IMG/VR virus record: IMGVR_UViG_3300025751_002818
Location: 26,576 to 90,575 of that record
Strand: one strand, 5' to 3'
Length of the DNA stretch: 64,000 bases
Origin: a virus
Taxonomy: Duplodnaviria; Caudoviricetes
Shown here: positions 1-64,000 of the stretch, in pieces
How positions within the stretch are numbered: position 1 is the first letter of the stretch
Layout of the letters: each line of letters starts with the position of its first letter
Translations under genes and position numbers: made by a program
The notes under the pieces: generated by a model
Told to the model about the DNA's origin: nothing
Databases searched by the model: none
The model's input: only the letters and a program-made list of their open reading frames with translations

Positions 1-3000
1 ATTTTTCCACAAGACGATACAGCAATAGCAGAAAAAATTTATAGAATACAAGACAACAGCGGTACAATTCAATTTGTTGAAGATACATCTTTAAGTAATT
101 TAGTTGTTACTAATGGACAGGTGTATAGCATCACAGGAACTAATATAGGTTTAGATTACTATTGGACAGGCACATCATGGAAACAAGCACAACAAAAAAT
201 TCAAATTAATCAAGAGCCGTTATTTAATTTATATGACTCTGCAGGTACAAAAGTAGATGACCCTGCAAAATATCCGCACAGTGATTTCAAAGGCTGTCCT
301 GTATTTACATACAACACTGATAAAACAAGTACTAAACAAACATCATATGATGCAGTTTTAGGTGCTAATGTTGTTTACCAAACAAGCAAATTCAACAGTG
401 AGCCAACATTTTTTAATCATCTGGGTAATCATACAGTAAATTACAAAGCAAATTTATTAGCAAATACATCTACAATACCTGGATATTTGTTTTACAAAGA
501 TTTACAACAAGATTATAAAGGCAATGACAACACAAGATTTAAGAACAATTGGCATCCAATAAGTTATCCACATCAATACAGAGACTTTAGTAATGTAGAA
601 ACATATTTTACAAACGAAGTTGTAAAATACGAAGGGCAATATTTTATAGCAAATGCAAATATTTCTGCAGGTAGTTTTAATATTAGTAATTTTAAATATT
701 ATGAAGACGATAATTCCTTATATTCAAAACAGTATGTAGAAGATGTCATTATAATTGACAAAGTTAATTCAGCAGATAAATTTTTTACAACAAGTGCATC
801 ACCTCACAATAATGATATAATTGTTAAATTAAACGATACTGCTCTCACTATAAACAAAGACTTCGCAATTAGAAATAGCAGTACAGGTATTGTAATAAAT
901 CCTACACTTAATGACGTGTCATTAAATAACACAGGTTTAGGGTATGAAGTTGGTGATATACTTACTTTAAGTATAGCAGGAAGCAATAGTAATATTGCAA
1001 TTACTGTTACCGATGCAGAATCATATGACGGAAACATCAGTAACGGCGGCGGACAGATTAAAACTATTTCAGTTTCAAACTATGGCCTTTACAGCGAATT
1101 GGTTGGCCACCCTGGAAATATTACATCAATTGTTACTACAGCATCTAATAACGGACACGGAGTCGATGCAACATTTAACTTTACATTTAATCAAACAGTA
1201 ACTTTAAAAAATACAGATGTATTAAATGTTAAGACATTTACAAAAGAAGGAAGAAAAACAACAATTGATTCATACGGATTCTTTGAGATTCCAAGTGCAT
1301 TAAAATATAATCCGTTGAACACTGAAATCACAGAAACCAGATTGAGCGATCTTATTGGTCATGGAAATAAATTGTTACTAGGGCAAGAAGGTTTTAGCGG
1401 TAAAGTCACTGGCAATAACAATTTCAAAGATACAAGTAAAACATTTAATGTAAATGATATTAACATTGGCCAAATAGATTCTGATTTACTGCACTCCATG
1501 TATTTAAGTAAGAACGAAGACAGGAATTTAATTAATGCATTGAGATTTGGCAATGATCAATACAATAACTTTAAAAAGAAATTTATATCAAATTTAGAAC
1601 TTTATATCAATAACAATGACTATTTAAGTCAAACAAATTTAGAAATACTAGACACGGTACTAAAAACTATAAAATCTAGCAAAGTCACTGAAGGTGGGTT
1701 TGACTTGTCTTATATGGTTCCAATTGGTACAGATTACAGCAATGAAGAAATTGTAATTAGCAATGTGAGTTTACAGGAATACACATTTAGTAACACAGTC
1801 AATATTGCATTAGATAAAAACTTATACATATTACAACATAATAATACAGTTTTATGTGCAGACAAAGATTTTACTGTGGATTCATACTTACCGTTTGATA
1901 TTACATTGAACAATAGTATTACATTAGCAGAAAATGACACTCTAAATTTACGAATATATGAAGACAGCGAATCTGCAGATGTTCCAGCAAGTTTATCTAA
2001 ACTAGGTATGTTCAGGGCATTCCAGCCTCAGTTTATGACCGATACATCATATCAGGTCAACAAAGATGTAATTTTGTGTCATGATGGTAGTTATGTGATT
2101 AAACAAAACGACAAAATTGATGATATTATATTAACATTTGAACAAATTATTTACAGTAATATAGAAGAAGAATACAGGAACTGTGAATACATAGAACTAA
2201 ATGAGTATGAAATTAAACCAAGTTTCTTCTGTGAAACCGATTACAGCCTAGTTGAATACAACAAATTATTAACCACAAATTTTAACAAATGGAATAGACA
2301 AAGCAAAGTAGATTATAGAACAAATACTGTATTCGATAGCACAAATGAATTTACATGGAATTATGCAAGTGGACCCACAGAACCAGGATACTGGAGAGGC
2401 ATGTATGATTACTACTATGATACACAAACACCTACAGTTACTCCGTGGGAAATGTTTGGCTACTGTAAAAAGCCATCATGGTGGGACACTGAATATCCAA
2501 CAGCAATTACAAGTTCATATACAGCATTTTGGAATAATGTTAGAGATGGATACATACCAGCAGGAAGTAGAAAAGGATACTGGAAACGTTGGGCAAGACC
2601 AACTATTTATAGTTACTTGCCAGTTGATTCCTCTGGTAACTTAAGATCACCCAAAGAAATAGTTTACACATCGCTCACAGGAGATTCTTTAAACATAGAC
2701 AATCTATGGGCCTTCGGTGATATTGCACCAGTAGAATATGCTTGGAGAAAAAGCAGTCACTATCCGTTTGCAATATTAGAAATGCTTTACTTGTCTAGAC
2801 CAGGTGAGTTTGCTAAATTATTTTATGATAAAAGAAATTTACAAAGATTAAGTGTTCAGCCTGAGCAACTAGTTGACAAAACTACAGGTAAACGTAAATT
2901 AAGACAAAATTTTGAACCACATGGTTATAAGTCTACAGACAATATTATAACATTGAGACCAGGATACACGACATTATTATATCAATATTTGTCATTTTAC

Positions 3001-6000
3001 TCATTGAATATAAATGTTGAAATAGGAAATCCTGTTAAAACTTTGGACACACGACTAGGGCATAAATTTGCAGGATTTGTAAACAGTAAACAACTTAACG
3101 TCTTTAGTGAAAGCATCAGTACAGATGGGTTAAGTGCAAGTCAAGTACTGCCTAAAGAAGATGTAACAGTAAACTTACATACAAGTCCTTTTAACAGTAG
3201 AAACTTTTACACAGGTGTAAAAATTACAAAACAAGCAGAAGGATATAGTGTTTCAGGTTTTGATACAGTATCGCAATATTTTGATATTATACCTAGTGAT
3301 GTTGCAGGGCCATTTGAAGGCGTACAAGAAGGCGGGACTCCAGCAGACTTTAGTGTATTCGAAACACTAACATCTTATCTCAAAGACGAAATTATTAAAT
3401 TAGGTAGTGTTTATTACATAGCCAAACAGAATATATCACCAGGTGCATTTGATTCTAATATGTGGACACCGTTAAAATCATTGCCCACAATTGGCGGAGC
3501 ATCCGGTACTGTCTATCAATTAGGCACAGGTGTTACAGAAAAAGTTTATTACGATACAGTATTTCAAAATGCAGGAAAAGTTTTTGATTTCTTAATAAGT
3601 TTAAGCAGAAAACAAAAAGAGATTGGCTTTGACTTTGGCGAGTTTGATAGCAGTATTAATAGCATGAATGACTGGATACTTGCAGGAAAACGATTCCTAT
3701 TTTGGTCAACAGAAAATCATGAAATCGGTGATAGTATTAAACTAAGTCCGTTAGCAGAGACATTAAAATTTGTTAGTACAACTGGTAAAATATCAAAAAT
3801 TAACAGGCAAATTAATGAACAATATTCTATAGTAGACGAAAACAACAAAGCAATTATACCTGAAGACTGTTCAATTGTTAGAGAAGATAATACAATTACT
3901 GTTTCTCCAATTGGCAATAGAATATATGGTATGCTGTTACATACAGAATTAGTTGAACATGCTTTTGTTATAAACAACAAAACAGTTTTCAATGATATAA
4001 TTAACGACAATGTTCTTGGAATAAGACAAGACAGGCTAGAAATTAATACTCAACGAAGTAGAAATTGGGATGGTAGATATCAAGCAGAAGGTTTAGTGAT
4101 TGTTGGCGATGCAGTATTGCCAAACTTTGATACACTAATAGACAGCATACGATTGTACCACGACAAAGATACTACACAATTAGATCCATTAAAATCGCAA
4201 CTAGCAAAAGGATTACTAGGATATCAAACTACCAATGAGTATGCTGATATCAAAATAGATGACACCATTGGGTTCCAGTACTATAAAGGATTAATAAATC
4301 AAAAAGGTACTGCTAATTCACTTACAAGTTTGATTAGATCTAATGTTGTGAATACAAATAAAAACATTGAGATTTTTGAAGAATGGGCAATTAAACGTGG
4401 CGAATTTGGTGATGTTTATAATCATCAAAGTATGGATATAAAATTAGAACAAGATAAGTTTACTAGAGATAATCAACAAATAGAAATAATTTATCCTGAA
4501 AATGTCACAGGTGCAGTATCAAATATTTTTGTGTTTGAAAGAAATACAACATATTACAATGTACCTACCATAGAAATTGATCCACCAGCAAGTGGAAATG
4601 CCGCACAGGCAACAGCAAAACTTTTTGCTAATGCTCAATTAGAAAGTGTTACAATTACAAACGGCGGCGACGGATATGCAAGTAAGCCAAATGTTGCAGT
4701 TATTACAGGTAATATTGTTATTTCTCAATTTAGTGATGTATTAGCATTTGGATTAGCAGGCAGTAATGCTTCGGTAGATTTACCACTAACTGGTGCAAAT
4801 GCAGTAACAAATGTAAACATATATGATCATACAACTGAAAGTAATTTAGATATTTACTTAGGCAATGAAAGAAGTATTGATAGTGTTGTTGAATTACTTA
4901 ACAACAAATTTACCAATGCCAATATTGCAAATATTGTTGCATACGGAGACATTGATACTGAAACAGAAAAACACCTTGTGACCCAAGTCACTAAGGCTGG
5001 TTCTAATACTAGGATATCAACAGATAGAGCAACAATTACTTCTAACACATCAATAGAAATTAACACACCAGTTGGCAGTAATGCCTTTGTTATTACAAAC
5101 GGTGCGTCAACTTTGACATTAAGTAATGTTGATTCAATAACAAATACTAACCCTGCTACAGTTACATTAACAACTAAAACAGGATTTACGCCATTGCAAA
5201 ATGGTGATACATTAACTTTTGTTAACCATGAACCTTATAGTGTTCTTACGTCAGACATACTGAATAAAACATATTTTGTAAAAGCAACTGCTGACTCAAC
5301 TATATATGAATTATACACAAATGAAACATTAACAGCAAACGTAGATGCTACTTCGTGGTACAATGAATCTGTAAGCGGTACAGATACACACTTACAATCT
5401 GTTGGAGCATATCGAAGTGCAGAAGCAGACCTAGTAAATGTAGATTTTAATTACAGTACAATTACAGGATCAGGAATTCGTAATACAAGTTATTTTGCAG
5501 AATTAAGTGCATTTAATAATTCGTATTATGCAGAAGCAGGTACAAGTAATACACAAATTAAGTTATATACTGATCCAGCATTACAGATACCACTTAATAC
5601 AACTGCATTATCAAAACCATTCTCAGACACTAACCTTGCAAACGATTTCATACAAGCAAATGTTACAGTCTTAGGAACAGGCGGCGACAATAGGCTGTTT
5701 ATAAAAGGTACCGATTTTACTATTAGAGAAGTAAGACTGCCTGGTAAATTGTCAGATGAAACAACTCTAGAAGTTTTAAATATACCTGCAGGAAGATATC
5801 AGCCTACTCAAAGATTCCCAATAAGGTCTGCTAACAATACAACAACTAACGATATTATTGTTAGTGTAGACGGCAAAAACGTAGGTACAACATATTGGTC
5901 ATATGATAGAGGTGCTAGAACTAGTATAACAGCAAATGCCTCAATTGTCAACGATTATAACATAAATCCTAACAATGCCTTTAGTATTGTTTTAGGAGGA

Positions 6001-9000
6001 CAAAACAGGTTTGAAGATCAAAATATTACTAGACTAAACGGATTATATCCATTTGCAGAAATTTACATTGATGGAAATAAAGTTAATAATACACCAGACT
6101 ATGATGCATTTACATTAACTAATGATTTAACTGAAACAACAATTAGTTTTAGTAATGCATCACTATACACTGATAATTTCAGCATTGGTTCTAACATTAC
6201 AGTTATAGAAAGCGGTTCAGTACAATTTAACAATACATTTACAGCAGATGTACCAGGAAAAGTGTTAAGCATTAAGAGTGTAGCAAACGATACACTTATT
6301 GCAAATACCATTAGTAAACGTACATATGAACGCACCAAAGATATTTTAACAGATAATAAAATCACAATTGACATAGACGACACAGAGACTATGTTAAAAA
6401 GACCAAGCAACTCGTTACAAGATGGGTTATGGTATAGAGATAACAAACAAGATTATATAGTACCAAATGCAGGATATGTAAACAGAAACAAAGTAAATTG
6501 GGAAAGTATCGACCTTCCTTATTTTGCAAATCTAATTGGATCTGGCAAAGTAAATATACCAAATGAAAATGATTACTTGCATTTAGGAAAATCAGAAAAT
6601 GAAGATTGGAATGTTTTCCAATTAAAGAAACACGGAATAGAAAGTACAACAGGAAATGTATCAGGTGCTAAAAATTACATTGACAATGTAAACGGCAGAG
6701 CAATGTTGTTTTCAGATCAGCGATTGTCTAAATGGACAGATGGAAATATTTTAGGTGATAAAACAAATGCAAATTTTTACGATAACATAGTTGTAATTAA
6801 AAATGCTAATTTGTCAGATACCGTATTAGAGTGGAGCAATGAAAACTTTGTATTCACTCCAAGAGTAGTATATAAAGGCGACTATAAACCGTTAAAGAAA
6901 ATTAATAGAGGCATTGTAAAAATTGAGCCAGGGCACACAAAGCCTATAACAAAAGTAGAACCATATAAAGATCAAAATTATATGGCAAGGATATATGCAG
7001 AAAAATCTCACCCTGCGCCTGGTTTAGAATTTTTTACTAGAGCAAGTGTTATTAAAGATAACTTACCAAATGCTCATGCAAATTCAGTATTAATATCTCC
7101 TAATTCATTAGCAGGATTAGGTGTAGGTGACATAGTAAGATTTACAGGCACACAGGCAACTGCCGCAAATTTAACACTTGGTAAAGCATATACTGTAACA
7201 GGTATAAGTGAAAGAGGACTTGGCGGTAACCCAGGTGCTGTAGATGTTGATGATCCTTCAAAAGGTTTCTTCACAATCAATGAGGCTAACGTCACTGGCA
7301 CAGACTATGCGTCTATTAATTCAGATTGTTATGTTACATATGAATCAGATTTAGACTTTAACGTAAATATGAAAGTTAAAGGACTATCCGGTGCAAGTAC
7401 TGTATTGCTAGAAGTAGGAGACACATATAATTTAAATGTTTCCAGTTATATATCAAATGGTTTAGATATAGACTTTGGTTTAACTAGTGGAGAAAGAATT
7501 ACTAATACAAATGATTTTTATGTAGAGGATTCTAGTTATGCAGTTGCTAATTGGAATTCTTCCAGTAAAACATTTGAAATTTCAAGTAATGTTACAACAC
7601 AAACAGCCGCAATTACAAGACCAGGATTTAATGAAATTACACTAGCCGCATTTGGTAATAGCGATGGCAAGGGAAATAGCACACTTGCTGGAGCCAACTC
7701 AGCAATAATTGACAAAGGTGACTTTGTGCAATTTACCAGTGTAGGTAATTATTCAGGTAATGTATACCCAGTTCAAAGCAATGATGGTAACTTTATACAA
7801 ATTTATGATCCTGCAATAACAAGTAATACAGCAGGAAGAACAGCAGTGGTATACACAGGTTCTAAAGAAACTAGAACAGGAAGTATTTCCAGTCTAACAA
7901 GTAACGCATTGACATTATCTAGTTTTACAACTAGTAATTTAGGAAACTATGGATTTGGTAATGTTCAATATATGAATTCAAATACTAGCACCGGTGTAAT
8001 ACCTGGTGTGTCCGGTTCAGAAAGACCATTTAAAATTAATGGAAATACTGTTATTGTAGATGTTGCAGATTCAGTAAGAACAATGCAAACTAGATTCCCT
8101 GTACATACATTAAGAGATACCACAAACAATACTGTTGATTTATTCTTTAGAGATAATGGTGCAGGCGAGTTTGCCAGAGTATTGTTTAATGACAGTGAAA
8201 AAACACCAGAAGAACAACAGTTACTAAGTAACGATCCGAGTAAACTATTTAATTATAATAATAAACCAGTTTACCTAGGCTTAGGATTACCAATAAGTCG
8301 AAATCAACTATCATTAGAAACTGACTTTACAGGTATACCAGAATCGTTAAGATCAATTGATGGAGTAGAGTTAGACCTAGAATTTAGATATGTAACAGAA
8401 CAAGGCTTACTAGAACTATTAAGACAAACTGGCATTAAAGGAAAACTAGTAACGTCAGATACAAGTTCAGTAGAATTTGTTAATAATGCATACGAAATGT
8501 TATCCAAAACAGAAAATTTTGACTCAGCATGGTGGATAGAAAACTTTACATATACAAGTGACAATCCTTCATTGGATGGTATGTATATTGAATTACAAGC
8601 CAGAAACGGAAATAATGTCACAAGCAAGTTAGATCTTATACCAAGACATATAGGAGAACACGAGGCATTTAATATAACAGGTGAAGTAGAAAAAGGATTA
8701 ACAATTTCCACTGTAGCATCAAGACTGCTTGATAAAAATAATAAGCACAAATTAAAACTTGATTTCTCTGATCTACATCCTATGTCATTTACAAAAGTAA
8801 TATCAGTAATAGATAAAAAACAAAATGATTTAATTTGGACTGACCCTAATGGAAATATAATACAGGTACATCCTTCGCAACCTATGAAAATAAGGAGTTC
8901 GTTAAAAACAAACAAACTTAAACCTAGTCATGTAAATGGTGGGCATTATCCATTTGAATGGTGGAGCGAAGATGTAAAGAATGTTTTATCTCAGGGTGCA

Positions 9001-12000
9001 GACAATAAAATTATATTAAATTTAGGATTTGAAAATGGATTAACAACATATCCTGGTAATAATAATTTTGATATTGCAGTACCATTAGTAATAGTACATG
9101 GAGCAAAATTTAAATATACACTTGCTCCTACAACTAAAAACGAATTATTAAATTTAAGAGTTGCTATCAAAGATGACACTGGTAATATATCGCAAGTAGT
9201 AGATAGAAAAATTACTTCAGTAGGACAGTCTAGTATCACAATTGATAATAGTGATAATACATTTACAACTAATGACACAACAAATAATTTAAATGCAATA
9301 ATTTATCAAGTAGATGAAAATAAAAACAAACAAGTATTAGCAAATGACTATGGTTCGCCAGTAGAAAAATCTACTACTGATAATGGTTATTCAGCAGTAC
9401 TATTGCAACCAAAGAATGCATTAAGTTCGTTAAGTAACGGAAATACATTAGGTTACATTAGCACATTACCTACACAAATAGGTTCAGCAGGCACATTCTA
9501 TGTGGGCATTAATAATTCAGCAAATGTATCGTTAGATTCTATTTTTGGAAGTAACTTAGATATTGCATTAGATTACTTACCGTTGAATCACACTGGTGTA
9601 ACTTCTAAACAAATTGACGTGACTAATGTCAATGTTGCAATAGATGTACATGTAATTGAGCCACAGCATAAAATGTTTATGGACACAGAAGCAGTTAATA
9701 ATAGTATTTTACGATTTGCTGATACTGTACACGGTGCAAATTCTATATTAACAGGTAATATACTTGTAGCAAATACTCAAACAAATTATGCAATTATTCC
9801 AAAAGGTATATCTAATAATGTTGGAGATTTTGCAATCAATGAAACTCAAAAAAATAGTTTAGGTATAATTGTGTCGTCTGCTTATGGACCGCATCTGGTG
9901 TTAAATAAGCCAAATAATTTATTAAGTGTAAACGATACAATTTTTGTAAATACTAGCGGTTCGGCTAACGGAATAAACAATACTGAATTTAGAATTAGAG
10001 AAGTTACAGAAAATACATTTACAATTAAATTAGCAAATACTAATGTAATACCTACAGCAGAATTAAGCAGTATGAAGTATTTGACATACGGGTCACCGAT
10101 CATACAAGGAACTGCATCGACAAGCACAGTAACTACAAGAACAATTCACGTACCTGCAAATATACATGTATTTGAGCCTGGTGACAACATTACATTAAAT
10201 ACTGGTGCAGTAGATACAGCAAGTGTAAATGGTCAAACGTATATTGTAAGTGCTGTACTTGAAAATGCAATAATGATCAATCATGCTACTGCTCCTACAA
10301 GTTTAACAACAAATTTAACAGCATCACTCACAGGAAATGCAAATTTACATATTGTAACACTACCTAGAGGATATGCTATACCTGGGGTCACAGGAAGTAT
10401 ATATGACCCTGAAAATAATTATTCACTTGGTAGTAATACTACTGTTACCTTAAACAAAATAACAGATTTAGATTTTGATAAAAATTTCACTACTACTGAT
10501 AGTAAGCCAGTAATGTATTTTGAAAAAGATTTAGGCACATCATTTAATGATGACGAATACATGATAGACATCTACGAAGCAACAAGGTTCTACAGTAAAG
10601 ATCATAAAATTGGAAAAGTTGATGATAATCAATTAGTAGTATCTTCTACTAATGCAAGTAGCGAAGGTTTAGTAAATATTGAATTGCCAAATGGTCTTAG
10701 AGGATTATCAGTCGGCGCAAATGTTACATTCTCGCACAGTCAGACTGGACATGTATTATCTGGTAATAGTTTTGTTGTAAAAGATTTTGTTAATATAGTA
10801 GATAACATAGAAGGCGGTAGTGAACAATATATTACTATTGAGGCACCTGGTGCCACAGCAACAGCAAATGTATTCTCAGTATCATATGATAACTACATAC
10901 CATCGCAAAACAGATCAATTAAAATTAGTAAAACTAAAAATTATGATGGATTTGCTACACCATTTATGGCAGATAAAGATTCATTTGTAGTTAATACTGT
11001 TTACACAGGAAATGCAATTACAAATGGGCATTGGGTTTCTGACACAATGTTGATTACAGGTACAACCGATTTTCAAAATGAAATAAATCTTAAACCATCA
11101 CATAATCATATTGCTATTAAAAATTCACCAATAAGAAACTATAATGCAACTTACAAAATGGCACCAATAGGATTAGATCAACGCCGTTTAAATAAAAATC
11201 AAATTCAAGTATTTGGATTTACTAATTCAAATGTAGCACTAGAATTTACAGATAAAAATGTTTCTTATAGTTTAACAGATCATAATGTTGTAGAAGTTAA
11301 TGATAACAAAACATACTTGCCAATGCAAGACACAGTTGAACAAGTGGCAGATAGTATAAATTTTGTATCTGACTTCAAAGCAGGTGCAATTGATAAAGAA
11401 AAGAAAATAGAAGTTGGCTTCTTGTTTGGTTATAGAGATCCAAGAAGTGATAATAGATCAGCACCAGACTTTAATCAAAAATATATTCAAAGGCCAGCAG
11501 ATGTCACAGGACTAGATCAGGTTTATTCATATGAATATATTGGAGCACCCGGTGGTAATGCACTCAAAGGCGGTGTAAATAAATATTCACCAATTAAATT
11601 AAATGAGACTATTGCAGAAAGAAGAGCACCTAGTAAATTATCAGGAAAGTATATTATTGATATGCAAGGACTCGAAGAACAAGTATATTATGGAACATTA
11701 AACGAAGAAAGAACAAAACGACCACATGGCGCACCAGCATATAAAGTACTAGATGGAAAAATAACATCAGATAAGCAATTAGTCAAAGACTATGAAAACA
11801 ATCTAAGTAATATGTATTTAGATCCAACATTGAGAACAATTAAAAACAAGGCAGAACCACCATTTGGTTCTCCTAAATTTAGTGTATGGCCATATACAGG
11901 ATATACAGGATATTATGGCGGAGATGTTGCTGGGTTTAATTTTTATGATCATTATGATGGAGTACGTCGACAACTTAACGGCCATGGCGGCGGTGGCGGT

Positions 12001-15000
12001 ATTTCCGGAGGCGGAGGCGGTCCAGGTAATACACCACCACAAGATCCACCACCGCAAGATCCACCAGTACAAGAAACTTGTGGTAAGTTTAGAATAACAT
12101 TATACGATACTAATTCTGGTGAAGAAGGAACAACATACGAATTTGATGACGGCCTGTTTGATATTGTACAGCAATACATAGATTCTGAATATCAGAATAT
12201 TTCAGGTTACCAGAACCAATTTATAGAAGCAGGCGGTACTGGTGCAGACTGGACAACTGTACTTTCATATATTGAAGGCATAGGAGAAAATTATACTAAA
12301 ATTCCATATAATCAAATAGATGTTGATTTATGTGAATTACAAGATCTACATATTAAAGATATAAGTGGCAACACATGTACTTCAAGCGGTGAAGTATTAC
12401 ATTTAGGTGGTTCAGCAGTAAACTTACCTGAAGGATGTGATCCTTGTTCATTAGCAGATTCTATAAATGCTCAATCACCAAACTTTAGAGCAGAATGTGT
12501 ACCAGCAGAAGATAAACGCGAACCTAAGTCTTGTGTTATAAAAGGCGGCAGGCAGGCGTGGGGAACCACAGACTTTAGAGGTGTTGATAAAATTGTTAAA
12601 CTCGGCAATAGCAAAGGTCAGTCAATGGTTTATGTTGGGCAAAGAGACGACAACTATAAATTACTTGAAGGTAGAAAAGATGGTGTACCAACAGTATTAT
12701 TTGGTTCAAGACACGATGATGCGAGATTAATGGTTAGCATAGACGGTCCAAATTTGTTAAAAACTATTAAGTTACAATTAGAAGAAAAAGGCCTCGACCC
12801 AAACTCATACAAATCAATTGTGCTAAGAAGTACAACAAACAACGATCAAGCAGGTGAGTTATTACATTGGAAGAATTCTACAAGCAGAATAACAAATACT
12901 GGTTCTGGTATAAAAGGCGAGTACAATAATATAGATGACCGTCCATTTGCAATCGTGTACGCACCAGCATCAGGCTCAGTGTTTGACGAAGGCCAGCAAC
13001 TGCAAACCATTCAATATGGTAAAGACAATATGCATCGAGGTATTAATAAAGATACTATTTCAGTTTACGTGAGTAAATTAAACAGAAGCAGTTATGATTA
13101 TGGTACAAAAGGAAAAGGTATTTTATACAGATTACCAAAAAATGGATCAAGTCAGCACAAATACCTAGGAGACTTATTTAACTTCACAGTTATTGATGAT
13201 TTATATTTAGGAGGATTTGGTAGCAGAACAGATGAAGATACAAGAAGCAATGCAATTACTACAACAGAAGAGCAAGACGATAGAGGATTTAAGTTTACAA
13301 AAATAACAGGCTACGGAGAACGGGTACAATCCGGTGGTAAGTGGAAAGACAGAACAGGCGGCTGGTTCCAAGGTTTATGGCAATATCATGCTAAACAGCA
13401 AAGACGTGTACAAGGGTGTACTAGTGCCGAAGATGCCAATATACCACAACTTAATCCAATAGTAAGAATCAAGAGTGCTGTGCCGTTTAGTTTAGGAACA
13501 GGATGTGCTAGAAGTCCATTTACTGAAGTAGGTGACTTCCAACCTTACAGAGAAAAAGTAATAAATTCAAGTGCTAACTTAACAATAGCAAACGCTCTTA
13601 CACCTGAGCAATACAATGAGTTAGGTGGCGATACTACTTCAGTATTCACTCCAAAAGTTATATCAGGCGGTTTACCTGGACAAGAAGTTACTATTGTAGA
13701 TATTATGGGTGCTCCGGATACAAGTAATCCGTTTATGACATCCGACTATATTAGGATAGATGGCTATCCTGTTAATCCAAGATCAGGTGAAGGTACTAGA
13801 GATGGCCAAATAGCAAATGCTAATGTTGGTGTTGTGCAAACTGGTATGGTTGAAGACAGCACAGGTTTCAACTACATGGTTGGTGATAAATTAACCATAG
13901 TAGGAGGAAGACCAAAAACAATCGACGAAGATGCTTATTATCTTAGTGATATTATTGTAACAAACCCAGGTGCTGGATATAATTCATCAACAACAAGATT
14001 AGAAATCGTTGATGCAGAATTAGGAACTATTCTACCTGGAGTACAGATTAATCCAGTATTCCAACCAAGAGATGATGCTGTTACTCCTGTAACAAAAAAT
14101 ACAGGAAGAACTGCAATATCATCTGCTATACTACCTTACAAAACTTATGTAGGCTACAAAGGCTGTAGAGAAACAAATTGGTTAAATGACTTAGATACTA
14201 ATACAGCATTTATTGATAGAGCAGGTAATTCTATTAATGGAATAACACTAGATGCTAGACGTGTCGACATTGGTATAGATTCACTGAATACATACTATGA
14301 AGAAACAGTTGCCTTATCAGCCACAACTGCTATGGAATTAGGCACAACATATAAAGCATTTATTGGTACAAGAAAGTATGAAAACTTTGGCGAATTCATG
14401 ATGTTCAATTTTGAAGAGAATAGTACAACAGGTATCAATGACAGAGGACAAAGTAACTTTACAAGTTCTTTCAGTGAAAGCGAAAGAACTAATTTAAATG
14501 GTGCGTGGATCATGTGCTGGAATATTCCTAACATACAAAATAAATTTAATTCTACAAATGCACATGATAATTTTAGTAACTTAACAACAGGCACAGTTGG
14601 TATAATGAAATCATACTTTGATGCAGAAGCATTTGGACCTTTAACAAGAGATGACTTTAATCACTTTTTAAGCGATAATATAAAAGAAACAAATGGTCGA
14701 ATTGTTAAGTTCTTAAAACTTGCAAATGATAGAGTTTACTTCCAAGTTATGAATCCATATGATTTAGATACATCAGCAGGCAGATCTATAGGTACACCAG
14801 ATTTTACAAACATGTTTGCAAGATTCTATCCAATTAATGCATTAAATGAATTTAGCACTGACACCACATCTACTTTTGCAGATAACTACGAAATAACTAT
14901 AGAAAATGATACTAGTATTTCTAGTAATGTAACAGCATCTGGTACAGCAACATTTACAATGAATTCAAAAGATGCTGTACACGGTCTTAAAGTAAAAGCA

Positions 15001-18000
15001 AAACGATTAGGTACAAATCCTGATGCCACAATGCAACAGTTTGACATATTCATATTCCAAGACGGGGTTGATGTAGGGTATCTTAGAATACCTGCAACAA
15101 TACATTTTACTATTCCAGCGAATACTCATGGTGGTGAATTTGATATTACAGGTACTACTTTAGCAACTAATATGTCTAAACTAAATTACAGTACTGTTTA
15201 TAGACCAGTAGTACAACCAGTTAACGAATTAGAAGAGTCACAAGCAATTATTTACAAATTTGATTTTAGTAATTTGCCTGATGATGCCAAAGTTAATGAT
15301 ATAGATATTGATATAAGGTTTGACAGTTATGCACCAGGTGACTTTGATATGATGTGGTTAACATCACCAGAAGGCCGAAGAATACCTATATTGCAAACTT
15401 TAGGTAAGTTTGGCACAGCAGGCCAACACGACCAACTTGGTTTCCTTGATGGTTATGATTATCACAATTCTGGTTTATTACAACAATTTGATTTTACATT
15501 AACATCTAACCAGAGTGCTGAGGCTATAAAATATGGAGGCGTTAATCTTCTTTATAGTAATAAAGTTAAACCTTCAATAGGTATGCCAACTAGACATGCA
15601 GAAAACAATGGACAAGATTATGATAGAGCAAACGGTGATATTTCTAAAATATTAGGTAGTCCATATGGAGATAGTATTTTAGCAAGTCAATATGGAATAA
15701 ATTATAACTCTGCAGAAAATGTTCTTAGAAAATTCTTAAGGGAGACCGACGGAAATATCAGAGGTATATTAGGTAAAGGTACTTGGTTCCTTGAATGGTC
15801 TAGACCTGGTAGAATTATAGATTCGAATTATGATCCTGAACAAGCAGGTAATAAAAAAACTAAAATACGCACACCGAACATAAAAATTAAATACACATCT
15901 GCTAGTGAAAACCCAGCATACGATACAGCCGACAAAGAGAGCATTGGCGATGTTACCATTATACAAAAAGGTGGTTTCCAGCCTGAGTTTGCAACTCGAC
16001 GATATACTGTAGTAGCAAAAGGCAGTAGTGGTAGTGGATTCGAAGCACAGGCATTCCTGAAAAAAGGTAAATTAGTAGGGGAAGATAATCCAGAACTCAA
16101 GAGTCAAACAGCAGTATTTGAAGTATTAAAAATCAACCAAGCAGGTAGTGTTACAAAACTTAGAATATTAGACAGAGGAGTATACGAAGTATTCCCAGCA
16201 GAATTTGAAAGAGGTGTAGCACTTAAATATCTTGATGGCGATATGGCGAGCCCAGGTATGCAGACAAGACCGGCTGGCGAAGGTTATGGTGCTAGAGTAC
16301 AATGCACATCAAGAAGTGTTATAAATTGCCAACAACCACCAGGCATTGTTGATAGAAATGCAGGGCCATCTAGGCCTGCTACACCAACTGAAATACTGGC
16401 GGATGCAATTAATACTGCCGGAGGATTAGACGGAGGCATTACATTAAGTTCATATCCAATTAACCCATCAGTGCATACATTGTCAATAAAAACAGATGCC
16501 GATGGGTTTGAATTAAGTGACATAGTGCCGGGAACACTCGATGCATTAGGTATTCCAGCAGGTGATTACGGTCCAAATGCTTTTGGATTTAGTGCAGAAG
16601 TAGGCGATGGCGGAAACGGGTTTGGCCTAAACGACAGTGGAATTAGAAAAGATAATCCTTTTGACAAAGGTGACCCTGATAGTTTGATATTGTATAATGC
16701 ATCAACACCTCCAGAATTTGATGGTTTAAGTAGTTCAAATTTTGGTAATGTTTATAGTTACGATATTAATAGAGTTAATGGTGGGCAATTAATTACAGAA
16801 AAATTACAATCAGAAGTTGATGTATTGTATTTAAAATCTGCAAGAGTCAGAAGTAGATATGAATTGAAGTCGCTTATGCCTAAGGCATGGGTGGACAACT
16901 ATGATGTAAATGGCTGGGCATATTTAGAGAATGGCAAAGTTATTTACAGAAAAGACGCATTAGTTGATAGTAGTAAAATTAAATCTGCATTAATTTACGA
17001 TAATATTACAGGTGAAAGAATTTCCGATGTATATTTAAATGATCCATTTAAAAATGTACACATGCCTGAAGTAGAAAGAAACTTAACTTATATTTCAGAA
17101 AGTGACCCTGTTTATTATGCAGACGATAGTAGTAACTTTAACAGTAAAAATGTAGGCGAACTTTGGTGGAATACATCAAATATGCGTGTACGATGGTATG
17201 AACAATCTGATGATGATTATAGAAGGCAATACTGGGGGTCATATGTAGACGGCTCAAAGGTTGATGTATATGAATGGATAGAATCAACAGAAACACCGAT
17301 AGAATATAGTGGAGAAGGCACCCCATTAGACATAGAAAAATATTTAATAGATCAAAAATATATGTCTAGTACAGGCATATTTACGAATCTATATTATTAT
17401 TGGGTTAAAGATATAACAGAAGTGCCGCAAGTAAAAGGTAGGACAGCAAGTGCTTCAAGTGTTGCTTCACTAATAGCATCACCTAAGTTAGAAAATATAC
17501 CAACATTTGGTGCAATATCCAACAACAGTATAGTTCTTAATAATGTAAAATCTTACTTAACAGATGATGAAAGTGTATTCCAAATAAACTTCAAAAGAAC
17601 TGAAACCAAATATAAAAACAAACATGAATCTTATATACTATTAGGCGAAGATAATATTGCAGGTAAGATACCTGACGAATTTTTCCAAAAACTAGTTGAT
17701 AGTTTAGTTGAAGAAGACAGATTAGGAAAGGTTGTTCCAGATCCATATTTAAACAAATTTGAAAAATACGGTATATCTATCAGGCCAAGACAAACAATGT
17801 TTGTTAATCCAAAAAATGCTAGAAGAGAGTTAGTATACTTTATTAACAGCATAATGAAAAATATCAAACTTACAGATGATTTATATACAGGATGGAATTC
17901 AACATTAACAACCAGTGCTTTTTATGAATTTATAGATTGGGTAGAAACAGGTTATGATACAAATACTATTAAATCCAGAGCCAGTGTTAAATCAATAAAA

Positions 18001-19848
18001 CAAATGAGAGGCTTGACAAATATTCCAGATGGAGCATTTGTAAGGTTAGTCGGTACTGGTACAAATCCAGATAAATTCTACATATACGATTCTGTAAAAG
18101 ATGATTATGATTTAGTTAAAATTGTAGGCGGTACAATAAAACTGAAGGATAGTGTTTTTGGTACAATAAATCCGGGACTTGCATCTGAACTTAGAAAACT
18201 ATTATTTGCTATACGCGATAATATATTTAAGAACACTAATTTAGAAAATAGATTATATTTCTCAATGCTAAATTATGTATTAACCGAACAATATCAAACA
18301 GACTGGTGTTTCAAAACAACATACTTCAATGTTCGTCAAAGTGCAGAAAATTTAATACAAACACCGTCAACTAAAATAGATACATTTGATAGTGTTGTTA
18401 AAAGTATTAAAGAAAACAAACCGTATACAAGTAAATTAAGAGATTTTGAAGATAGAAAGATTAGTATTGATTCACTGAAATCATTTGCAACAGATTTTGA
18501 TAGACCGCCTTATCAGCCAGACTTATCAACTACTGCCAAGATACTTGATGACAATAATTCTGCAGATGTTAGTATTTTAACAAATAATAACGAATATGTC
18601 AACTGGTCAAATAATTATAGTAATAATAGTACAAAGATTAGAACTATAACAGAAAAAATATTCATTGACAGAATAGATGATGAGATATCGCCAATTTATA
18701 ATCATACAGATAAAAATGGCATAATGACTGTGCAATTGGCATCAAAATATAAACAGCCACAATCTAATACAAGTGCTATTAGGATGGAACAATTAGCCAA
18801 TGCAAGTAGTAATGCAACGCCTATAAATCACATTGAGAGAGTGTTTAAGCATAATACAGTTGTCACAGATTTAACTAAGAAAATTGCTAATACAAGCATA
18901 TACTCAAGTGATATTATTGCAGGATTTATTGCAACAAGAGATGCAACATTAAGAACACTAGCATACGCAGACTTCTTTGGTGAAGAACTAGATGCTAATG
19001 TTTTTGCAAAAGCATATTATGATTCTATTGGTAAAGAGATAATGTCTACAGGACTTGGATACGACTTGTTTGGTTTTGATAGTTCAGGTTTTGATTCTAA
19101 GCAAAGTGTAAACAATTACACAGTTAATGCCGCAGTACAAAGTCAATTAATTAGAGATACACTAACATATCAAGGATTTGATAGTAGCACATTCTTTACA
19201 GGTTTAACAGGACCTAGTATACCACCAGAACATGCATTATTTAAACCATTAGAAGGTTTGCAGATTAATGTTCAATCAAATATGACAGCATATGATAATG
19301 ACGGTACAGTAGTTGGTAATCAAGATGGCATATTCAGACCTAAATCTGGTGCTACACAATTAGCAGGTACATACGGTAATGCTAATGTTTCATACAAAAT
19401 ATTTGTTGGAATGAGCGGTAATACTGAGTATGTTAGACTAAGCGACAGTAATAAAACAACACTAGCGGCAAATATTACTGCTAAGAGTTTGACAATACAA
19501 ATTACAGATGCAAGTACTATTACACCACCATATACAGGAAGTCCAGCAACAGCAGTCTTTATTGGAGACGAAAGAATAACATTTGAAGGAATTGAAGGCA
19601 ATACCTTAACAGGTGTAACAAGAGGAACAAACGGTACATCGGCAGAACCTCATACAGTAGGAGAGTCAGTATACGATGCAACTGAATCAAATAACATTAA
19701 TACTAGTGCATTTGCATACGGGGCCAATGCAGATCCAGAGATAACTTTATGGAATGTTGATAGCGGAGGTGCTTCATTACCACTATCAAATGCTAATACA
19801 TCTATAGCAAGATTCCTACAAGCAAGTCCAGGGTCATACTTTGGCTAG
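1..19848 (+). CDS. Giant virion structural protein (baseplate/tail-associated), 5'-truncated, at least 6,615 aa
   Basis: Frame 1 is open from base 1, so the GTG at 121 is not the true start. Motifs PGYWRG..YYYDT..PWEM, GD..P.E.AWR.SS.YPF, EEWAIK.G.FG and GELWWN...WYEQ...YR..YWG resemble the giant structural protein of GAP32/RaK2-like jumbo myoviruses (recalled, not searched). Several I.N.G.GY beta-repeat motifs; T/N/S/G-rich; upstream of tail-fibre genes. Confidence 0.8.
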   Translation: MFPQDDTAIAEKIYRIQDNSGTIQFVEDTSLSNLVVTNGQVYSITGTNIGLDYYWTGTSWKQAQQKIQINQEPLFNLYDSAGTKVDDPAKYPHSDFKGCPVFTYNTDKTSTKQTSYDAVLGANVVYQTSKFNSEPTFFNHLGNHTVNYKANLLANTSTIPGYLFYKDLQQDYKGNDNTRFKNNWHPISYPHQYRDFSNVETYFTNEVVKYEGQYFIANANISAGSFNISNFKYYEDDNSLYSKQYVEDVIIIDKVNSADKFFTTSASPHNNDIIVKLNDTALTINKDFAIRNSSTGIVINPTLNDVSLNNTGLGYEVGDILTLSIAGSNSNIAITVTDAESYDGNISNGGGQIKTISVSNYGLYSELVGHPGNITSIVTTASNNGHGVDATFNFTFNQTVTLKNTDVLNVKTFTKEGRKTTIDSYGFFEIPSALKYNPLNTEITETRLSDLIGHGNKLLLGQEGFSGKVTGNNNFKDTSKTFNVNDINIGQIDSDLLHSMYLSKNEDRNLINALRFGNDQYNNFKKKFISNLELYINNNDYLSQTNLEILDTVLKTIKSSKVTEGGFDLSYMVPIGTDYSNEEIVISNVSLQEYTFSNTVNIALDKNLYILQHNNTVLCADKDFTVDSYLPFDITLNNSITLAENDTLNLRIYEDSESADVPASLSKLGMFRAFQPQFMTDTSYQVNKDVILCHDGSYVIKQNDKIDDIILTFEQIIYSNIEEEYRNCEYIELNEYEIKPSFFCETDYSLVEYNKLLTTNFNKWNRQSKVDYRTNTVFDSTNEFTWNYASGPTEPGYWRGMYDYYYDTQTPTVTPWEMFGYCKKPSWWDTEYPTAITSSYTAFWNNVRDGYIPAGSRKGYWKRWARPTIYSYLPVDSSGNLRSPKEIVYTSLTGDSLNIDNLWAFGDIAPVEYAWRKSSHYPFAILEMLYLSRPGEFAKLFYDKRNLQRLSVQPEQLVDKTTGKRKLRQNFEPHGYKSTDNIITLRPGYTTLLYQYLSFYSLNINVEIGNPVKTLDTRLGHKFAGFVNSKQLNVFSESISTDGLSASQVLPKEDVTVNLHTSPFNSRNFYTGVKITKQAEGYSVSGFDTVSQYFDIIPSDVAGPFEGVQEGGTPADFSVFETLTSYLKDEIIKLGSVYYIAKQNISPGAFDSNMWTPLKSLPTIGGASGTVYQLGTGVTEKVYYDTVFQNAGKVFDFLISLSRKQKEIGFDFGEFDSSINSMNDWILAGKRFLFWSTENHEIGDSIKLSPLAETLKFVSTTGKISKINRQINEQYSIVDENNKAIIPEDCSIVREDNTITVSPIGNRIYGMLLHTELVEHAFVINNKTVFNDIINDNVLGIRQDRLEINTQRSRNWDGRYQAEGLVIVGDAVLPNFDTLIDSIRLYHDKDTTQLDPLKSQLAKGLLGYQTTNEYADIKIDDTIGFQYYKGLINQKGTANSLTSLIRSNVVNTNKNIEIFEEWAIKRGEFGDVYNHQSMDIKLEQDKFTRDNQQIEIIYPENVTGAVSNIFVFERNTTYYNVPTIEIDPPASGNAAQATAKLFANAQLESVTITNGGDGYASKPNVAVITGNIVISQFSDVLAFGLAGSNASVDLPLTGANAVTNVNIYDHTTESNLDIYLGNERSIDSVVELLNNKFTNANIANIVAYGDIDTETEKHLVTQVTKAGSNTRISTDRATITSNTSIEINTPVGSNAFVITNGASTLTLSNVDSITNTNPATVTLTTKTGFTPLQNGDTLTFVNHEPYSVLTSDILNKTYFVKATADSTIYELYTNETLTANVDATSWYNESVSGTDTHLQSVGAYRSAEADLVNVDFNYSTITGSGIRNTSYFAELSAFNNSYYAEAGTSNTQIKLYTDPALQIPLNTTALSKPFSDTNLANDFIQANVTVLGTGGDNRLFIKGTDFTIREVRLPGKLSDETTLEVLNIPAGRYQPTQRFPIRSANNTTTNDIIVSVDGKNVGTTYWSYDRGARTSITANASIVNDYNINPNNAFSIVLGGQNRFEDQNITRLNGLYPFAEIYIDGNKVNNTPDYDAFTLTNDLTETTISFSNASLYTDNFSIGSNITVIESGSVQFNNTFTADVPGKVLSIKSVANDTLIANTISKRTYERTKDILTDNKITIDIDDTETMLKRPSNSLQDGLWYRDNKQDYIVPNAGYVNRNKVNWESIDLPYFANLIGSGKVNIPNENDYLHLGKSENEDWNVFQLKKHGIESTTGNVSGAKNYIDNVNGRAMLFSDQRLSKWTDGNILGDKTNANFYDNIVVIKNANLSDTVLEWSNENFVFTPRVVYKGDYKPLKKINRGIVKIEPGHTKPITKVEPYKDQNYMARIYAEKSHPAPGLEFFTRASVIKDNLPNAHANSVLISPNSLAGLGVGDIVRFTGTQATAANLTLGKAYTVTGISERGLGGNPGAVDVDDPSKGFFTINEANVTGTDYASINSDCYVTYESDLDFNVNMKVKGLSGASTVLLEVGDTYNLNVSSYISNGLDIDFGLTSGERITNTNDFYVEDSSYAVANWNSSSKTFEISSNVTTQTAAITRPGFNEITLAAFGNSDGKGNSTLAGANSAIIDKGDFVQFTSVGNYSGNVYPVQSNDGNFIQIYDPAITSNTAGRTAVVYTGSKETRTGSISSLTSNALTLSSFTTSNLGNYGFGNVQYMNSNTSTGVIPGVSGSERPFKINGNTVIVDVADSVRTMQTRFPVHTLRDTTNNTVDLFFRDNGAGEFARVLFNDSEKTPEEQQLLSNDPSKLFNYNNKPVYLGLGLPISRNQLSLETDFTGIPESLRSIDGVELDLEFRYVTEQGLLELLRQTGIKGKLVTSDTSSVEFVNNAYEMLSKTENFDSAWWIENFTYTSDNPSLDGMYIELQARNGNNVTSKLDLIPRHIGEHEAFNITGEVEKGLTISTVASRLLDKNNKHKLKLDFSDLHPMSFTKVISVIDKKQNDLIWTDPNGNIIQVHPSQPMKIRSSLKTNKLKPSHVNGGHYPFEWWSEDVKNVLSQGADNKIILNLGFENGLTTYPGNNNFDIAVPLVIVHGAKFKYTLAPTTKNELLNLRVAIKDDTGNISQVVDRKITSVGQSSITIDNSDNTFTTNDTTNNLNAIIYQVDENKNKQVLANDYGSPVEKSTTDNGYSAVLLQPKNALSSLSNGNTLGYISTLPTQIGSAGTFYVGINNSANVSLDSIFGSNLDIALDYLPLNHTGVTSKQIDVTNVNVAIDVHVIEPQHKMFMDTEAVNNSILRFADTVHGANSILTGNILVANTQTNYAIIPKGISNNVGDFAINETQKNSLGIIVSSAYGPHLVLNKPNNLLSVNDTIFVNTSGSANGINNTEFRIREVTENTFTIKLANTNVIPTAELSSMKYLTYGSPIIQGTASTSTVTTRTIHVPANIHVFEPGDNITLNTGAVDTASVNGQTYIVSAVLENAIMINHATAPTSLTTNLTASLTGNANLHIVTLPRGYAIPGVTGSIYDPENNYSLGSNTTVTLNKITDLDFDKNFTTTDSKPVMYFEKDLGTSFNDDEYMIDIYEATRFYSKDHKIGKVDDNQLVVSSTNASSEGLVNIELPNGLRGLSVGANVTFSHSQTGHVLSGNSFVVKDFVNIVDNIEGGSEQYITIEAPGATATANVFSVSYDNYIPSQNRSIKISKTKNYDGFATPFMADKDSFVVNTVYTGNAITNGHWVSDTMLITGTTDFQNEINLKPSHNHIAIKNSPIRNYNATYKMAPIGLDQRRLNKNQIQVFGFTNSNVALEFTDKNVSYSLTDHNVVEVNDNKTYLPMQDTVEQVADSINFVSDFKAGAIDKEKKIEVGFLFGYRDPRSDNRSAPDFNQKYIQRPADVTGLDQVYSYEYIGAPGGNALKGGVNKYSPIKLNETIAERRAPSKLSGKYIIDMQGLEEQVYYGTLNEERTKRPHGAPAYKVLDGKITSDKQLVKDYENNLSNMYLDPTLRTIKNKAEPPFGSPKFSVWPYTGYTGYYGGDVAGFNFYDHYDGVRRQLNGHGGGGGISGGGGGPGNTPPQDPPPQDPPVQETCGKFRITLYDTNSGEEGTTYEFDDGLFDIVQQYIDSEYQNISGYQNQFIEAGGTGADWTTVLSYIEGIGENYTKIPYNQIDVDLCELQDLHIKDISGNTCTSSGEVLHLGGSAVNLPEGCDPCSLADSINAQSPNFRAECVPAEDKREPKSCVIKGGRQAWGTTDFRGVDKIVKLGNSKGQSMVYVGQRDDNYKLLEGRKDGVPTVLFGSRHDDARLMVSIDGPNLLKTIKLQLEEKGLDPNSYKSIVLRSTTNNDQAGELLHWKNSTSRITNTGSGIKGEYNNIDDRPFAIVYAPASGSVFDEGQQLQTIQYGKDNMHRGINKDTISVYVSKLNRSSYDYGTKGKGILYRLPKNGSSQHKYLGDLFNFTVIDDLYLGGFGSRTDEDTRSNAITTTEEQDDRGFKFTKITGYGERVQSGGKWKDRTGGWFQGLWQYHAKQQRRVQGCTSAEDANIPQLNPIVRIKSAVPFSLGTGCARSPFTEVGDFQPYREKVINSSANLTIANALTPEQYNELGGDTTSVFTPKVISGGLPGQEVTIVDIMGAPDTSNPFMTSDYIRIDGYPVNPRSGEGTRDGQIANANVGVVQTGMVEDSTGFNYMVGDKLTIVGGRPKTIDEDAYYLSDIIVTNPGAGYNSSTTRLEIVDAELGTILPGVQINPVFQPRDDAVTPVTKNTGRTAISSAILPYKTYVGYKGCRETNWLNDLDTNTAFIDRAGNSINGITLDARRVDIGIDSLNTYYEETVALSATTAMELGTTYKAFIGTRKYENFGEFMMFNFEENSTTGINDRGQSNFTSSFSESERTNLNGAWIMCWNIPNIQNKFNSTNAHDNFSNLTTGTVGIMKSYFDAEAFGPLTRDDFNHFLSDNIKETNGRIVKFLKLANDRVYFQVMNPYDLDTSAGRSIGTPDFTNMFARFYPINALNEFSTDTTSTFADNYEITIENDTSISSNVTASGTATFTMNSKDAVHGLKVKAKRLGTNPDATMQQFDIFIFQDGVDVGYLRIPATIHFTIPANTHGGEFDITGTTLATNMSKLNYSTVYRPVVQPVNELEESQAIIYKFDFSNLPDDAKVNDIDIDIRFDSYAPGDFDMMWLTSPEGRRIPILQTLGKFGTAGQHDQLGFLDGYDYHNSGLLQQFDFTLTSNQSAEAIKYGGVNLLYSNKVKPSIGMPTRHAENNGQDYDRANGDISKILGSPYGDSILASQYGINYNSAENVLRKFLRETDGNIRGILGKGTWFLEWSRPGRIIDSNYDPEQAGNKKTKIRTPNIKIKYTSASENPAYDTADKESIGDVTIIQKGGFQPEFATRRYTVVAKGSSGSGFEAQAFLKKGKLVGEDNPELKSQTAVFEVLKINQAGSVTKLRILDRGVYEVFPAEFERGVALKYLDGDMASPGMQTRPAGEGYGARVQCTSRSVINCQQPPGIVDRNAGPSRPATPTEILADAINTAGGLDGGITLSSYPINPSVHTLSIKTDADGFELSDIVPGTLDALGIPAGDYGPNAFGFSAEVGDGGNGFGLNDSGIRKDNPFDKGDPDSLILYNASTPPEFDGLSSSNFGNVYSYDINRVNGGQLITEKLQSEVDVLYLKSARVRSRYELKSLMPKAWVDNYDVNGWAYLENGKVIYRKDALVDSSKIKSALIYDNITGERISDVYLNDPFKNVHMPEVERNLTYISESDPVYYADDSSNFNSKNVGELWWNTSNMRVRWYEQSDDDYRRQYWGSYVDGSKVDVYEWIESTETPIEYSGEGTPLDIEKYLIDQKYMSSTGIFTNLYYYWVKDITEVPQVKGRTASASSVASLIASPKLENIPTFGAISNNSIVLNNVKSYLTDDESVFQINFKRTETKYKNKHESYILLGEDNIAGKIPDEFFQKLVDSLVEEDRLGKVVPDPYLNKFEKYGISIRPRQTMFVNPKNARRELVYFINSIMKNIKLTDDLYTGWNSTLTTSAFYEFIDWVETGYDTNTIKSRASVKSIKQMRGLTNIPDGAFVRLVGTGTNPDKFYIYDSVKDDYDLVKIVGGTIKLKDSVFGTINPGLASELRKLLFAIRDNIFKNTNLENRLYFSMLNYVLTEQYQTDWCFKTTYFNVRQSAENLIQTPSTKIDTFDSVVKSIKENKPYTSKLRDFEDRKISIDSLKSFATDFDRPPYQPDLSTTAKILDDNNSADVSILTNNNEYVNWSNNYSNNSTKIRTITEKIFIDRIDDEISPIYNHTDKNGIMTVQLASKYKQPQSNTSAIRMEQLANASSNATPINHIERVFKHNTVVTDLTKKIANTSIYSSDIIAGFIATRDATLRTLAYADFFGEELDANVFAKAYYDSIGKEIMSTGLGYDLFGFDSSGFDSKQSVNNYTVNAAVQSQLIRDTLTYQGFDSSTFFTGLTGPSIPPEHALFKPLEGLQINVQSNMTAYDNDGTVVGNQDGIFRPKSGATQLAGTYGNANVSYKIFVGMSGNTEYVRLSDSNKTTLAANITAKSLTIQITDASTITPPYTGSPATAVFIGDERITFEGIEGNTLTGVTRGTNGTSAEPHTVGESVYDATESNNINTSAFAYGANADPEITLWNVDSGGASLPLSNANTSIARFLQASPGSYFG
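11980..12066 (+). repeat. Gly-rich then Pro-rich linker (GHGGGGGISGGGGGPGNTPPQDPPPQDPP) inside the giant protein
   Basis: Locally GC-rich stretch with a tandem CAAGATCCACCA repeat, read directly from the sequence. Confidence 0.9.
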
Positions 19849-19875
19849 TAATTATAGCAGTAGTTTAAAAAAGAG

Positions 19876-19882
19876 ATAAATA
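19876..19882 (+). promoter_or_regulatory. T4-like late promoter motif ATAAATA, 5 nt before the ATG at 19888
   Basis: GATAAATA-cctat-ATG in a 39-nt intergenic gap with no clear Shine-Dalgarno. Confidence 0.6.
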
Positions 19883-19887
19883 CCTAT

Positions 19888-20565
19888 ATGAAAGAAGAAA
19901 ACGCAACAAACGAAAATAAGCCACAAACAGAACAAGTTGATACCACAGTTGGTTTTAACATATCTGGACACATTCTTATTAGAGATAAAGAATCTGGTGA
20001 AGAAATTGTAAACAAAAGAAATGCTATCCATTATGGAAATCTTGGATATCTGATTGCGAATTCTATAGGAAAAGGCACAGGTGGCGGTGTAGAAACAAAT
20101 GACTATGTACATTTTATGGCATTTGGAAACGGTGCTTCTAGTGTTGACAGCACAGGTAGAGTACTTTATAAAAGTACTAATACCAGCGAAACAAGAGAAA
20201 CTGATGCAACATTGTATAGAAAAACTTATGCAAAAGTAGTCAGTAATACAGATGCCAATCCAGATGCTGAAAAACCAAATAATAAAATTGAAATTATAGA
20301 AGGTGCTGGATTTACAGATTTAAAAGTTACTTGTACATTAGGTTTAGGTGAACCTGCAGGACAAGATAACTTTGATACTAGTTCAAATAATGAAGGAGAC
20401 TTTATATTTGACGAACTAGGATTGATGACTTATACGGCAGGCGATAATGCCACCACAGCAAGTAGTAGTTCAGAACTATTAACTCATGTGGTATTTCACC
20501 CTGTGCAAAAGAGTGCAAACAGAATAATTGAAGTAGTTTATACTTTAAGAATACAAATGACTTAA
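19888..20565 (+). CDS. Conserved jumbo-phage virion structural protein (baseplate/tail region)
   Basis: 225 aa; GHILIRD...NKRNAIH, FMAFGNG, FIFDELGL and THV.FHPVQKS.NR motifs; lies between the giant structural gene and the fibre genes. Confidence 0.65.
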   Translation: MKEENATNENKPQTEQVDTTVGFNISGHILIRDKESGEEIVNKRNAIHYGNLGYLIANSIGKGTGGGVETNDYVHFMAFGNGASSVDSTGRVLYKSTNTSETRETDATLYRKTYAKVVSNTDANPDAEKPNNKIEIIEGAGFTDLKVTCTLGLGEPAGQDNFDTSSNNEGDFIFDELGLMTYTAGDNATTASSSSELLTHVVFHPVQKSANRIIEVVYTLRIQMT

Positions 20566-20574
20566 TAGGAACAT

Positions 20575-22554
20575 ATGGCTTACACATTTTCAAATACGCA
20601 AGGAACTGCAATAACTGTAAATGACAATCAGTTAGATCAGTCTACATATTCGTTAACATTACTAGGTAAAAATGTTACTAACTACGGCCAAATTATTGCA
20701 CAAAATACAATTAGGCAATTAGAAAACTTTGCTGGTCCTAGTGAACCTGTTGCAACAATTAAATTAAATGGGCAACTTTGGTACAATACTGCTGATGAAC
20801 ATTTAACAGTTTATAGAGGTAAAAATAGTGACAGAGGTTTTACTCAATTGGCGTATGTACCTAAAGTAACTGGAACTGAGCCATCTAACAACATACAAAC
20901 TGGCGAACTTTATTATAGCACTATCAATGGTGAGTTAAATTTAAAAATTTATAATGGTACTGCATGGGTAAATGTAATAGGCACAGAATATATTCAAGAC
21001 ATTACAGCCGCCCAATTAGTAACAAATGGCACTCACACAAACATAACTGCTACATATGATGACGCCAATGATGCCGCAATAGACTTAGTAATATCAGATG
21101 CAACTATTAGAAGTAAGTTTTCAGGCGGTACTGGTGTAACTTATAATAGTAGCACTGGAGAAATTGCTATAGGACAAGCAGTAGAAACTACATCCAATGT
21201 TCAATTTAACAATTTAGTAGTTGACGGTGACTTAACAGTTAACGGTACGCAAACAGTTCTTAACACTGAAACATTAACAGTTGATGATAACTTAATTGTT
21301 CTTAACAACAACGAAGCAGGTACTCCAAGTGCAAATGCAGGTATAGAAGTTGAAAGAGGTACATCGACTAACGTTCAATTAAGATGGAACGAAAGCGGAG
21401 ATTACTGGGAAGTAACAAGAGACGGCTCAACTTACGAAAAAATTTATACAGAATCAGAAATAGAAGGATTTTTTAGTGCCACAGATGCAGGTGGTGACGG
21501 ATCATTTGCGTACAATGGTGCTGGAGTATTTACATATACAGGTCCAAGTACCAGTGAAGTAAGAGCACATTTTTCAGCAGGTACTAACACAACATATTCG
21601 GGTGGACAGTTTAGTATATCCGATGCAACTATTAGGGGCAAGTTTTCAGTAACCGACAGTGGCGGAGACGGAAGCCTATCATATAGTAATGGCGTATTTA
21701 CATATACAGGTCCGAGTGCTAGTGAAGTAAGAGCACATCTTAGTGCCAGCGGTGACTTATCATACAATAGCGGTACTGGTGTTATCAGTTTCACACAAAG
21801 AACAGATGCACAAGTTAATACGTTAGCAGATGCTAGAATACAAGCCAATCTTATAGATGAAGATACTTTTGCTACCAACAGTTCAACCAGAGCGCCATCT
21901 CAGCAATCAGTTAAGGCATACATTGCCACACAAATTGCAACAAAAGATGCATTAAGTGAATTAAGTGGTAGTACTGACGATGTATCAGAAGGATCAACAA
22001 ATTTATACTTTACGCCAGCAAGAGTAGTAACTGCAATAGCCGATAATAATATTACAACAAAAAATATTGTAGCAACAGGCCCAACTGGAACTTACAATGT
22101 AGGTTCGAGTAGTGTTAAGTTTGGTACTATGTATGCAAACACGTTTAGTGGAACAGCAAGTTCGGCTCAATATGCTGACTTGGCAGAAATGTATTTGGCA
22201 GATGCTGAATATGAAGAAGGAACAATTTTAGTATTTGGCGGCGAAGCAGAAGTAACAACTTCTGATGTAAAAGCAAGTCCGTCAATAGCAGGAGTAGTAT
22301 CACATAATCCTGCATATTTAATGAATTCAGAATTACAAGGCGACCATGTAACAGCGGTTGCACTTAAAGGTAGGGTACCGGTCAAAGTAGTAGGAGCAGT
22401 ATCAAAAGGTGATGTGCTAGTACATAGTGCTAAACCAGGCCATGCCGAAGCGGCAGTCAACAACATGAACGTTAATGGACCTAGTTGCATAGGTATAGCA
22501 ATTACGGAAAAAACAGACGAAGGTGCTGGAACAGTGGAGGCTCTAGTTAAATAA
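20575..22554 (+). CDS. Tail fibre protein 1 with C-terminal peptidase G2-like autocleaving chaperone domain
   Basis: N-terminal anchor L.GKNVTNYGQ..A.N..R.LENFA...GQLWY; internal 56-aa tandem repeat; C-terminal SAQYADLAE...GVVS.NPAYLMN...VAL.GRVPVKV; AGGA RBS upstream. Confidence 0.8.
   Translation: MAYTFSNTQGTAITVNDNQLDQSTYSLTLLGKNVTNYGQIIAQNTIRQLENFAGPSEPVATIKLNGQLWYNTADEHLTVYRGKNSDRGFTQLAYVPKVTGTEPSNNIQTGELYYSTINGELNLKIYNGTAWVNVIGTEYIQDITAAQLVTNGTHTNITATYDDANDAAIDLVISDATIRSKFSGGTGVTYNSSTGEIAIGQAVETTSNVQFNNLVVDGDLTVNGTQTVLNTETLTVDDNLIVLNNNEAGTPSANAGIEVERGTSTNVQLRWNESGDYWEVTRDGSTYEKIYTESEIEGFFSATDAGGDGSFAYNGAGVFTYTGPSTSEVRAHFSAGTNTTYSGGQFSISDATIRGKFSVTDSGGDGSLSYSNGVFTYTGPSASEVRAHLSASGDLSYNSGTGVISFTQRTDAQVNTLADARIQANLIDEDTFATNSSTRAPSQQSVKAYIATQIATKDALSELSGSTDDVSEGSTNLYFTPARVVTAIADNNITTKNIVATGPTGTYNVGSSSVKFGTMYANTFSGTASSAQYADLAEMYLADAEYEEGTILVFGGEAEVTTSDVKASPSIAGVVSHNPAYLMNSELQGDHVTAVALKGRVPVKVVGAVSKGDVLVHSAKPGHAEAAVNNMNVNGPSCIGIAITEKTDEGAGTVEALVK
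21481..21740 (+). repeat. Tandem 168-nt (56-aa) repeat in fibre 1 (GGDGS..Y..GVFTYTGPS.SEVRAH)
   Basis: TTTACATATACAGGTCC and AGTGAAGTAAGAGCACAT each recur with 168-nt spacing (tacatataca at 21531 and 21699). Confidence 0.9.
22161..22184 (+). repeat. 24-bp exact direct repeat, copy 1 (TTCGGCTCAATATGCTGACTTGGC)
   Basis: Identical to 24278-24301; encodes S-A-Q-Y-A-D-L-A. Confidence 0.9.
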
Positions 22555-24665
22555 TGGCATATACAATTACATCAAGTACAGGAGTCAGTTATACTGTAGA
22601 AGACGGTACAATTAATAATATTTTTAGCCTAAAATTAGTTGGTAAGAATGTTACTAACTATGGCCAGGTATTTGCAGAAAACAGTCTAAGACATTTAGAA
22701 AACTTTGCAAGTCCTTTAGCACCTACACCAAATACAACATTAGTAGGTCAAGTTTGGTACGATACCACAGAAAAAGTTTTAAGAGTTTATAAAGATAATA
22801 CATCAACATGGGTAAGAACATCACCAGTTATATCATCTAGTGCACCTGCAGACGGAGTAAGTGCCGGAGCAATGTATTTTGACACAACAGATGATAAATT
22901 AAAAATACACAACGGTGTTGCTTATGTTGACAGTAGTTATGCTGGTGAAATATCAAATGAATACACTAATGTAAATAATTTAAATACACCAAGTTCTTAT
23001 GGTACTAAATTAAGAAATATATTCTTAAAAGACAACGGTGATATTCCAAGAGCCGTTAGTGCATTAGTATATGTTAATGACGGTGAAACTAGTAGCACAA
23101 GGCCAGGTGGTGAAACTATCATGGCTATATTTAGTGATCACACAGCATTCACTGTTAAGGATGTCGCAGGTTCATCTCATGGTGATGCATATAATTGGTA
23201 TGATCAATTAGCAGAAGCAGACGGTATTGGTATTGAAATCAGTCCTGGTATGAACTTAAGGCAGGAGTATGCTAATACATCTATAGCATTAGCAGACAGA
23301 GCCTATAGAGCAGACGGCATTACAGGTAATTTAGTTATAGGTGCTAGTAATGTTGGCATTACATCTATTGTTACATCATCAAGTGATATTATTCCTGACT
23401 CAGGTGATACATTTGATTTAGGTAGTAGCACAAATAGATGGCAAAATGTTTATGTAAATGGTATACTTTCATTAGGCCAAACAGGTGGCACAGCAGAAGT
23501 TAGATCAACTGCCGCCAACGTTACAACAAAAATTGGTACAACAGCATTTCCTATTACAACATCAAATATCAGCGATGCTACAGTAAACACAATCAGAGTT
23601 ACAAATTATCAAGGTGGCTCAGGTAATATTAACATTGGTAATGTTATTGCTACTGGTTCTATCACATCAAGCAGTTTAGCAGTATCAGGTGGAGCGGCAA
23701 TAACAGGTAATATTGACGGAACTATTTTTAAAGGTACGACAGCAATATTAACAGGCAATGGCTCATTTGGAAGTATAACAAACTCAGGTTTAACAACACT
23801 AAACGGCTCGGTGATACTTGGTGATAATAACACCGACGATATTACAATAAATGGTCAACTAAAATCACATTTAATACCAGATGCAACAACAACATATAAC
23901 TTAGGTTCCAGTACAAATTATTGGAATAATTTATATATTAATACAATTAATGCTTCTGGTAATATGACCTTTGCTGGTTTGCTAAATCTTACAAGTACAG
24001 CAAGTCCAAGCAGTAACTCAGATGTAAGTGCCCCATTATATCTAGATGGTGGTGCAGTAATTGAGAAAAAATTATATGTAGGCGAAACTATTGATGGCAG
24101 AGACGCAGAACTATGGAAATTAAAATTAAAAGATCTTGCTAATCCAACAAGTGCGTCAGATACAAGTGCATCATTTTACACAACCGGTGGTGCAGTAATA
24201 GAGAAAAGATTATTTGTAGGCGAAAATATAACAACCAGTGCAAATGTTATTGGTAATTATTTTGAAGGTACAGCAACTTCGGCTCAATATGCTGACTTGG
24301 CTGAGATATATTCTGCAGACGCAGACTACGAACCAGGTACAGTTGTAAAACTAGGCGGTAGTGCAGAAGTTACACAAACAACTTCATTTAACGACCCAGA
24401 AGTATTTGGTGTAGTGAGTACTAACCCTGCTTATCTAATGAACAGTGAAGCAGAAGGTGTTGCAGTAGCACTAACAGGTAGAGTACCTGTTAAAGTTGAA
24501 GGTCGTATAAAGAAAGGTGAAAGACTTGTAAGTGGTTCTAAACCAGGCTATGCAAAAGCATTAATGAAAAACGAATACGACATGAGATGTGTTATTGGTA
24601 GAGCACTACAAGACAAAGACACTTTTGATGATGATGTAGTCGAAGTAGTAATCGGCGTCAAATAA
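22554..24665 (+). CDS. Tail fibre protein 2 with C-terminal peptidase G2-like autocleaving chaperone domain
   Basis: Same N-terminal anchor and SAQYADLAE C-terminal domain as fibre 1 but a different middle; TAATG coupling to fibre 1; duplicated GGAVIEK(K/R)L.VGE motif. Confidence 0.8.
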   Translation: MAYTITSSTGVSYTVEDGTINNIFSLKLVGKNVTNYGQVFAENSLRHLENFASPLAPTPNTTLVGQVWYDTTEKVLRVYKDNTSTWVRTSPVISSSAPADGVSAGAMYFDTTDDKLKIHNGVAYVDSSYAGEISNEYTNVNNLNTPSSYGTKLRNIFLKDNGDIPRAVSALVYVNDGETSSTRPGGETIMAIFSDHTAFTVKDVAGSSHGDAYNWYDQLAEADGIGIEISPGMNLRQEYANTSIALADRAYRADGITGNLVIGASNVGITSIVTSSSDIIPDSGDTFDLGSSTNRWQNVYVNGILSLGQTGGTAEVRSTAANVTTKIGTTAFPITTSNISDATVNTIRVTNYQGGSGNINIGNVIATGSITSSSLAVSGGAAITGNIDGTIFKGTTAILTGNGSFGSITNSGLTTLNGSVILGDNNTDDITINGQLKSHLIPDATTTYNLGSSTNYWNNLYINTINASGNMTFAGLLNLTSTASPSSNSDVSAPLYLDGGAVIEKKLYVGETIDGRDAELWKLKLKDLANPTSASDTSASFYTTGGAVIEKRLFVGENITTSANVIGNYFEGTATSAQYADLAEIYSADADYEPGTVVKLGGSAEVTQTTSFNDPEVFGVVSTNPAYLMNSEAEGVAVALTGRVPVKVEGRIKKGERLVSGSKPGYAKALMKNEYDMRCVIGRALQDKDTFDDDVVEVVIGVK
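24278..24301 (+). repeat. 24-bp exact direct repeat, copy 2
   Basis: Identical to 22161-22184. Confidence 0.9.
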
Positions 24666-24689
24666 TTTTTAAATTCCCCCTAGGTTAAG

Positions 24690-24696
24690 ATAACTA
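24690..24696 (+). promoter_or_regulatory. Late promoter variant ATAACTA, 5 nt before the ATG at 24702
   Basis: GATAACTA-atagt-ATG; same spacing as the 19876, 45342 and 56103 motifs, one mismatch. Confidence 0.45.
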
Positions 24697-24701
24697 ATAG
24701 T

Positions 24702-25274
24702 ATGAAAGGAGACTATTGGCTATTTTTTGATTCAGCATTAAGTTCTGATTGGTGTGATTACATTGTTAATTATGCTTTAGAAAACTATGAACCACGTGAT
24801 GCAGTTATTGGTTTTGAAAATGCAACACATGACGAAACGTATCGCAAAAGCGAAATACGTTGGCTCAATCCAAAAACAGAAGAAGCAATAACCAAAGAAA
24901 TTTGGCACTACGCCAACCAGGCAAACAGAGATTCATTTGATTTAGATTTACGATATGTAAACGATATACAGTTTACAAAGTATATTGGCGACCCAGACAA
25001 TCCAGGTAAGTATGATTGGCACCATGATGTAGACTGGGCCGAAAGCAGAGCATTTCATAGAAAACTTAGTATAATATTTCAATTAACAGACCCTAGTGAA
25101 TACGAGGGTGGTAAGTTTGAATTTGATAATACGTTGCCGGCATTACCAGATGGAGCATTCAATAAAGGTTCCGTAATTGTATTTCCTAGTTTTCACAGGC
25201 ATAGAGTAACTCCAGTAACCAGCGGATTACGACACAGTTTAGTAACTTGGGTAGAAGGACCACATTGGCGATGA
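24702..25274 (+). CDS. 2OG-Fe(II) oxygenase, prolyl-4-hydroxylase/PKHD-like
   Basis: R.SEIRW, QFTKY, YDWHHD (HxD), RKLSI, YEGG.FEF, GSVIVFPSF..HRVTPVTSG.R.SLV.W. Confidence 0.9.
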   Translation: MKGDYWLFFDSALSSDWCDYIVNYALENYEPRDAVIGFENATHDETYRKSEIRWLNPKTEEAITKEIWHYANQANRDSFDLDLRYVNDIQFTKYIGDPDNPGKYDWHHDVDWAESRAFHRKLSIIFQLTDPSEYEGGKFEFDNTLPALPDGAFNKGSVIVFPSFHRHRVTPVTSGLRHSLVTWVEGPHWR

Positions 25275-27208
25275 AACATTATTATATAAATTTAAATAGA
25301 AGACCTGAGCGTAATCAAAACATGATTGATTTGTTTGCTAAACTTGAAATAACAGATTATGAAAGAATTGAAGCAGTAGACGGTAATTTAGTCGATTATA
25401 GCAAAGTACTCAAAAGCGGTATGCAAGTATGCAAAAATTGGTTAGACCCATTAGAAGACAGACCGCTTACTACAGGAGAAGTTGGTTGTATTCTTAGTCA
25501 CATAGTAGCATGGTCTAGAATAGTTAAGAGCGGCGAGCCAGGTGTTGTTTTAGAAGATGATCTATTTCACAGCAGTGACAAATATAATTTAACACAGATA
25601 AAAGAAAGACTTGATGAGTTTGATTTAGTCTATTTGTCTAAGTGGAATATGGATATGGAAATGGTAGGCTTTGATGATTTATTTGAAACGCCTGGATACT
25701 GCTATTGGACAGCCGGATATGCCTTAAGTGTTCAAGGTGCTCAAATGTTATTAAATGATGTAGGATTAAATAACTTAATACCAGCAGATGAATACTTACC
25801 AATGATGCTAGGTACCAGTCCCTTGTTAGACAAGTATCCACAGTTTAAAGAATTACCAAAATTAAAAGGTCTAGCATACAAAGAAAATATTTTTCATCCA
25901 TACAAAAGAGAAACAGAAATTGGCAGAACCGACACAGAAACCGCAACTACATTTAAAGAATGGAAAAATTTTAAATTACTTACAGTTGCAACAGAAAGTC
26001 TTAAAGCAGAAAACTTAATTAAAAGTTGTGAAGTACATGGTCTAGAATTAGAAATGTTAGGTGTTGGCGAGCCATGGGAAGGTGGTGTAATGGCTGATGG
26101 TCCCGGAGGCGGACACAAAGTTCATTATTTAAGAAGTAGGTTGCGTAATGTCGACGACCATGATATAGTAATGTTTGTAGATGGTTATGATGTAGTTATA
26201 AACGATAATCAAAATGAATTAATAAAAAGATTTAAACAGTTTGGAGCAGATGTGGTATTTGCCGCAGAGCCAATAATATGGCCTGATAATACTATTGCAG
26301 ATCAATTTCCACAAGTACACACAAGAAATAGATATTTAAACAGTGGTGTATTTATTGGGAGAGCAGTTGTTATAAAAGAAATGCTCAAAAACGATATAAA
26401 GAAAAAAGATGACGATCAACTTTATTACCAAAAATTATTTTTAAGTGGCAAATACAATATTAGATTAGATGTAGAAAACTATCTTTTTCAATGTGTAAGT
26501 GGTAGTGCAAATAGTTTAAGTGTGTCAGATAATAATCAAGTTTACAATTCAGAAACAGGTTGTTATAGTTGTGTGCTACATGGTAATGGTGGAGATCAAG
26601 ACAAAGAAGCATACACAAGATTAGTAAATTTAATACTAAATCAGGGTGCTGTTATTCCAATTAACATTGCCAGATACAATAAAATATGGACAGTAGCCGA
26701 TAACATTGTGGCATTTGAATACATGACACCTCAGATGTGCGATGACTTAATTGGTGCCTGTGATGCCAGAGGCGGTTGGGAGCCAAGACCAGATGACGCC
26801 TATCCGGCACAAGAAATAAGAATCAAGACATTATGCCCAAGTCTATACAAGTACTTAGATAATCATTTAACTAAAAACATATGGCCGCAGTTGGAAGCAT
26901 ACTGGCCTCCAATGAGCATGTACGGTATAAGAGACTTCTTTGCTATGCGATATAGTTTAGATACACAAACAGAATTAGCATTACATAATGATGCTAGTAT
27001 GGTCAGCGGTAGTGTTAAATTAAATGACGATTATCAAGGTGCTGAATTAACTTTTCCTAGACAGCATTATACAAACAGGCATATACCACGAGGTTTAATG
27101 CTGATGTGGCCTGGGCAAGTTACACATCCTCATGTGTGTGAACCGCTAGAAGAAGGCGTTAAATACAGCCTTACATTGTGGACAAAAAGGTTTACTCAAG
27201 ACACATAA
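25271..27208 (+). CDS. Trifunctional fusion: GT25 (COLGALT-like) + PLOD-type glycosyltransferase + PLOD-type lysyl hydroxylase (2OG-Fe(II))
   Basis: Start reassigned to ATG 25271 (ATGA overlap). GT25: YINLNRRPER, IEAVDG, DPLEDRPLTTGEVGCILSH, VLEDD, YCYWTAGYALS.QGAQMLL, IPADEYLPMM. PLOD-GT: LLTVAT, LGVGEPWEGG, GGGHKV, IVMFVDGYDV, VVFAAEPIIWPD, YLNSGVFIG, DDDQLYY. Hydroxylase: LALHNDAS, YQGAELTF, PGQVTHPH, G.KYSL. Confidence 0.85.
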   Translation: MKHYYINLNRRPERNQNMIDLFAKLEITDYERIEAVDGNLVDYSKVLKSGMQVCKNWLDPLEDRPLTTGEVGCILSHIVAWSRIVKSGEPGVVLEDDLFHSSDKYNLTQIKERLDEFDLVYLSKWNMDMEMVGFDDLFETPGYCYWTAGYALSVQGAQMLLNDVGLNNLIPADEYLPMMLGTSPLLDKYPQFKELPKLKGLAYKENIFHPYKRETEIGRTDTETATTFKEWKNFKLLTVATESLKAENLIKSCEVHGLELEMLGVGEPWEGGVMADGPGGGHKVHYLRSRLRNVDDHDIVMFVDGYDVVINDNQNELIKRFKQFGADVVFAAEPIIWPDNTIADQFPQVHTRNRYLNSGVFIGRAVVIKEMLKNDIKKKDDDQLYYQKLFLSGKYNIRLDVENYLFQCVSGSANSLSVSDNNQVYNSETGCYSCVLHGNGGDQDKEAYTRLVNLILNQGAVIPINIARYNKIWTVADNIVAFEYMTPQMCDDLIGACDARGGWEPRPDDAYPAQEIRIKTLCPSLYKYLDNHLTKNIWPQLEAYWPPMSMYGIRDFFAMRYSLDTQTELALHNDASMVSGSVKLNDDYQGAELTFPRQHYTNRHIPRGLMLMWPGQVTHPHVCEPLEEGVKYSLTLWTKRFTQDT

Positions 27209-27221
27209 TCTAAAATTTTTG

Positions 27222-27274
27222 ATAAATACATTTGTACAATTTGTTATCACATGATAACGACTAAATCGATTTAG
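27222..27274 (+). promoter_or_regulatory. Late promoter motif ATAAATA followed by three tandem inverted repeats, the last overlapping the RBS
   Basis: ATAAATA 27222-27228; TTGTACAA 27232-27239; GTTATC-acat-GATAAC 27243-27258; perfect 14-bp palindrome CTAAATCGATTTAG 27261-27274 running into AGGAG. Confidence 0.6.
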
Positions 27275-27284
27275 GAGAAAAACA

Positions 27285-28184
27285 ATGGCATTATCAACCA
27301 TGACAAATAGAACAGCAGGAGCAACAATAACTGCGTCTGACTGGGATATTGCAAGAAATAATATTTTATTAATAACTGGAACTGCTGAAGACAGCACTCA
27401 GGAAGGGTGGGGTCAAAGTTGGAGTGTTTACAATCCAGCCGCAGGTGCAACAATTACCGACACAAACACCAATGATATCATTAATGCCGCTCAGGATATT
27501 GCAGTTTACACAGGTGCAAGTAACAATGTTTCTGATGTAGCCAACGCCGCAACTATTCAAGATACTGATTTAAATAACATTCAATCCACAATTACTAATG
27601 GGTATAATGGCAGAACAACTGCTTCAGGTTCATACTTGTCGCAAGAAGCAAAAGATACCAGCACTAGAACAGCCGCATGGAGTACTACAGTTACTCATGA
27701 TTGCTCTGTAGCATTTTCTAATGAAGCACACAGGAATTCATTCTTTAATGCAGGTGGAAGTATTTATTTTACAGCAAGTAGAAGCGGTGGATCGACTAAT
27801 AACCAAAACACTGACTGGACAAACATGTTAAGTGCTATTGGCACAGTTAAAATGAATTTTACTCAGACTACAGCAAGTTCAGGAACTACTACAAGTATTG
27901 GTATGTATGATTTAACAACAAGTTATCAGACTATCTATACCAAAGCAGGTTCAGGTGCATACTCAACTAACTATTATTCAATACAAGCAAAGGCTCCAAA
28001 TGCCTCAAGTATTCAATTCTTGATTACATTTGGTGACTCGCACACAGGTAGAGGATACTTTGATAGTGTTGATGGAACTTTAACAAGTGTTGCTGGACAG
28101 TATAGACCAAATAGTGGTACTTTACCTAATGGTTATGCAGTTACAGTTGCTACGCCGACTTATACTACAAACTCAGATTTATAA
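27285..28184 (+). CDS. Virion structural/tail protein, T/S/G/N-rich
   Basis: 299 aa; G.TI.A.DW...GWGQ N-terminus; FFNAGGSIYF.ASRSGG; strong AGGAG RBS; structural context. Confidence 0.6.
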   Translation: MALSTMTNRTAGATITASDWDIARNNILLITGTAEDSTQEGWGQSWSVYNPAAGATITDTNTNDIINAAQDIAVYTGASNNVSDVANAATIQDTDLNNIQSTITNGYNGRTTASGSYLSQEAKDTSTRTAAWSTTVTHDCSVAFSNEAHRNSFFNAGGSIYFTASRSGGSTNNQNTDWTNMLSAIGTVKMNFTQTTASSGTTTSIGMYDLTTSYQTIYTKAGSGAYSTNYYSIQAKAPNASSIQFLITFGDSHTGRGYFDSVDGTLTSVAGQYRPNSGTLPNGYAVTVATPTYTTNSDL

Positions 28185-28223
28185 TAATAAATAGTTTGTA
28201 AATAAACACAACACAGGACTTGT

Positions 28224-28586
28224 ATGAGTGAGCGACTAACCAAAGCATTAGAATTCGCCAATTATAGGCAAACATTAAATAATCAGATAGCCTCGTTAAG
28301 ATCTAAAACTCAAACGAGGCTTATCCTTTCTACAAATGGTGGTACATTCACAGTATCACAAGAACTAATTACATTTGTCAATACATTAATTGAAAAAGAG
28401 TATACAGAAAGTGTACTCATTGACAATTACCAAAACCCTATTCAAATTGAAGACTTATCAGAATTCTTAGACGAACTTCTGAGTAGGTACTTTGAGGTCA
28501 CAAATGATTATCATGCAGAATATGTCAAGTTAAGGAAGGCTCGCAAAGTCCATAAACTAATAGACATAGATCTCGATGACGACTAA
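28224..28586 (+). CDS. Conserved hypothetical protein, possible tail-fibre assembly chaperone
   Basis: 120 aa; ALEFANYRQTL, GGTF.VS.ELI.FV, VLID...NPI.I.DL..FL; ATAAATA at 28187-28193 and AGGA RBS upstream. Confidence 0.5.
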   Translation: MSERLTKALEFANYRQTLNNQIASLRSKTQTRLILSTNGGTFTVSQELITFVNTLIEKEYTESVLIDNYQNPIQIEDLSEFLDELLSRYFEVTNDYHAEYVKLRKARKVHKLIDIDLDDD

Positions 28587-29457
28587 AGGATTTTTATTAT
28601 ACGCTCATAACAATGAGGAGATCGAGTATCTTAAAATTGCCTGCGTAACGGCAAGTATGATAAGACACAATCTTGGTGAGCATAGTATTACAGTAGTCAC
28701 AGATCAAAACTCTTACGATTACACATCAAAGAATATCAAAGTAGAAGATTATATTGATAACATAATTGTTGCTGAGAAAGATCTAGAGTTCAAAGCAAAA
28801 AATCATAGAAACTATAGAGACACTAATCATAGTGTAAAAGTATTACCATTTTATAACGCCAATAGATGCGATGCATATGATATTTCACCTTATGATGAAA
28901 CTATTGTAATGGATGTTGACTATCTTGTAATGAGTGACAGTCTTAATGCATGTTGGGGTCATAAAAATGATTTGATGATGCACAGAGATGTTCAAGACAT
29001 ACAATTTGCTAGAACAGAATCATATAAAAGAATAAGTGATTTTGGTGTGTCTATGTACTGGGCAACAGTTGTTTATTTTAAAAAGACACCTTATGTAGAA
29101 AGTTTTTTCGATGTAGTAAAAGATGTAAAAGAGAATTGGAACTACTATAAGGATTTATATGAGATACCAGGTATGCTTTACAGAAATGATTACAGTTTTA
29201 GTGTTGCCGCACATGTAATGAATGGTTTTAAAAGCGAAGCACAAGAACAATTACCAATAGAAAAAATGTACAAAACATTTGATTGGGACGACATACATGA
29301 AATTAATGCTGTAAACGATATTACAATGTTTTTAGAAAAGCCAAAATCAAATGCAGACTTTCAACTTGGAAGATGGAAAGATGTTGACTTACACATTATG
29401 AATAAATGGGCATTACAACGAAATGCTGACAAACTATTGGAGATATATAATGCCTAA
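28576..29457 (+). CDS. GT-A-fold glycosyltransferase-like protein (paralogue A1)
   Basis: KGFLLYAHNN..I.Y...A, SPYDETIVMDVDYL (DxD), YWATVVYFKK; clearly paralogous to 30222-31100. Confidence 0.65.
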   Translation: MTTKGFLLYAHNNEEIEYLKIACVTASMIRHNLGEHSITVVTDQNSYDYTSKNIKVEDYIDNIIVAEKDLEFKAKNHRNYRDTNHSVKVLPFYNANRCDAYDISPYDETIVMDVDYLVMSDSLNACWGHKNDLMMHRDVQDIQFARTESYKRISDFGVSMYWATVVYFKKTPYVESFFDVVKDVKENWNYYKDLYEIPGMLYRNDYSFSVAAHVMNGFKSEAQEQLPIEKMYKTFDWDDIHEINAVNDITMFLEKPKSNADFQLGRWKDVDLHIMNKWALQRNADKLLEIYNA

Positions 29458-30229
29458 ATATTTTATATCTGCAGGTTGCAGTTTTAGTGATGCACAAAAC
29501 ACACCACATAAACTATGGAATAACTTTGTTGCAGAATATTTAGATTGTGAATTAATATCACTCGGTATTGGCGGCACAGGCAATCAATTCATAGCACATA
29601 GTTTTATGAATACTGTACAACAAAAACTCAATGACGGTGTTGCAGGTGAAGATATATTAGGTATAGTACAATGGAGCATGATACATCGATATGCTTTTAT
29701 TTCTGGTGAAGAACAATTAAGCGATAATCCAAATTTATTTATAGGTGACAGAGTGGTCTATCCTAGAACATTTACAGATTACAATGCAACTGCAAAAGAA
29801 AACAATGGCTGGGTAAGTATAGCACCATGGCAAACTACCCAAGAACCAGCAAGAGAAACACCTGACTTACATCATTTATCAACAGAGTATTACACTAATT
29901 TGCAAAACAGTTATACAGATATATTAAATACAGTATCGTTATACAGTTTACTTAAATATTTTTGTGATAAGAATAATGTAAAAGTAATGTTTACATGGAT
30001 GGACGAGGCCGACAGACAACGAGTTTTAAATCCAACTCATACATGGTTATACGATCATCTTACAACACATATTGAAAACAGTATTGACTTACCAGGTATA
30101 AGGCAACAAGTAATCAAGTATGAAGAAACTAATCCAGATGTGTGGGCAGACTATAGAGGTCACCCAAACGAAATAGGTCATAGAATGTATTTTGAAGAAC
30201 ACATTAAGCCGGAGTTAGTAGATGTCTAA
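29450..30229 (+). CDS. SGNH/GDSL-like hydrolase or acyltransferase
   Basis: Start likely ATG 29450 (GGAG at 29439). AGCSFS (block I), GIGGTGNQFI (block II), DYRGHPNEIGH (block V). Confidence 0.7.
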   Translation: MPKYFISAGCSFSDAQNTPHKLWNNFVAEYLDCELISLGIGGTGNQFIAHSFMNTVQQKLNDGVAGEDILGIVQWSMIHRYAFISGEEQLSDNPNLFIGDRVVYPRTFTDYNATAKENNGWVSIAPWQTTQEPARETPDLHHLSTEYYTNLQNSYTDILNTVSLYSLLKYFCDKNNVKVMFTWMDEADRQRVLNPTHTWLYDHLTTHIENSIDLPGIRQQVIKYEETNPDVWADYRGHPNEIGHRMYFEEHIKPELVDV

Positions 30230-31100
30230 AGGGTATATTGTAATTGCACAAAATTCAGAAGATACAAATTATCTTAGAATGGCTTATGCTCTTGCACTTA
30301 GTTTAAAAATTACACAATCCAAAGTAAGTAATTTAGCAGTATGTGTTGAAGATAAAAGTACAGTACCTGAAAAATACAAAAAAGTATTTGATCAAGTAAT
30401 TGAAATTCCATGGACAGACGATGCAAAAGATTCTGCTTGGAAGATAGATAACAAATGGAAATACTATTATATGACACCGTATGACGAAACAGTCATACTA
30501 GATGCTGACATGATATTTCCATCAGATGTAAGTCATTGGTGGGATTCACTAAAAGAAAAAGATATATGGGCAACTACAAACATCAAAACTTTTAGAGGCG
30601 AACCAGCAGATCCTAGTAATAAATATTACAGAGAATACTTCATAAAAAATAATATGCCAAACATATATACAGCATTCTTTTATTTTAAAAAATCAGAAAC
30701 AGCAAGTGAACTTTTTAAAATGATTGAATTAATTTTTGAAAATTGGCAAAGGTTTTATTTTAAATATATGCCAAACGGCAAGCCAGATAAGTTAAGTGCT
30801 GATGTTGTATATGCTCTTGCAATACAACTATTAGGTCTAGAAAACGAAACAACAGTTGATGATTTAACAGATATGCCCACGTTTACGCATATGAAAAGTT
30901 TTATACAAGATTTGCCAGGCGGCTCATTACTAGATGAACGTTGGACATTAAGTATACCTACTTATTTTAGTAGTGTATCTAACTTTAAAGTAGGGAACTT
31001 TCAACAACATTATCCTTTTCATTATGTAGACAAGGAATGGTTAACAAATAATATTATAGAGACATTAGAAGATGAAATTAGAGGACTTAGAAAAGGCTAG
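30222..31100 (+). CDS. GT-A-fold glycosyltransferase-like protein (paralogue A2)
   Basis: KGYIVIAQNS...YL..AYALA.S, WK..NKWKYY..TPYDETVILDADM (DxD), PN.YTAFFYFKK. Confidence 0.65.
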   Translation: MSKGYIVIAQNSEDTNYLRMAYALALSLKITQSKVSNLAVCVEDKSTVPEKYKKVFDQVIEIPWTDDAKDSAWKIDNKWKYYYMTPYDETVILDADMIFPSDVSHWWDSLKEKDIWATTNIKTFRGEPADPSNKYYREYFIKNNMPNIYTAFFYFKKSETASELFKMIELIFENWQRFYFKYMPNGKPDKLSADVVYALAIQLLGLENETTVDDLTDMPTFTHMKSFIQDLPGGSLLDERWTLSIPTYFSSVSNFKVGNFQQHYPFHYVDKEWLTNNIIETLEDEIRGLRKG

Positions 31101-31689
31101 AAAGGCCCAGCGACAAAGTGACAGACATGTTTACTTTGATGACAAAGGCAACATTGTCTATTATGGCAGGGCAGAGTCTGATGACTATGTAGAATCTAAT
31201 CATGCTGTATTTACATATGAGCAATGTAGCATATTTGAAAACCCAGATAATAATAAAACAATTAATGACTTCTTGGTATTAACAAATCCTAACGAAGAAG
31301 GCGTATTTTCTTTTGTAAATAAAGTAGTTGAACTAGAAAAATTTAAGTCAGCATCTAAGATGTTATCGCAGGTACGACTTTCCAAAAACACAGACTTTGA
31401 TGTAAAAGTTCAAGCAGTAAAAGATACAATAACTGTATCACTAAGCGAAAAACTGCGTTCTAATATTACCAATAGTATTGACATTAATAATTTTTCTTTT
31501 AAAGGCGAACAACGTATGGCTTTGTATATTACCAGTATTAACGATCCGCATTTTCTATATGACAGTATAGAAATACCTTTGTTGGAATTATTTAAAAATG
31601 ATGAACTAGTATTTAAATTGAATAATGATTCGACCAACAAAAGTATCTACACTAGAAAATTATTCGACAAGTATATCAGAGTCGCATAG
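31072..31689 (+). CDS. Hypothetical protein
   Basis: 205-aa ORF overlapping the upstream gene in an operon; no recognised motif. Confidence 0.6.
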   Translation: MKLEDLEKARKAQRQSDRHVYFDDKGNIVYYGRAESDDYVESNHAVFTYEQCSIFENPDNNKTINDFLVLTNPNEEGVFSFVNKVVELEKFKSASKMLSQVRLSKNTDFDVKVQAVKDTITVSLSEKLRSNITNSIDINNFSFKGEQRMALYITSINDPHFLYDSIEIPLLELFKNDELVFKLNNDSTNKSIYTRKLFDKYIRVA

Positions 31690-31707
31690 TACCTATTTAA
31701 AATCATG

Positions 31708-31714
31708 ATAAATA
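31708..31714 (+). promoter_or_regulatory. Late promoter motif ATAAATA
   Basis: In the 49-nt gap before 31739, followed by AGGAC RBS. Confidence 0.5.
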
Positions 31715-31738
31715 TGTGTATATTATTAGGACACACAT

Positions 31739-32701
31739 ATGGCAAAAATAGACGTCACAGAACTAGACATATTTTACATTAGTTATGATGAACCCAACTG
31801 CGAAGAGCATTGGGCAGACTTACTAAACAAAGTGCCGTGGGCAAAACGTGTACACGGAGTCAAAGGCTTTGATGCCGCACATAAGGAATGTGCAAATCAA
31901 TCAGAAACAGATCGTTTTATCACAGTAGATGGTGATAATATTGTTATGGATGAATTCTTTAATCAAGAATTAGAATTCCCAGAAAAAGATCATGACGGTA
32001 ACGATATATCAGAAAGCATATTCAGTTGGAATGCTAAGAACTTATTGAATGGCTTAGTGTATGGCAACGGTGGCCTAAAGTGTTGGCCCAAGGAATATAC
32101 AAAAAGTATTAACACACACGAAGCCGCAACAGACGGTGAAGGTATGGAGTTTTGTTGGAAACTTAACTACATACAAATGAATGATATATTCTCAGAAGTA
32201 CATCAAACTGCTAGTCCATTCCAAGCCTTTAGAGCAGGCTTTAGAGAAGGTGTTAAACTAAGTTTAGACCAAGGTAAACGTGTTGAACCACATAAGTTTC
32301 AAGACGACATATGGTATGGCAACTTTAACAGATTAAATGTTTGGTGTAATGTTGGCACAGACGTTGAGAACGGATGGTGGGCAATATACGGAGCAAGACT
32401 TGGATGTGAAAAAACAGTACTTAGTGATTGGGACACAAATCAAATATCAGACTACGATTGGTTCAAAGGCTTCTTTGAAAAAGAAAAAAGTTATATAGAT
32501 AATGACGAGCATCTAAAACAAAAAACTATTGCCATTGGCAATAGATTAAATGAAGAAGTGCAAGGCATGATGCTGTTCGAACCCAACGATCAAATGAGTA
32601 AATTTTTCAAAGCAACATTTGTAAACCCAAAAAGATGGGGTGCAATGATCACTGAGCGACAAATACAAGACCTATTAGAAAAAGGATTGATAGGTACATG
32701 A
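31739..32701 (+). CDS. GT-A-fold glycosyltransferase-like protein (group B, single domain)
   Basis: DIFYISYDEP, RVHGVKGFDAAHK.CA, FITVDGDN (DxD), YGNGGLKCW, AFRAGFREGVKL; homologous to the C-terminal domain of 40102-43437. Confidence 0.65.
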   Translation: MAKIDVTELDIFYISYDEPNCEEHWADLLNKVPWAKRVHGVKGFDAAHKECANQSETDRFITVDGDNIVMDEFFNQELEFPEKDHDGNDISESIFSWNAKNLLNGLVYGNGGLKCWPKEYTKSINTHEAATDGEGMEFCWKLNYIQMNDIFSEVHQTASPFQAFRAGFREGVKLSLDQGKRVEPHKFQDDIWYGNFNRLNVWCNVGTDVENGWWAIYGARLGCEKTVLSDWDTNQISDYDWFKGFFEKEKSYIDNDEHLKQKTIAIGNRLNEEVQGMMLFEPNDQMSKFFKATFVNPKRWGAMITERQIQDLLEKGLIGT

Positions 32702-33297
32702 GAAAATTAGCATGGGTGTTTGGAAAGTCGTCTGATTTCGCAGGTAATATTATTAATAAACTTAAAGAACAAGATATTAGTACATATGGCTTTGGTAGAG
32801 ATAATGTTGATTATGCAGACTTTGATAAGTTTATAGATGGTAAAGTAGTACCTGATATAATTGTAATAAATGCAAACATAGAAGAACAAATTGCATTAGT
32901 AATAGATAATAAGAATTATAGTAATATAACTTTACAACAAATGTCAAGTATGTTTTTTAATTATACACCCTTGTTTTTATTTTTTACAAAGTTAATAAAA
33001 TGGTTAGAAAATAGCAGTAAAGAAATAACAATTTGTGGTGTAAGCAGTTCAATAACAGCATGGCCACAACAGGATAAACAGTTTGTAATGTATGCAGTAT
33101 TAAGAAGTATGATGCAACAATTAGTATATAGTGCGTCTAGCAACGTGTGTAATGCGTTCTGTGTAAGTCCTAGCGGTATTGATGCCACTAACATTACAGA
33201 CTATGCAAAACGTGTTGTAGAATTAATTACAAATAGAACAGATTTAAAACTAATAGATCTTACAATAGGTAAAGAAGTAGTAAATTTACAAAGATGA
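32698..33297 (+). CDS. Degenerate short-chain dehydrogenase/reductase-like Rossmann protein
   Basis: AWVFGKSSDFAGNI (degenerate TGxxxGIG), IIVINAN, ICGVSSSI, YAVLR at the YxxxK position, FCVSPSGI. Confidence 0.5.
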   Translation: MRKLAWVFGKSSDFAGNIINKLKEQDISTYGFGRDNVDYADFDKFIDGKVVPDIIVINANIEEQIALVIDNKNYSNITLQQMSSMFFNYTPLFLFFTKLIKWLENSSKEITICGVSSSITAWPQQDKQFVMYAVLRSMMQQLVYSASSNVCNAFCVSPSGIDATNITDYAKRVVELITNRTDLKLIDLTIGKEVVNLQR

Positions 33298-34826
33298 GTA
33301 ATTACGATCAAGCCGCAGACAAGGCCAAGGAACAGTTAGACGAAATAAGTCCTACAATGTGTTACGCAAAGTGGACGCAAGTTTCTATGCACCTTACTAA
33401 CGGCATGACACATAGTTGCTATCATCCTCCGACACACAAAATAAATTTAGAAGAACTTGCTGATAATCCTTCTGCACTACATAACACAAAAGAAAAGAAA
33501 GAGCAACGTGCTCAAATGTTAGCAGGTGAACGTCCAGAAGGATGTAGTTACTGTTGGCGTATAGAAGATGTAGACGGTAGAAGTGATAGAGTTTACAGAA
33601 GCGGAGAGTATTGGGCACAAAATGCCAGAGAAGAAATAGCAGAAGCAGGTGCTGACGGAAATATTAATCCCAGATATGTAGAAGTAAACTTTAACCAAGC
33701 ATGTAATTTAAAATGTAGTTACTGCTCTCCTCATTTAAGTAATACATGGGAAAAAGAAATAAAAGAACATGGCCCTTACAAAATTGTAGATGGAGAACAC
33801 AACAACATAGAAAGTTTAGATAGAGGTGGATTGATGCCGCCTAAACTATCACAGGCAGATAATCCATACGTTACTGCATTTTGGAAATGGTGGCCTGAGT
33901 TATATAAAAACTTAGAAGTTTTTCGTATGACAGGGGGCGAGCCGTTAATGGATAGTAATACATTTAAAGTATTAGACTATGTGTATGAAAATCCAAATGC
34001 TTGGCTAGAAATGAGCGTAACATCAAATATGTGTCCACCTAAGCCGGTGTTAATGGATAAGTTTATCGAATCGCTACAGAAATTAGAAGAGATACAAATA
34101 TGGGAGGACCCGGAAAAGTTCAATCCGAACTCAGGGAATAACTGGTATGTAGCACCAGCAACTAAGAACTTCGCAGTATTTGTAAGTGTCGATGGATTTG
34201 GAGAACAAGCAGAATATATGCGTAACGGTATGGATTTTCGCATGTTACAAGATAACGTGCAAAGAATATTAAGCGAAACAGATAATACAACAATAACATT
34301 TATTAACACATTTAATTCACTTAGTATGACAAGTTTAAAAGATTATTTACAATGGATATTAGAACTTAGAGATCAATATGCCAAAGACGTACAGGGCATT
34401 AAGTATATACCTGTACCAGACAATGGTGGACATAAACATTGTGATTATGAAATAAGACCTAAACAAAGAATATGGTTTGATATTCCTTTATTGAGAGCGC
34501 CATTATGGCAATGCATACAAGTAATGCCACAGCATTACGAAGACTATCTAGAAGAATGTATTGCTTTTATGGAGTTAAATCAAGCAGATGAAGTAAATAT
34601 AGACTATAGAGGATTTAAAGATTTTGAAATAGACAAAGTAAGACGTAACTTGGCCTGGATGAAAGAAGGCCGAAAAATGTCACAGCAAGAAATAACAAAA
34701 GCAAGAGCAAACTTTTACAAATTCTTTACACAACATGATACCAGAAGAAACACAGATTTCTTAGAAACATTTCCTGAAATGGAAGACTGGTGGGATATTT
34801 GTAAAGAAGCAGACGCATTGCTATAA
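33294..34826 (+). CDS. N-terminal twitch/SPASM radical SAM protein (paralogue 1)
   Basis: CYAKW...GMTHSCYHPPTH; GERPEGCSYCW..E; FNQACNLKCSYC (CxxxCxxC); MTGGEPLM; VSVDG. Confidence 0.85.
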   Translation: MSNYDQAADKAKEQLDEISPTMCYAKWTQVSMHLTNGMTHSCYHPPTHKINLEELADNPSALHNTKEKKEQRAQMLAGERPEGCSYCWRIEDVDGRSDRVYRSGEYWAQNAREEIAEAGADGNINPRYVEVNFNQACNLKCSYCSPHLSNTWEKEIKEHGPYKIVDGEHNNIESLDRGGLMPPKLSQADNPYVTAFWKWWPELYKNLEVFRMTGGEPLMDSNTFKVLDYVYENPNAWLEMSVTSNMCPPKPVLMDKFIESLQKLEEIQIWEDPEKFNPNSGNNWYVAPATKNFAVFVSVDGFGEQAEYMRNGMDFRMLQDNVQRILSETDNTTITFINTFNSLSMTSLKDYLQWILELRDQYAKDVQGIKYIPVPDNGGHKHCDYEIRPKQRIWFDIPLLRAPLWQCIQVMPQHYEDYLEECIAFMELNQADEVNIDYRGFKDFEIDKVRRNLAWMKEGRKMSQQEITKARANFYKFFTQHDTRRNTDFLETFPEMEDWWDICKEADALL

Positions 34827-34836
34827 AGGAGAAAAG

Positions 34837-36519
34837 ATGAGCAAAGGTAGACAAGGTAATGAATCATTTGATGATTACAGGAAAAGAGTAATTGATCCTA
34901 TATCAGATTCGTTTTGTGGTGCTAAATGGTACAATGCTACCATATGGCTAGGACACGGAGGCACAGCAAGTTGTCACCATCCCCCTGCACATAATATAGA
35001 CAAAGAAGAAATTAAAACTAATCCAAGTGCTATTCACAATACTAGGCACAAGAAGAAAATGCGTCAAATGATGTTAGAAGGCACACGACCTAAGGAATGT
35101 GAATACTGCTGGAAGATTGAGGATATGGAGCATGATGCAGATGGCGGAAGACCTGTCAGTGATCGTACTTTTAAAACACATATTTATAGTGATAAAGAAT
35201 TAGAACGAATTGCTACAATGGACCCTGCAGAAGATGTAAACTTAAAAACTTTAGAAATTGCGTTTGACAGAACATGTCAGTTTGCATGTAGTTATTGTAA
35301 TCCAGCATTTAGTACAACATGGGTAAAAGATATTAGAACAAACGGTGGATACTCAAATATTAGAAGTGATGCTAGAGGTCACTTTATAGATGATGCCCCG
35401 TATGCCGACCCATTTGAGAAAGACGAAGAAAATCCTTATGTAAAAGCATTTTGGGAATGGTGGCCTGAACTAAGTTTAGAATTAGATGAATTAAGAATTA
35501 CAGGCGGCGAACCTACAATGAGTGCAAGTGTTTGGGGCCTATTTGATTGGTTCAAAGAAAATGGTGAAAGCCATCCTAACGCAAAAAACATGCGTTATGC
35601 AATTAACAGTAACTTAGGTGCTAAAGATACACTAATTGCCAAACTTGCAGAAGCAACACAGCATGTTGAACGTTTTCATTTATACACTAGTGGCGAGGCT
35701 TTTGGTGCCCAAGGTGAATACATCAGAGACGGGTTAGACTTTCCGCAGTTTAGTCAAAATTGTGTAAAAATGTTAAGGGAAGGCAAGATCGAAGGCTTCC
35801 ATATGATGATGACTATTAATGCTTTATGCTTAGATAGTATGGTAGAGTTTTTAGATTGGGTCTTAGAACTCAAAAGAGAATTTGGACATAACAAGCCAAG
35901 TTTTAGTGTAAACATATTGCGTTTTCCAAGTTTCCAAAGTGCATTAACACTACCAGATGACCTAAGAACAAAATATCATGATCAGTTATTAGCATGGCAC
36001 AGAAAAGTGCAACAAAAACAAGAACTAGACGGAACTGGCAGAGCATTAGTTCAAGACTGGGAAGCAGATCAACTAAGTAGACTAATAGAATACTTAGACG
36101 TTGTTAAAACACCTCATAGAAATACTGCTGATAGATGGAAGTTAGAACATGACTTTAAAGTTTTTTATGATCAGTATGATGTAAGAAGAGGAAAGGATTT
36201 TAGAAAAACATTTCCTAACTTAGTAGAATGGTATGACAGTTTAGAAGTTAGACCATTAGAGGTTGAGGAAGAAGATATTCAGAAACCCAAAGGCGAACGT
36301 GCAGTAGAAATATATGCTCACAGAGAAGTCGATGAGGACGGTGTAGTACAGGTTATAGATGTACGTGATAGAACTGACAACAGAAAAGATAGACGTAACA
36401 CAGGCGAAAGCCAAGACGACTATGATGATGACAAGTATGCAGACGAACCTGACTTTAAGAAAAAATCAGGTAGTAGCATAGGATGGGATACTGATAGTGA
36501 TGGACTTGGTGGACAATAG
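34837..36519 (+). CDS. N-terminal twitch/SPASM radical SAM protein (paralogue 2) with acidic C-terminal tail
   Basis: CGAKW...GGTASCHHPPAH; G.RPKECEYCW..E; FDRTCQFACSYC; ITGGEPT; AAGGAG RBS. Confidence 0.85.
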   Translation: MSKGRQGNESFDDYRKRVIDPISDSFCGAKWYNATIWLGHGGTASCHHPPAHNIDKEEIKTNPSAIHNTRHKKKMRQMMLEGTRPKECEYCWKIEDMEHDADGGRPVSDRTFKTHIYSDKELERIATMDPAEDVNLKTLEIAFDRTCQFACSYCNPAFSTTWVKDIRTNGGYSNIRSDARGHFIDDAPYADPFEKDEENPYVKAFWEWWPELSLELDELRITGGEPTMSASVWGLFDWFKENGESHPNAKNMRYAINSNLGAKDTLIAKLAEATQHVERFHLYTSGEAFGAQGEYIRDGLDFPQFSQNCVKMLREGKIEGFHMMMTINALCLDSMVEFLDWVLELKREFGHNKPSFSVNILRFPSFQSALTLPDDLRTKYHDQLLAWHRKVQQKQELDGTGRALVQDWEADQLSRLIEYLDVVKTPHRNTADRWKLEHDFKVFYDQYDVRRGKDFRKTFPNLVEWYDSLEVRPLEVEEEDIQKPKGERAVEIYAHREVDEDGVVQVIDVRDRTDNRKDRRNTGESQDDYDDDKYADEPDFKKKSGSSIGWDTDSDGLGGQ

Positions 36520-37162
36520 AACGGTAGATTACCAACTTGAGAAAAAGTCAATAGGTAACGAAGTATTAATAGATGGTAAAATAATACCCAGTGACCTACG
36601 AGAAATTTACCAAGACATTGTTGCTAGACGTTTTGAAATATATCCACATGCAGATACCACTAGCGAATTAGATTACAATTATCCTAGTTTTGACTGGGCG
36701 AGTTATCATGAGTATACTTGTATAGAAGTTTTCCCGCAATTAAAGTTTTTATTTCCATATATTAAGGAATGCTTAGAAATGGTTGGAGACACTGATTACA
36801 ACAAGTATTATTTTAAAAGTTGGATAAATGTTTGGCCTAAAGGTCAACAAATTATTGCACACAGACATTATGGTGTTTGGCATGGTTATTATGTAATTAA
36901 GGATACAGGCACTACTACATATTATCAACCAGATAAAGATATAAACGAAGTAGTAGGCTTAGATAATTTTGATGGGCACTTTACATTTATGCCTGCACAT
37001 TTACTACATTGGGCAACACCAAATCCACAAGATGCTATGCGTATAAGTACAGGATATAATATTAGCACATATGAACAAGTGCTACAAGAGGCAGATGATA
37101 ATGCAAATGAGCGAGGGGATAAAATAAAAAATGTAGTTGTGCCTTTAAAAGATTTATTATGA
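36500..37162 (+). CDS. Putative 2OG-Fe(II)/cupin oxygenase (TIGR02466-like)
   Basis: SWINV...G.....HRH...WHGYYVI...FMPAHLLHW; start uncertain (36497 GTG or 36500 ATG). Confidence 0.65.
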   Translation: MDLVDNRTVDYQLEKKSIGNEVLIDGKIIPSDLREIYQDIVARRFEIYPHADTTSELDYNYPSFDWASYHEYTCIEVFPQLKFLFPYIKECLEMVGDTDYNKYYFKSWINVWPKGQQIIAHRHYGVWHGYYVIKDTGTTTYYQPDKDINEVVGLDNFDGHFTFMPAHLLHWATPNPQDAMRISTGYNISTYEQVLQEADDNANERGDKIKNVVVPLKDLL

Positions 37163-37797
37163 TTGATGTGCCAAACAAAGGAGAAGTATTAGTTAAAGAA
37201 GTTCCGCCTTCTGTTTTACTACAATTATATAAAATATATCACAGCCAAACATTGCCAACTGAATTATATTTTGATGACCAACCAGCGATTGACTTATACA
37301 GTGGTGATGGTCAACTGCAATCCACAGAAGAATATAAACATATTGCAGAGTGGGTAGGAATGAATATAAAAGAATTTAGATTAGAGCGAATGCACCCTAT
37401 AGGAGAAATGACAAATTCTTATTTATGGAACTCTAGAATACCAGATGTAGAGTTTGACGAATCAGAATTAAAGCAAAAGTTGTCTAATGGTTGGCCATCT
37501 TTATTTTGGCATGCTGATACATACCAACCAGAAAATAGAATTAAAATGATTATATACTTAAACAATGTAAATAAAGAAAGCGGTGCAGTTTGTATGGAGG
37601 AAGATCTTACATACATAAATGATGATTCGTATAGCGAACTTAAAAATAAATATAAACATGTAAACCAAATACAAGGAAAATTTTTTAATGGTACAAGTGG
37701 TACTGCTGTAATTTTTAAAGCAAGACAATTACATAGAATAAACTTTCCTATAAACAACCATAGAGATACAATACACATAGGATTTGAATATGAGTAA
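37159..37797 (+). CDS. 2OG-Fe(II) oxygenase, phytanoyl-CoA dioxygenase-like
   Basis: WHAD (HxD), IKMIIYLNNV..ESGA, G..GTAVIF....LHR...P....R. Confidence 0.7.
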   Translation: MIDVPNKGEVLVKEVPPSVLLQLYKIYHSQTLPTELYFDDQPAIDLYSGDGQLQSTEEYKHIAEWVGMNIKEFRLERMHPIGEMTNSYLWNSRIPDVEFDESELKQKLSNGWPSLFWHADTYQPENRIKMIIYLNNVNKESGAVCMEEDLTYINDDSYSELKNKYKHVNQIQGKFFNGTSGTAVIFKARQLHRINFPINNHRDTIHIGFEYE

Positions 37798-39202
37798 AAT
37801 TAAACCCATATGGGAGCATGGTTCAGTAAGTCCAGAATCGCCTAACAAGGTGTTTTGTACTGCTCCGTGGACTCATACATATATTTCGCCGCAAAGCGAA
37901 AGACGTATGTGTTGTGCTAGTAGGGAAGAGCATCAATTCCAAAAGCAATACATTGATGCTAGTAATGACGAAAAGTACGGAGAAGTAAAAGAGTCAGGAA
38001 CTATTGCTGACTACAACCCTGTAAGTTTAAAAGAACATTGGAACTCACCATATATGATGGACATAAGAAAAAAACTTATGGCAGGAGAAAAAATACCACA
38101 ATGTGATGTATGCAACGACAGTTTATTAAGTAACAGCACATATCGTCAATGGTTTACAGGCTTTTTATTCAATGATAAAATAGACCAATGCTTTGAGGAG
38201 ACAGACGAAGATGGAAGAACTACAATGGAACCTATATCTTTTGATTATAGGTATAGTAATTTATGCAATTTTAAATGCCGTATGTGTGGCGAACAACTCA
38301 GTAGCAGTTGGGAGACAGAAAAAAGGAAACACGACCTTTGGACACCTGAGCAACAACCGTTTATGGTTCCTGAGAACAAGAAGATTATCGAGAAGTTTCA
38401 AAAGGAAGTAGTCGAAGAAGAATTTTGGGAATATATTAAATCAGGTACAGTTGAAGAATTATATTGGGTTGGTGGTGAGCCACTGATGTATGACATACAC
38501 TGGAAGTCAATGGATAGACTACAAGCAGATAATAATCTACACAAAGTACATTTAAGATATAACAGTAATCTAAGCAGAGTTAGATATAAAGATTATTACT
38601 TGTACGATTGGTTACCACAAGCAAAAGATTGGACTATGTGTGCAAGTATAGACGGCACTGGACCTATAGGTGAGTTTATTAGGACAGGTCTTAATTGGGA
38701 AGAGTGGGATAGAAACTTTAGAGAAGGTGTTGAACTACCCGGCGGACATGATAAAATGATTATGGACTTAACTATAACTGGTCCAGGTTTATTTGATATT
38801 AAAAACTTTTTAGATTATGCATTAGAACTTGATGTTAAAATAGAAACAAAACGTATGTTTGCCTTTCATGCCGATATAGTATTATCGCCCATGGCATGGC
38901 CTAGACACATACTCGATGAAATAGTAAATGACTTATTAGATTACTGTAGACCAAGAGTAACTGAAAAGCAACAAACACTTATACGCGAACTAGAAGGATT
39001 ACTAGAATCACCTACATTCCAAGAGCAATGGCCTGACACAGCAAACGATCAATTCTTTAATGGTCGTAAATATCAGCAAATTATTCAATCAATAAGAAAA
39101 GATGGTCAAGATGGTCGTTTAACTATAAATGATATTTACAGCCAACATCCTGAATTATGGAGTTGGTGGAATAGGCCGGACCCTAAACACAATCAACGAT
39201 GA
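37790..39202 (+). CDS. N-terminal twitch/SPASM radical SAM protein (paralogue 3)
   Basis: Start likely ATG 37790. CTAPWTH...RMCC; GEKIPQCDVC; SNLCNFKCRMC; GGEPLM; ASIDG. Confidence 0.85.
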   Translation: MSKIKPIWEHGSVSPESPNKVFCTAPWTHTYISPQSERRMCCASREEHQFQKQYIDASNDEKYGEVKESGTIADYNPVSLKEHWNSPYMMDIRKKLMAGEKIPQCDVCNDSLLSNSTYRQWFTGFLFNDKIDQCFEETDEDGRTTMEPISFDYRYSNLCNFKCRMCGEQLSSSWETEKRKHDLWTPEQQPFMVPENKKIIEKFQKEVVEEEFWEYIKSGTVEELYWVGGEPLMYDIHWKSMDRLQADNNLHKVHLRYNSNLSRVRYKDYYLYDWLPQAKDWTMCASIDGTGPIGEFIRTGLNWEEWDRNFREGVELPGGHDKMIMDLTITGPGLFDIKNFLDYALELDVKIETKRMFAFHADIVLSPMAWPRHILDEIVNDLLDYCRPRVTEKQQTLIRELEGLLESPTFQEQWPDTANDQFFNGRKYQQIIQSIRKDGQDGRLTINDIYSQHPELWSWWNRPDPKHNQR

Positions 39203-39382
39203 TTAGTATATGTAAGTAATCCAGTAAATTCCGTAACAAAACAGTATTCCAACAATAACAGGAATCCAATACGCAATATTAATTACAAGATTAAATAATC
39301 CACTAATTAGACCTATAACACCTTGAACACCGCCAAAGTATAAAAATGTGCCTATAAGTAAAAAAATGAAAAATTCAAACAT
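39203..39382 (-). CDS. Small hydrophobic membrane protein, 59 aa (below the ORF-track cutoff)
   Basis: MFEFFIFLLIGTFLYFGGVQGVIGLISGLFNLVINIAYWIPVIVGILFCYGIYWITYIY*; AGGAGA RBS at 39391-39396 and a consensus sigma70 promoter upstream. Confidence 0.75.
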   Translation of the reverse strand: MFEFFIFLLIGTFLYFGGVQGVIGLISGLFNLVINIAYWIPVIVGILFCYGIYWITYIY

Positions 39383-39416
39383 AAATAAAATCTCCTACAA
39401 TTTTTATTACTCTTAT

Positions 39417-39445
39417 ATTATAGTAAATTTTAAGGCGTTTGTCAA
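39417..39445 (-). promoter_or_regulatory. sigma70-consensus (early) promoter
   Basis: TTGACA-17 nt-TATAAT, perfect consensus; tandem CAAATAGGTT (39444-39453, 39455-39464) just upstream. Confidence 0.85.
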
Positions 39446-39446
39446 C

Positions 39447-40127
39447 CTATTTGTAACCTATTTGCATAAATCTTGTATAAGCAGGTGTAATTAACTGCCC
39501 TATAAAATGTGTTTTTGATAATGGATATTTTGCTTTCATGTCGTCTATGCTATCGCATATATTAATATGCCCTTCGAAATCTTCGCTATTGTTAGTTTGC
39601 ATAACAATTAATTGATCATCGTCTGCCGAGTCGAACCATTCGTTATCCATGTGTTCGCAACTGGTATTAATAATACAATCGGGTTTGACTCTAATTAGTT
39701 CTCCGCCTGTAGTGAATTCCATGTTATGTGTCGACAGCATCGACATGTCTGCCACCACACCTTTATATTTCCACGAATTTTCGACATATCTTTGATTGAG
39801 TTTTTCTGATAGTTCTATTGCTTGTGGGTCTATGTCGATACCATATATACGTTCTATGGTTAATGCCTTATGTAATGGTTCAACCAAAGTACCTATCCAG
39901 CAACCTAAAATAGCAACTGTCATATTACTTGGTAATGGAGTAACTTTATAAAGTTCACCTAGTAACCAAGTCTTACTTGCTAACTGGCCTTTGCTAAAAG
40001 CATCACGTGGATAAACACCCTGATGCTGTATGATATGCTCAAACCAACTAGGGGAAGGTTTCCAAAAGCCATTATCAATGTACTTTGTTACTTGCTCCCA
40101 ACTATTTAGATTTATTGTATTGTTCAT
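39447..40127 (-). CDS. Class I SAM-dependent methyltransferase-like protein
   Basis: DAFSKGQLASK.WL, VAILGCWIG (motif I variant), IYGIDIDP, DCIINTSCEHM. Confidence 0.7.
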   Translation of the reverse strand: MNNTINLNSWEQVTKYIDNGFWKPSPSWFEHIIQHQGVYPRDAFSKGQLASKTWLLGELYKVTPLPSNMTVAILGCWIGTLVEPLHKALTIERIYGIDIDPQAIELSEKLNQRYVENSWKYKGVVADMSMLSTHNMEFTTGGELIRVKPDCIINTSCEHMDNEWFDSADDDQLIVMQTNNSEDFEGHINICDSIDDMKAKYPLSKTHFIGQLITPAYTRFMQIGYK

Positions 40128-43100
40128 TTAACCAGTCGTAATCGTTAATATTATTTAATTGTTCTAAGTTATCCTTATTTGCTAAAGCGAATGCTTTACC
40201 TTCTTCTGCTCCTCGTTTGGCATCATGTCTAAAGTCAGCATCAGGTATAGGATGTAACCAAGATTCTAAACGTTTCTCACTGTCAGGATCATTACTAAGT
40301 GTTAATTTAACACATTCTCTAAAAGCACTACGCCATGTACTAAACGCATCTGTATTAAATCTAGTTGTACAACTTATTTCAGGCATTGCTTTAAAACGTT
40401 TACTAAGTCCTGTGGTAAAGTCTAATCCCCAACTAGTAGCATCTAGTATTTGTTGCCTGTTAAACAATTTAACACCGCCATAACCGTATTCTTCACCTGT
40501 TACAGGATTTTTACTTGCCCATACATGTACTACTTCCTCGTCATAAACATCGGGTATATAACTAAAATCAAAGTCCTCACTAATATCAGCATCAGCATCT
40601 ACTACCCAGAACATATCGCTTTTAACCCTATTTGCCGCTTCTTTGTGTGCATTAAATATGCCTTTAATGTCTTTGACCCAGGTTGCATCAAACCTTGCTG
40701 TAAGACGCTCATATGCAGTTGTAGACCCCGCTTCTTTGTAGGATAGGAACACTATATCGTATGGTTTAGACACACTTAGAGCGTCTTTAACGTATTGTAA
40801 CTTACCCCTTGATGTTTTACTATACTTGATATCATCACTGCTGTAAGACGTTTTAAATACGTCTAATAGGGGGTTTGGCCACAGCCTTACGCCGCCGTAT
40901 GCATGTACCTTGCCTGTTCTTGGGTTCAGTTTTTGCCATACATGTAGTTTATCAGCATTCTCTACAGAAGGTTTAAACTTAGCATTCCAGTTATCATATG
41001 TATCTACATCACTGTCAACTGTCCAAAAGTATGCATTATTATCTTGCTCAGCAAAGTCAATTAATTGTTGTTTAAGTGGCGTATTATTAAATGTGTACAC
41101 ATTCCATTCTGGCATTTCACTGGCCTGTTTAGGCATTAATTTTAAGTCATCAAATGTATTGTTGACTATTTCTTTTTCAGTAAAACTGTTATCTAAAAAT
41201 AAAGCAGTAGGACATAGTCTAACATCTGTGTGATCACCATTTTCATTTTGCCACACATGAACGTTTTTAATATCCCACTGAGTTGGGTAGTAACTAAAGT
41301 CGAACGACTCACAGATTTGTACACAATAGTCTACTACCCAAAACATTTTTGTTTGTGTTTTTTCTGCACATTTTTTATAAAACTCTGCTACACCGTCTTT
41401 GACATCTTTTGATGTCATTGTGTAAACAGGATACTCTTTTTGTGTGCTACAAATTTTTCTAATATATTTTGGTCTGCCTTTTGTTTGTGGCTCTTTGGGA
41501 CATAAACTTACACCGCCATAATCGTATTGCTTGCCTGTAATAGGATTTAGTTTTTGCCACACATGTTGTTTTCCTTCGTCCCATGTATCAGGCACAAAAT
41601 CAAAATCAAAATCTTCTACTACATCTACGTCTGGGTCAATTACCCAAAACCAATTATTCTTGCATTTTTCTCTACCTTCATCTTCGCTGGTAAACTTTTC
41701 AAAATCTAAATCTTTAAATGGTGCTATGTTATGAATAACTATTTCGGCGTCCTTCCATAATTTAGGCACCCAACGTATACCACCCATTTTTTCTGGATAC
41801 TTATGCTTTAATTGATTACTTAAATGAAATGTATGAATCATATTCTTTTGAAAGTCAGGTGGAGTCCAATCTACTTCGTCATCAAATTGATATTCTTTGT
41901 CTATTATCCAACAGTCTTGGGTTACTATATTATAATCTGATGTGTCCTCTACATACAAAATAGGGTATTGCTTATATCCTGTAGGTGAATGATCGATATA
42001 TTTTATATTATCAACATCATATTTTACCGGTACAAGTTTTACTCCACCGCACCTATTGTCGCTTACATTTGTTACTGCTTTAGGATATTTGTGTGTTAAT
42101 TGATTTGGTATCTTAAAAATGTGTATAGTTTTTTGATCATATCTATGCGGAACATAATTAAACACATTGTCTACCTCGTGCTCATCATCAATAAGCCAGA
42201 ACATTTTAGTTCTACTTTTACGAGCATAAGTTTCATAGTCGCCTAAGTTATTTGTGTAAAATACATCGTAACGAATAGGGCAAATGTTGTTTTGATATTT
42301 GTGTTTAGTTATATCAAAATCTTTATGGACTAGCCTAATACCGCCGCATCTGTTATCCCATGGGTCTTCAAAATCTGCAGGGTATCTTTCTTCTAAATAT
42401 CCTGGTATTTTGAAAACATGTATATATTCTTGTTCATATTCTGCAGGCACAAACAATAACTTACCATTAAAATCAAATTCTCTATCAACTATCCAAAACC
42501 ACTCGGTTTTACTACGTTCAGCATATTCGCTATATGTTTCAGAAGTGAATTCGTCTTCATCTATATAAAACACATCATACTGTTCGTCTTCTATAGGACA
42601 TGCAGGATGAATCTTTGTTTCTGCTGATTCCCATTTTTGAGGTACCAGTCTGACACCTCCCATTGCTAATGGATATGTTTCTGTTAGTTGATACGGCATC
42701 CTAAAAGTATGTATCATGTCGTCATCAAACGGACTTGGTACCCAATCAAATGTTTTTAAATTAACTTTGTGTTTGCTGTCTACTAGCCACACATAGTCTT
42801 CTTTAAAAGTATTACGTTGCGAGTAGTCATTAATATCTTTAACAAAGATAACAGGGTATTCAACACTAGCATCTAAATAACTGTGATATTTTGTATTGGC
42901 TGTTAACCATTCTCTAGGAAATAATTTTATGCCTCCTTCTTGAGCAGGGTACTTATGCTCTAATTGTCCACGCAGGTGAAAACTGTGTATAAAGTCTGGT
43001 TCAAAATTACCAGGTGCCCAGTTAATATCGTTATTAAGTTTATATTCTGGGTCAACACACCATACATGCGATGAAAGATTGTTATTATTAAAATAGTCTT

Positions 43101-43437
43101 TTGGTTCTGCCTGATATAAAATATCAAAACTCTTTTTGCACACAATTTCGTTTATATATGATGTATCTGTGTTTTCATAATTTGTTGGATATAGCGATAC
43201 ACCACCATAGTTGTTACTGTCCCACTTCCACTTGTGAATAAAGTTTTCAGTGTAGTGTGAGGGAACATATCTAAATACTTCATAGTCTGTTACTTCTATG
43301 TTATTTTCTACTATAAAAAATAATTTTGTTTTAGAAATTTTTGATATCTTTTTTAAGTCAATGTCATCTACTTTCCTTGCAAATGGAAAATTATCTTTGA
43401 GACTTTGGTTTTCACCTATGTAAAAAATATCATACAT
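40102..43437 (-). CDS. 1,111-aa protein made of about 10 tandem GT-A-like (group B) modules
   Basis: Ten GG(V/I)(R/K/S)L.P-type motifs about 100 aa apart, each preceded by W(V/I/L)(V/I)D and H.(W/F); only the last module looks complete (YDIVFLSY.E, KGIFNAH, DAD, WRSAFRECVKL). Confidence 0.75.
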   Translation of the reverse strand: MYDIFYIGENQSLKDNFPFARKVDDIDLKKISKISKTKLFFIVENNIEVTDYEVFRYVPSHYTENFIHKWKWDSNNYGGVSLYPTNYENTDTSYINEIVCKKSFDILYQAEPKDYFNNNNLSSHVWCVDPEYKLNNDINWAPGNFEPDFIHSFHLRGQLEHKYPAQEGGIKLFPREWLTANTKYHSYLDASVEYPVIFVKDINDYSQRNTFKEDYVWLVDSKHKVNLKTFDWVPSPFDDDMIHTFRMPYQLTETYPLAMGGVRLVPQKWESAETKIHPACPIEDEQYDVFYIDEDEFTSETYSEYAERSKTEWFWIVDREFDFNGKLLFVPAEYEQEYIHVFKIPGYLEERYPADFEDPWDNRCGGIRLVHKDFDITKHKYQNNICPIRYDVFYTNNLGDYETYARKSRTKMFWLIDDEHEVDNVFNYVPHRYDQKTIHIFKIPNQLTHKYPKAVTNVSDNRCGGVKLVPVKYDVDNIKYIDHSPTGYKQYPILYVEDTSDYNIVTQDCWIIDKEYQFDDEVDWTPPDFQKNMIHTFHLSNQLKHKYPEKMGGIRWVPKLWKDAEIVIHNIAPFKDLDFEKFTSEDEGREKCKNNWFWVIDPDVDVVEDFDFDFVPDTWDEGKQHVWQKLNPITGKQYDYGGVSLCPKEPQTKGRPKYIRKICSTQKEYPVYTMTSKDVKDGVAEFYKKCAEKTQTKMFWVVDYCVQICESFDFSYYPTQWDIKNVHVWQNENGDHTDVRLCPTALFLDNSFTEKEIVNNTFDDLKLMPKQASEMPEWNVYTFNNTPLKQQLIDFAEQDNNAYFWTVDSDVDTYDNWNAKFKPSVENADKLHVWQKLNPRTGKVHAYGGVRLWPNPLLDVFKTSYSSDDIKYSKTSRGKLQYVKDALSVSKPYDIVFLSYKEAGSTTAYERLTARFDATWVKDIKGIFNAHKEAANRVKSDMFWVVDADADISEDFDFSYIPDVYDEEVVHVWASKNPVTGEEYGYGGVKLFNRQQILDATSWGLDFTTGLSKRFKAMPEISCTTRFNTDAFSTWRSAFRECVKLTLSNDPDSEKRLESWLHPIPDADFRHDAKRGAEEGKAFALANKDNLEQLNNINDYDWLNEQYNKSK

Positions 43438-43666
43438 TTCTTTCTGCTTCTAAGTTGTCTACTACTGTTTGTACTAATGTGCTAATATGCTGTACTTCAA
43501 CATTTATCTTGTTATAACGATCTTGTAATTGTTTACCCCATACAGGACATACACCAATATGATCCGGCAAAGTTCCACCACAGGTAGTACACTTACCTTG
43601 TAACTTTTTCTTAATCGTCCTTAGTGTGGACTGGGACGTTATATTTTTCTTCGAAGTCTGCGGCAT
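43430..43666 (-). CDS. Small putative zinc-finger protein (CX2CX6HX3C) with coiled-coil tail
   Basis: KCTTCGGTLPDHIGVCP; start uncertain and overlaps the carbamoyltransferase 3' end; stop overlaps the next start region. Confidence 0.5.
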   Translation of the reverse strand: MPQTSKKNITSQSTLRTIKKKLQGKCTTCGGTLPDHIGVCPVWGKQLQDRYNKINVEVQHISTLVQTVVDNLEAERNV

Positions 43667-45149
43667 CGTTCTCATCATTGACTATAGGCATGCCTTTGAT
43701 ATTTAAACTAGTATTCAGTATCATTGGGCAACCTGTCTCGTTATAAAATTGTGTCATTAGTTCATACAAGTCTGGGTGTTCAGATTCATTAACTGTTTGC
43801 ACTCGACTTGTACCATCTGCATGGACTATTGCTGGAAATTCTTTTGGCTTTTTGCATTTTGCAACAAATTGCATATAAGGAGCATTACTAATATGCCCTG
43901 GCATTTCAAAATATTCGTGTACATGCTCTTCTAATATAATTGGTGCAAAAGGTCTAAACTCTTGTCTACGTTTTATTTTGTTTACTTTGTCTTTTATTTT
44001 ATTACCACGTGGGTCAGCACACAAAGTTCTGTTACCCAATGCTCTTGGGCCAAACTCTGCAGGGCCATTAGCAATACCAAATATTTCACCTTTAAGTAGA
44101 CTTGCTAATGATTTCTTAATAGGGTAATCGCCTCTAATACTATTACCTAAATATGCACCAGTCCAATTTACTTTCTTTTTAGTTTCGTTGTAGTAATGTA
44201 ATGCCGCGGCACCTAAACTACTTCCAGCATCACCTGGGTTAGGCATTATGTGTACATTACCAAACAGTTTAAGTAAATTTCCATTAGCAACACAGTTTAA
44301 CGCACATCCGCCCATAAACACTAAGTTATTACTATTTGTCATTACAAGGGCATGTCTGGCATATTCGAATATTCTTTTTTCTGCTACAGCCTGAGCACTT
44401 GCGGCTATGTCGTAATCTAAACTGTGATGTCCCCATTCATCAATTAATGCACATTTGTCTCTGCCTAAATAATTAGCAGGCACACCCTTTTGCAAATTTT
44501 TTGTCATTTCAATAACATTTGCTGGTTCGTTACAATCAGCATCTACAAAAAATTCGTGATGCATAGCAGTTTCATAAATGGGTTTACCGTATGCGGCCAT
44601 GCCCATTAAAACATATTCGTCTTCCATTGGTTTCAGACCAACATGGGCCGTCATAGCACTATAAAATAATCCTAGACTGCTAGGAAATTTTGTGCTGTGT
44701 ATTTTCTTAAGATTACCTTTCTTCCATTGCCATGTAGTTGCAGTATCGAATTCGCCTATAGCATCAATACATATCACAGCACACTCATCAAAGTCACTAG
44801 TTAATACACCAGCGGCGGCATGTGTTTCGTGATGCCAGTAAGTTTTAATTGGAATGCCATGTAACTCTGGGAAAAAATCTTTGATCCATGATTTCATTGT
44901 TGGTTCTAGTAATGCTCTCCAATTACCTGCATATATATTTCTTAGTTTTTTTGCCCATGGTTTTTCGTGTAATACAATTACATCTGGCTTGCCAAACTTT
45001 AAGCAGTCAGCAATCATATCGTGATTTAAGTATGGGTCGTTTTTGAATTTGCTGTATCTTTCGGAATGTGAAGCATACAGAATTTCGCCATCTTCTACAA
45101 CGGTGGCGGCGGCATCATGAAATAAAAAACTTAAACCGAGAATACGCAT
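43611..45149 (-). CDS. Carbamoyltransferase, NodU/CmcH/TobZ family
   Basis: ILGLS..FHDAAA, SERYSK.KND, HHETHAA, SLGLFYS, EY.LMGMAAYG, GGCALNCVANG, GDAGSSLGAA, EFGPRALGNR, FRPFAP, HADGTSRVQTV, LNTSLNIKG.PIV. Confidence 0.95.
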   Translation of the reverse strand: MRILGLSFLFHDAAATVVEDGEILYASHSERYSKFKNDPYLNHDMIADCLKFGKPDVIVLHEKPWAKKLRNIYAGNWRALLEPTMKSWIKDFFPELHGIPIKTYWHHETHAAAGVLTSDFDECAVICIDAIGEFDTATTWQWKKGNLKKIHSTKFPSSLGLFYSAMTAHVGLKPMEDEYVLMGMAAYGKPIYETAMHHEFFVDADCNEPANVIEMTKNLQKGVPANYLGRDKCALIDEWGHHSLDYDIAASAQAVAEKRIFEYARHALVMTNSNNLVFMGGCALNCVANGNLLKLFGNVHIMPNPGDAGSSLGAAALHYYNETKKKVNWTGAYLGNSIRGDYPIKKSLASLLKGEIFGIANGPAEFGPRALGNRTLCADPRGNKIKDKVNKIKRRQEFRPFAPIILEEHVHEYFEMPGHISNAPYMQFVAKCKKPKEFPAIVHADGTSRVQTVNESEHPDLYELMTQFYNETGCPMILNTSLNIKGMPIVNDENDAADFEEKYNVPVHTKDD

Positions 45150-45153
45150 TTTA

Positions 45154-45330
45154 TTATCTGTAAATAAAAGGGTCTCTTTTTCTCAATTCTTCTAACTTCT
45201 TTTGTATAAGTTTTTCTTTCTCTGTCAGTTTTGACTGTTCCGAAGTATCGTTACCGTGTTCGTCTCGATCCTCATTGCCGTCATGATTAAGTTCTGTGAG
45301 TTCTTTCTGTGTTTTCTTGTAGTCGTTCAT
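45154..45330 (-). CDS. Small 58-aa peptide ending KKLEELRKRDPFIYR (below the ORF-track cutoff)
   Basis: MNDYKKTQKELTELNHDGNEDRDEHGNDTSEQSKLTEKEKLIQKKLEELRKRDPFIYR*; fills the gap, ends 4 nt before the carbamoyltransferase ATG, with ATAAATA 5 nt upstream. Confidence 0.7.
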   Translation of the reverse strand: MNDYKKTQKELTELNHDGNEDRDEHGNDTSEQSKLTEKEKLIQKKLEELRKRDPFIYR

Positions 45331-45335
45331 AACAG

Positions 45336-45342
45336 TATTTAT
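45336..45342 (-). promoter_or_regulatory. Late promoter motif ATAAATA, 5 nt before the ATG at 45330
   Basis: CATAAATA-ctgtt-ATG; no Shine-Dalgarno. Confidence 0.6.
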
Positions 45343-45343
45343 G

Positions 45344-46927
45344 CTATTTTAAAATGTCATCTATTAATTTATCGTAAATTCTAGCACAGGTTTTTGCATT
45401 AAAGAACAGTTGTCTATTATGTTCTAACTTGTCTTTGATTGCATCTATGTGCAATGTTGTATTAGCAATGTGTGTTACTTGTTTTTTAATAGCCTTAAAT
45501 CTTTCGTCATCGAGTTCTATATCGTCGTAACTTTCATCAAACCATTCTGGAAAAGTTTCAAATCCTATGCTTCTTAAATGCCTTAGTGTACCAGGGTGTG
45601 TAATTAATAAGAACGGGTGACCGTACATAATAGGCTTCAATGTTTTTTCTGTTATAAATCCTATCTCTTGTGGTATTTGATCATAGTATGGATAACCATC
45701 GCTTTTAGGTATGTACTGATGAAATATACCTTTTTGTAAAACTAAATTTGCAGTATAACTGCTTTCAGTAACTAAACTTATTTCTGTATTAGCATACCAT
45801 TTCCAATTAACCCATCTATCTCTAAATTCGTACTGTGATGTACTGTCATTATTAAATAAGTCAGGATTGACAGCATATTTATTATCCTCTAAATCATCAT
45901 CTAGAATAATAGGTAAATATTCGCTTGTCTTATCAAATTCTTCTTGGTTAAGTCTTTCACCTAATATAATTTCTGATTGGTGGTTTAAATGTTCGTAGTC
46001 GGTTCTGTCAACACCATGATTATAAAATGGTTTATTAGGGTCTAATGAAAATCTTGCACTTGCAATACAATTATCAATTAATCTATTTCCGTCGTTATCA
46101 AATGTATTAACTAAATGATTTAAAATAAAAAAGCGATGCTCTTTCATATAGTTATTCATACATAAAAACTTTTTAGGTTTATTGTCTACATATATTTTTT
46201 CTGGTTCGAATGTAGCATATTCTAAAGGACTACTATGTTTAGACGTTGATGCTATTTTATTGTTTTGTTCGTGTAAAATAAAAAAATCTATTTCTATTAA
46301 ATCTATTTTAAAGTGTTCTTTGATCTGTTGTTTAATAGTTTTATGATCCTTTGGCAATTGATTATTAAATTGTGATGTAAGTAATTTAACAAAACTTGTG
46401 TCTTCAAAACAACTGTTGAGCCAAAAGAATAATTTATGTAAACTGTATGTTTCTGCTTCAAACGAATTATCTATTGCTACTTTTATACCGATATCATGAC
46501 ACTTACGCCAAAAACTATAGGGCAAAGAATACGAATACAATCTATGTAAAATTATAATTAATGTACAATCCTGATCATTTATATAATTCTCTATATTTCC
46601 AATATAAGAACTATCTAAAATAGATTCTACAATCATATTGTGTTTTAAAAATTCTTTGAATATACCATCTTGCTCGTGTGCAAAATGCTGAGACTCCCAT
46701 TGGTCAATCATATACGCATTCTGCCAATCTAATTTGTATCTCTTAACACCGTTGCCTGTTAGTATGTCAAAATCAAAATCATGATATTCATTCCATGATG
46801 CTTCTGGTCCTGGATCTGTAAAAGGAAAAATATGTGTGGGTGGATACATTTCCTCTGGGTGTTGAGATTTATATTCTAGTATTGCATTGCCTGTTATGTT
46901 TACAAATTTTACTGTATTATTTTCCAT
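45344..46927 (-). CDS. TEKT-family protein 1, putative GT-B (GT10-like) glycosyltransferase
   Basis: KKFLCMN...K.HR, TEISLVTES, FITEKTLKPI.YGHPF, L..IGFETF...FDESYD. Confidence 0.55.
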   Translation of the reverse strand: MENNTVKFVNITGNAILEYKSQHPEEMYPPTHIFPFTDPGPEASWNEYHDFDFDILTGNGVKRYKLDWQNAYMIDQWESQHFAHEQDGIFKEFLKHNMIVESILDSSYIGNIENYINDQDCTLIIILHRLYSYSLPYSFWRKCHDIGIKVAIDNSFEAETYSLHKLFFWLNSCFEDTSFVKLLTSQFNNQLPKDHKTIKQQIKEHFKIDLIEIDFFILHEQNNKIASTSKHSSPLEYATFEPEKIYVDNKPKKFLCMNNYMKEHRFFILNHLVNTFDNDGNRLIDNCIASARFSLDPNKPFYNHGVDRTDYEHLNHQSEIILGERLNQEEFDKTSEYLPIILDDDLEDNKYAVNPDLFNNDSTSQYEFRDRWVNWKWYANTEISLVTESSYTANLVLQKGIFHQYIPKSDGYPYYDQIPQEIGFITEKTLKPIMYGHPFLLITHPGTLRHLRSIGFETFPEWFDESYDDIELDDERFKAIKKQVTHIANTTLHIDAIKDKLEHNRQLFFNAKTCARIYDKLIDDILK

Positions 46928-48294
46928 AATGTATCCATGTGTTCTAGTAATTTTCTATTGTCGTAAAAGTTATGAAAGTTATGTACAATTTTACCTAGTG
47001 TATGGTAATCAAATCTTTCATAGTCAAATGTCATAGCATTACTTAATATTGCGTTATATCTGTTTTTGTCATTGAGTGTGTCGTAACTTATATCGAACTC
47101 ACTATCAAATGTTTCAAATCCTTGATTTTTTAGAACTGTATTTGTGTCTATATTTCCAATTACCATGTAAGGGTGACCATACATTAGAGGCTTATATGTT
47201 TTTTCAGTAACGAATGCTCTCTTTAAATTATGATTATATTCCTCTGGCATATCTGGTAACTGATTAATAAATTCATCATCGTAATATGTTTCGGTTACTA
47301 AAGAATAATATGTATCTTTATATACATCATTAATAAATGATCTATCGTCGCTTTTCTGATAGATGTCTTGCATAACAGGAATAATTAATTCTTCTGTGTT
47401 TTCTTTAACAAATTGTAACAATGTTTCAGGTGTTTCGTTATAAAATGTACACTCTCTTCTAAGCCTTTCTGAATAGTCGCCTGATTCTAGTTCTTGAAAA
47501 AATCCATGCGAATTTTTTATTTCATAGAACTCGTCTGCTCGTTTTGTTGGTTGTTGATATCCCCATCTAGCAGTAACAAGATTTCGATTTGTCATTCCTC
47601 TTTCTTTTAGCCATTTAATTAATGCTATTCTATGAAATCTTGGTTTGAGATTTAAACATAAAAAATCATATTTTTTTTGTGCTCTAAAATTTTTCTGTAT
47701 AGTATCAATACTATACTTTCCGTCACGTAATTTTTCTTTACCGATACATGCTTCGTTAATTCTAAAGTAGTTAAAAAAGCCTAAGTCTACTGAAGTTTTT
47801 TCTTTGAACCTTAGTAGTAAATCCTCGTCATTAGACACAATGTCGCCGCCTACAAGCAACATCCAGTTATCAGGTGTACCAATATAGTCTTTTATTGTTG
47901 TTATAAGAGGCATATAAGTATCTATTTCTGCCTCAAACAAGTAGTCTAGCACTACACGAGTTTTTTTACTATTAACTAAATATTCTATCTCCTTGGTGTT
48001 GAGCCGTGCTAATGCACTTGGATGAATTACAAAAACATCATATTCTCTTATCTTGCTAGTATCACTTTCTTCTATTATTTCAAAAGGAACAAGGCCTTTT
48101 GTATCTGCATCATACACATTCATAGTAATCATATCTTCGTTAAGTTCTTTTAAGTAACTATGTGTTCGTTGATGTATAATTCTATTCCAGCATAGTTGCA
48201 TAAAAACAGAATCTTCTTTAAAGAAGTGTTGCTGTAACTCTTCGTTAATTTCTTTTGTAGGATCGTTTTGGTGTACTGCTACTTTCATTCGCAT
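46909..48294 (-). CDS. TEKT-family protein 2, putative GT-B (GT10-like) glycosyltransferase
   Basis: FLCLN.KPR.HR, YYSLVTET, FVTEKTYKPL.YGHPY, GFETF...FD.SYD. Confidence 0.55.
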   Translation of the reverse strand: MRMKVAVHQNDPTKEINEELQQHFFKEDSVFMQLCWNRIIHQRTHSYLKELNEDMITMNVYDADTKGLVPFEIIEESDTSKIREYDVFVIHPSALARLNTKEIEYLVNSKKTRVVLDYLFEAEIDTYMPLITTIKDYIGTPDNWMLLVGGDIVSNDEDLLLRFKEKTSVDLGFFNYFRINEACIGKEKLRDGKYSIDTIQKNFRAQKKYDFLCLNLKPRFHRIALIKWLKERGMTNRNLVTARWGYQQPTKRADEFYEIKNSHGFFQELESGDYSERLRRECTFYNETPETLLQFVKENTEELIIPVMQDIYQKSDDRSFINDVYKDTYYSLVTETYYDDEFINQLPDMPEEYNHNLKRAFVTEKTYKPLMYGHPYMVIGNIDTNTVLKNQGFETFDSEFDISYDTLNDKNRYNAILSNAMTFDYERFDYHTLGKIVHNFHNFYDNRKLLEHMDTLWKIIQ

Positions 48295-49505
48295 AACTCG
48301 ACTAATTTAGGGAACACTTTTCGCCAATCTTGTTCTCTAATTTTATCGAGTTGATCGTTATAGATTTTAAACTTTTTCCAACCATCCTCGTCCCACTCGT
48401 CGTTATCAAACATAGATAACAGATTGCCTAATCCGTGATGATTACCAAAGTCTTTTCTAAACTGTGAGTGTATTTGTGTTCTTGCTTCTGGGTGTATTAC
48501 TTTAGGACTTAAAAATGTAGGATCATACACATAGTTTAGATGTACATGTAGTCCTAACTCTTTTGATGCCCAATTATGAAACTCTCCTAAGTAAGGATAG
48601 TTGTAGGCACTGACTGTTTGACATATACTGGTTTCTATCCAGTCCTCAGCCATAATTTGTTCTAAGTGCCCTGTTACTGTTTTCCAATCACTTGGATGTC
48701 TAATATAATAATTACGGTCGCCTAAATCATCTATACTAGCACTTACTTGGATCTTGCCAAACTGTTTCCATATATCAAATGTTTTCTCTGGTAAGTTTGT
48801 CATGTTAATATTATACCATAGAGTCATATTCTTTGCTCTATCGGCCGCTATTAATTTTTCTAAATATTCCCAATGTTTTTTAATCAGTGTTGGTTCGCCA
48901 CCATTTATATATACCAATTCTAAGTTGGGTGCTGAATCAAATAAGTCGTCCCAAAAAGCATCTTCTTCAGGCCACTTGTATTCGTCTTTGTCTATGTTAC
49001 CATATTTCGTAACGAAGTCCAGGCTTGCTTCAATTTTTTTATAATCATTACGCCACTGAGATGAACTTGCTGGATTGCAAGTACGACACCTGACATTACA
49101 CAGATTACCAAGACGAAGTTCAACAAAACGAAGATCCAAATCAATATGGCCGTCTTCTCTAGTAAGTTCTTTTGCTCTATCGGGGCCGAAGTGCGTAAAT
49201 ACCTCGGACTCTGACTGACGTTTACTGGTAATACCTTTTCTTTCTTCATCATAACACCTTGTACATGCGGCTGGTTCTTCATCGTTTAACATTTGCAATC
49301 TAACTTCTTTGTAGTAGTCAGAATTCATAATGTCGCCTATGCTATGATTATTTAAGTCTAACCATTCGTTACCGCCGTCTTCTTTGTAATTTTTACTTCT
49401 ACTTGCTCCATTTTTGTGATCACTTATACAGCATAATGTACACCCGCCATGTGGGTGTGTTGCTAAATGCGTGAACGGTAATGGGCAGTATGTTTTACTC
49501 ATCAT
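48285..49505 (-). CDS. N-terminal twitch/SPASM radical SAM protein (paralogue 4)
   Basis: CPLPFTH...GGCTLCC; PAACTRCY.EE; LGNLCNVRCRTC; NGGEPTL; SASIDD. Confidence 0.85.
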   Translation of the reverse strand: MMSKTYCPLPFTHLATHPHGGCTLCCISDHKNGASRSKNYKEDGGNEWLDLNNHSIGDIMNSDYYKEVRLQMLNDEEPAACTRCYDEERKGITSKRQSESEVFTHFGPDRAKELTREDGHIDLDLRFVELRLGNLCNVRCRTCNPASSSQWRNDYKKIEASLDFVTKYGNIDKDEYKWPEEDAFWDDLFDSAPNLELVYINGGEPTLIKKHWEYLEKLIAADRAKNMTLWYNINMTNLPEKTFDIWKQFGKIQVSASIDDLGDRNYYIRHPSDWKTVTGHLEQIMAEDWIETSICQTVSAYNYPYLGEFHNWASKELGLHVHLNYVYDPTFLSPKVIHPEARTQIHSQFRKDFGNHHGLGNLLSMFDNDEWDEDGWKKFKIYNDQLDKIREQDWRKVFPKLVELCE

Positions 49506-49944
49506 CGTTTCCTTTAAAATATCTTTCTATCCAAAGTTTACAACTGTAAAATGCTAGATAGAAACCTGCTATAAATGTAGCAATTATCAATGTGAATACC
49601 CAATTGATTGGATCTGATAACATAAAAAATAAATTTATGTATGCGTCAGCATCTGATTCACTACCTGCTTTGTAGTACGGATTTTCTTCACTTTCCCATT
49701 TTGCTTCAGCATCGGCTTTCCACATCTCTGCTTCTTCTTGGTACTCTTCAGCAATAACAATTAATTCTTCCCATTCTTCGCCACCGACTTCACCTGTGAA
49801 TTCATATACTTTTGTACAGCCATCTATAAAACATTGGTCTTTAATTGCTTCACTTGTAAGCCTTTGTTGAATTGAACTTGCAGTAAAGCCTATAAGCAAT
49901 GTGTAAACTATACCTGCTAATATGTAATATCTAGTCTTCATCAC
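49495..49944 (-). CDS. Hypothetical membrane protein
   Basis: 149 aa with N- and C-terminal hydrophobic segments. Confidence 0.6.
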   Translation of the reverse strand: MMKTRYYILAGIVYTLLIGFTASSIQQRLTSEAIKDQCFIDGCTKVYEFTGEVGGEEWEELIVIAEEYQEEAEMWKADAEAKWESEENPYYKAGSESDADAYINLFFMLSDPINWVFTLIIATFIAGFYLAFYSCKLWIERYFKGNDDE

Positions 49945-50098
49945 TCTTTTTTAATTCGTAACCATCTGCTGGATCTATTTCTGCATCAGCATTCATAAAT
50001 CGCATACGTTGTACGAGATCCCAATTAACATTTTTCCATTCATCTCTGATACCGCCCAGGTCAGACATATCAAATTCTTTTTTCTTTTTCTTATTCAT
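49931..50098 (-). CDS. Small hypothetical protein, 55 aa (below the ORF-track cutoff)
   Basis: MNKKKKKEFDMSDLGG...KKSDED*; fills the gap with overlaps at both ends. Confidence 0.5.
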   Translation of the reverse strand: MNKKKKKEFDMSDLGGIRDEWKNVNWDLVQRMRFMNADAEIDPADGYELKKSDED

Positions 50099-50273
50099 CT
50101 ATCTTTTTCCATAATTCTCTAAACAAGCAAAATCTACGATGACCTTCTTTAGTCTCATATACAAATTGCATTGCTAATAGTTCTACAACCTTGCCTTCAA
50201 ATTTGCCATTAAGACTACAAGTGTGTTCTATGCGATCTCCTATCTCTGGTTTGCTTTTACTATTCTTTGCCAT
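50091..50273 (-). CDS. Small hypothetical protein, SH3-like
   Basis: 60 aa; P.IGDRIE....FEGKVVELL pattern. Confidence 0.55.
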   Translation of the reverse strand: MAKNSKSKPEIGDRIEHTCSLNGKFEGKVVELLAMQFVYETKEGHRRFCLFRELWKKIDE

Positions 50274-50274
50274 G

Positions 50275-51501
50275 TTATATACTTATCATGTCTCCCTTTA
50301 CTACATTATAAAGTTCTGTAAATGTTTCTTCAAAACTTTCGCTCCTATACACATCACCAGCATTGACTTGTTCTATAAATTTTTGCCAATGTTCTTCTGT
50401 GCTGTCAGTACCAGCATGAGCAACTAACGGTGCTATGTCTTTATTATACTTTGTTTGTTCCCAAGCAGGCAAACCGTATTTTTCAGGATTGCGTACTTTA
50501 TCTATAATTTGTTCTTTTGCTGGTGACGGAACAACATTTGCTTCGCACCATTCTGGAAAGTGTACTAGGTTATTCCAAATTAAAAATTCAGGATAAACTG
50601 TTTCAAAATAATGATGAAACTCTCTTAGATAAAAGAAATTCCACACACTCACAGTATGTGTCACATTTATATTAACATGATCGTGCTCTGTGTGTAACTT
50701 ATAAAACTTATCTAAGTTCTCTACTACATTATTCCAACTATCTCCATGGCGTAGATAATCAAACTTTTGCTCTATGCCATCTAAACTTATGTTGAACCCT
50801 AAGTTCTCAAAGTTGCCTACAATTTTATCTATTAGTTTGTCATTGTAGAATGTGCCGTTAGTGCTGAGAGTAATCATTATATTTTTGCTTACTCCCATGT
50901 CCACTAACTTGTCAATGAGTTTGCGAAACTCTTTCATATAGAAAGGCTCGCCACCCATTATTTCTAAAACTCTAACATGGGGTAACCAATCCTCTATGTC
51001 TAGCCAAAACTGAGATTGTTCTAAGTCGTGTAAATCTATCTTAGAGGGTGGTTCCCAAAATTCTATGTTTCTATCTATAGATTCTTTTCTCCATTTACTG
51101 CTGTAATTTGCATTACAAGTTCTACATTTCAAATTACATGCGTTTCCTAATATAAGTTGATAGTCCCGCGGCATATCGGGTTCAGCCTCGTAATCTATTC
51201 CATCTGGGTATCTCCATTCTGCGTATCCGTTGTATAACTGTCGCTTAGACTCTTTACCATTGTCTTCATCTATCCAACATGTAGCACAATTATCCGGCGT
51301 CTTGCCTTCGCGAATTTCCTGCCTTAAATTTTTCATATAATCACTATGAAAAATGTCCCTTATTGAATCTTCCCCTAACGTGTAGTCTGAACCATCTGGT
51401 CGTGAAATTCTTTCACGAGCAATACAGCAACTTCTACAAGTTCCGCCTGGTTCGTTACTGAGGTGTGTCCACAGTAAACTACAATGCTTTGGTTCGTTCA
51501 T
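50275..51501 (-). CDS. N-terminal twitch/SPASM radical SAM protein (paralogue 5)
   Basis: CSLLWTH...GGTCRSCC; PDNCATCW.DE; LGNACNLKCRTC; MGGEPF; NISLDG. Confidence 0.85.
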   Translation of the reverse strand: MNEPKHCSLLWTHLSNEPGGTCRSCCIARERISRPDGSDYTLGEDSIRDIFHSDYMKNLRQEIREGKTPDNCATCWIDEDNGKESKRQLYNGYAEWRYPDGIDYEAEPDMPRDYQLILGNACNLKCRTCNANYSSKWRKESIDRNIEFWEPPSKIDLHDLEQSQFWLDIEDWLPHVRVLEIMGGEPFYMKEFRKLIDKLVDMGVSKNIMITLSTNGTFYNDKLIDKIVGNFENLGFNISLDGIEQKFDYLRHGDSWNNVVENLDKFYKLHTEHDHVNINVTHTVSVWNFFYLREFHHYFETVYPEFLIWNNLVHFPEWCEANVVPSPAKEQIIDKVRNPEKYGLPAWEQTKYNKDIAPLVAHAGTDSTEEHWQKFIEQVNAGDVYRSESFEETFTELYNVVKGDMISI

Positions 51502-52414
51502 ATTCCTCTACTAGTAATTTTGATATACAAAGTCTTGTAAGATCGTTTCCTCTATTAAACTGGTCGTGCTCTGTGCGATTGCTTTGGGCAAAAATAATAC
51601 AACTAGTTGGTTTTAATTTTAATTTATTGCAAACTACCCATTGTGTTTTCATGTACTTGTTAGGTATATAGTCTGGTCCCCAAGCACTCATGGCAAACTC
51701 GCCTATCATAGCACCAAAGTTATTTACTATACCATGTTGGTTAGCAAATAGTACAGCATCATCTATTTCTTTACGTTGTAAACGTATGCCTGCTCTAGCA
51801 CCTATTAAAGGAAATGTTTTACCTAAACTAAATGTAACTTCTTCTACACATGGCTGATCAACATTTATATTTAAACCATAGCACATTCCAAAGTACGCCA
51901 TATCTATTAGTACTGGTACGTTATTAATTGTGCACCACTCTAACAACTCGTGCATGTCTTCTTTTAATCTGCCTGTGTCACTAAAAGGACAACTAATAAT
52001 TACTGCGTCACCTTCTGTAATTTGTCCATAGTTATAAATCCATTCCCAGTTAGCATTCATATTATTACAAGCAACTTTGTGCATCATAAAGTCGCCTTTA
52101 AAAAATTTAAAGTTCTTGTCTATATGACGTTGCATAAACATACTGAATGCTTCGCTGGTACCATTAGTTTGAGTAACATGAGAGAAAGCATCTAATCCGT
52201 CGATGGTATTTAATTCACTACTGCGAATCCATCTACCGAATATCTCAATAAACTTTTCTCTGTGATCTGTAACACCATCAGCGGCAAAGAAGTCTCGCCA
52301 CTCGTATGTGCTTTCACAAAAGTCTCTAAGTTCTGATGTAATGGCTTTGTCCTGTATAGCATAACCGCCATTAAGCGGTCCTTGATAAGTGTAATTATTT
52401 TTCACCGTTGTCAT
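51479..52414 (-). CDS. Compact PLP-dependent fold-type-I enzyme (aminotransferase-like)
   Basis: TNGTSEAF, IISCPFSDTG, VPVLIDMAY (PLP Asp), FSLGKTF..GARAG (Schiff-base Lys). Confidence 0.65.
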   Translation of the reverse strand: MTTVKNNYTYQGPLNGGYAIQDKAITSELRDFCESTYEWRDFFAADGVTDHREKFIEIFGRWIRSSELNTIDGLDAFSHVTQTNGTSEAFSMFMQRHIDKNFKFFKGDFMMHKVACNNMNANWEWIYNYGQITEGDAVIISCPFSDTGRLKEDMHELLEWCTINNVPVLIDMAYFGMCYGLNINVDQPCVEEVTFSLGKTFPLIGARAGIRLQRKEIDDAVLFANQHGIVNNFGAMIGEFAMSAWGPDYIPNKYMKTQWVVCNKLKLKPTSCIIFAQSNRTEHDQFNRGNDLTRLCISKLLVEEYERTKAL

Positions 52415-53189
52415 CCAATTTACCGTGTCCGTATTCGTTTTCTAAATGGTAAGGTTGATTCTTTTCTTTGTCATACCAGTATAAACTTTTGTGTGGAGGA
52501 TCTCTCCAATCGTGTTTACTGTCTGCTATATAATAAAATGTTCTAAAGCCAACTCTAAATTTATCCTCAGGACATTCAATTGGATTTGGGTGTCCATGGA
52601 AACCACGTTTGTGATATTTCCACACAACCACGTTGCCCATCTTAGGTGGATAACTTACTATCTTTTCTGTTTTATCAAAATCCCAAAACTGTAAATCACC
52701 GTGCCATGCTTCATCCCAGTCTGGTGTGAAGTATAATATTAAACTTAATGCTCTGTGTGTTTGGCACTCTTCGTTCCAATTAAAGTCTGAGTGTATTTTT
52801 AAACTGTCGCCTTTGTAACTTTTCATATAACCAGCACCAGTTAAGTATGGGTCTGGTAATAGATGTTGTACATCACACACTTGGCTGAGCCATGTTAAAA
52901 ACTCTCTGCTGTGTAATGCACTAACAACACCACGTGCTACAGGAGCCTCAGTTAAGTCTTTACACTCTTCCATATAACTGTCTGCTCTTGTAAATGTTGT
53001 CCAATACTTTTTAGGTATGGTTTGGCTTTCCTCGTAAAGTAATTTTGCTACATTATAAGGTATAAAATCATCTAAAGCCAAAGTAGGGTAGGGAGGGGTA
53101 TAGCGATACTGCTCGTTTAGTGCAAGTTTTTCACTGTCACTACCCCACTTATGGAATAAGTGATCAAGTATTTGTTGATCTATGTTCAT
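52395..53189 (-). CDS. 2OG-Fe(II) oxygenase, proline-hydroxylase-like
   Basis: LLPDPYLTGAG, LKIHSDFN (HxD), RALSLILYFTPDW...GDLQFWD, FHGHP.PI.CP...R. Confidence 0.85.
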   Translation of the reverse strand: MNIDQQILDHLFHKWGSDSEKLALNEQYRYTPPYPTLALDDFIPYNVAKLLYEESQTIPKKYWTTFTRADSYMEECKDLTEAPVARGVVSALHSREFLTWLSQVCDVQHLLPDPYLTGAGYMKSYKGDSLKIHSDFNWNEECQTHRALSLILYFTPDWDEAWHGDLQFWDFDKTEKIVSYPPKMGNVVVWKYHKRGFHGHPNPIECPEDKFRVGFRTFYYIADSKHDWRDPPHKSLYWYDKEKNQPYHLENEYGHGKLDDNGEK

Positions 53190-54514
53190 TTGACTCCTCT
53201 AGTATTTCCGTAATGTATAACTGAGACACCATCAATGTCAGGTGTCTTACGCCATGGGTCTACTACAATACTGTTTGGTGCAAAACTAAGTTCTGAACCA
53301 TTGCCTGTTTTCACACTCAATGCTTCATCACAGTCAGTAACATTATGCTCGCCATACCAATTTGGTACAGTATCTAATTGGTCACCGTACGTTACTTCTG
53401 GATTATGTGCTAACAAATAAACTGCAGGATTACTAAGTATGTCGCTAGGCGGAACATCGCCTGTTTGTTCATCATAGTAATGTAAATCATAACCTGCTTT
53501 ATCAATGTAGTGACCTACTAGCATACTACTAGAACCTGTTTCATATGGTACTAATGGCTTGTATGCTTTACCAACAATGATAATAGGCATGCTTGGTACT
53601 AAACCAAATGCTGGGTGTTGATCCCCTGCAAGTTCCATTAAACGTTTTGCCATATTCTCTGCTTGTACTTCTCTTGAAAGCATTACAGCATCAAATAGAT
53701 CATATCCTAAATCCAAGTCCTCTGCCATCCAACGTAGAGCAATGTTATCTCTGGGGTGACAAGCACCGCCATCGCCCATACCTGGTTTCATATAACCTGG
53801 TCCCATAATACGTCTGTCTGAGTTTGCAAGTGCATCACATACTACTTCTGCATTAATGTTGCCTTGCTTTTCTGCAACATCTTGTATCATATTTACTAAA
53901 CTTACTTTTGCTGATATAAATGTATTATAAAAAACTTTAATACATTCGCATTCGTCCCATGTACCTATAATGTACTTAGGATCGTTTTGCATTATTGTTT
54001 TGTAGAAGTCCACAAGTTCTTTTGCATCACCTGTTTCACTTCCATCTTCTGTTCCAATCATTACCATTTCTGGATTTACCATATCCCACTTTACTGTACC
54101 CATAGCAATTAAGTATGGATTATACACAAATCTTGTGTTGGTAATTAATGGAATAAATTCTCTTCTAACAGTACCTGGAAGTACTGTTGATATAAGGACT
54201 ATTAATTGTTCTTGGGTCGCTACAGCATTTACTTTACTAAGAATGTCTTTGACTATTCTATAATCAAAGTCCTTGTTTGGTAAATGGCTGGTAGGTGCCT
54301 TTCCATCATACTGTGGATCATGTGGAGTAGGTACAGCAATAAAGACAATATCTTGTCCTCGTACAGCATCTTCCATATTGTCAACCATTGTAAAGTTTTC
54401 AGGCTCTACAGGGTTAACGTCATAACCGACAACATCATGGACCTCGGCGACCATTTCGGCGCAGGCTTGTCCTAACTTACCTACTCCGATGAATCCGATT
54501 GAGGCCATTTTCAT
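53186..54514 (-). CDS. UDP-glucose/GDP-mannose dehydrogenase family protein, atypical active site
   Basis: IGFIGVGKLG, GYDV, FIAVPTP, STVLPGT, K...NTF, VCDAL, GMGDGGACHPRD; NPEF motif replaced by NPYL; start may be ATG 54508. Confidence 0.9.
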   Translation of the reverse strand: MKMASIGFIGVGKLGQACAEMVAEVHDVVGYDVNPVEPENFTMVDNMEDAVRGQDIVFIAVPTPHDPQYDGKAPTSHLPNKDFDYRIVKDILSKVNAVATQEQLIVLISTVLPGTVRREFIPLITNTRFVYNPYLIAMGTVKWDMVNPEMVMIGTEDGSETGDAKELVDFYKTIMQNDPKYIIGTWDECECIKVFYNTFISAKVSLVNMIQDVAEKQGNINAEVVCDALANSDRRIMGPGYMKPGMGDGGACHPRDNIALRWMAEDLDLGYDLFDAVMLSREVQAENMAKRLMELAGDQHPAFGLVPSMPIIIVGKAYKPLVPYETGSSSMLVGHYIDKAGYDLHYYDEQTGDVPPSDILSNPAVYLLAHNPEVTYGDQLDTVPNWYGEHNVTDCDEALSVKTGNGSELSFAPNSIVVDPWRKTPDIDGVSVIHYGNTRGVK

Positions 54515-54532
54515 CTCCTGTTTTATGTCTCG

Positions 54533-54561
54533 GTACTAATTTCTAGTACACTCATATTTAT
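54533..54561 (-). promoter_or_regulatory. Late promoter motif ATAAATA (54555-54561) and 5'-UTR hairpin GTACTA-gaaat-TAGTAC (54533-54549)
   Basis: Both lie in the 66-nt gap upstream of the dehydrogenase, before an AGGAG RBS. Confidence 0.5.
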
Positions 54562-54580
54562 CAGAGATTTGTTTTGCTTT

Positions 54581-55822
54581 TTAGGATAGTTGGTATTGTT
54601 TGTTAGGTATTATCCATTTGTTTATTGGAGATTCAATAGTGTTTTTTAATAACAATTTTTTATTGTGTTTTAGTTTTTCTTGGACAGAATCACTATGATA
54701 CAGTTCATGGACTTCGTTGATATCCATTTTCATAAATTCGTCTATGCTGTTAATTACTTTTTGCATTCTAATATGATGATTTTCCTCAGCATCATACTCC
54801 TCATTAAAAAATTCAGGAAATGTTTTGTAGCCTATTTCTTTAAGTATTTTTAATGTGTGCGGAAAAGCAACAACTAATAACGGTTGCTCGAAAAAAAATG
54901 TTTTATATATTTTTTCCGTTATCAATCCGTTTGCTTCTCCAATTGCTTTGATATTTATATCATCATTTCCGTTTGGATCTATACCGTTAAATGCTACTGC
55001 AATAGAATTAGGCTCAAAGAATGTTTCAGTTACAATCTGTGCATACGAATCATTTAATACATTATACGATGGTTTCATCATCCAATCTTCAAAATTTCTA
55101 TTAAACATTTCTCTATGAAGTTTTGTACCAGTATCGGTATCTTCTGAAATTTGAGTGCCTAATGAAATACTCTTTTCAATATAACTATAATGACATTTAT
55201 CTCTATAGTTACTTTCTATGTGATTTACAATTTGATCTCTGTGCCAACATATTCTTCCATTGAATGATACGCAATGTTTTTGGCGTTTGTTTTTGGAAGG
55301 CTGAAAATTAAGTTTTTCATTATTGGAGTATACTCTATTGTAATATACATTATGGAATTGTATATCTGCATTTGGTAAAACTTTTTTATAATCTTTTACT
55401 GTAAAAAAATTGTTTATATGGATACTGATATTTTCTTGTTTAATTAATCTAGTTTGATCTATTAACCAATTGCGTCTTGCTTCTTCATCTAAATTATAAA
55501 TATCCCAGCCATTAGCAAATCGCCATTTGAGATTATGAAAATTTTTACATTTAGATAGACGCTCTACAATGTCAAATAATTTATTACCTGTTTCATAATC
55601 TAACTGTGGCCTCATGTGCAATCCAAACTGGATAGTAAGATTGTTCTCTCCAGATTCAATGAGTTGTTCTAACTGTTCAATTGATCTCATTAAAACCAAG
55701 TTTTGAGTGGCATCTTGTGATATTGGGTGTTCTAATGCTCTATTGCAAAGCCTAGCAGGACGAGATTTTCCTAGTATATCATCAAAGTCTTCCCAATAAG
55801 GTATTACTAGGATTTCTTTCAT
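54581..55822 (-). CDS. TEKT-family protein 3, putative GT-B (GT10-like) glycosyltransferase
   Basis: CVSFNGR..WHR, YAQIVTETFF, LITEKIYKTF...QPL, L..IGYKTF...FNEEYD. Confidence 0.55.
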   Translation of the reverse strand: MKEILVIPYWEDFDDILGKSRPARLCNRALEHPISQDATQNLVLMRSIEQLEQLIESGENNLTIQFGLHMRPQLDYETGNKLFDIVERLSKCKNFHNLKWRFANGWDIYNLDEEARRNWLIDQTRLIKQENISIHINNFFTVKDYKKVLPNADIQFHNVYYNRVYSNNEKLNFQPSKNKRQKHCVSFNGRICWHRDQIVNHIESNYRDKCHYSYIEKSISLGTQISEDTDTGTKLHREMFNRNFEDWMMKPSYNVLNDSYAQIVTETFFEPNSIAVAFNGIDPNGNDDINIKAIGEANGLITEKIYKTFFFEQPLLVVAFPHTLKILKEIGYKTFPEFFNEEYDAEENHHIRMQKVINSIDEFMKMDINEVHELYHSDSVQEKLKHNKKLLLKNTIESPINKWIIPNKQYQLS

Positions 55823-56091
55823 GCAGAGTGTCTTGTATACTCTTGTATTAGATAGTCACCTGTTAGTGCTTTGCCAAATAAGTGTTTTGTACCATCTGAT
55901 AGAAGTCTTTCAACTACTCCGTTATTGTATTCGACATCGGTTACATACTTGCCTTCTGATGTATGCTCCGGATGATCGTCGTACCACATTGAACTTAAAC
56001 TATGAGCATGTATGGATTTAACACCTTTTGCCCATTCCTCCGCGGCAAGTAATTGCCTTTGCCTTTCTACTACTTCGTCGTATTGTCCCAT
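55819..56091 (-). CDS. Hypothetical protein
   Basis: 90-aa ORF coupled to the downstream gene; TATAAATA 5 nt upstream. Confidence 0.6.
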   Translation of the reverse strand: MGQYDEVVERQRQLLAAEEWAKGVKSIHAHSLSSMWYDDHPEHTSEGKYVTDVEYNNGVVERLLSDGTKHLFGKALTGDYLIQEYTRHSA

Positions 56092-56096
56092 AATAA

Positions 56097-56104
56097 TATT
56101 TATA
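56097..56104 (-). promoter_or_regulatory. Full T4 late consensus TATAAATA, 5 nt before the ATG at 56091
   Basis: TATAAATA-ttatt-ATG; overlaps the stop codon of the upstream small ORF. Confidence 0.6.
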
Positions 56105-56231
56105 TTTTAGGGCCACCATTGTGCCCAATTAAAGAATTTTTCTTTTGTTGCTCTCTCCATTTTAAGAAATGTAACGCAACTTCTCTTGTGGTGTGTGTTA
56201 AAGTACTCACTGGACTTTTGAGTTTTTTCAT
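56100..56231 (-). CDS. Small hypothetical protein, 43 aa, ending IGHNGGPKI
   Basis: ATGA-coupled to the upstream ORF; below the ORF-track cutoff. Confidence 0.5.
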   Translation of the reverse strand: MKKLKSPVSTLTHTTREVALHFLKWREQQKKNSLIGHNGGPKI

Positions 56232-56365
56232 TTAAGATTTGCTCCTATTATTATACCTATTATTAAAATAAAACCATCGAATACAAAATGCAATATAAAC
56301 GAAAGTGCAAAGATTTCTTTCCAATGCACTTTACATATTTCTAACCATTCTGCTACCTTTTTCAT
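56228..56365 (-). CDS. Small membrane protein, 45 aa
   Basis: MKKVAEWLEICKVHWKEIFALSFILHFVFDGFILIIGIIIGANLK*; ATGA-coupled on both sides. Confidence 0.55.
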   Translation of the reverse strand: MKKVAEWLEICKVHWKEIFALSFILHFVFDGFILIIGIIIGANLK

Positions 56366-56676
56366 AATCTACTTATTTGTCCTAGTATGTTATCTACATC
56401 TGGATCACACTGGTGTCTAAGTACATCGTCTGTGACTTCGGTATTATAACATAATTCACCATCATAATCTAAAACAGCAATTTCATACCAACCCTTCATG
56501 GGTTTCATTTTATTAGTATCTTCTGGGTCAAGGTGTTCATCATGCTCGTTGTCTTCTGTGAATTCGTATTCTGGTATTACACTTGCACCAAACCCATTTG
56601 GAAATTTGTATATACGTTGGCGACCACCTAAATGATGCCTTGTATCACTTTCTAAAAATTCTTCCCACTTTTTCAT
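56362..56676 (-). CDS. Conserved phage hypothetical protein
   Basis: YKFPNGFGASVI...YEIAVL...CYNTEVTDDV pattern, common in phage genomes (recalled). Confidence 0.65.
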   Translation of the reverse strand: MKKWEEFLESDTRHHLGGRQRIYKFPNGFGASVIPEYEFTEDNEHDEHLDPEDTNKMKPMKGWYEIAVLDYDGELCYNTEVTDDVLRHQCDPDVDNILGQISRL

Positions 56677-57209
56677 TCTGGTAACTTCTCCGGGTCGACC
56701 AGTGTATCATCATCTAGATGCTCATCTTCTAATTCGTCTTGATACTCGTCTAGCATTTCTAATACATAAAAAGTACCATCTAAATCTTGTCCTGCTGAAT
56801 CTGTTTCCCAAAAACTTCTAGGTTGACTAGATATTTCAAAATCACCATAGTGATTAGAACCAACAAAGTCATTTGCAGGTTCATAATACATACAATGTAT
56901 ATCAACATCTGGATTAGCCTGTTCGTAATTCATGATAGCATTTAAAGGTGGGGACCAGGCACTTTCAAAGTAACCAACAATAGCAGAAGTGCTGTCATTG
57001 ATTTTTTCAAATTCTAAATTACTATCAGTTATAGGTACGTCCCATTTAGTACCCCATTCATCAACTGCTTTATGATAATCCCATTCTCCGATTGGGTGTA
57101 AGGCACTTAATAATCCTTCATCAGATTCATCACTTGCTTTACTCCATATTGCTTCGACCTTATCTGTAGGTCCTTCTATTACAATATGATTACTACACCA
57201 ATTAGGCAT
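56673..57209 (-). CDS. YubB ferredoxin-like / DUF1281 family protein
   Basis: MPNWCSN, WGTKWD, FESAWSPP, YYEP. Confidence 0.8.
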   Translation of the reverse strand: MPNWCSNHIVIEGPTDKVEAIWSKASDESDEGLLSALHPIGEWDYHKAVDEWGTKWDVPITDSNLEFEKINDSTSAIVGYFESAWSPPLNAIMNYEQANPDVDIHCMYYEPANDFVGSNHYGDFEISSQPRSFWETDSAGQDLDGTFYVLEMLDEYQDELEDEHLDDDTLVDPEKLPE

Positions 57210-57382
57210 TAGTCGTCTAGTCCTGGGTAGTAGTTATCCGCTTTTTCGTTGTAGCCATAAAACGAACCTTCTTTCTCGTCTTTAGTTCGTTTAGCCTTAT
57301 CGCTTTTTTCACTTGCACCTAGTGGGTCAAGTAAAATCCTTTCCCTTCTAGACAGTTGTCTGTTTTCAATCTTATCGTACAT
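57209..57382 (-). CDS. Small hypothetical protein, 57 aa
   Basis: MYDKIENRQLSRRERILLDP...; TAATG-coupled on both sides. Confidence 0.55.
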   Translation of the reverse strand: MYDKIENRQLSRRERILLDPLGASEKSDKAKRTKDEKEGSFYGYNEKADNYYPGLDD

Positions 57383-58653
57383 TACAATTTCTCTCCTAAC
57401 TCAAAACCTCTAAAGGTCTTAAACCTTGGGAACCTTAGGCTCCATACATCATCAGCGTCTTGACTTTGTGTTGCCGCATCTGCTCTAATCTCAACTAACT
57501 GACCAATAACAGCATCTTGGTTTGCCCAAATTTGCTCTCTGTTTTCATCTGTTAGTCCACTACCAACATTAAGGTGGAAGAACTTACCGTCATCCTCACC
57601 TTCTACAACAAGGGCACCAAGTAAGCCTTCGTTCTTGCCTGTGCCTTCTTCTAGTGCAACAACACTTAAGGTTACTTCAATGAAAGGTTTGATCTTTAAC
57701 CAAGCATGACTACGTTTACACTTATAGCCTTCGTGTATAGGTTTAATCATTAAACCCTCATAGCCTTCTTCAAGTGCCTGTTTGTTCATTGCTTTGAAAC
57801 TTGCTTGGCCTTGTTCACTGTCTAAATCTAAATTGATTGCTTGAACAAGTGTAATTCTGTTATTAAAATTAGACTGTTGACTAATCAAACGCTCACGTCT
57901 TTCAAATGCTGTCATTGGTGTGTAACCAGCATTAAACTCTGCTAGTGTTAGCATGTCAAATACAGCAAGGTAACTATCCTCAGTTTGAGCACCTTCTTTT
58001 CTGTGTACTTGCTTCATAAGTGTTTGGAAGTCTTCTGACATCACCTCGCCATCAAATACAAGTCCTTCAAACTCTGGTTTACTTAATGCTTCGTTAATGT
58101 GTGGAAAGTTTTCTAACAGTTTGCCATTACGTGAATACAATGTAGCATCACCGTTTCTCACAATAGCAATAACTCTTACGCCATCATACTTGTATTCGAT
58201 AAAGCATTCGCCTGTGATCTTCTTAGGATGTTTAGCACCATCATGTGCTAACATACAACCGAACAGTGGTATAATATCTTTTTGTACTTTGTTAAACAGT
58301 TTAGCACCAGTGCCACAACGAAGGTCTTTGATTAAGATACGTCTGTACCAATCGTTCCATTGTTCGTTAGTTGCTTTATCGCAAAGTGCCTGGATGGCAT
58401 CACGAGCCGCATGTCCTGTTAATAGTCTAAACTCTAAGTCTGTAGTAAGGTCATTGAATTCATCAAAAGTAATGCCTTCACCATCTTGCTCACTAAACGG
58501 TACTTGTTTAACACCAAAAGTAATTAATGGGTCAAGACACTTTGTAGCACCATCAATGAACTCTTTGTTATCAATGTTTTGTGCTAGTACGTCTTGCTTG
58601 AATAAAGAACTATTGTTGCTCTCTAACTCTTGTATAACATTCCATGGTTTCAT
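57382..58653 (-). CDS. lig: ATP-dependent DNA ligase
   Basis: EYKYDGVR (KxDG), LYSRNGK, VFDGEV, FDML, EGLMIK, Y.CKRS..WLKIKP, C-terminal OB fold (VGSGLTD, SLRFPRF). Confidence 0.95.
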   Translation of the reverse strand: MKPWNVIQELESNNSSLFKQDVLAQNIDNKEFIDGATKCLDPLITFGVKQVPFSEQDGEGITFDEFNDLTTDLEFRLLTGHAARDAIQALCDKATNEQWNDWYRRILIKDLRCGTGAKLFNKVQKDIIPLFGCMLAHDGAKHPKKITGECFIEYKYDGVRVIAIVRNGDATLYSRNGKLLENFPHINEALSKPEFEGLVFDGEVMSEDFQTLMKQVHRKEGAQTEDSYLAVFDMLTLAEFNAGYTPMTAFERRERLISQQSNFNNRITLVQAINLDLDSEQGQASFKAMNKQALEEGYEGLMIKPIHEGYKCKRSHAWLKIKPFIEVTLSVVALEEGTGKNEGLLGALVVEGEDDGKFFHLNVGSGLTDENREQIWANQDAVIGQLVEIRADAATQSQDADDVWSLRFPRFKTFRGFELGEKL

Positions 58654-58683
58654 AAAAACTCCTACCTTTTTAATTATATAACT

Positions 58684-58712
58684 ATTATACTAAAAAAGGT
58701 ACTAATGGTCAA
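58684..58712 (-). promoter_or_regulatory. sigma70-type early promoter cassette upstream of the ligase
   Basis: TTGACC-17 nt-TATAAT, then a leader AATTAAAAAGGTAGGAG shared with the 59.6 kb promoter. Confidence 0.85.
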
Positions 58713-58713
58713 C

Positions 58714-59076
58714 CTATTTTGCCACATTTTCTGGTGTTGTTTTGGCCTTGTAGTTAGCCATTGCTTCACTGATCATTTTACGAAAATCACCCATCAATGC
58801 CCATGCTCTGTAATCGCCTGTTGCTTGAATGTCGAATCCATAACCTGACTTGGTTGGCTTACCATGTCTGAACTCTTCAGTAACATTTCCGAACACTACC
58901 TTAAAGTACTTCTGCTCGTAGAAGTCTCCTCTACTATCACCTCTGATCCAAAAAGCATCAGTGTTATTAGCAACCGGAATTAACTTAGCACCTGTACAAT
59001 GTACAAGGAACTTCTTGAGTTGCTCTGTGCTTTGATAGTCACTTGAAAGGACAGTTGTATTTCTTTGTTTAATCAT
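58714..59076 (-). CDS. Hypothetical protein
   Basis: 120-aa ORF, TAATG-coupled. Confidence 0.65.
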   Translation of the reverse strand: MIKQRNTTVLSSDYQSTEQLKKFLVHCTGAKLIPVANNTDAFWIRGDSRGDFYEQKYFKVVFGNVTEEFRHGKPTKSGYGFDIQATGDYRAWALMGDFRKMISEAMANYKAKTTPENVAK

Positions 59077-59591
59077 TACGCCACCTCCTGAACTTGTTTT
59101 AACAGTTGCGGATCTTTCTGATCAAACCAGCCATTAGCAGTTTTAAACTGACATGCATAGTCAGTCCTAGTGTTACCAAAACCAGGTGTCCATTGCTCAG
59201 CCTTACCAATAATGCTTGGAGCAAAATGAGTATATTCAGGACTGGGAGTGTGATGGGTACGACATTTCCACCCGTCCTTATAAAAGAACTCTACGGGTGT
59301 TTCCCAAGGCTCACAAATTGGACCCTTGCCGTCGCCATTTTTACCAAGTTCACGGATCTCCCAATCCAGGATATATTCTTCAAAAGCCTCGTTTTTGCTT
59401 TCAATAAGTTTGGTTAAAGTTGGAATACCTTTATGAGCAATCTTGTTGATTTGCCCAGGAGTAAGATCAGTTACGAAATAAGTGCAACCACCTTTGTACT
59501 TCCAGTGTGCTTCGCTTACGCCATGCTCATAACCACTGTCATGTGCGGCATAGTTTTCTCTGTACTGGGTTTGTATTACTAATGTTTGCAT
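59076..59591 (-). CDS. Hypothetical protein (early)
   Basis: TQYRENYAAH...HWKYKGG; own promoter and AGGAG RBS. Confidence 0.7.
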   Translation of the reverse strand: MQTLVIQTQYRENYAAHDSGYEHGVSEAHWKYKGGCTYFVTDLTPGQINKIAHKGIPTLTKLIESKNEAFEEYILDWEIRELGKNGDGKGPICEPWETPVEFFYKDGWKCRTHHTPSPEYTHFAPSIIGKAEQWTPGFGNTRTDYACQFKTANGWFDQKDPQLLKQVQEVA

Positions 59592-59626
59592 AATTAAACT
59601 CTCCTACCTTTTTAATTTATACAACT

Positions 59627-59655
59627 ATTATACTAAAATACTGGGTCAAGGTCAA
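59627..59655 (-). promoter_or_regulatory. sigma70-type early promoter cassette
   Basis: TTGACC-17 nt-TATAAT; shares TTTTAGTATAATAGTT and AATTAAAAAGGTAGGAG with the 58.7 kb promoter. Confidence 0.85.
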
Positions 59656-59661
59656 CCTTTT

Positions 59662-59895
59662 TTACCGGTTTTTCTGGATTAATTTGTCTTTTATTACACC
59701 ATCTATGTCAGTGTATTGCGTTTTGAAGTACTTTTTAGCAGGATATGTAGGTGGCATCCAGTCTATAGTAATGCTTCTTTTATATAAAAACTTTAACCAT
59801 ATTGTTTTACCATTAGATAATTTGCGTGGTTTCCATGCAAATACTTTATGCCATTGTGAATATCTAGGTTCGGTTGGATCGTAGGCTTGTGGCAC
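59662..59895 (-). CDS. Small hypothetical protein
   Basis: W.KVFAWKP.....K.IWLK..YKR pattern; 77 aa. Confidence 0.55.
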   Translation of the reverse strand: MPQAYDPTEPRYSQWHKVFAWKPRKLSNGKTIWLKFLYKRSITIDWMPPTYPAKKYFKTQYTDIDGVIKDKLIQKNR

Positions 59896-60797
59896 TAGTC
59901 GCCTCTTAGAGTAACATCGCCTATTTTAAGACCAATAGTATTTTGTAAAAATACACCTCTATTTTTGCCTTCTGGCATAAATCTATAACTTAATGCATCA
60001 GCAAGTAGTATTTTTCTATTGCCATAAAACTGTTTGAGTGGCCAGTTCTGCATTATATCTATATAGGCATCAGAACTAGGTTTTGGTAAATGACCAACAT
60101 TACGACTTGGGGAATCATCTTCAGCCATCCAATCTCTATTATAACCAAATGTTTCAAAATCCCAATCATAAAAGTTATACACCATATCTAATACTTCTTG
60201 TGTATTATCTTGTTGCTCATAAATTAGTCGCCAATCCATTTCGCTTTGATTAAGTTTTCTAGTCCAAGGTGTAGTATTTTGCATAGCAACATGTTTTACA
60301 TAACCATACTCTTCATGAAACTTCTTTCTAGTAAAATTATAAATGTCTTCGTAACGTTCATAACATCCTATGTAGTCTACTCTTAAATTTGCATTTTCGT
60401 CTACTAGGTAAAGTATCTGAGGTGTTTTGTGCATACCCCATAAACTTGTTACAGTTACAGGATCGAGGTATGTTAATAAGTTAGATGCATCTTTTGGTGT
60501 ACCTTCAAATCTCCATTTGCACCAGTATTCAAAACTCATATCAGAGGCCGCTAATACTCCTGCTCTGCCCCATCTCCATAAACTAACTTCTCTACTATAA
60601 GGATTTCTTACAATAGAAAATTTTGTATTTGCATCTACATTATCTAAAAAGTAACATGCAGTTTGTACAGGACTATGATTATCAAATAATTCTATGTCTG
60701 TGTTAGTTCCATAGTTTTCTAAAAACCTTTTATAAGAGGTTCCGCCTGTCCTAGGTATGTGTACAAAAAGTAAATCTTGTTCTGGTAGGTAAAACAT
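59895..60797 (-). CDS. Sulfotransferase family 2-like (PAPS-dependent) protein
   Basis: FVHIPRTGGTS (5'-PSB), FSIVRNPYSREVSLW (3'-PB), VDYIGCYE, YDWDFETFGY. Confidence 0.8.
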   Translation of the reverse strand: MFYLPEQDLLFVHIPRTGGTSYKRFLENYGTNTDIELFDNHSPVQTACYFLDNVDANTKFSIVRNPYSREVSLWRWGRAGVLAASDMSFEYWCKWRFEGTPKDASNLLTYLDPVTVTSLWGMHKTPQILYLVDENANLRVDYIGCYERYEDIYNFTRKKFHEEYGYVKHVAMQNTTPWTRKLNQSEMDWRLIYEQQDNTQEVLDMVYNFYDWDFETFGYNRDWMAEDDSPSRNVGHLPKPSSDAYIDIMQNWPLKQFYGNRKILLADALSYRFMPEGKNRGVFLQNTIGLKIGDVTLRGD

Positions 60798-61114
60798 TAA
60801 TCTTCAAATCTATCTAATAATTTTTTTGTTTCACCTGTAACAAATTTTTCTACTTTTTTAATGTTAAGAAAAACTTCTACAGATGTTGTTTCTTGGTTCC
60901 ATATTTTTGAGAGAGGTGATGCTACACTCGGATTTAATGGTATTGGTCCATTTATCTGTTGTCCTGTTTGCTCACTTATGTTACCATTCTTATCAGTCAA
61001 AACAATCTTGTCGACAAAAACACTAGGTATCTCTGTCGTAAAGATATCTTTCAACAATTTGTCGAAGTTGCTAAGTTGGGAATTGTGAGTAAGGATTAAT
61101 TTCCTTTTGCTCAT
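60797..61114 (-). CDS. Hypothetical protein
   Basis: 105-aa ORF in an operon; GGGAG RBS. Confidence 0.6.
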   Translation of the reverse strand: MSKRKLILTHNSQLSNFDKLLKDIFTTEIPSVFVDKIVLTDKNGNISEQTGQQINGPIPLNPSVASPLSKIWNQETTSVEVFLNIKKVEKFVTGETKKLLDRFED

Positions 61115-61123
61115 TGCTCCCTT

Positions 61124-61756
61124 CTATATTGCTGACTTTTTTGGTCTGCCTGGTTTTGGCTTTGGCCTTAATTCAGGTGCTCTTGCGTATGCTTCTTCTC
61201 TTTTACTATTAGCATCTGCAATCATTTGCTGTTGAACTCTTTCAACATCCTGCTCAATCATATTAGCCTGTTCCAATAAACCCTTTGCAATACCTAATTG
61301 TTCTTCTGCTTCTCTTTCTGATAATTGTCTAGGTCTTTCAACTTGATTAATAGCATCAATCTCAGATGTATCGGCAAGATTAGGTTTATCTGCTTCTTTA
61401 CCTGCTTCGATTGTTGCAATTGAATCATTAAGATCAGTTAATGGTACTTCGTCTTTTGGAGTAGGTAACATTATAACTTCGCTTACAGGTGCTTTGGTAA
61501 TCATACCATCTGCGTGTAAGGCCTGTAACATTACTCTACCATCGCTAAAGTTTCTGCCGTTTAGGACCTGTGCTAAATCGCTATTTGTCTGTGCTTCATC
61601 GCTATCTACAACTGAAATTAATTCATCATGTTGAGTAGCACTAAGTTCGCCTGACATAATTAATAGAGCATTTTCTGGTTCACCCGGAACTTCTCTAAAT
61701 AGCACTAGACACTTTCTTTCGTTCCATTTAGCAACGTGTTTTGTTATACTTGGCAT
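61124..61756 (-). CDS. Conserved jumbo-phage hypothetical protein
   Basis: Start reassigned to ATG 61756 (AAGGAG RBS); KHV......LFREVPGE...HD.L...FSDG..ML.ALH; basic C-terminus. Confidence 0.65.
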   Translation of the reverse strand: MPSITKHVAKWNERKCLVLFREVPGEPENALLIMSGELSATQHDELISVVDSDEAQTNSDLAQVLNGRNFSDGRVMLQALHADGMITKAPVSEVIMLPTPKDEVPLTDLNDSIATIEAGKEADKPNLADTSEIDAINQVERPRQLSEREAEEQLGIAKGLLEQANMIEQDVERVQQQMIADANSKREEAYARAPELRPKPKPGRPKKSAI

Positions 61757-61757
61757 A

Positions 61758-62060
61758 TTATTCTCCTTCGGCAGGAGCCTCTGCCTCTGCTTCTGTTGTT
61801 GCATTGTTGGCCGCTTCAGCCTCTGCTTGTTGACTCTGTGCAACTATGTTTAAAAAGTTGTTTAATCTATCAAAGACAGCACCTACTTGCGATGCTTCTG
61901 CACCTCTGAATGCTCCTCTGCTTACTGCTAAATCAACGATTTGTAATAATGCATTGAGTTCCTCTAGGCTTAGTGAAGCCTGTTGTTGCTCAGGTGCATC
62001 CCCTTCTACTGATTGCTCAACTTCATCGTTTACAATCTCTGTGTTTTCTGTATCTGCCAT
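61758..62060 (-). CDS. Small acidic conserved hypothetical protein
   Basis: Start reassigned to ATG 62060 (GGAGG RBS); IVDLAVSRGAFRGAE...VG..FDRL..FL; ATAAATA at 62090-62096. Confidence 0.7.
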   Translation of the reverse strand: MADTENTEIVNDEVEQSVEGDAPEQQQASLSLEELNALLQIVDLAVSRGAFRGAEASQVGAVFDRLNNFLNIVAQSQQAEAEAANNATTEAEAEAPAEGE

Positions 62061-62108
62061 TTTTTCCTCCAATGGTAATTTACAAGTATTATTTATTAAC
62101 TGATGTTT

Positions 62109-62879
62109 TTATGTGAACGATAAAAAGGTCTCAATTCCTAGTTGATTGTAGTTATTAAAGGTCATTTTGGCACCACTTAGTGTGCCACCTTTACCACTGC
62201 CAGTATCTAAGAATATTACTCTTTCTTCTTTCTTGGTGTAATATACTAAAGGCATTTTTAAGTTGTCTTCGAAATCAGGTTCACTTTTTAACGGTGATCT
62301 GTCGTGTCCAACAAATACAATTTGCCCTTTGGGTATTGCTTCTGCCCAATCATATACTCTATGAGCATACATTTGACCCTTCCACTCGACTTGTTTTGAG
62401 TTATCTACTTGCCCGTATAAGAATACACTTTCCATAGACTTCTTAGTTATTTTTTTGGTTTCCCAAAACTCAGGATGTACCCCACCATGTGTAAAGAAAA
62501 AGTTTTTGTAACTAGCATAAAATGGTTGTTGTGAACCAACGTACAATACAAGATCTCTAAATAAGTCTATACCAAAGTCAACTCTTGCTAGAGTATCTCT
62601 TTGAGGTTTACCTAACTTAACATCATTGCCTTTTGCCCAACGAAAAAGTTTGTTATCGTGGTTACCTTGTAAAATAGTACCGTGCCCAGCATCAATTATT
62701 TCTTTTGCTAACAGCATGGTTTCTAAAGGCTTTGGACCGTAATCTAATATATCACCTAATTGCAGGTAATATAAATTGTGTTTACGAGCATATGAATATG
62801 AAGTAGCAAAGTCAGAGAATACTGAGTGAACATCGCCCACTACAAGTATACCTTTATAACTTTCTAAATTAAGTTCCAT
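62109..62879 (-). CDS. Calcineurin-like metallophosphoesterase (PrpE/Pnkp-phosphatase-like)
   Basis: VGDVH, LGDILDYGP, GNHD, THGG, VGHD, LDTG.GKGG.LS. Confidence 0.9.
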   Translation of the reverse strand: MELNLESYKGILVVGDVHSVFSDFATSYSYARKHNLYYLQLGDILDYGPKPLETMLLAKEIIDAGHGTILQGNHDNKLFRWAKGNDVKLGKPQRDTLARVDFGIDLFRDLVLYVGSQQPFYASYKNFFFTHGGVHPEFWETKKITKKSMESVFLYGQVDNSKQVEWKGQMYAHRVYDWAEAIPKGQIVFVGHDRSPLKSEPDFEDNLKMPLVYYTKKEERVIFLDTGSGKGGTLSGAKMTFNNYNQLGIETFLSFT

Positions 62880-62909
62880 AACTCCTACTCAACTACTTAA
62901 TACACATAT

Positions 62910-62938
62910 ATTATACTAAAAATAAGGGTGCAAGTCAA
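62910..62938 (-). promoter_or_regulatory. sigma70-type early promoter
   Basis: TTGACT-17 nt-TATAAT with TTTTTAG before the -10; AGGAG RBS downstream. Confidence 0.85.
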
Positions 62939-62941
62939 TGA

Positions 62942-64000
62942 CTATTTCCAGTAACTTTCTAACTTGCCTTCTCTAACTAAGTCTTGGCTCACACAATGTG
63001 GACCACCTGCTAGTGTTCTCATATGACGCATTTGGACAGGTACAGGTGTTATTCCATTCTGTTCCATTGCTTTCATTAAATGTATTTCGTCATCTGGTAC
63101 AAGTACATGCTGTGGATCCACACTTAGTACATTCATGCCTATCCAACTACTTGCTGGAGCATAATCTTCTAAACACGGTTGGCCAACACACATTTCTTCT
63201 GTGTACCAAATCTTGTCCCAATTTTTATATATCTCAGGAACCTTATCCTTATCAACCCTACTAGCATTTAATATAACTAGTCCAGGCCTCAACGGCATAA
63301 TAGTGCTGTCTACATGAGCCCAACTATATAAGTCATGCATGGTATGTATTCTAAAGTCGGGGCCTAGGGCGTTCTGTAACCACTTAGCACCCATCTCGTT
63401 ACCCGTATTGGATATCAAGTATAGTATATCGTAACCCATGCGTATGAGGTTAGCAGGGTCTAGTATAGGTTCGTTGTTATTTACACTTGGGTCTCTGCCT
63501 GGCTGTATTTTAAATAAACTGTCATCTAAACGTGGCTTAGGCATTTGTAACCAATTAGCACCACCCATCATCTTCTCTTGGAATAGGTCTCTGAATAGAA
63601 AGGTTTCGTGATACCTTGCTCTCAAACTCATAGCACCTTCTATGATTTTGTCACCTATCACAGTAACACTATCACGTGGACAGTATGCTTCGTATTGGTC
63701 TGTGTCCCATAAGCCGTTGCTAACGTTCGCTGTAAAGTCTACAGCATTTAGGTTAGGCCTATGTACCTTTACACCGAAATCGTTGCTTAGAACGTTACAC
63801 AATGCGTCTAAATCCTCTTCTGCTTCATGATATACATGCTCTGGGTATCTACCCTTAGGCATTTGTGCATACTGTTCAGCACTTAGATTAGCATAGTTGG
63901 TTGCATGGTGCGAAAGGTCGCCGTTTGGAATATTGGCGTCTACGGCCGTTCCTATTATTACTTCTTTGAGGGGATCCCATTCATTACAGGACCATAGAAT
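62942..64000 (-). CDS. Amidinotransferase (glycine/inosamine-phosphate amidinotransferase family), 5'-truncated
   Basis: Frame stays open to the window edge and adds SCNEWDPLKEVIIG; YCPRD, DPANL, SNTGN.MG..WL, HVDST, GGPHCVS (catalytic Cys). Confidence 0.9.
   Translation of the reverse strand: MLWSCNEWDPLKEVIIGTAVDANIPNGDLSHHATNYANLSAEQYAQMPKGRYPEHVYHEAEEDLDALCNVLSNDFGVKVHRPNLNAVDFTANVSNGLWDTDQYEAYCPRDSVTVIGDKIIEGAMSLRARYHETFLFRDLFQEKMMGGANWLQMPKPRLDDSLFKIQPGRDPSVNNNEPILDPANLIRMGYDILYLISNTGNEMGAKWLQNALGPDFRIHTMHDLYSWAHVDSTIMPLRPGLVILNASRVDKDKVPEIYKNWDKIWYTEEMCVGQPCLEDYAPASSWIGMNVLSVDPQHVLVPDDEIHLMKAMEQNGITPVPVQMRHMRTLAGGPHCVSQDLVREGKLESYWK

Follow-up and report, generated by a model that had tools for sequence, protein, structure and literature searches.

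The marine phage gene P0001 encodes, in one intact reading frame, three domains in series that resemble enzymes of collagen-lysine modification: a GT25 glycosyltransferase, a PLOD-type glycosyltransferase and a lysyl-hydroxylase-like 2OG/Fe(II) oxygenase (Table 1). On balance, P0001 is likely to be a single-chain enzyme with three activities that modifies protein lysines, with a fibre protein as its substrate. The intact three-domain frame noticed in a preliminary description of this DNA was confirmed, since the frame runs from ATG to stop without interruption (ORF and translation), every motif quoted in that description was found in the translation, and Pfam, a PDB sequence search and Foldseek each placed all three domains in the one protein. 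The ATGA coupling to a phage gene is likewise present, the P0001 start overlapping the stop of the upstream ORF P0004, and P0001 lies within a block of phage structural genes, immediately behind those for tail-fibre-like proteins. P0001 matched phrog_61 over its full length, and its AlphaFold2 model had a mean pLDDT of 87.9. The window, to which all coordinates refer, is the whole stretch of 64,000 nucleotides analysed, and lies within a contig of 90,575 bp.

Table 1. Features of the P0001 locus (positions in the window).
Feature	Position	Strand	Description
P0001, three-domain enzyme gene	25271..27208	+	645 aa; ATG 25271, stop 27206-27208; order of domains GT25, PLOD-type GT, lysyl-hydroxylase-like 2OG oxygenase
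P0001 domain 1, residues 1-230	25271..25960	+	GT25 GT-A domain; resembles the catalytic C-terminal domain of GLT25D1/COLGALT1
P0001 domain 2, residues 232-443	25964..26599	+	PLOD-type GT, of the galactosylhydroxylysyl glucosyltransferase type as in LH3 and mimivirus R699
P0001 residues 444-474	26600..26692	+	Helix and low-confidence linker (AlphaFold2 secondary structure; pLDDT dip at 461-470)
P0001 domain 3, residues 475-645	26693..27205	+	Double-stranded beta-helix 2OG/Fe(II) oxygenase, lysyl-hydroxylase type
P0004	24702..25274	+	Stand-alone 2OG/Fe(II) oxygenase, PKHD/prolyl-4-hydroxylase type, 190 aa (PF13640, E = 7e-13)
P0003	22554..24665	+	Tail-fibre-like protein, 703 aa, candidate substrate (phrog_19602 tail fibre, phrog_14394 virion structural protein)
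P0002	20575..22554	+	Tail-fibre-like protein, 659 aa, candidate substrate (structural matches phrog_19602, phrog_6002, phrog_697)
Giant virion structural protein	1..19848	+	Open frame, C-terminal 6615 of 7102 aa, possible substrate (phrog_10938 virion structural protein, E = 1e-192)

The N-terminal third had been likened to the GT25 catalytic domain of COLGALT proteins, and the searches agreed. Glyco_transf_25 was found on residues 2-173 (Pfam, E = 4e-22; PF01755 score 79.6 bits against a curated cut-off of 24), the domain has the GT-A fold, the PDB sequence search matched the catalytic domain of GLT25D1 (E = 8e-29) and mimivirus R655 (4e-8), and the modelled domain superposed on 9evj with an rmsd of 2.3 Å over 237 columns at 32% identity (Foldseek). 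R14 and D96/D97 of P0001 align with R354 (the UDP-binding Arg) and D436/D437 (the DXD motif for Mn2+ and UDP) of GLT25D1, Y145-W146 and D173-E174 with Y494-W495 and D522-E523, and TDTE 220-223 with the lid motif at 569-572; mutational or structural support has been published for D436/D437, D522, E523, Y494/W495 and the lid motif (PMC12987934). The DXD motif, the catalytic base D522, the anchor of the Hyl amino group E523, the YW motif holding Hyl and the lid motif are all common to domain 1 and GLT25D1/COLGALT1 (PDB 9evj, 9u7h). In the homologue alignment (A1), E95, D96, D97, Y145, D173 and E174 are invariant, and R14 and W146 are present. GLT25D1 reads an Xaa-Lys/Hyl-Gly motif, and its K470, Y561 and T562 form a narrow cleft that selects the Gly after Hyl (PMC12987934); these residues are not conserved in P0001, which has W125 (with K124 beside it), R213 and E214 instead, so that acceptor context or specificity may differ from those of GLT25D1. 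The non-catalytic N-terminal GT domain of GLT25D1 has no counterpart in P0001. Bacterial GT25 LPS beta-1,4-galactosyltransferases (PDB 8xlz, 8xc8) share PF01755 and the GT-A fold with domain 1 but match it far worse than GLT25D1 does (E 0.4-0.5, rmsd 8.6-10 Å), and they have, unlike P0001, a single domain, and act on LPS cores.

The middle third, described before as the N-terminal GT domain of PLOD/LH3, matched GT_PLOD (PF25342) on residues 232-443 (Pfam, E = 5e-60, 203 bits against a cut-off of 27), the LH3 GT domain (3e-36) and mimivirus R699 (4e-34) in the PDB sequence search, and LH3 6wfv in Foldseek (TM 0.85, rmsd 2.4 Å, 35% identity), all in keeping with that description. Residues W269, K283, D304, D307, E333, W337, D381, D382, H437 and N439 of P0001 align with W75, K89, D112, D115, E141, W145, D190, D191, H253 and N255 of LH3, respectively. 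The DxxD and His Mn2+ site (D304, D307, H437) is invariant, and the features of GT activity are kept, namely W269 and Y306 (W75 and Y114 of LH3, stacking on UDP), the gating W337, D381/D382 and N439. Published mutational or structural support exists for D112/D115/H253, W75, W145 and D190/D191 of LH3, and according to Scietti et al. W145 and the poly-Asp features are not conserved in other LH enzymes (PMC6082870). R699 is a galactosylhydroxylysyl glucosyltransferase by assay (PMC9546862), and its residues corresponding to the GT features of domain 2 were shown to be necessary for activity.

For the last third, assigned earlier to the PLOD-type 2OG-Fe(II) hydroxylases, 2OG-FeII_Oxy_3 matched residues 566-638 at E = 1.5e-3, below the curated Pfam cut-off, and the PDB sequence search returned the hydroxylase domains of LH3 (i-E 1.3e-5) and mimivirus L230 (2e-3). 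The best oxygenase match in Foldseek was L230 (6ax6; TM 0.74, rmsd 2.3 Å), ahead of prolyl hydroxylases. H572, D574 and H621 are invariant and align with the HxD...H Fe2+ triad of LH3 (H667, D669, H719), for which mutational or structural support has been published (PMC6082870). Y561 preserves Y656 of LH3, and Cys691 of LH3 is not conserved, its position being taken by a leucine (residue L593). The 2OG-binding R729 of LH3 is replaced by K631, a Lys that is invariant across the family; prolyl 4-hydroxylases carry Lys at this position, so 2OG binding with K631 stays plausible. A homodimer model of the hydroxylase domain scored 0.64 (0.20 for the best of three controls), with 100% of contacts agreeing between runs and a partner pLDDT of at least 90, values that may reflect likeness to the LH3 and L230 dimers already solved; among proteins of solved structure, 20 of 30 that are pairs of one chain and 1 of 23 that are single chains attained this score. 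The modelled interface includes residues 614-620, aligned with the LH3 segment preceding H719. For each domain, the best solved match in Foldseek was one of these collagen-lysine enzymes. By sequence, profile and fold, none of the thirds fitted an unrelated GT or oxygenase family better, and sequence and model together support the assignment of each third to the collagen-lysine enzyme type named in the preliminary description.

The GT and hydroxylase domains of human LH3/PLOD3 (PDB 6fxk, 6wfv) correspond to domains 2 and 3 of P0001, and the two proteins have in common the DxxD and His Mn2+ site, W75, W145, the poly-Asp loop and the HxD...H triad. P0001 differs from LH3 in its extra N-terminal GT25 domain, in Lys for Arg729, in having no signal peptide or ER context, and in the absence of the accessory (AC) domain of ~260 residues, in place of which stands the linker (the alignment jumps from LH3 chain residue 235 to 543). 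Because this central domain is missing and only ~30 residues lie between the flanking domains, P0001 is a rearranged fusion and not an LH3 orthologue. The earlier statement that animals use separate proteins for the three steps was imprecise: LH3 and ColGalT1 are indeed separate proteins, but LH3 already combines hydroxylase and glucosyltransferase and forms a non-covalent complex with GLT25D1 (PDB 8zgc; PMC11897130). This human complex contains the same three catalytic modules, leading from Lys through Hyl and Gal-Hyl to Glc-Gal-Hyl, which in P0001 lie in one chain of 645 aa. Mimivirus has a viral toolkit for collagen-like virion fibres, consisting of L230, R699, R655 (GT25) and L593 (prolyl hydroxylase); each P0001 domain has a mimivirus counterpart among the top PDB matches, and P0004 parallels L593. 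L230 is both a hydroxylase and a Hyl glucosyltransferase, and places glucose, not galactose, directly on Hyl. In mimivirus these functions are spread over separate genes, whereas three of them are fused in P0001, whose host is a bacterium.

Across 24 homologues (35-84% identity), no variation was found at the metal, donor and catalytic-base residues of the three domains, and the residues with published support in GLT25D1 or LH3 are identical in P0001 and nearly all invariant in this set. Within the P0001 clade, purifying selection was evident in each domain, with dN/dS of 0.04-0.14 against relatives of 93, 83 and 79% identity (dS at least 0.6), and the 645-codon frame is intact and free of indels in all four relatives. 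Database searches for the three-domain architecture found it widely: at least 468 IMG/VR loci encode the fusion, which also occurs in the cultured cyanophages S-CAM9 and S-PRM1, in Roseobacter phage CRP-6 and in some bacteria, and is not unique to the P0001 phage. Databases give these homologues only the names "2OG-Fe(II) oxygenase", "GT25" or "hypothetical", and NCBIfam holds no family for the fusion. GT25 and GT_PLOD also occur together with a C-terminal 2OG-oxygenase domain in longer metagenomic proteins (~880-1150 aa), and Nucleocytoviricota are the most frequent source of a cluster of 881 aa with GT25, GT_PLOD and Glyco_tranf_2_4 domains. The 12 kb around P0001 gave no megablast match to cultured phages. 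A literature search for a phage lysyl hydroxylase/GT fusion or for Hyl in phage fibres found no paper within a coverage that left out most subscription journals.

The reading of P0001 as a collagen-type enzyme gains from its relatives, whose genes adjoin collagen-like fibre genes with Lys at the Y position. Among 29 non-redundant related loci with at least 4 kb of upstream sequence, 24 carried Gly-X-Y runs of at least 8 triplets upstream and on the same strand, and in the other five groups a collagen repeat was not found in the available 4-10 kb; downstream, a run was present in only 1 of 31 loci. In loci with ORFs read, the repeats sit mostly in one large fibre ORF. Lys occupies 1097 of 4528 Y positions (24%) in the associated repeats and an X position once, and Thr accounts for 28% of Y positions. 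With Lys almost solely at Y, the substrate motif would be X-Lys-Gly, matching the Xaa-Lys/Hyl-Gly read by GLT25D1. Bacterial homologues also adjoin collagen-like genes, at 0.3 kb in Streptomyces kronopolitis and 7.5 kb in Kaistia terrae. The homologues in S-CAM9 (AOV60406.1), S-PRM1 (YP_010097865.1) and CRP-6 (gp58; phrog_61) have a three-domain architecture like that of P0001 (35-39% identity) and, like it, follow tail-fibre genes, and both cyanophages have adjacent stand-alone 2OG oxygenases comparable to P0004. The fibre genes beside these three homologues contain 59-99 Gly-X-Y triplets rich in Gly-Gln-Lys, whereas the fibres of the P0001 phage have none. The idea that the 'H-P-H' variant of the second iron-binding motif goes with a lack of Lys-rich collagen neighbours was discarded, one locus (L048) having both H-P-H and a Lys-rich collagen fibre.

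Gly-X-Y repeats were scanned for in the window at 5 or more triplets and in the whole contig at 5 or more and then 4 or more; no collagen-like run of at least 4 triplets was found in the 90,575-bp contig in six frames, the only match being a Gly-rich linker in the giant protein, which is not collagen-like. P0002 and P0003 contain no Gly-X-Y repeats; residues 126-293 of P0002 match modules within collagen-bearing fibre ORFs of three loci (L038, L059 and L039), and residues ~400-493 of P0003 match fibre ORFs carrying collagen repeats in other loci. No Gly-X-Y repeat with Lys was found in the contigs of three relatives; the relative of 79% identity has a Lys-free (Gly-Pro-Gln)8 in the giant protein, at a site matching ~11980-12080 of the window, which is the sole collagen repeat in the ~105 kb combined neighbourhood of four related contigs. 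Because CheckV estimates the relatives' contigs at ~25% completeness, the 90-kb contig is probably a fragment of a jumbo phage. P0004 matched PiuC/PKHD (2e-5) and the chlorella-virus prolyl 4-hydroxylase 5c5t (7e-4) in the PDB, and a homologue of it lies upstream of the fusion gene, often abutting it, in 36 of 83 related loci; neither a sigma-70-like nor a terminator-like signal was found between P0004 and P0001. Genes near P0001 encode a carbamoyltransferase, a UDP-glucose dehydrogenase, radical SAM enzymes, a sulfotransferase and another 2OG oxygenase, and the giant protein and five downstream ORFs had no Pfam match. A candidate late promoter, TATAAATA, was rejected as not enriched (6 occurrences, 12.5 expected).

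In the mechanism that we propose, the C-terminal 2OG/Fe(II) domain would convert peptidyl lysine to 5-hydroxylysine, the GT25 domain would act as an inverting GT-A enzyme with Asp173 as catalytic base and attach a hexose to the hydroxyl thus formed (beta-galactose from UDP-Gal, judging by homology), and the PLOD-type domain would extend it by a further hexose (alpha-1,2-glucose from UDP-Glc, on the same grounds), the product being Glc-Gal-Hyl or an analogue. Donor sugars are not readable from sequence, and L230 offers, by analogy, a precedent for glucose placed directly on Hyl. P0001 would in effect be a covalent, trimmed LH3/GLT25D1 complex, without the AC domain of LH3 and the non-catalytic N-terminal domain of GLT25D1, and would be co-translated with the prolyl-hydroxylase-type oxygenase P0004. 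For the family as a whole, the enzyme would act on the collagen-like Gly-X-Lys repeats in the large tail-fibre protein whose gene lies immediately upstream. In the P0001 phage the target would be a virion fibre protein, and we regard the adjacent non-collagenous fibres or the giant protein on the one hand, and a collagen-like fibre encoded in the unsampled ~three quarters of the jumbo genome on the other, as about equally likely. The more specific proposal that, in the P0001 clade, hexosyl-hydroxylysine is put on virion proteins that are not collagenous (the two adjacent fibres or the 7102-aa protein) is a tentative one, which we rate as rather doubtful; if true, Hyl-O-glycosylation would extend past Gly-X-Y repeats, and further work on the glycan by the carbamoyl-, sulfo- and radical-SAM enzymes encoded alongside might give a virion coat of a new type.

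The same logic might also serve a different chemistry, with another glycan (e.g. Glc-Hyl, as made by L230), other UDP-sugars or another hydroxylated residue, and with a glycan perhaps elaborated by the neighbouring sugar-modifying genes. The loss of the K470, Y561 and T562 cleft, the direct transfer of glucose to Hyl by L230, the sugar-modifying, radical SAM and oxygenase genes nearby and the frequency of Thr at Y would all fit such a scheme, which we nevertheless consider unlikely in view of the conserved catalytic base and Hyl-side-chain residues of domain 1 and of the W145 and poly-Asp features that domain 2 keeps and that are described as not conserved in other LH enzymes. Quite improbable is a role away from virion proteins, in the remodelling of host LPS or cell-surface glycans, a task that bacterial GT25 enzymes perform, or in the tailoring of secondary metabolites: relatives are named 'GR25 family glycosyltransferase involved in LPS biosynthesis' in databases, cyanophage dioxygenase clusters have been read as secondary-metabolite genes (Iyer et al. 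2010), and both the P0001 contig and the upstream regions of the five groups mentioned above are without collagen repeats, but the bacterial GT25 structures fit domain 1 poorly, P0001 directly follows fibre genes, and collagen-like genes with Lys at Y adjoin phage and bacterial homologues alike.

Hydroxylation of a DNA base followed by its glycosylation, as in JBP or T4 systems, is very improbable. By sequence and fold the oxygenase domain stands closest to lysyl and prolyl hydroxylases rather than to TET/JBP or AlkB, the closest relatives of both GT domains are collagen GTs, and the gene lies in a structural and not a replication module; set against this are the frequency of 2OG oxygenases and GTs for DNA modification in phages and a weak match of the oxygenase domain to phrog_2297 ('DNA endonuclease', E = 9e-5). 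That P0001 is a decaying, functionless relic in a clade which, save for the Lys-free (GPQ)8, has no collagen repeat in its sampled neighbourhood is hardly credible, given the indel-free frames, the low dN/dS at substantial dS and the retention of all catalytic residues.

Hyl-linked Glc-Gal counts as a hallmark of collagens from animals; mimivirus is the only exception known among viruses. The fusion family to which P0001 belongs suggests that many marine bacteriophages, and also some bacteria and giant viruses, encode the whole pathway in one compact chain, and that it is tied to collagen-like receptor-binding fibres. If P0001 and its relatives are indeed single-chain enzymes of protein-lysine modification, phage fibres would carry a post-translational modification that has not yet been considered for host recognition, stability or evasion. 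Such a function would also bear on the evolutionary origin of the animal collagen-modifying enzymes, and would make available, for the production of hydroxylated and glycosylated recombinant collagen, an enzyme of 645 aa that is native to a bacterial host.

The preliminary description had assigned collagen-type lysine hydroxylation and glycosylation to a single phage protein, P0001, and its account of the gene was confirmed: the frame is unbroken, every listed motif is present in the translation, and the start codon shares the four bases ATGA with the stop codon of the preceding phage ORF. The profile phrog_61 ('2OG-Fe(II) oxygenase') spans P0001 from end to end, and an AlphaFold2 model built with 24 homologues as input (mean pLDDT 87.9) showed three compact domains parted by low-confidence linkers (approximately residues 221–230 and 461–470). 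In Foldseek searches against the PDB, the best match of the GT_PLOD domain was the LH3 glycosyltransferase domain (6wfv, TM 0.85, rmsd 2.4 Å, 35% identity), that of the GT25 domain was GLT25D1 (9evj, rmsd 2.3 Å over 237 columns, 32% identity), and that of the oxygenase domain was the L230 hydroxylase domain (6ax6, TM 0.74, rmsd 2.3 Å), with prolyl hydroxylases ranking lower. By both sequence and fold the thirds are therefore of the GLT25D1, LH3/R699 and LH3/L230 types; unrelated families did not align better, since the collagen-enzyme domains matched best whereas bacterial GT25 LPS galactosyltransferases were far poorer (E 0.4 by sequence, rmsd 8.6–10 Å by fold). The intact ORF, the motifs and the domain matches thus bear out the observation of three domains in one phage protein.

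Functional residues were transferred from publications to P0001 via HMMER alignments. Those of GLT25D1 (R354, D436/D437, Y494/W495, the catalytic base D522, E523 and the lid motif 569–572; PMC12987934) correspond to R14, D96/D97, Y145/W146, D173, E174 and TDTE 220–223, and those of LH3 (W75, K89, D112, Y114, D115, E141, W145, D190/D191, H253 and N255; PMC6082870) to W269, K283, D304, Y306, D307, E333, W337, D381/D382, H437 and N439. The LH3 iron triad (H667, D669, H719) aligned with H572, D574 and H621, and the pocket residue Y656 with Y561. Nearly all mapped residues were invariant among 24 full-length homologues (35–84% identity). P0001 differs in that the 2OG-binding R729 of LH3 is replaced by K631, which is invariant family-wide, and in that neither LH3 Cys691 nor the GLT25D1 cleft residues that select Gly after hydroxylysine (K470, Y561, T562) are conserved. 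P0001 lacks both the LH3 accessory domain and the non-catalytic N-terminal domain that GLT25D1 possesses; it thus corresponds to the human LH3/ColGalT1 complex (PDB 8zgc) in a trimmed, covalently joined form and is an orthologue of neither enzyme. When residues 460–645 were modelled as a homodimer, the score was 0.64 (best of three controls, 0.20), a value attained by 20 of 30 proteins whose solved structures are pairs of one chain but by only 1 of 23 whose structures are single chains, with 100% contact agreement between runs and a partner pLDDT of at least 90; because the LH3 and L230 dimers are already solved, the model would indicate likeness to them only.

The three-domain architecture proved common in phages, with at least 468 loci in IMG/VR. 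Full-length homologues (35–39% identity) are encoded by the Synechococcus myoviruses S-CAM9, S-PRM1 and S-8S53/55/56 and by Roseobacter phage CRP-6, where they bear the label 'hypothetical' or '2OG oxygenase'. More than 120 clusters (90% identity) carried PF01755 together with PF25342, their sole names being 'GR25 family ... LPS biosynthesis' or 'hypothetical', and 275 clusters at the 50%-identity level matched P0001 with E ≤1e-30. ESM Atlas clusters of the P0001 architecture were 98–100% viral, mostly Uroviricota, and an 881-aa cluster (GT25, GT_PLOD, Glyco_tranf_2_4) was commonest in Nucleocytoviricota. Several metagenomic proteins of about 880–1150 aa (P0161, P0162, P0165, P0178, P0194) combined GT25 and GT_PLOD with a C-terminal 2OG-oxygenase domain. 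The fusion also occurs in some bacterial genomes, namely Streptomyces kronopolitis (L092) and sponge-associated MAGs, and Kaistia terrae (L093) has its last two domains only. No account of the phage fusion, nor of hydroxylysine in phage fibres, was found in the literature searched, the nearest idea being the prediction that dioxygenases and sulfotransferases of bacteria modify collagen-like or tail-collar proteins encoded alongside them (Iyer et al. 2010). This widespread family has, as far as we found, gone without functional recognition.

In S-CAM9, S-PRM1 and CRP-6 the fusion gene lies directly 3' of tail-fibre genes, and the adjoining fibre gene encodes 59–99 Gly-X-Y triplets rich in Gly-Gln-Lys. 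A survey of 83 loci, collapsed into 50 sequence groups, revealed runs of at least eight Gly-X-Y triplets upstream on the same strand in 24 of the 29 groups for which 4 kb or more of upstream sequence was available, and downstream in only 1 of 31. At loci with listed ORFs, the repeats belong to one large fibre ORF (approximately 490–3050 aa) zero to three genes upstream. The repeats of 29 representative loci contain 4528 Y positions, of which 1097 (24%) are Lys, whereas Lys stands at X only once; this is the Xaa-Lys-Gly context read by GLT25D1 (PMC12987934). The family-wide tie of the fusion gene to such Lys-at-Y collagen-like fibres is strong. Among cellular homologues, a collagen-like gene was located 0.3–7.5 kb away in the MAG loci L088, L089 and L090 and in L092 and L093, and none within 10 kb in the MAG locus L087; the repeats of L088 and L092 are rich in Pro, and Lys is scarce or absent in them. 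Many fibre repeats (L037, L038, L052, L076, L090 and others) are rich in Gly-Pro-Thr, and Thr accounts for 28% of Y positions. They resemble the collagen-like region of BclA from Bacillus anthracis, which is glycosylated on Thr, so that additional Thr glycosylation of these fibres is conceivable.

The locus around P0001 combines virion and modification genes (see table). The stand-alone oxygenase P0004 matches PKHD-type hydroxylases and chlorella-virus prolyl 4-hydroxylase, and 36 of the 83 loci were found to carry an oxygenase of this type 5' of the fusion gene, in many cases abutting it. Modules of the fibre-like proteins P0002 and P0003 recur within collagen-bearing fibre ORFs at other loci; their C-terminal domains (about 140 aa) are about 51% identical and their N-termini about 41%, which suggests a duplicated, mosaic fibre pair. 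The giant protein, in which Asn, Thr and Ser are abundant, matched no Pfam family.

Features of P0001 (residues) and of the surrounding window (nucleotides)
Feature	Position	Strand	Match or remark
P0001 fusion ORF	25271-27208	+	645 codons, uninterrupted
Pfam Glyco_transf_25	residues 2-173		E 4e-22
Pfam GT_PLOD	residues 232-443		E 5e-60
Pfam 2OG-FeII_Oxy_3	residues 566-638		E 1.5e-3, below cut-off
PDB human GLT25D1/COLGALT1, catalytic domain	residues 4-227		E 8e-29
PDB mimivirus R655	residues 3-192		E 4e-8
PDB human LH3, GT domain	residues 236-442		E 3e-36
PDB mimivirus R699	residues 250-441		E 4e-34
PDB human LH3, hydroxylase domain	residues 479-635		E 1.3e-5
PDB mimivirus L230, hydroxylase domain	residues 475-635		E 2e-3
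Giant protein, 7102 aa	1-19848 (contig 25115-46423)		phrog_10938 'virion structural protein', E 1e-192
Tail-fibre-like proteins P0002, P0003	20575-22554, 22554-24665		upstream of P0001
phrog_11259 protein			upstream of P0001
P0004, stand-alone oxygenase	24702-25274		immediately upstream of P0001
Dense modification-gene block	33294-63862		includes the rows below other than the 1111-aa ORF
Radical-SAM hits	within block		four ORFs
Aminotransferase	within block
1111-aa ORF	40102-43437	-	no PHROG match
Nol-like carbamoyltransferase	43611-45149
Further 2OG oxygenase	52395-53189
UDP-glucose dehydrogenase	53186-54514
ATP-dependent DNA ligase	57382-58653
Sulfotransferase	59895-60797

Collagen-like runs of even four Gly-X-Y triplets were absent from the 90,575-bp contig of this phage, as were Lys-bearing collagen-like runs from the contigs of relatives at 93, 83 and 79% identity. 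The 79% relative carries a Lys-free (GPQ)8 run within its giant protein (L084, G003:C1:25092-25204), on which the neighbouring prolyl-hydroxylase-type enzyme could act; at the matching site (window 11980-12080) the giant protein of this phage has a Gly-rich and then a Pro-rich linker and no (GPQ)8. As CheckV rated the 72–93-kb contigs of the relatives (G001–G003) only 20–26% complete, this phage probably has a jumbo genome of roughly 350 kb, the contig being a fragment and most of the genome unseen. P0001 is not decaying, since its 645-codon frame is indel-free in all four relatives and dN/dS is 0.04–0.14 in every domain. With the enzyme under purifying selection and no collagen-like repeat on this contig, the candidate substrate is either a non-collagenous neighbour, be it a fibre or the giant protein, or a collagen-like fibre whose gene lies elsewhere.

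The analysis establishes what each domain is, that the active sites are intact and conserved, that the enzyme is under purifying selection, that its gene stands among virion genes, and that the family as a whole is strongly associated with Lys-at-Y collagen-like fibres. As far as computation goes, the proposed collagen-type lysine pathway is supported; the three activities of P0001, its sugars, the order of the steps and its substrate are inferred. This reading of the family is open to direct test on cultured phages.

Follow-up and report, generated by a model that had tools for sequence, protein, structure and literature searches.

The genes of the island

The window, i.e., the whole stretch of 64,000 nucleotides analysed here, belongs to a giant, uncultured, aquatic phage (Caudoviricetes; IMGVR_UViG_3300025751_002818) that carries a 31-kb island of modification genes. 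An original prediction, made from the sequence, had described a block of modification enzymes starting among tail genes, and both points held: ca. 23 soluble enzyme-like proteins are encoded between 24702 and 56091 (solubility is predicted for all 23), and the island begins among fibre genes. The ORF map (24702-55822) contains 28 ORFs of 80 aa or more besides small ORFs, and the non-enzymes comprise a fibre-like protein (27285) and genes without assigned function (28224, 31072, 43430, 49495). Genes are named below by their first coordinate.

20575-22554 and 22554-24665, +, two fibre-like paralogs, candidate acceptors (PHROG tail-fibre phrog_19602, 22593, 6427)
24702-25274, +, small P4H/PKHD-type 2OG-Fe(II) oxygenase (Pfam PF13640, E 6.6e-13)
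25247-27208, +, three-domain fusion: COLGALT1-like GT25, LH3-type GT, lysyl-hydroxylase-like 2OG (Pfam and PDB matches)
27285-28184, +, Ser/Thr/Asn-rich fibre-like protein heading the conserved core (orthologs; GATAAATA at 27222)
28224-28586, +, conserved 120-aa protein (orthologs in G003, 66%, and RsoM2USA ORF354, 36%; AATAAATA at 28187)
28576-29457, +, A-type GT-A-like transferase, paralog of 30222 (DxD motif MDVDY)
29423-30229, +, SGNH/GDSL-like (DUF6071) protein, accessory (E 0.002)
30222-31100, +, A-type GT-A-like transferase (phrog_1903; DxD motif LDADM)
31072-31689, +, conserved 205-aa protein (weak orthologs, 23-27%, in L009 (G003), L010 and L063/L064)
31739-32701, +, B-type glycosyltransferase, compact GT-A domain and helical C-domain (AF2 pLDDT 85; GATAAATA at 31708)
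32698-33297, +, Rossmann/SDR-like protein, accessory (glycine-rich N-terminus, motif only)
33294-34826 and 34837-36519, +, two N-twitch radical SAM enzymes (NF033640, 329 and 305 bits)
36497-37162 and 37159-37797, +, two small 2OG-oxygenase-like genes, weak (Pfam E 0.0035 and 0.0041)
37784-39202, +, N-twitch radical SAM, last plus-arm gene (301 bits)
39203-39382, -, 59-aa hydrophobic ORF at the arm junction (perfect sigma-70 promoter, 39445-39417)
39447-40127, -, SAM-dependent methyltransferase (Pfam Methyltransf_12, 5e-4)
40102-43437, -, 1111-aa protein, ~10 degenerate GT-A-like repeats and one intact C-terminal B-type domain resembling 31739
43430-43678, -, 82-aa ORF overlapping the end of the carbamoyltransferase gene (ORF map)
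43611-45149, -, O-carbamoyltransferase, NodU/TobZ/NovN type (Pfam Carbam_trans_C 5e-52, Carbam_trans_N 5e-40)
45154-45330, -, 58-aa micropeptide with C-terminus ...LRKRDPFIYR, encoded directly before the carbamoyltransferase (small-ORF map)
45344-46927 and 46909-48294, -, two D-type GT-B glycosyltransferases, paralogs of 54581
48285-49505, -, N-twitch radical SAM (364 bits)
49495-50273, -, 149-aa two-TM protein and two small ORFs, 49931-50098 and 50091-50273 (small-ORF map, TM prediction)
50275-51501, -, N-twitch radical SAM (306 bits)
51479-52414, -, short fold-type-I PLP enzyme, aminotransferase- or decarboxylase-like (Pfam Aminotran_1_2, 2e-8)
52395-53189, -, P4H-type 2OG-Fe(II) oxygenase (Pfam PF13640, 4e-12)
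53186-54514, -, divergent NDP-sugar 6-dehydrogenase (Pfam UDPG_MGDP_dh 6e-18, _N 5e-15; GATAAATA at 54555)
54581-55822, -, D-type GT-B glycosyltransferase (AF2 pLDDT 76)
55819-56104, -, 90-aa ORF opening the minus arm (TATAAATA 5 nt before the ATG, 56097-56104)

Nine intact glycosyltransferase domains are distributed over the collagen-type fusion (GT25, LH3-GT) and three paralog groups (A, B and D), the latter foreseen by the original prediction and recovered by paralogy comparison. The A-type 30222 lies nearest to Atlas clusters of nucleotide-diphospho-sugar transferases/GT8 (0.95-0.98), and 28576 has an ortholog in the Ralstonia phage RsoM2USA (ORF353, 38% identical). The B-type 31739 matches B4GALNT1 (VIA Z 10.6, rmsd 3.1 A, 141 residues), STIV A197, ThuS/SunS and COLGALT1 (VIA) and PBCV-1 A64R (Foldseek), and VDGD is near-invariant; the ortholog of the 1111-aa protein in the relative G003 has 1312 aa (49% identical). 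The invariant motifs TEK, HR and TET are common to the D-type paralogs 45344 and 46909, and the top 50 VIA matches of 54581 were GT-B enzymes without exception (Z 10.7 to 8.9; best over 292 residues).

Sugar-tailoring enzymes accompany these transferases, with assignments of uneven strength. The predicted carbamoyltransferase is solid (PDB matches NovN, 4e-54, GdmN and TobZ), and the [KR]DPF[IV]Y ending of its micropeptide recurs in 17 loci and G003, standing immediately before the carbamoyltransferase gene at the loci checked (window, G003, L045). The NDP-sugar dehydrogenase is solid in Pfam but falls below the NCBIfam cut-off (TIGR03026, 149 bits vs 190); the PLP enzyme is short and divergent (CobD-like 1.5e-7, far under cut-off). 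The methyltransferase call is weak, with a faint resemblance to sugar- and pseudaminic-acid-associated methylases (NCBIfam) and orthologs in G003 (61%) and RsoM2USA (ORF347, 33%). The SGNH assignment draws on DUF6071 and on Atlas matches to viral DUF6071/Lipase_GDSL clusters (0.96-0.97), with no counterpart found in G003, while the SDR-like gene found no match in Pfam, PHROGs or NCBIfam and 31072 no family match. As for the five 2OG domains proposed, three are solid (24702, 52395 and the C-terminus of 25247; 52395 is 81% identical to its G003 ortholog), and two are weak (36497, 37159), retaining HxH/HxD and the distal His, and are lineage-specific, both missing from G003.

All five predicted twitch radical SAM genes exceed the 170-bit cut-off of NCBIfam NF033640 (N_Twi_rSAM; 301-364 bits) and have CX3CX2C and an N-terminal Cys cluster. 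Each forms its own well-supported orthogroup common to G003 (37784 is 79% identical there), and four of these are also common to the phage G009 and a bacterial array; 33294 and 34837 have separate orthogroups, each with members in G003, G009 and a Bacteriovoracaceae genome. At E <= 1e-10, 48285 has 889 metagenomic relatives. The proposed analogy to aminoglycoside enzymes is a chemical resemblance; BtrN matches weakly, on the twitch region (E 0.008), and no amidinotransferase was found in the island. Membrane export machinery (flippase, polymerase, polyprenyl-phosphate transferase) was not found in it either, and nucleotide-metabolism genes are, as predicted, absent, the DNA ligase at 57382 lying outside in the flank.

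Position among relatives and promoter motifs

In seven related jumbo phages, including the cultured RsoM2USA, the island follows baseplate, giant-protein and fibre genes. On its own contig the order is a gp6-like wedge gene, the giant protein, the fibre genes and then the island; G003 has the same arrangement on one strand throughout, relative to which the minus-strand half of our island is an inversion. The cassette lies 25-60 kb downstream of gp6 and co-directional in G007, G008, G010 and G011, and RsoM2USA has a mini-version after its fibre gene ORF355. It is conserved in related and unrelated large phages, e.g., G009, an independent 165-kb T4-like genome, has it upstream of the baseplate genes and co-directional. 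As the synteny evidence comes mostly from one broad jumbo-phage lineage, the arrangement may be inherited rather than selected.

The T4-like late motifs reported for the intergenic gaps stood only in a relaxed form. In its strict form, TATAAATA shows no enrichment (6 seen vs 12.5 expected), whereas [C/G/T]ATAAATA occurs no more than 60 nt ahead of 27285, 28224, 31739, 53186 and 55819, and also upstream of baseplate and structural operons on the same contig, and is kept in G003 before the orthologs of 31739 and 53186. The contig encodes a gp55-type late sigma factor, and strong sigma-70 promoters are confined to the right flank and one small ORF. From motifs and gene order we infer late timing, although the minus arm is now co-directional with sigma-70-driven early genes and read-through is possible. 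Coverage from RNA libraries is present and is not distinguishable from DNA carry-over.

The collagen-type genes and the fibres

The fusion 25247 matches GT_PLOD (5e-60) and Glyco_transf_25 (3e-22) in Pfam and LH3 (1e-44) and COLGALT1 (2e-28) in the PDB. Its GT domain retains VDGYD and HGNG in the alignment, and its C-terminus can be aligned with the hydroxylase domain of LH3, where HND...THPH (HxD...H) is retained, whereas Arg729 of LH3 is replaced by Lys. The neighbouring oxygenase 24702 resembles PKHD-type hydroxylases (NCBIfam E 8e-14, below cut-off). The fibre-like pair 20575/22554 shares N- and C-termini and has no Gly-X-Y repeats (20575-24665); a collagen-like fibre is found not on this contig but on the sister contig G001, as a 1229-aa open frame with ~127 Gly-X-Y triplets rich in G-x-K-G-Q-K-G-E. 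Homologous fusions directly follow fibres with 59-99 Gly-X-Y triplets, KGQKGE-rich, in the cyanophage S-CAM9 and in the Roseobacter phage CRP-6. Because fusions adjoin such fibres, and given the one on the sister contig, a protein target is suggested for this module, and the 1229-aa fibre is a plausible substrate of 25247. In favour of such a target, neither fusion nor collagen repeats were found in the complete relatives G007 and G009; against it, G010 has collagen-repeat genes, yet no fusion was found within its 111-kb fragment. Downstream, 27285 has no family match (Pfam, PHROGs), and its orthologs stand ahead of the enzyme core, both in G003 (33% identity) and in RsoM2USA, where ORF355 has a fibre N-terminus as well.

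What the island may do

The evidence supports a coherent block of glycan and tailoring genes, physically joined to a fibre module. We give about an even chance to its being a late-expressed cytoplasmic system that puts an unusual and heavily edited sugar structure on the fibre proteins of the virion. The coherence of the block, the fibre linkage, the shared motif, the conservation of the cassette, the predicted solubility of the enzymes and the lack of nucleotide-metabolism genes and membrane export machinery favour this reading, first put forward by the original prediction; the glycan product, the virion target and every radical SAM reaction are what we infer. The island would consist of two modules (24702-27208 and 27285-56091). 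The first would be a collagen-type kit, a P4H-like oxygenase beside the three-domain fusion, whose lysyl-hydroxylase-like domain would hydroxylate Lys in the G-x-K-G repeats of a collagen-like fibre, with Gal and then Glc added to hydroxylysine by the COLGALT1-like galactosyltransferase and LH3-type glucosyltransferase domains. In the second, which is a conserved cassette, the glycan would be built by GT-A and GT-B transferases, the NDP-sugar dehydrogenase, PLP enzyme and 2OG oxygenase could provide an acidic or amino sugar of an unusual kind, and the carbamoyltransferase with its micropeptide, the methyltransferase and the SGNH protein could cap hydroxyls. As the five conserved radical SAM paralogs form separate orthogroups, they probably catalyse distinct steps, one radical edit each, e.g., oxidation, epimerisation or deoxygenation.

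The same enzymes could instead remodel the host surface: the island resembles a 'host recognition cluster' published for marine myophages, and similar clusters in pelagimyophages have been read as remodelling the host O-chain (PMC7029224). A role in DNA hypermodification might be argued from the T4 DNA glucosyltransferases among the GT-B matches of 54581, which have the same Z as protein/glycan transferases; however, ~170 kb of the phage lineage yielded neither a dCMP/dUMP hydroxymethylase-like gene nor a TET gene, and in the complete G007 the sole ThyA is of the canonical kind, its specificity position being occupied by Asn. The island might also perform direct protein or small-molecule chemistry. 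As a point against the fibre-decoration reading, in a bacterial genome eight N-twitch radical SAM genes occur with no D-type transferases within 10 kb on either side, and the radical SAM part can therefore function in their absence.

The island and its setting

The window (bases 26576-90575) lies on a viral contig of 90.6 kb with a CheckV completeness of 25%, i.e., from a genome of ~360 kb. Among the genes of the contig 5' of the window are those for T4-type gp46/gp47, a late sigma factor of the gp55 type and baseplate hub proteins. A gp6-like wedge protein of 1403 aa is also encoded there, and its nearest relatives (~40% identity) are in the jumbo myoviruses PA5oct, SCTP-2 and Atu_ph07; the phage is a jumbo myovirus of the Rak2/XacN1/PA5oct type. 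The giant ORF behind the wedge gene has counterparts of 6289 aa in a more distant relative (G003) and of 2541 aa in the cultured Ralstonia jumbo phage RsoM2USA, where the protein was found in virions by mass spectrometry (PMC8504454). The 7093-aa product has a Gly-rich and PPQD stretch near residue 3994, and no collagen repeats. Next come a gene for a 225-aa protein and a pair of fibre-like paralogs (20575-24665), immediately followed by the island.

Genes of the island and its surroundings (window coordinates and strand; genes are named by their lower coordinate; minus-arm genes in 5' to 3' order)
1-19848 (genome start 25142): giant ORF, 7093 aa, directly 3' of the gp6-like wedge gene
24702, plus: P4H-like 2OG oxygenase, opens the plus arm (24702-39202)
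25247-27208, plus: GT25/LH3-type/lysyl-hydroxylase-like fusion
27285, plus: Ser/Thr-rich fibre-like protein
28224, plus: 120-aa protein
28576 and 30222, plus: A-type GT-A-like paralogs with DxD motifs; nearest Atlas clusters nucleotide-diphospho-sugar transferase / GT8
Plus arm, plus: SGNH/DUF6071-like protein
31072, plus: 205-aa protein, no assigned family
31739, plus: B-type transferase; model (pLDDT 85) with a GT-A domain and a helical C-domain
Plus arm, plus: three N-twitch radical SAM enzymes and two weak 2OG-like genes
Minus arm (56091-39447), first: 90-aa ORF, then D-type transferase 54581
Minus arm, next: divergent NDP-sugar dehydrogenase, P4H-type 2OG oxygenase, short PLP enzyme
Minus arm, next: radical SAM enzyme, two small ORFs, two-TM protein
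Minus arm, next: another radical SAM enzyme, two more D-type transferases and a 58-aa micropeptide (45154-45330), which precedes the carbamoyltransferase gene
Minus arm, next: NodU/TobZ/NovN-type O-carbamoyltransferase, 82-aa ORF
Minus arm, next: 1111-aa protein, in which ~ten B-type repeats are degenerate and a single B-type domain is intact
Minus arm, last: methyltransferase
59895-60797, minus: galactose-3-O-sulfotransferase-like gene (phrog_3347, E 7e-12; 31% match in locus L070)

The island thus holds ~23 enzyme-like genes with nine intact glycosyltransferase domains, all predicted to be soluble; a hydropathy scan placed transmembrane segments only in the 149-aa and 59-aa ORFs and in no island enzyme. 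The enzyme inventory of the original prediction was essentially right, including the radical SAM, glycosyltransferase, 2OG and carbamoyltransferase classes; the amidinotransferase that it also invoked appeared in no search made. The “SDR-like” or Rossmann-like label of 32698 comes from a motif alone, and ten unassigned proteins gave no useful hint from Pfam even at E <= 5.

The same inventory had been credited with T4-like late motifs in its intergenic gaps, and here the claim divides. The strict motif TATAAATA has six sites against 12.5 expected and, being under-represented rather than enriched, was rejected as the late motif of this phage. The form [C/G/T]ATAAATA, by contrast, does precede island genes (27285, 28224, 31739, 53186, and 55819), and it is also found just upstream of the structural operons of the contig at 10275, 19898, and 20560 (the last leading into gp6 and the giant gene) as well as of 4108 and 5592. 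ATAAATA occurs 21 times in the window, six times at <= 60 nt upstream of a start codon, and G003 has the motif at the same places, before its orthologs of 31739 and 53186, and again before its baseplate gene. The motif supports a late-type co-regulation of the island with the structural operons, as far as promoters can be read from sequence. Promoters close to the sigma-70 consensus are confined to the right-flank genes 57382 (DNA ligase), 59076, and 62109 and to a 59-aa ORF at the junction of the two arms, the latter having the only consensus sigma-70 promoter inside the island. The three right-flank promoters (58684-58712, 59627-59655, and 62910-62938, minus strand) are near-identical and early-type, with TTGAC[CT]-17 nt-TATAAT inside a common TAGTATAAT, and lead into the genes of the DNA ligase, of a 171-aa protein and of a phosphatase/RNA-ligase-like protein. 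At the junction itself (39203-39445, minus strand), a perfect TTGACA-17-TATAAT precedes the very hydrophobic 59-aa ORF. Metatranscriptome contigs from four libraries cover all of 44000-63900, which denotes presence in RNA libraries only (DNA carry-over is possible) and carries no information on strand, level or timing. In four RNA libraries, the bins over 53296-54623 (NDP-sugar dehydrogenase) have a two- to four-fold higher summed contig depth, a quantity that is no basis for ranking genes and may contain signal from other organisms.

A conserved cassette with an inverted half

Close relatives (L005-L008, L055, L057, and G002; 76-99% amino acid identity) are collinear with the window. At 40-80% identity, G003 keeps the same succession, in which gp6 is followed by the giant protein (6289 aa), a fibre, a gene like 27285 and then the cassette (the conserved core of the island), though its island lies on a single strand throughout, has eight radical SAM genes and lacks both the P4H/fusion pair (24702 and 25247) and the two weak 2OG genes. 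Judged by gene order against G003, the distal half of the island (window 39447-56091) has been inverted as one block, and the internal order is kept (G003 46045-67969). Four further genomes or contigs, G007 (357 kb, complete), G008, G010, and G011, carry the cassette on the strand of the gp6-like gene, 25-60 kb further downstream.

A near-identity search of the island DNA against 50,697 phage records gave no match, and in tblastn searches of cultured phages the 37784 radical SAM and a D-type query gave none either; RsoM2USA was found only through the B-type query. A minimal cassette follows there directly after giant ORF361 and fibre-like ORF355: ORF354 is 28224-like, ORF353 28576-like, ORF352 30222-like, ORF350 31739-like (51% identity), ORF349 an N-twitch radical SAM (34%), ORF348 B-type and ORF347 a methyltransferase. 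Products of ORF347-355 were not detected among the ten major virion bands of this phage (PMC8504454). As RsoM2USA is in culture with a minimal cassette, the question is testable at the bench.

A search with the D-type gene recovered 73 other IMG/VR loci, and within 10 kb of it ~50 of these had N-twitch radical SAM genes, ~30 B-type genes, ~30 a dehydrogenase, ~20 a carbamoyltransferase and ~20 a methyltransferase. The cassette also occurs in an unrelated, complete 165-kb T4-like genome (G009), where it lies upstream of the baseplate genes and points in their direction; it has six or more radical SAM genes, four D-type-like ORFs, a dehydrogenase and a carbamoyltransferase. About 10 kb upstream of that cassette, a gene (L102:5254-6195) matches phrog_842 at E 6e-48, labelled beta-glucosyl-HMC-alpha-glucosyltransferase; G009 is devoid of a thymidylate-synthase-like gene, and so this annotation may be only nominal.

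Transferases, radical SAM enzymes and a collagen-type fusion

The B-type transferases (31739 and the C-terminus of 40102, the 1111-aa protein) have a GT-A fold. The GT-A domain of the predicted model of 31739 reached Z 10.6 in VIA (rmsd 3.1 Å over 141 residues), with PBCV-1 A64R among the fold matches, and in its DxD motif D64 and D66 are near-invariant across 22 homologs. The D-type transferases (45344, 46909, and 54581) have no sequence match in Pfam, NCBIfam or the PDB, profile searches against the PDB included, and hence no assigned CAZy family. The model of 54581 (pLDDT 76) nevertheless adopts a GT-B fold (best Z 10.7 over 292 residues): VIA gave Z 10.7-8.9 over ~240-298 residues within 1-408, and 50 of the 50 entries listed are GT-B enzymes. 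An assignment to the GT10 fucosyltransferases, guessed from a TEK motif, was abandoned, FUT9 and H. pylori FucT (Z 9.0-9.2) ranking below many GT-B enzymes. The carbamoyltransferase has both of its domains, Carbam_trans_N at 138.5 and Carbam_trans_C at 176.2 bits (Pfam cut-offs 24 and 27), and matches NovN, GdmN, and TobZ in the PDB at 1e-44 to 4e-54. The micropeptide beside it has a variable N-terminal part and a conserved C-terminus, [KR]DPF[IV]Y, found at 17 loci of diverse phage contigs and in G003; wherever the position was checked (window, G003, and L045) it stands directly 5' of the carbamoyltransferase gene.

All five radical SAM proteins match NF033640 (N_Twi_rSAM) over model positions 1-398 with 301-364 bits, the curated cut-off being 170 bits, and the same was obtained on the genome. 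Their CX3CX2C motif, at residues 122-161, is preceded by an N-terminal auxiliary Cys cluster, in which C7, C26, C81, and C84 of the alignment are invariant in all five; Pfam SPASM matches fall on residues 7-111. Among solved relatives, SkfB and CteB-like 5wgg, both peptide maturases, come nearest in sequence (E 2e-4 to 3e-4), the cluster region weakly matches the auxiliary-cluster region of BtrN, an enzyme with a sugar-type substrate, and neither Pfam nor NCBIfam detected an RRE/PqqD-like recognition domain in these proteins. In a maximum-likelihood tree, each of the five window paralogs falls into its own strongly supported orthogroup with G003, and four of these also take in G009 and bacterial genes, which marks the paralogs as old and non-redundant. 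The five-paralog alignment was too divergent for a genome scan; a closer one led to a single bacterial locus, L104 (DIVA01000093.1, a Bacteriovoracaceae MAG), where eight N-twitch radical SAM genes stand in tandem at 7291-19287. The array sits in a chromosomal setting, adjoining rplU, obg, and rsfS and close to genes for a GT2 and a sugar nucleotidyltransferase; there is no D-type transferase within 10 kb on either side, and the micropeptide is absent, as it is from RsoM2USA. The order 34837-type, 37784-type, 48285-type is contiguous both in this array and in G009. One paralog alone has 889 metagenomic relatives at E <= 1e-10. We found no report of a characterised NF033640 member in the literature, and the family name gives no reaction; given how common the family is in aquatic metagenomes, the cassette would be a rich source of new radical chemistry.

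The fusion that follows the P4H-like gene is a protein of 653 aa in the order GT25 (10-181), LH3-GT (240-451), LH (~487-646), with no accessory domain. It matches LH3 (1e-44), the COLGALT1 catalytic domain (2e-28) and mimivirus R699 in the PDB, and Pfam GT_PLOD with 203 bits. The metal ligands are kept in the transferase domain (VDGYD aligns with VDSYD of LH3, and HGNG is retained, i.e., the Mn ligands DxxD and distal His) and in the hydroxylase domain (HND for HHD and THPH for THYH, i.e., the Fe(II) ligands HxD...H). A Lys (GVKY for GTRY) stands in place of Arg729, the 2OG-binding residue of LH3 (numbering after Scietti et al. 2018). Some 2OG oxygenases use Lys, so the site may still be functional. 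With an extra COLGALT1-like domain in front, and an order unlike GT-accessory-LH, we regard it as a relative with its own architecture rather than an LH3 ortholog. It shares its GT, COLGALT1, and LH domain matches and its metal ligands with animal LH3/PLOD3 and COLGALT1, but the predicted activities are all on one chain here and the setting is the cytoplasm in a bacteriophage infection; Mimivirus L230 acting on collagen, as Luther et al. reportedly described in 2011, is a comparison case of lysine modification.

Fusion homologs are encoded by the cyanophages S-CAM9, S-PRM1, and S-8S53/55/56 and by Roseobacter phage CRP-6. Tail-fibre genes stand just 5' of the homolog in S-CAM9 and CRP-6, and one such fibre has 59 (S-CAM9) or 99 (CRP-6) uninterrupted, KGQKGE-rich Gly-X-Y triplets. 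There is no Gly-X-Y collagen repeat in the window or the rest of its contig. A sister contig (G001), however, overlaps the right end of the window at ~90% amino acid identity and runs ~80 kb further, and there a fibre-like open frame of 1229 aa (G001:C1:43216-47469, loci L096-L101) has ~127 Gly-X-Y triplets in five GAKGQKGE-rich blocks of 50, 23, 29, 13, and 12. The complete genomes G007 and G009 are without both the fusion and collagen repeats. In G010, two further open frames (1097 and 1283 aa) contain collagen repeats. Taken with the collagen-like fibres, the fusion is a compact, soluble candidate enzyme for collagen-type glycosylation and would place this chemistry well outside animals and giant viruses.

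What the island may modify

The function that we regard as the most likely, with an even chance, is a late, cytoplasmic decoration of fibre proteins, in which one module would carry out collagen-type glycosylation of hydroxylysine on a fibre protein and a second, the conserved transferase/radical-SAM/tailoring cassette, would likewise act on fibre proteins. For protein as the putative target, the strongest line of evidence is the position of fusion homologs beside collagen-repeat fibres together with the fibre of G001. The original prediction, decoration of the virion rather than modification of DNA, is in part supported, i.e., in the coherence of the island beside fibres, the late-type motif and the lack of nucleotide-metabolism genes within it. 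More tentatively, we propose an uncharacterised multi-step pathway in large aquatic phages, where 5-16 non-redundant N-twitch enzymes per genome would edit a virus-made tail-fibre glycan, to which this phage would add the complete collagen hydroxylysine-Gal-Glc modification by one three-domain protein. If true, the latter would have no earlier example among bacteriophages, and fibre decoration as such would offer a new view of host range, of virion stability and of recognition by immune or defence systems in abundant aquatic jumbo phages.

The closest published likeness is the host recognition cluster of pelagimyophages and cyanomyophages, for which Zaragoza-Solas et al. 2020 favoured host O-chain modification (PMC7029224). 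Cluster and island are both large variable blocks in the structural region that mix fibres, GT8-type transferases, a UDP-sugar dehydrogenase and LPS-type genes (the published cluster is flanked by VrlC and gp14), and the A-type proteins resemble bacterial GT8 or nucleotide-sugar transferases. It is accordingly conceivable, if rather unlikely, that soluble island enzymes change the nucleotide-sugar pool or lipid-linked O-antigen or capsule intermediates, so that an altered cell surface blocks the adsorption of competing phages or progeny; surface glycans are known to carry NodU-type carbamoyl and O-methyl groups (weak matches here), and soluble enzymes could still act on host intermediates. Yet neither the island genes nor the hydropathy scan gave any hallmark of Wzx/Wzy- or ABC-type surface polysaccharide systems (flippase, polymerase, Gtr-type or initiating polyprenyl-phosphate transferase), the late-type motif and co-direction with structural genes leave little time before lysis, characterised relatives of the LH3-type fusion all act on proteins, and the cassette is kept across phages of necessarily diverse hosts (Ralstonia, marine, and freshwater). 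The radical SAM and 2OG enzymes might instead act directly on protein or peptide (cross-links, epimerisation, and hydroxylation of fibres), or the DPFIY micropeptide might, by analogy with mycofactocin or PQQ, give rise to a glycosylated peptide-derived product. We hold this to be quite improbable, even though the nearest solved radical SAM relatives are peptide maturases (at the marginal E values noted for them), P4H-type 2OG domains usually hydroxylate proteins, the micropeptide C-terminus is conserved and the eight-gene bacterial array stands apart from any D-type transferase: no RRE/PqqD-like domain was detected, the weak BtrN match points to a sugar-type substrate, and the micropeptide precedes the carbamoyltransferase and is missing where radical SAM genes occur in the bacterial array and the RsoM2USA mini-island.

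We consider DNA hypermodification, with transferases and carbamoyltransferase decorating hydroxymethyl-pyrimidines against restriction, to be very improbable. T4 alpha- and beta-glucosyltransferases are among the GT-B fold matches, and PLP and radical SAM enzymes reportedly take part in thymidine hypermodification (as described by Lee et al. in 2018). A phage carbamoyltransferase of the same two Pfam families makes 5-carbamoyloxymethylcytosine, and ligase domains, such as that of the DNA ligase flanking the island, were associated with modified contigs (Yang et al. 2021, PMC8670742). That enzyme, however, co-occurs with and relies on a dCMP-hydroxymethylase-type thymidylate synthase homolog, and carbamoyltransferases of unmodified contigs adjoined glycosyltransferases, as in the island (PMC8670742). 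No thymidylate-synthase-like hydroxymethylase (PF00303) was found in ~170 kb of incomplete sequence from this phage lineage or in the other fragments (G000-G003, G006, and G008-G011 in total), and the only ThyA of complete G007 is canonical, with Asn at the specificity position, and ~45 kb from the located part of the cassette. A search for TET/JBP gave no match, although controls were equally silent in it, and the island sits in the structural region with a late-type motif. A free small molecule, aminoglycoside-like or nucleotide-sugar-derived and directed, e.g., against competitors or host defences, is the most far-fetched: the enzyme set mirrors aminoglycoside/aminocoumarin tailoring (twitch radical SAM, TobZ/NovN-type carbamoyltransferase, PLP enzyme, dehydrogenase, transferases, and methyltransferase), but no scaffold enzyme (cyclitol synthase, NRPS, or PKS) or exporter was found in the island, close linkage to fibre genes is conserved, and nine transferase domains are many for such a product.

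Fibre decoration also has precedents in virion glycosylation. Mycobacteriophages (Freeman et al. 2023, on capsid and tail-tube glycans, as cited in PMC12619734), chlorovirus PBCV-1 with A64R and the mimivirus fibrils have soluble viral transferases beside structural genes, as here, but these systems have few transferases and no radical SAM enzymes, whereas the island is known from its genes alone and the islands of relatives hold five to sixteen radical SAM genes each, together with carbamoyl and methyl tailoring. Radical SAM proteins are listed among marine pelagimyophage genes (PMC7029224), and one T4-like environmental genome has 12 radical SAM genes (Nishimura et al. 2017, PMC5332604); those papers list the genes and do not analyse folds or families, and unlike the host recognition cluster the island has a defined core, conserved even in RsoM2USA, and the collagen-type LH3/COLGALT fusion. 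New here are this fusion with a candidate collagen-like substrate, the inversion, the orthogroup evidence for non-redundant radical SAM steps and a cultured phage with a minimal cassette. Outside the island, in the early-type right flank, the sulfotransferase-like gene at 59895-60797 could be a further glycan-tailoring activity.
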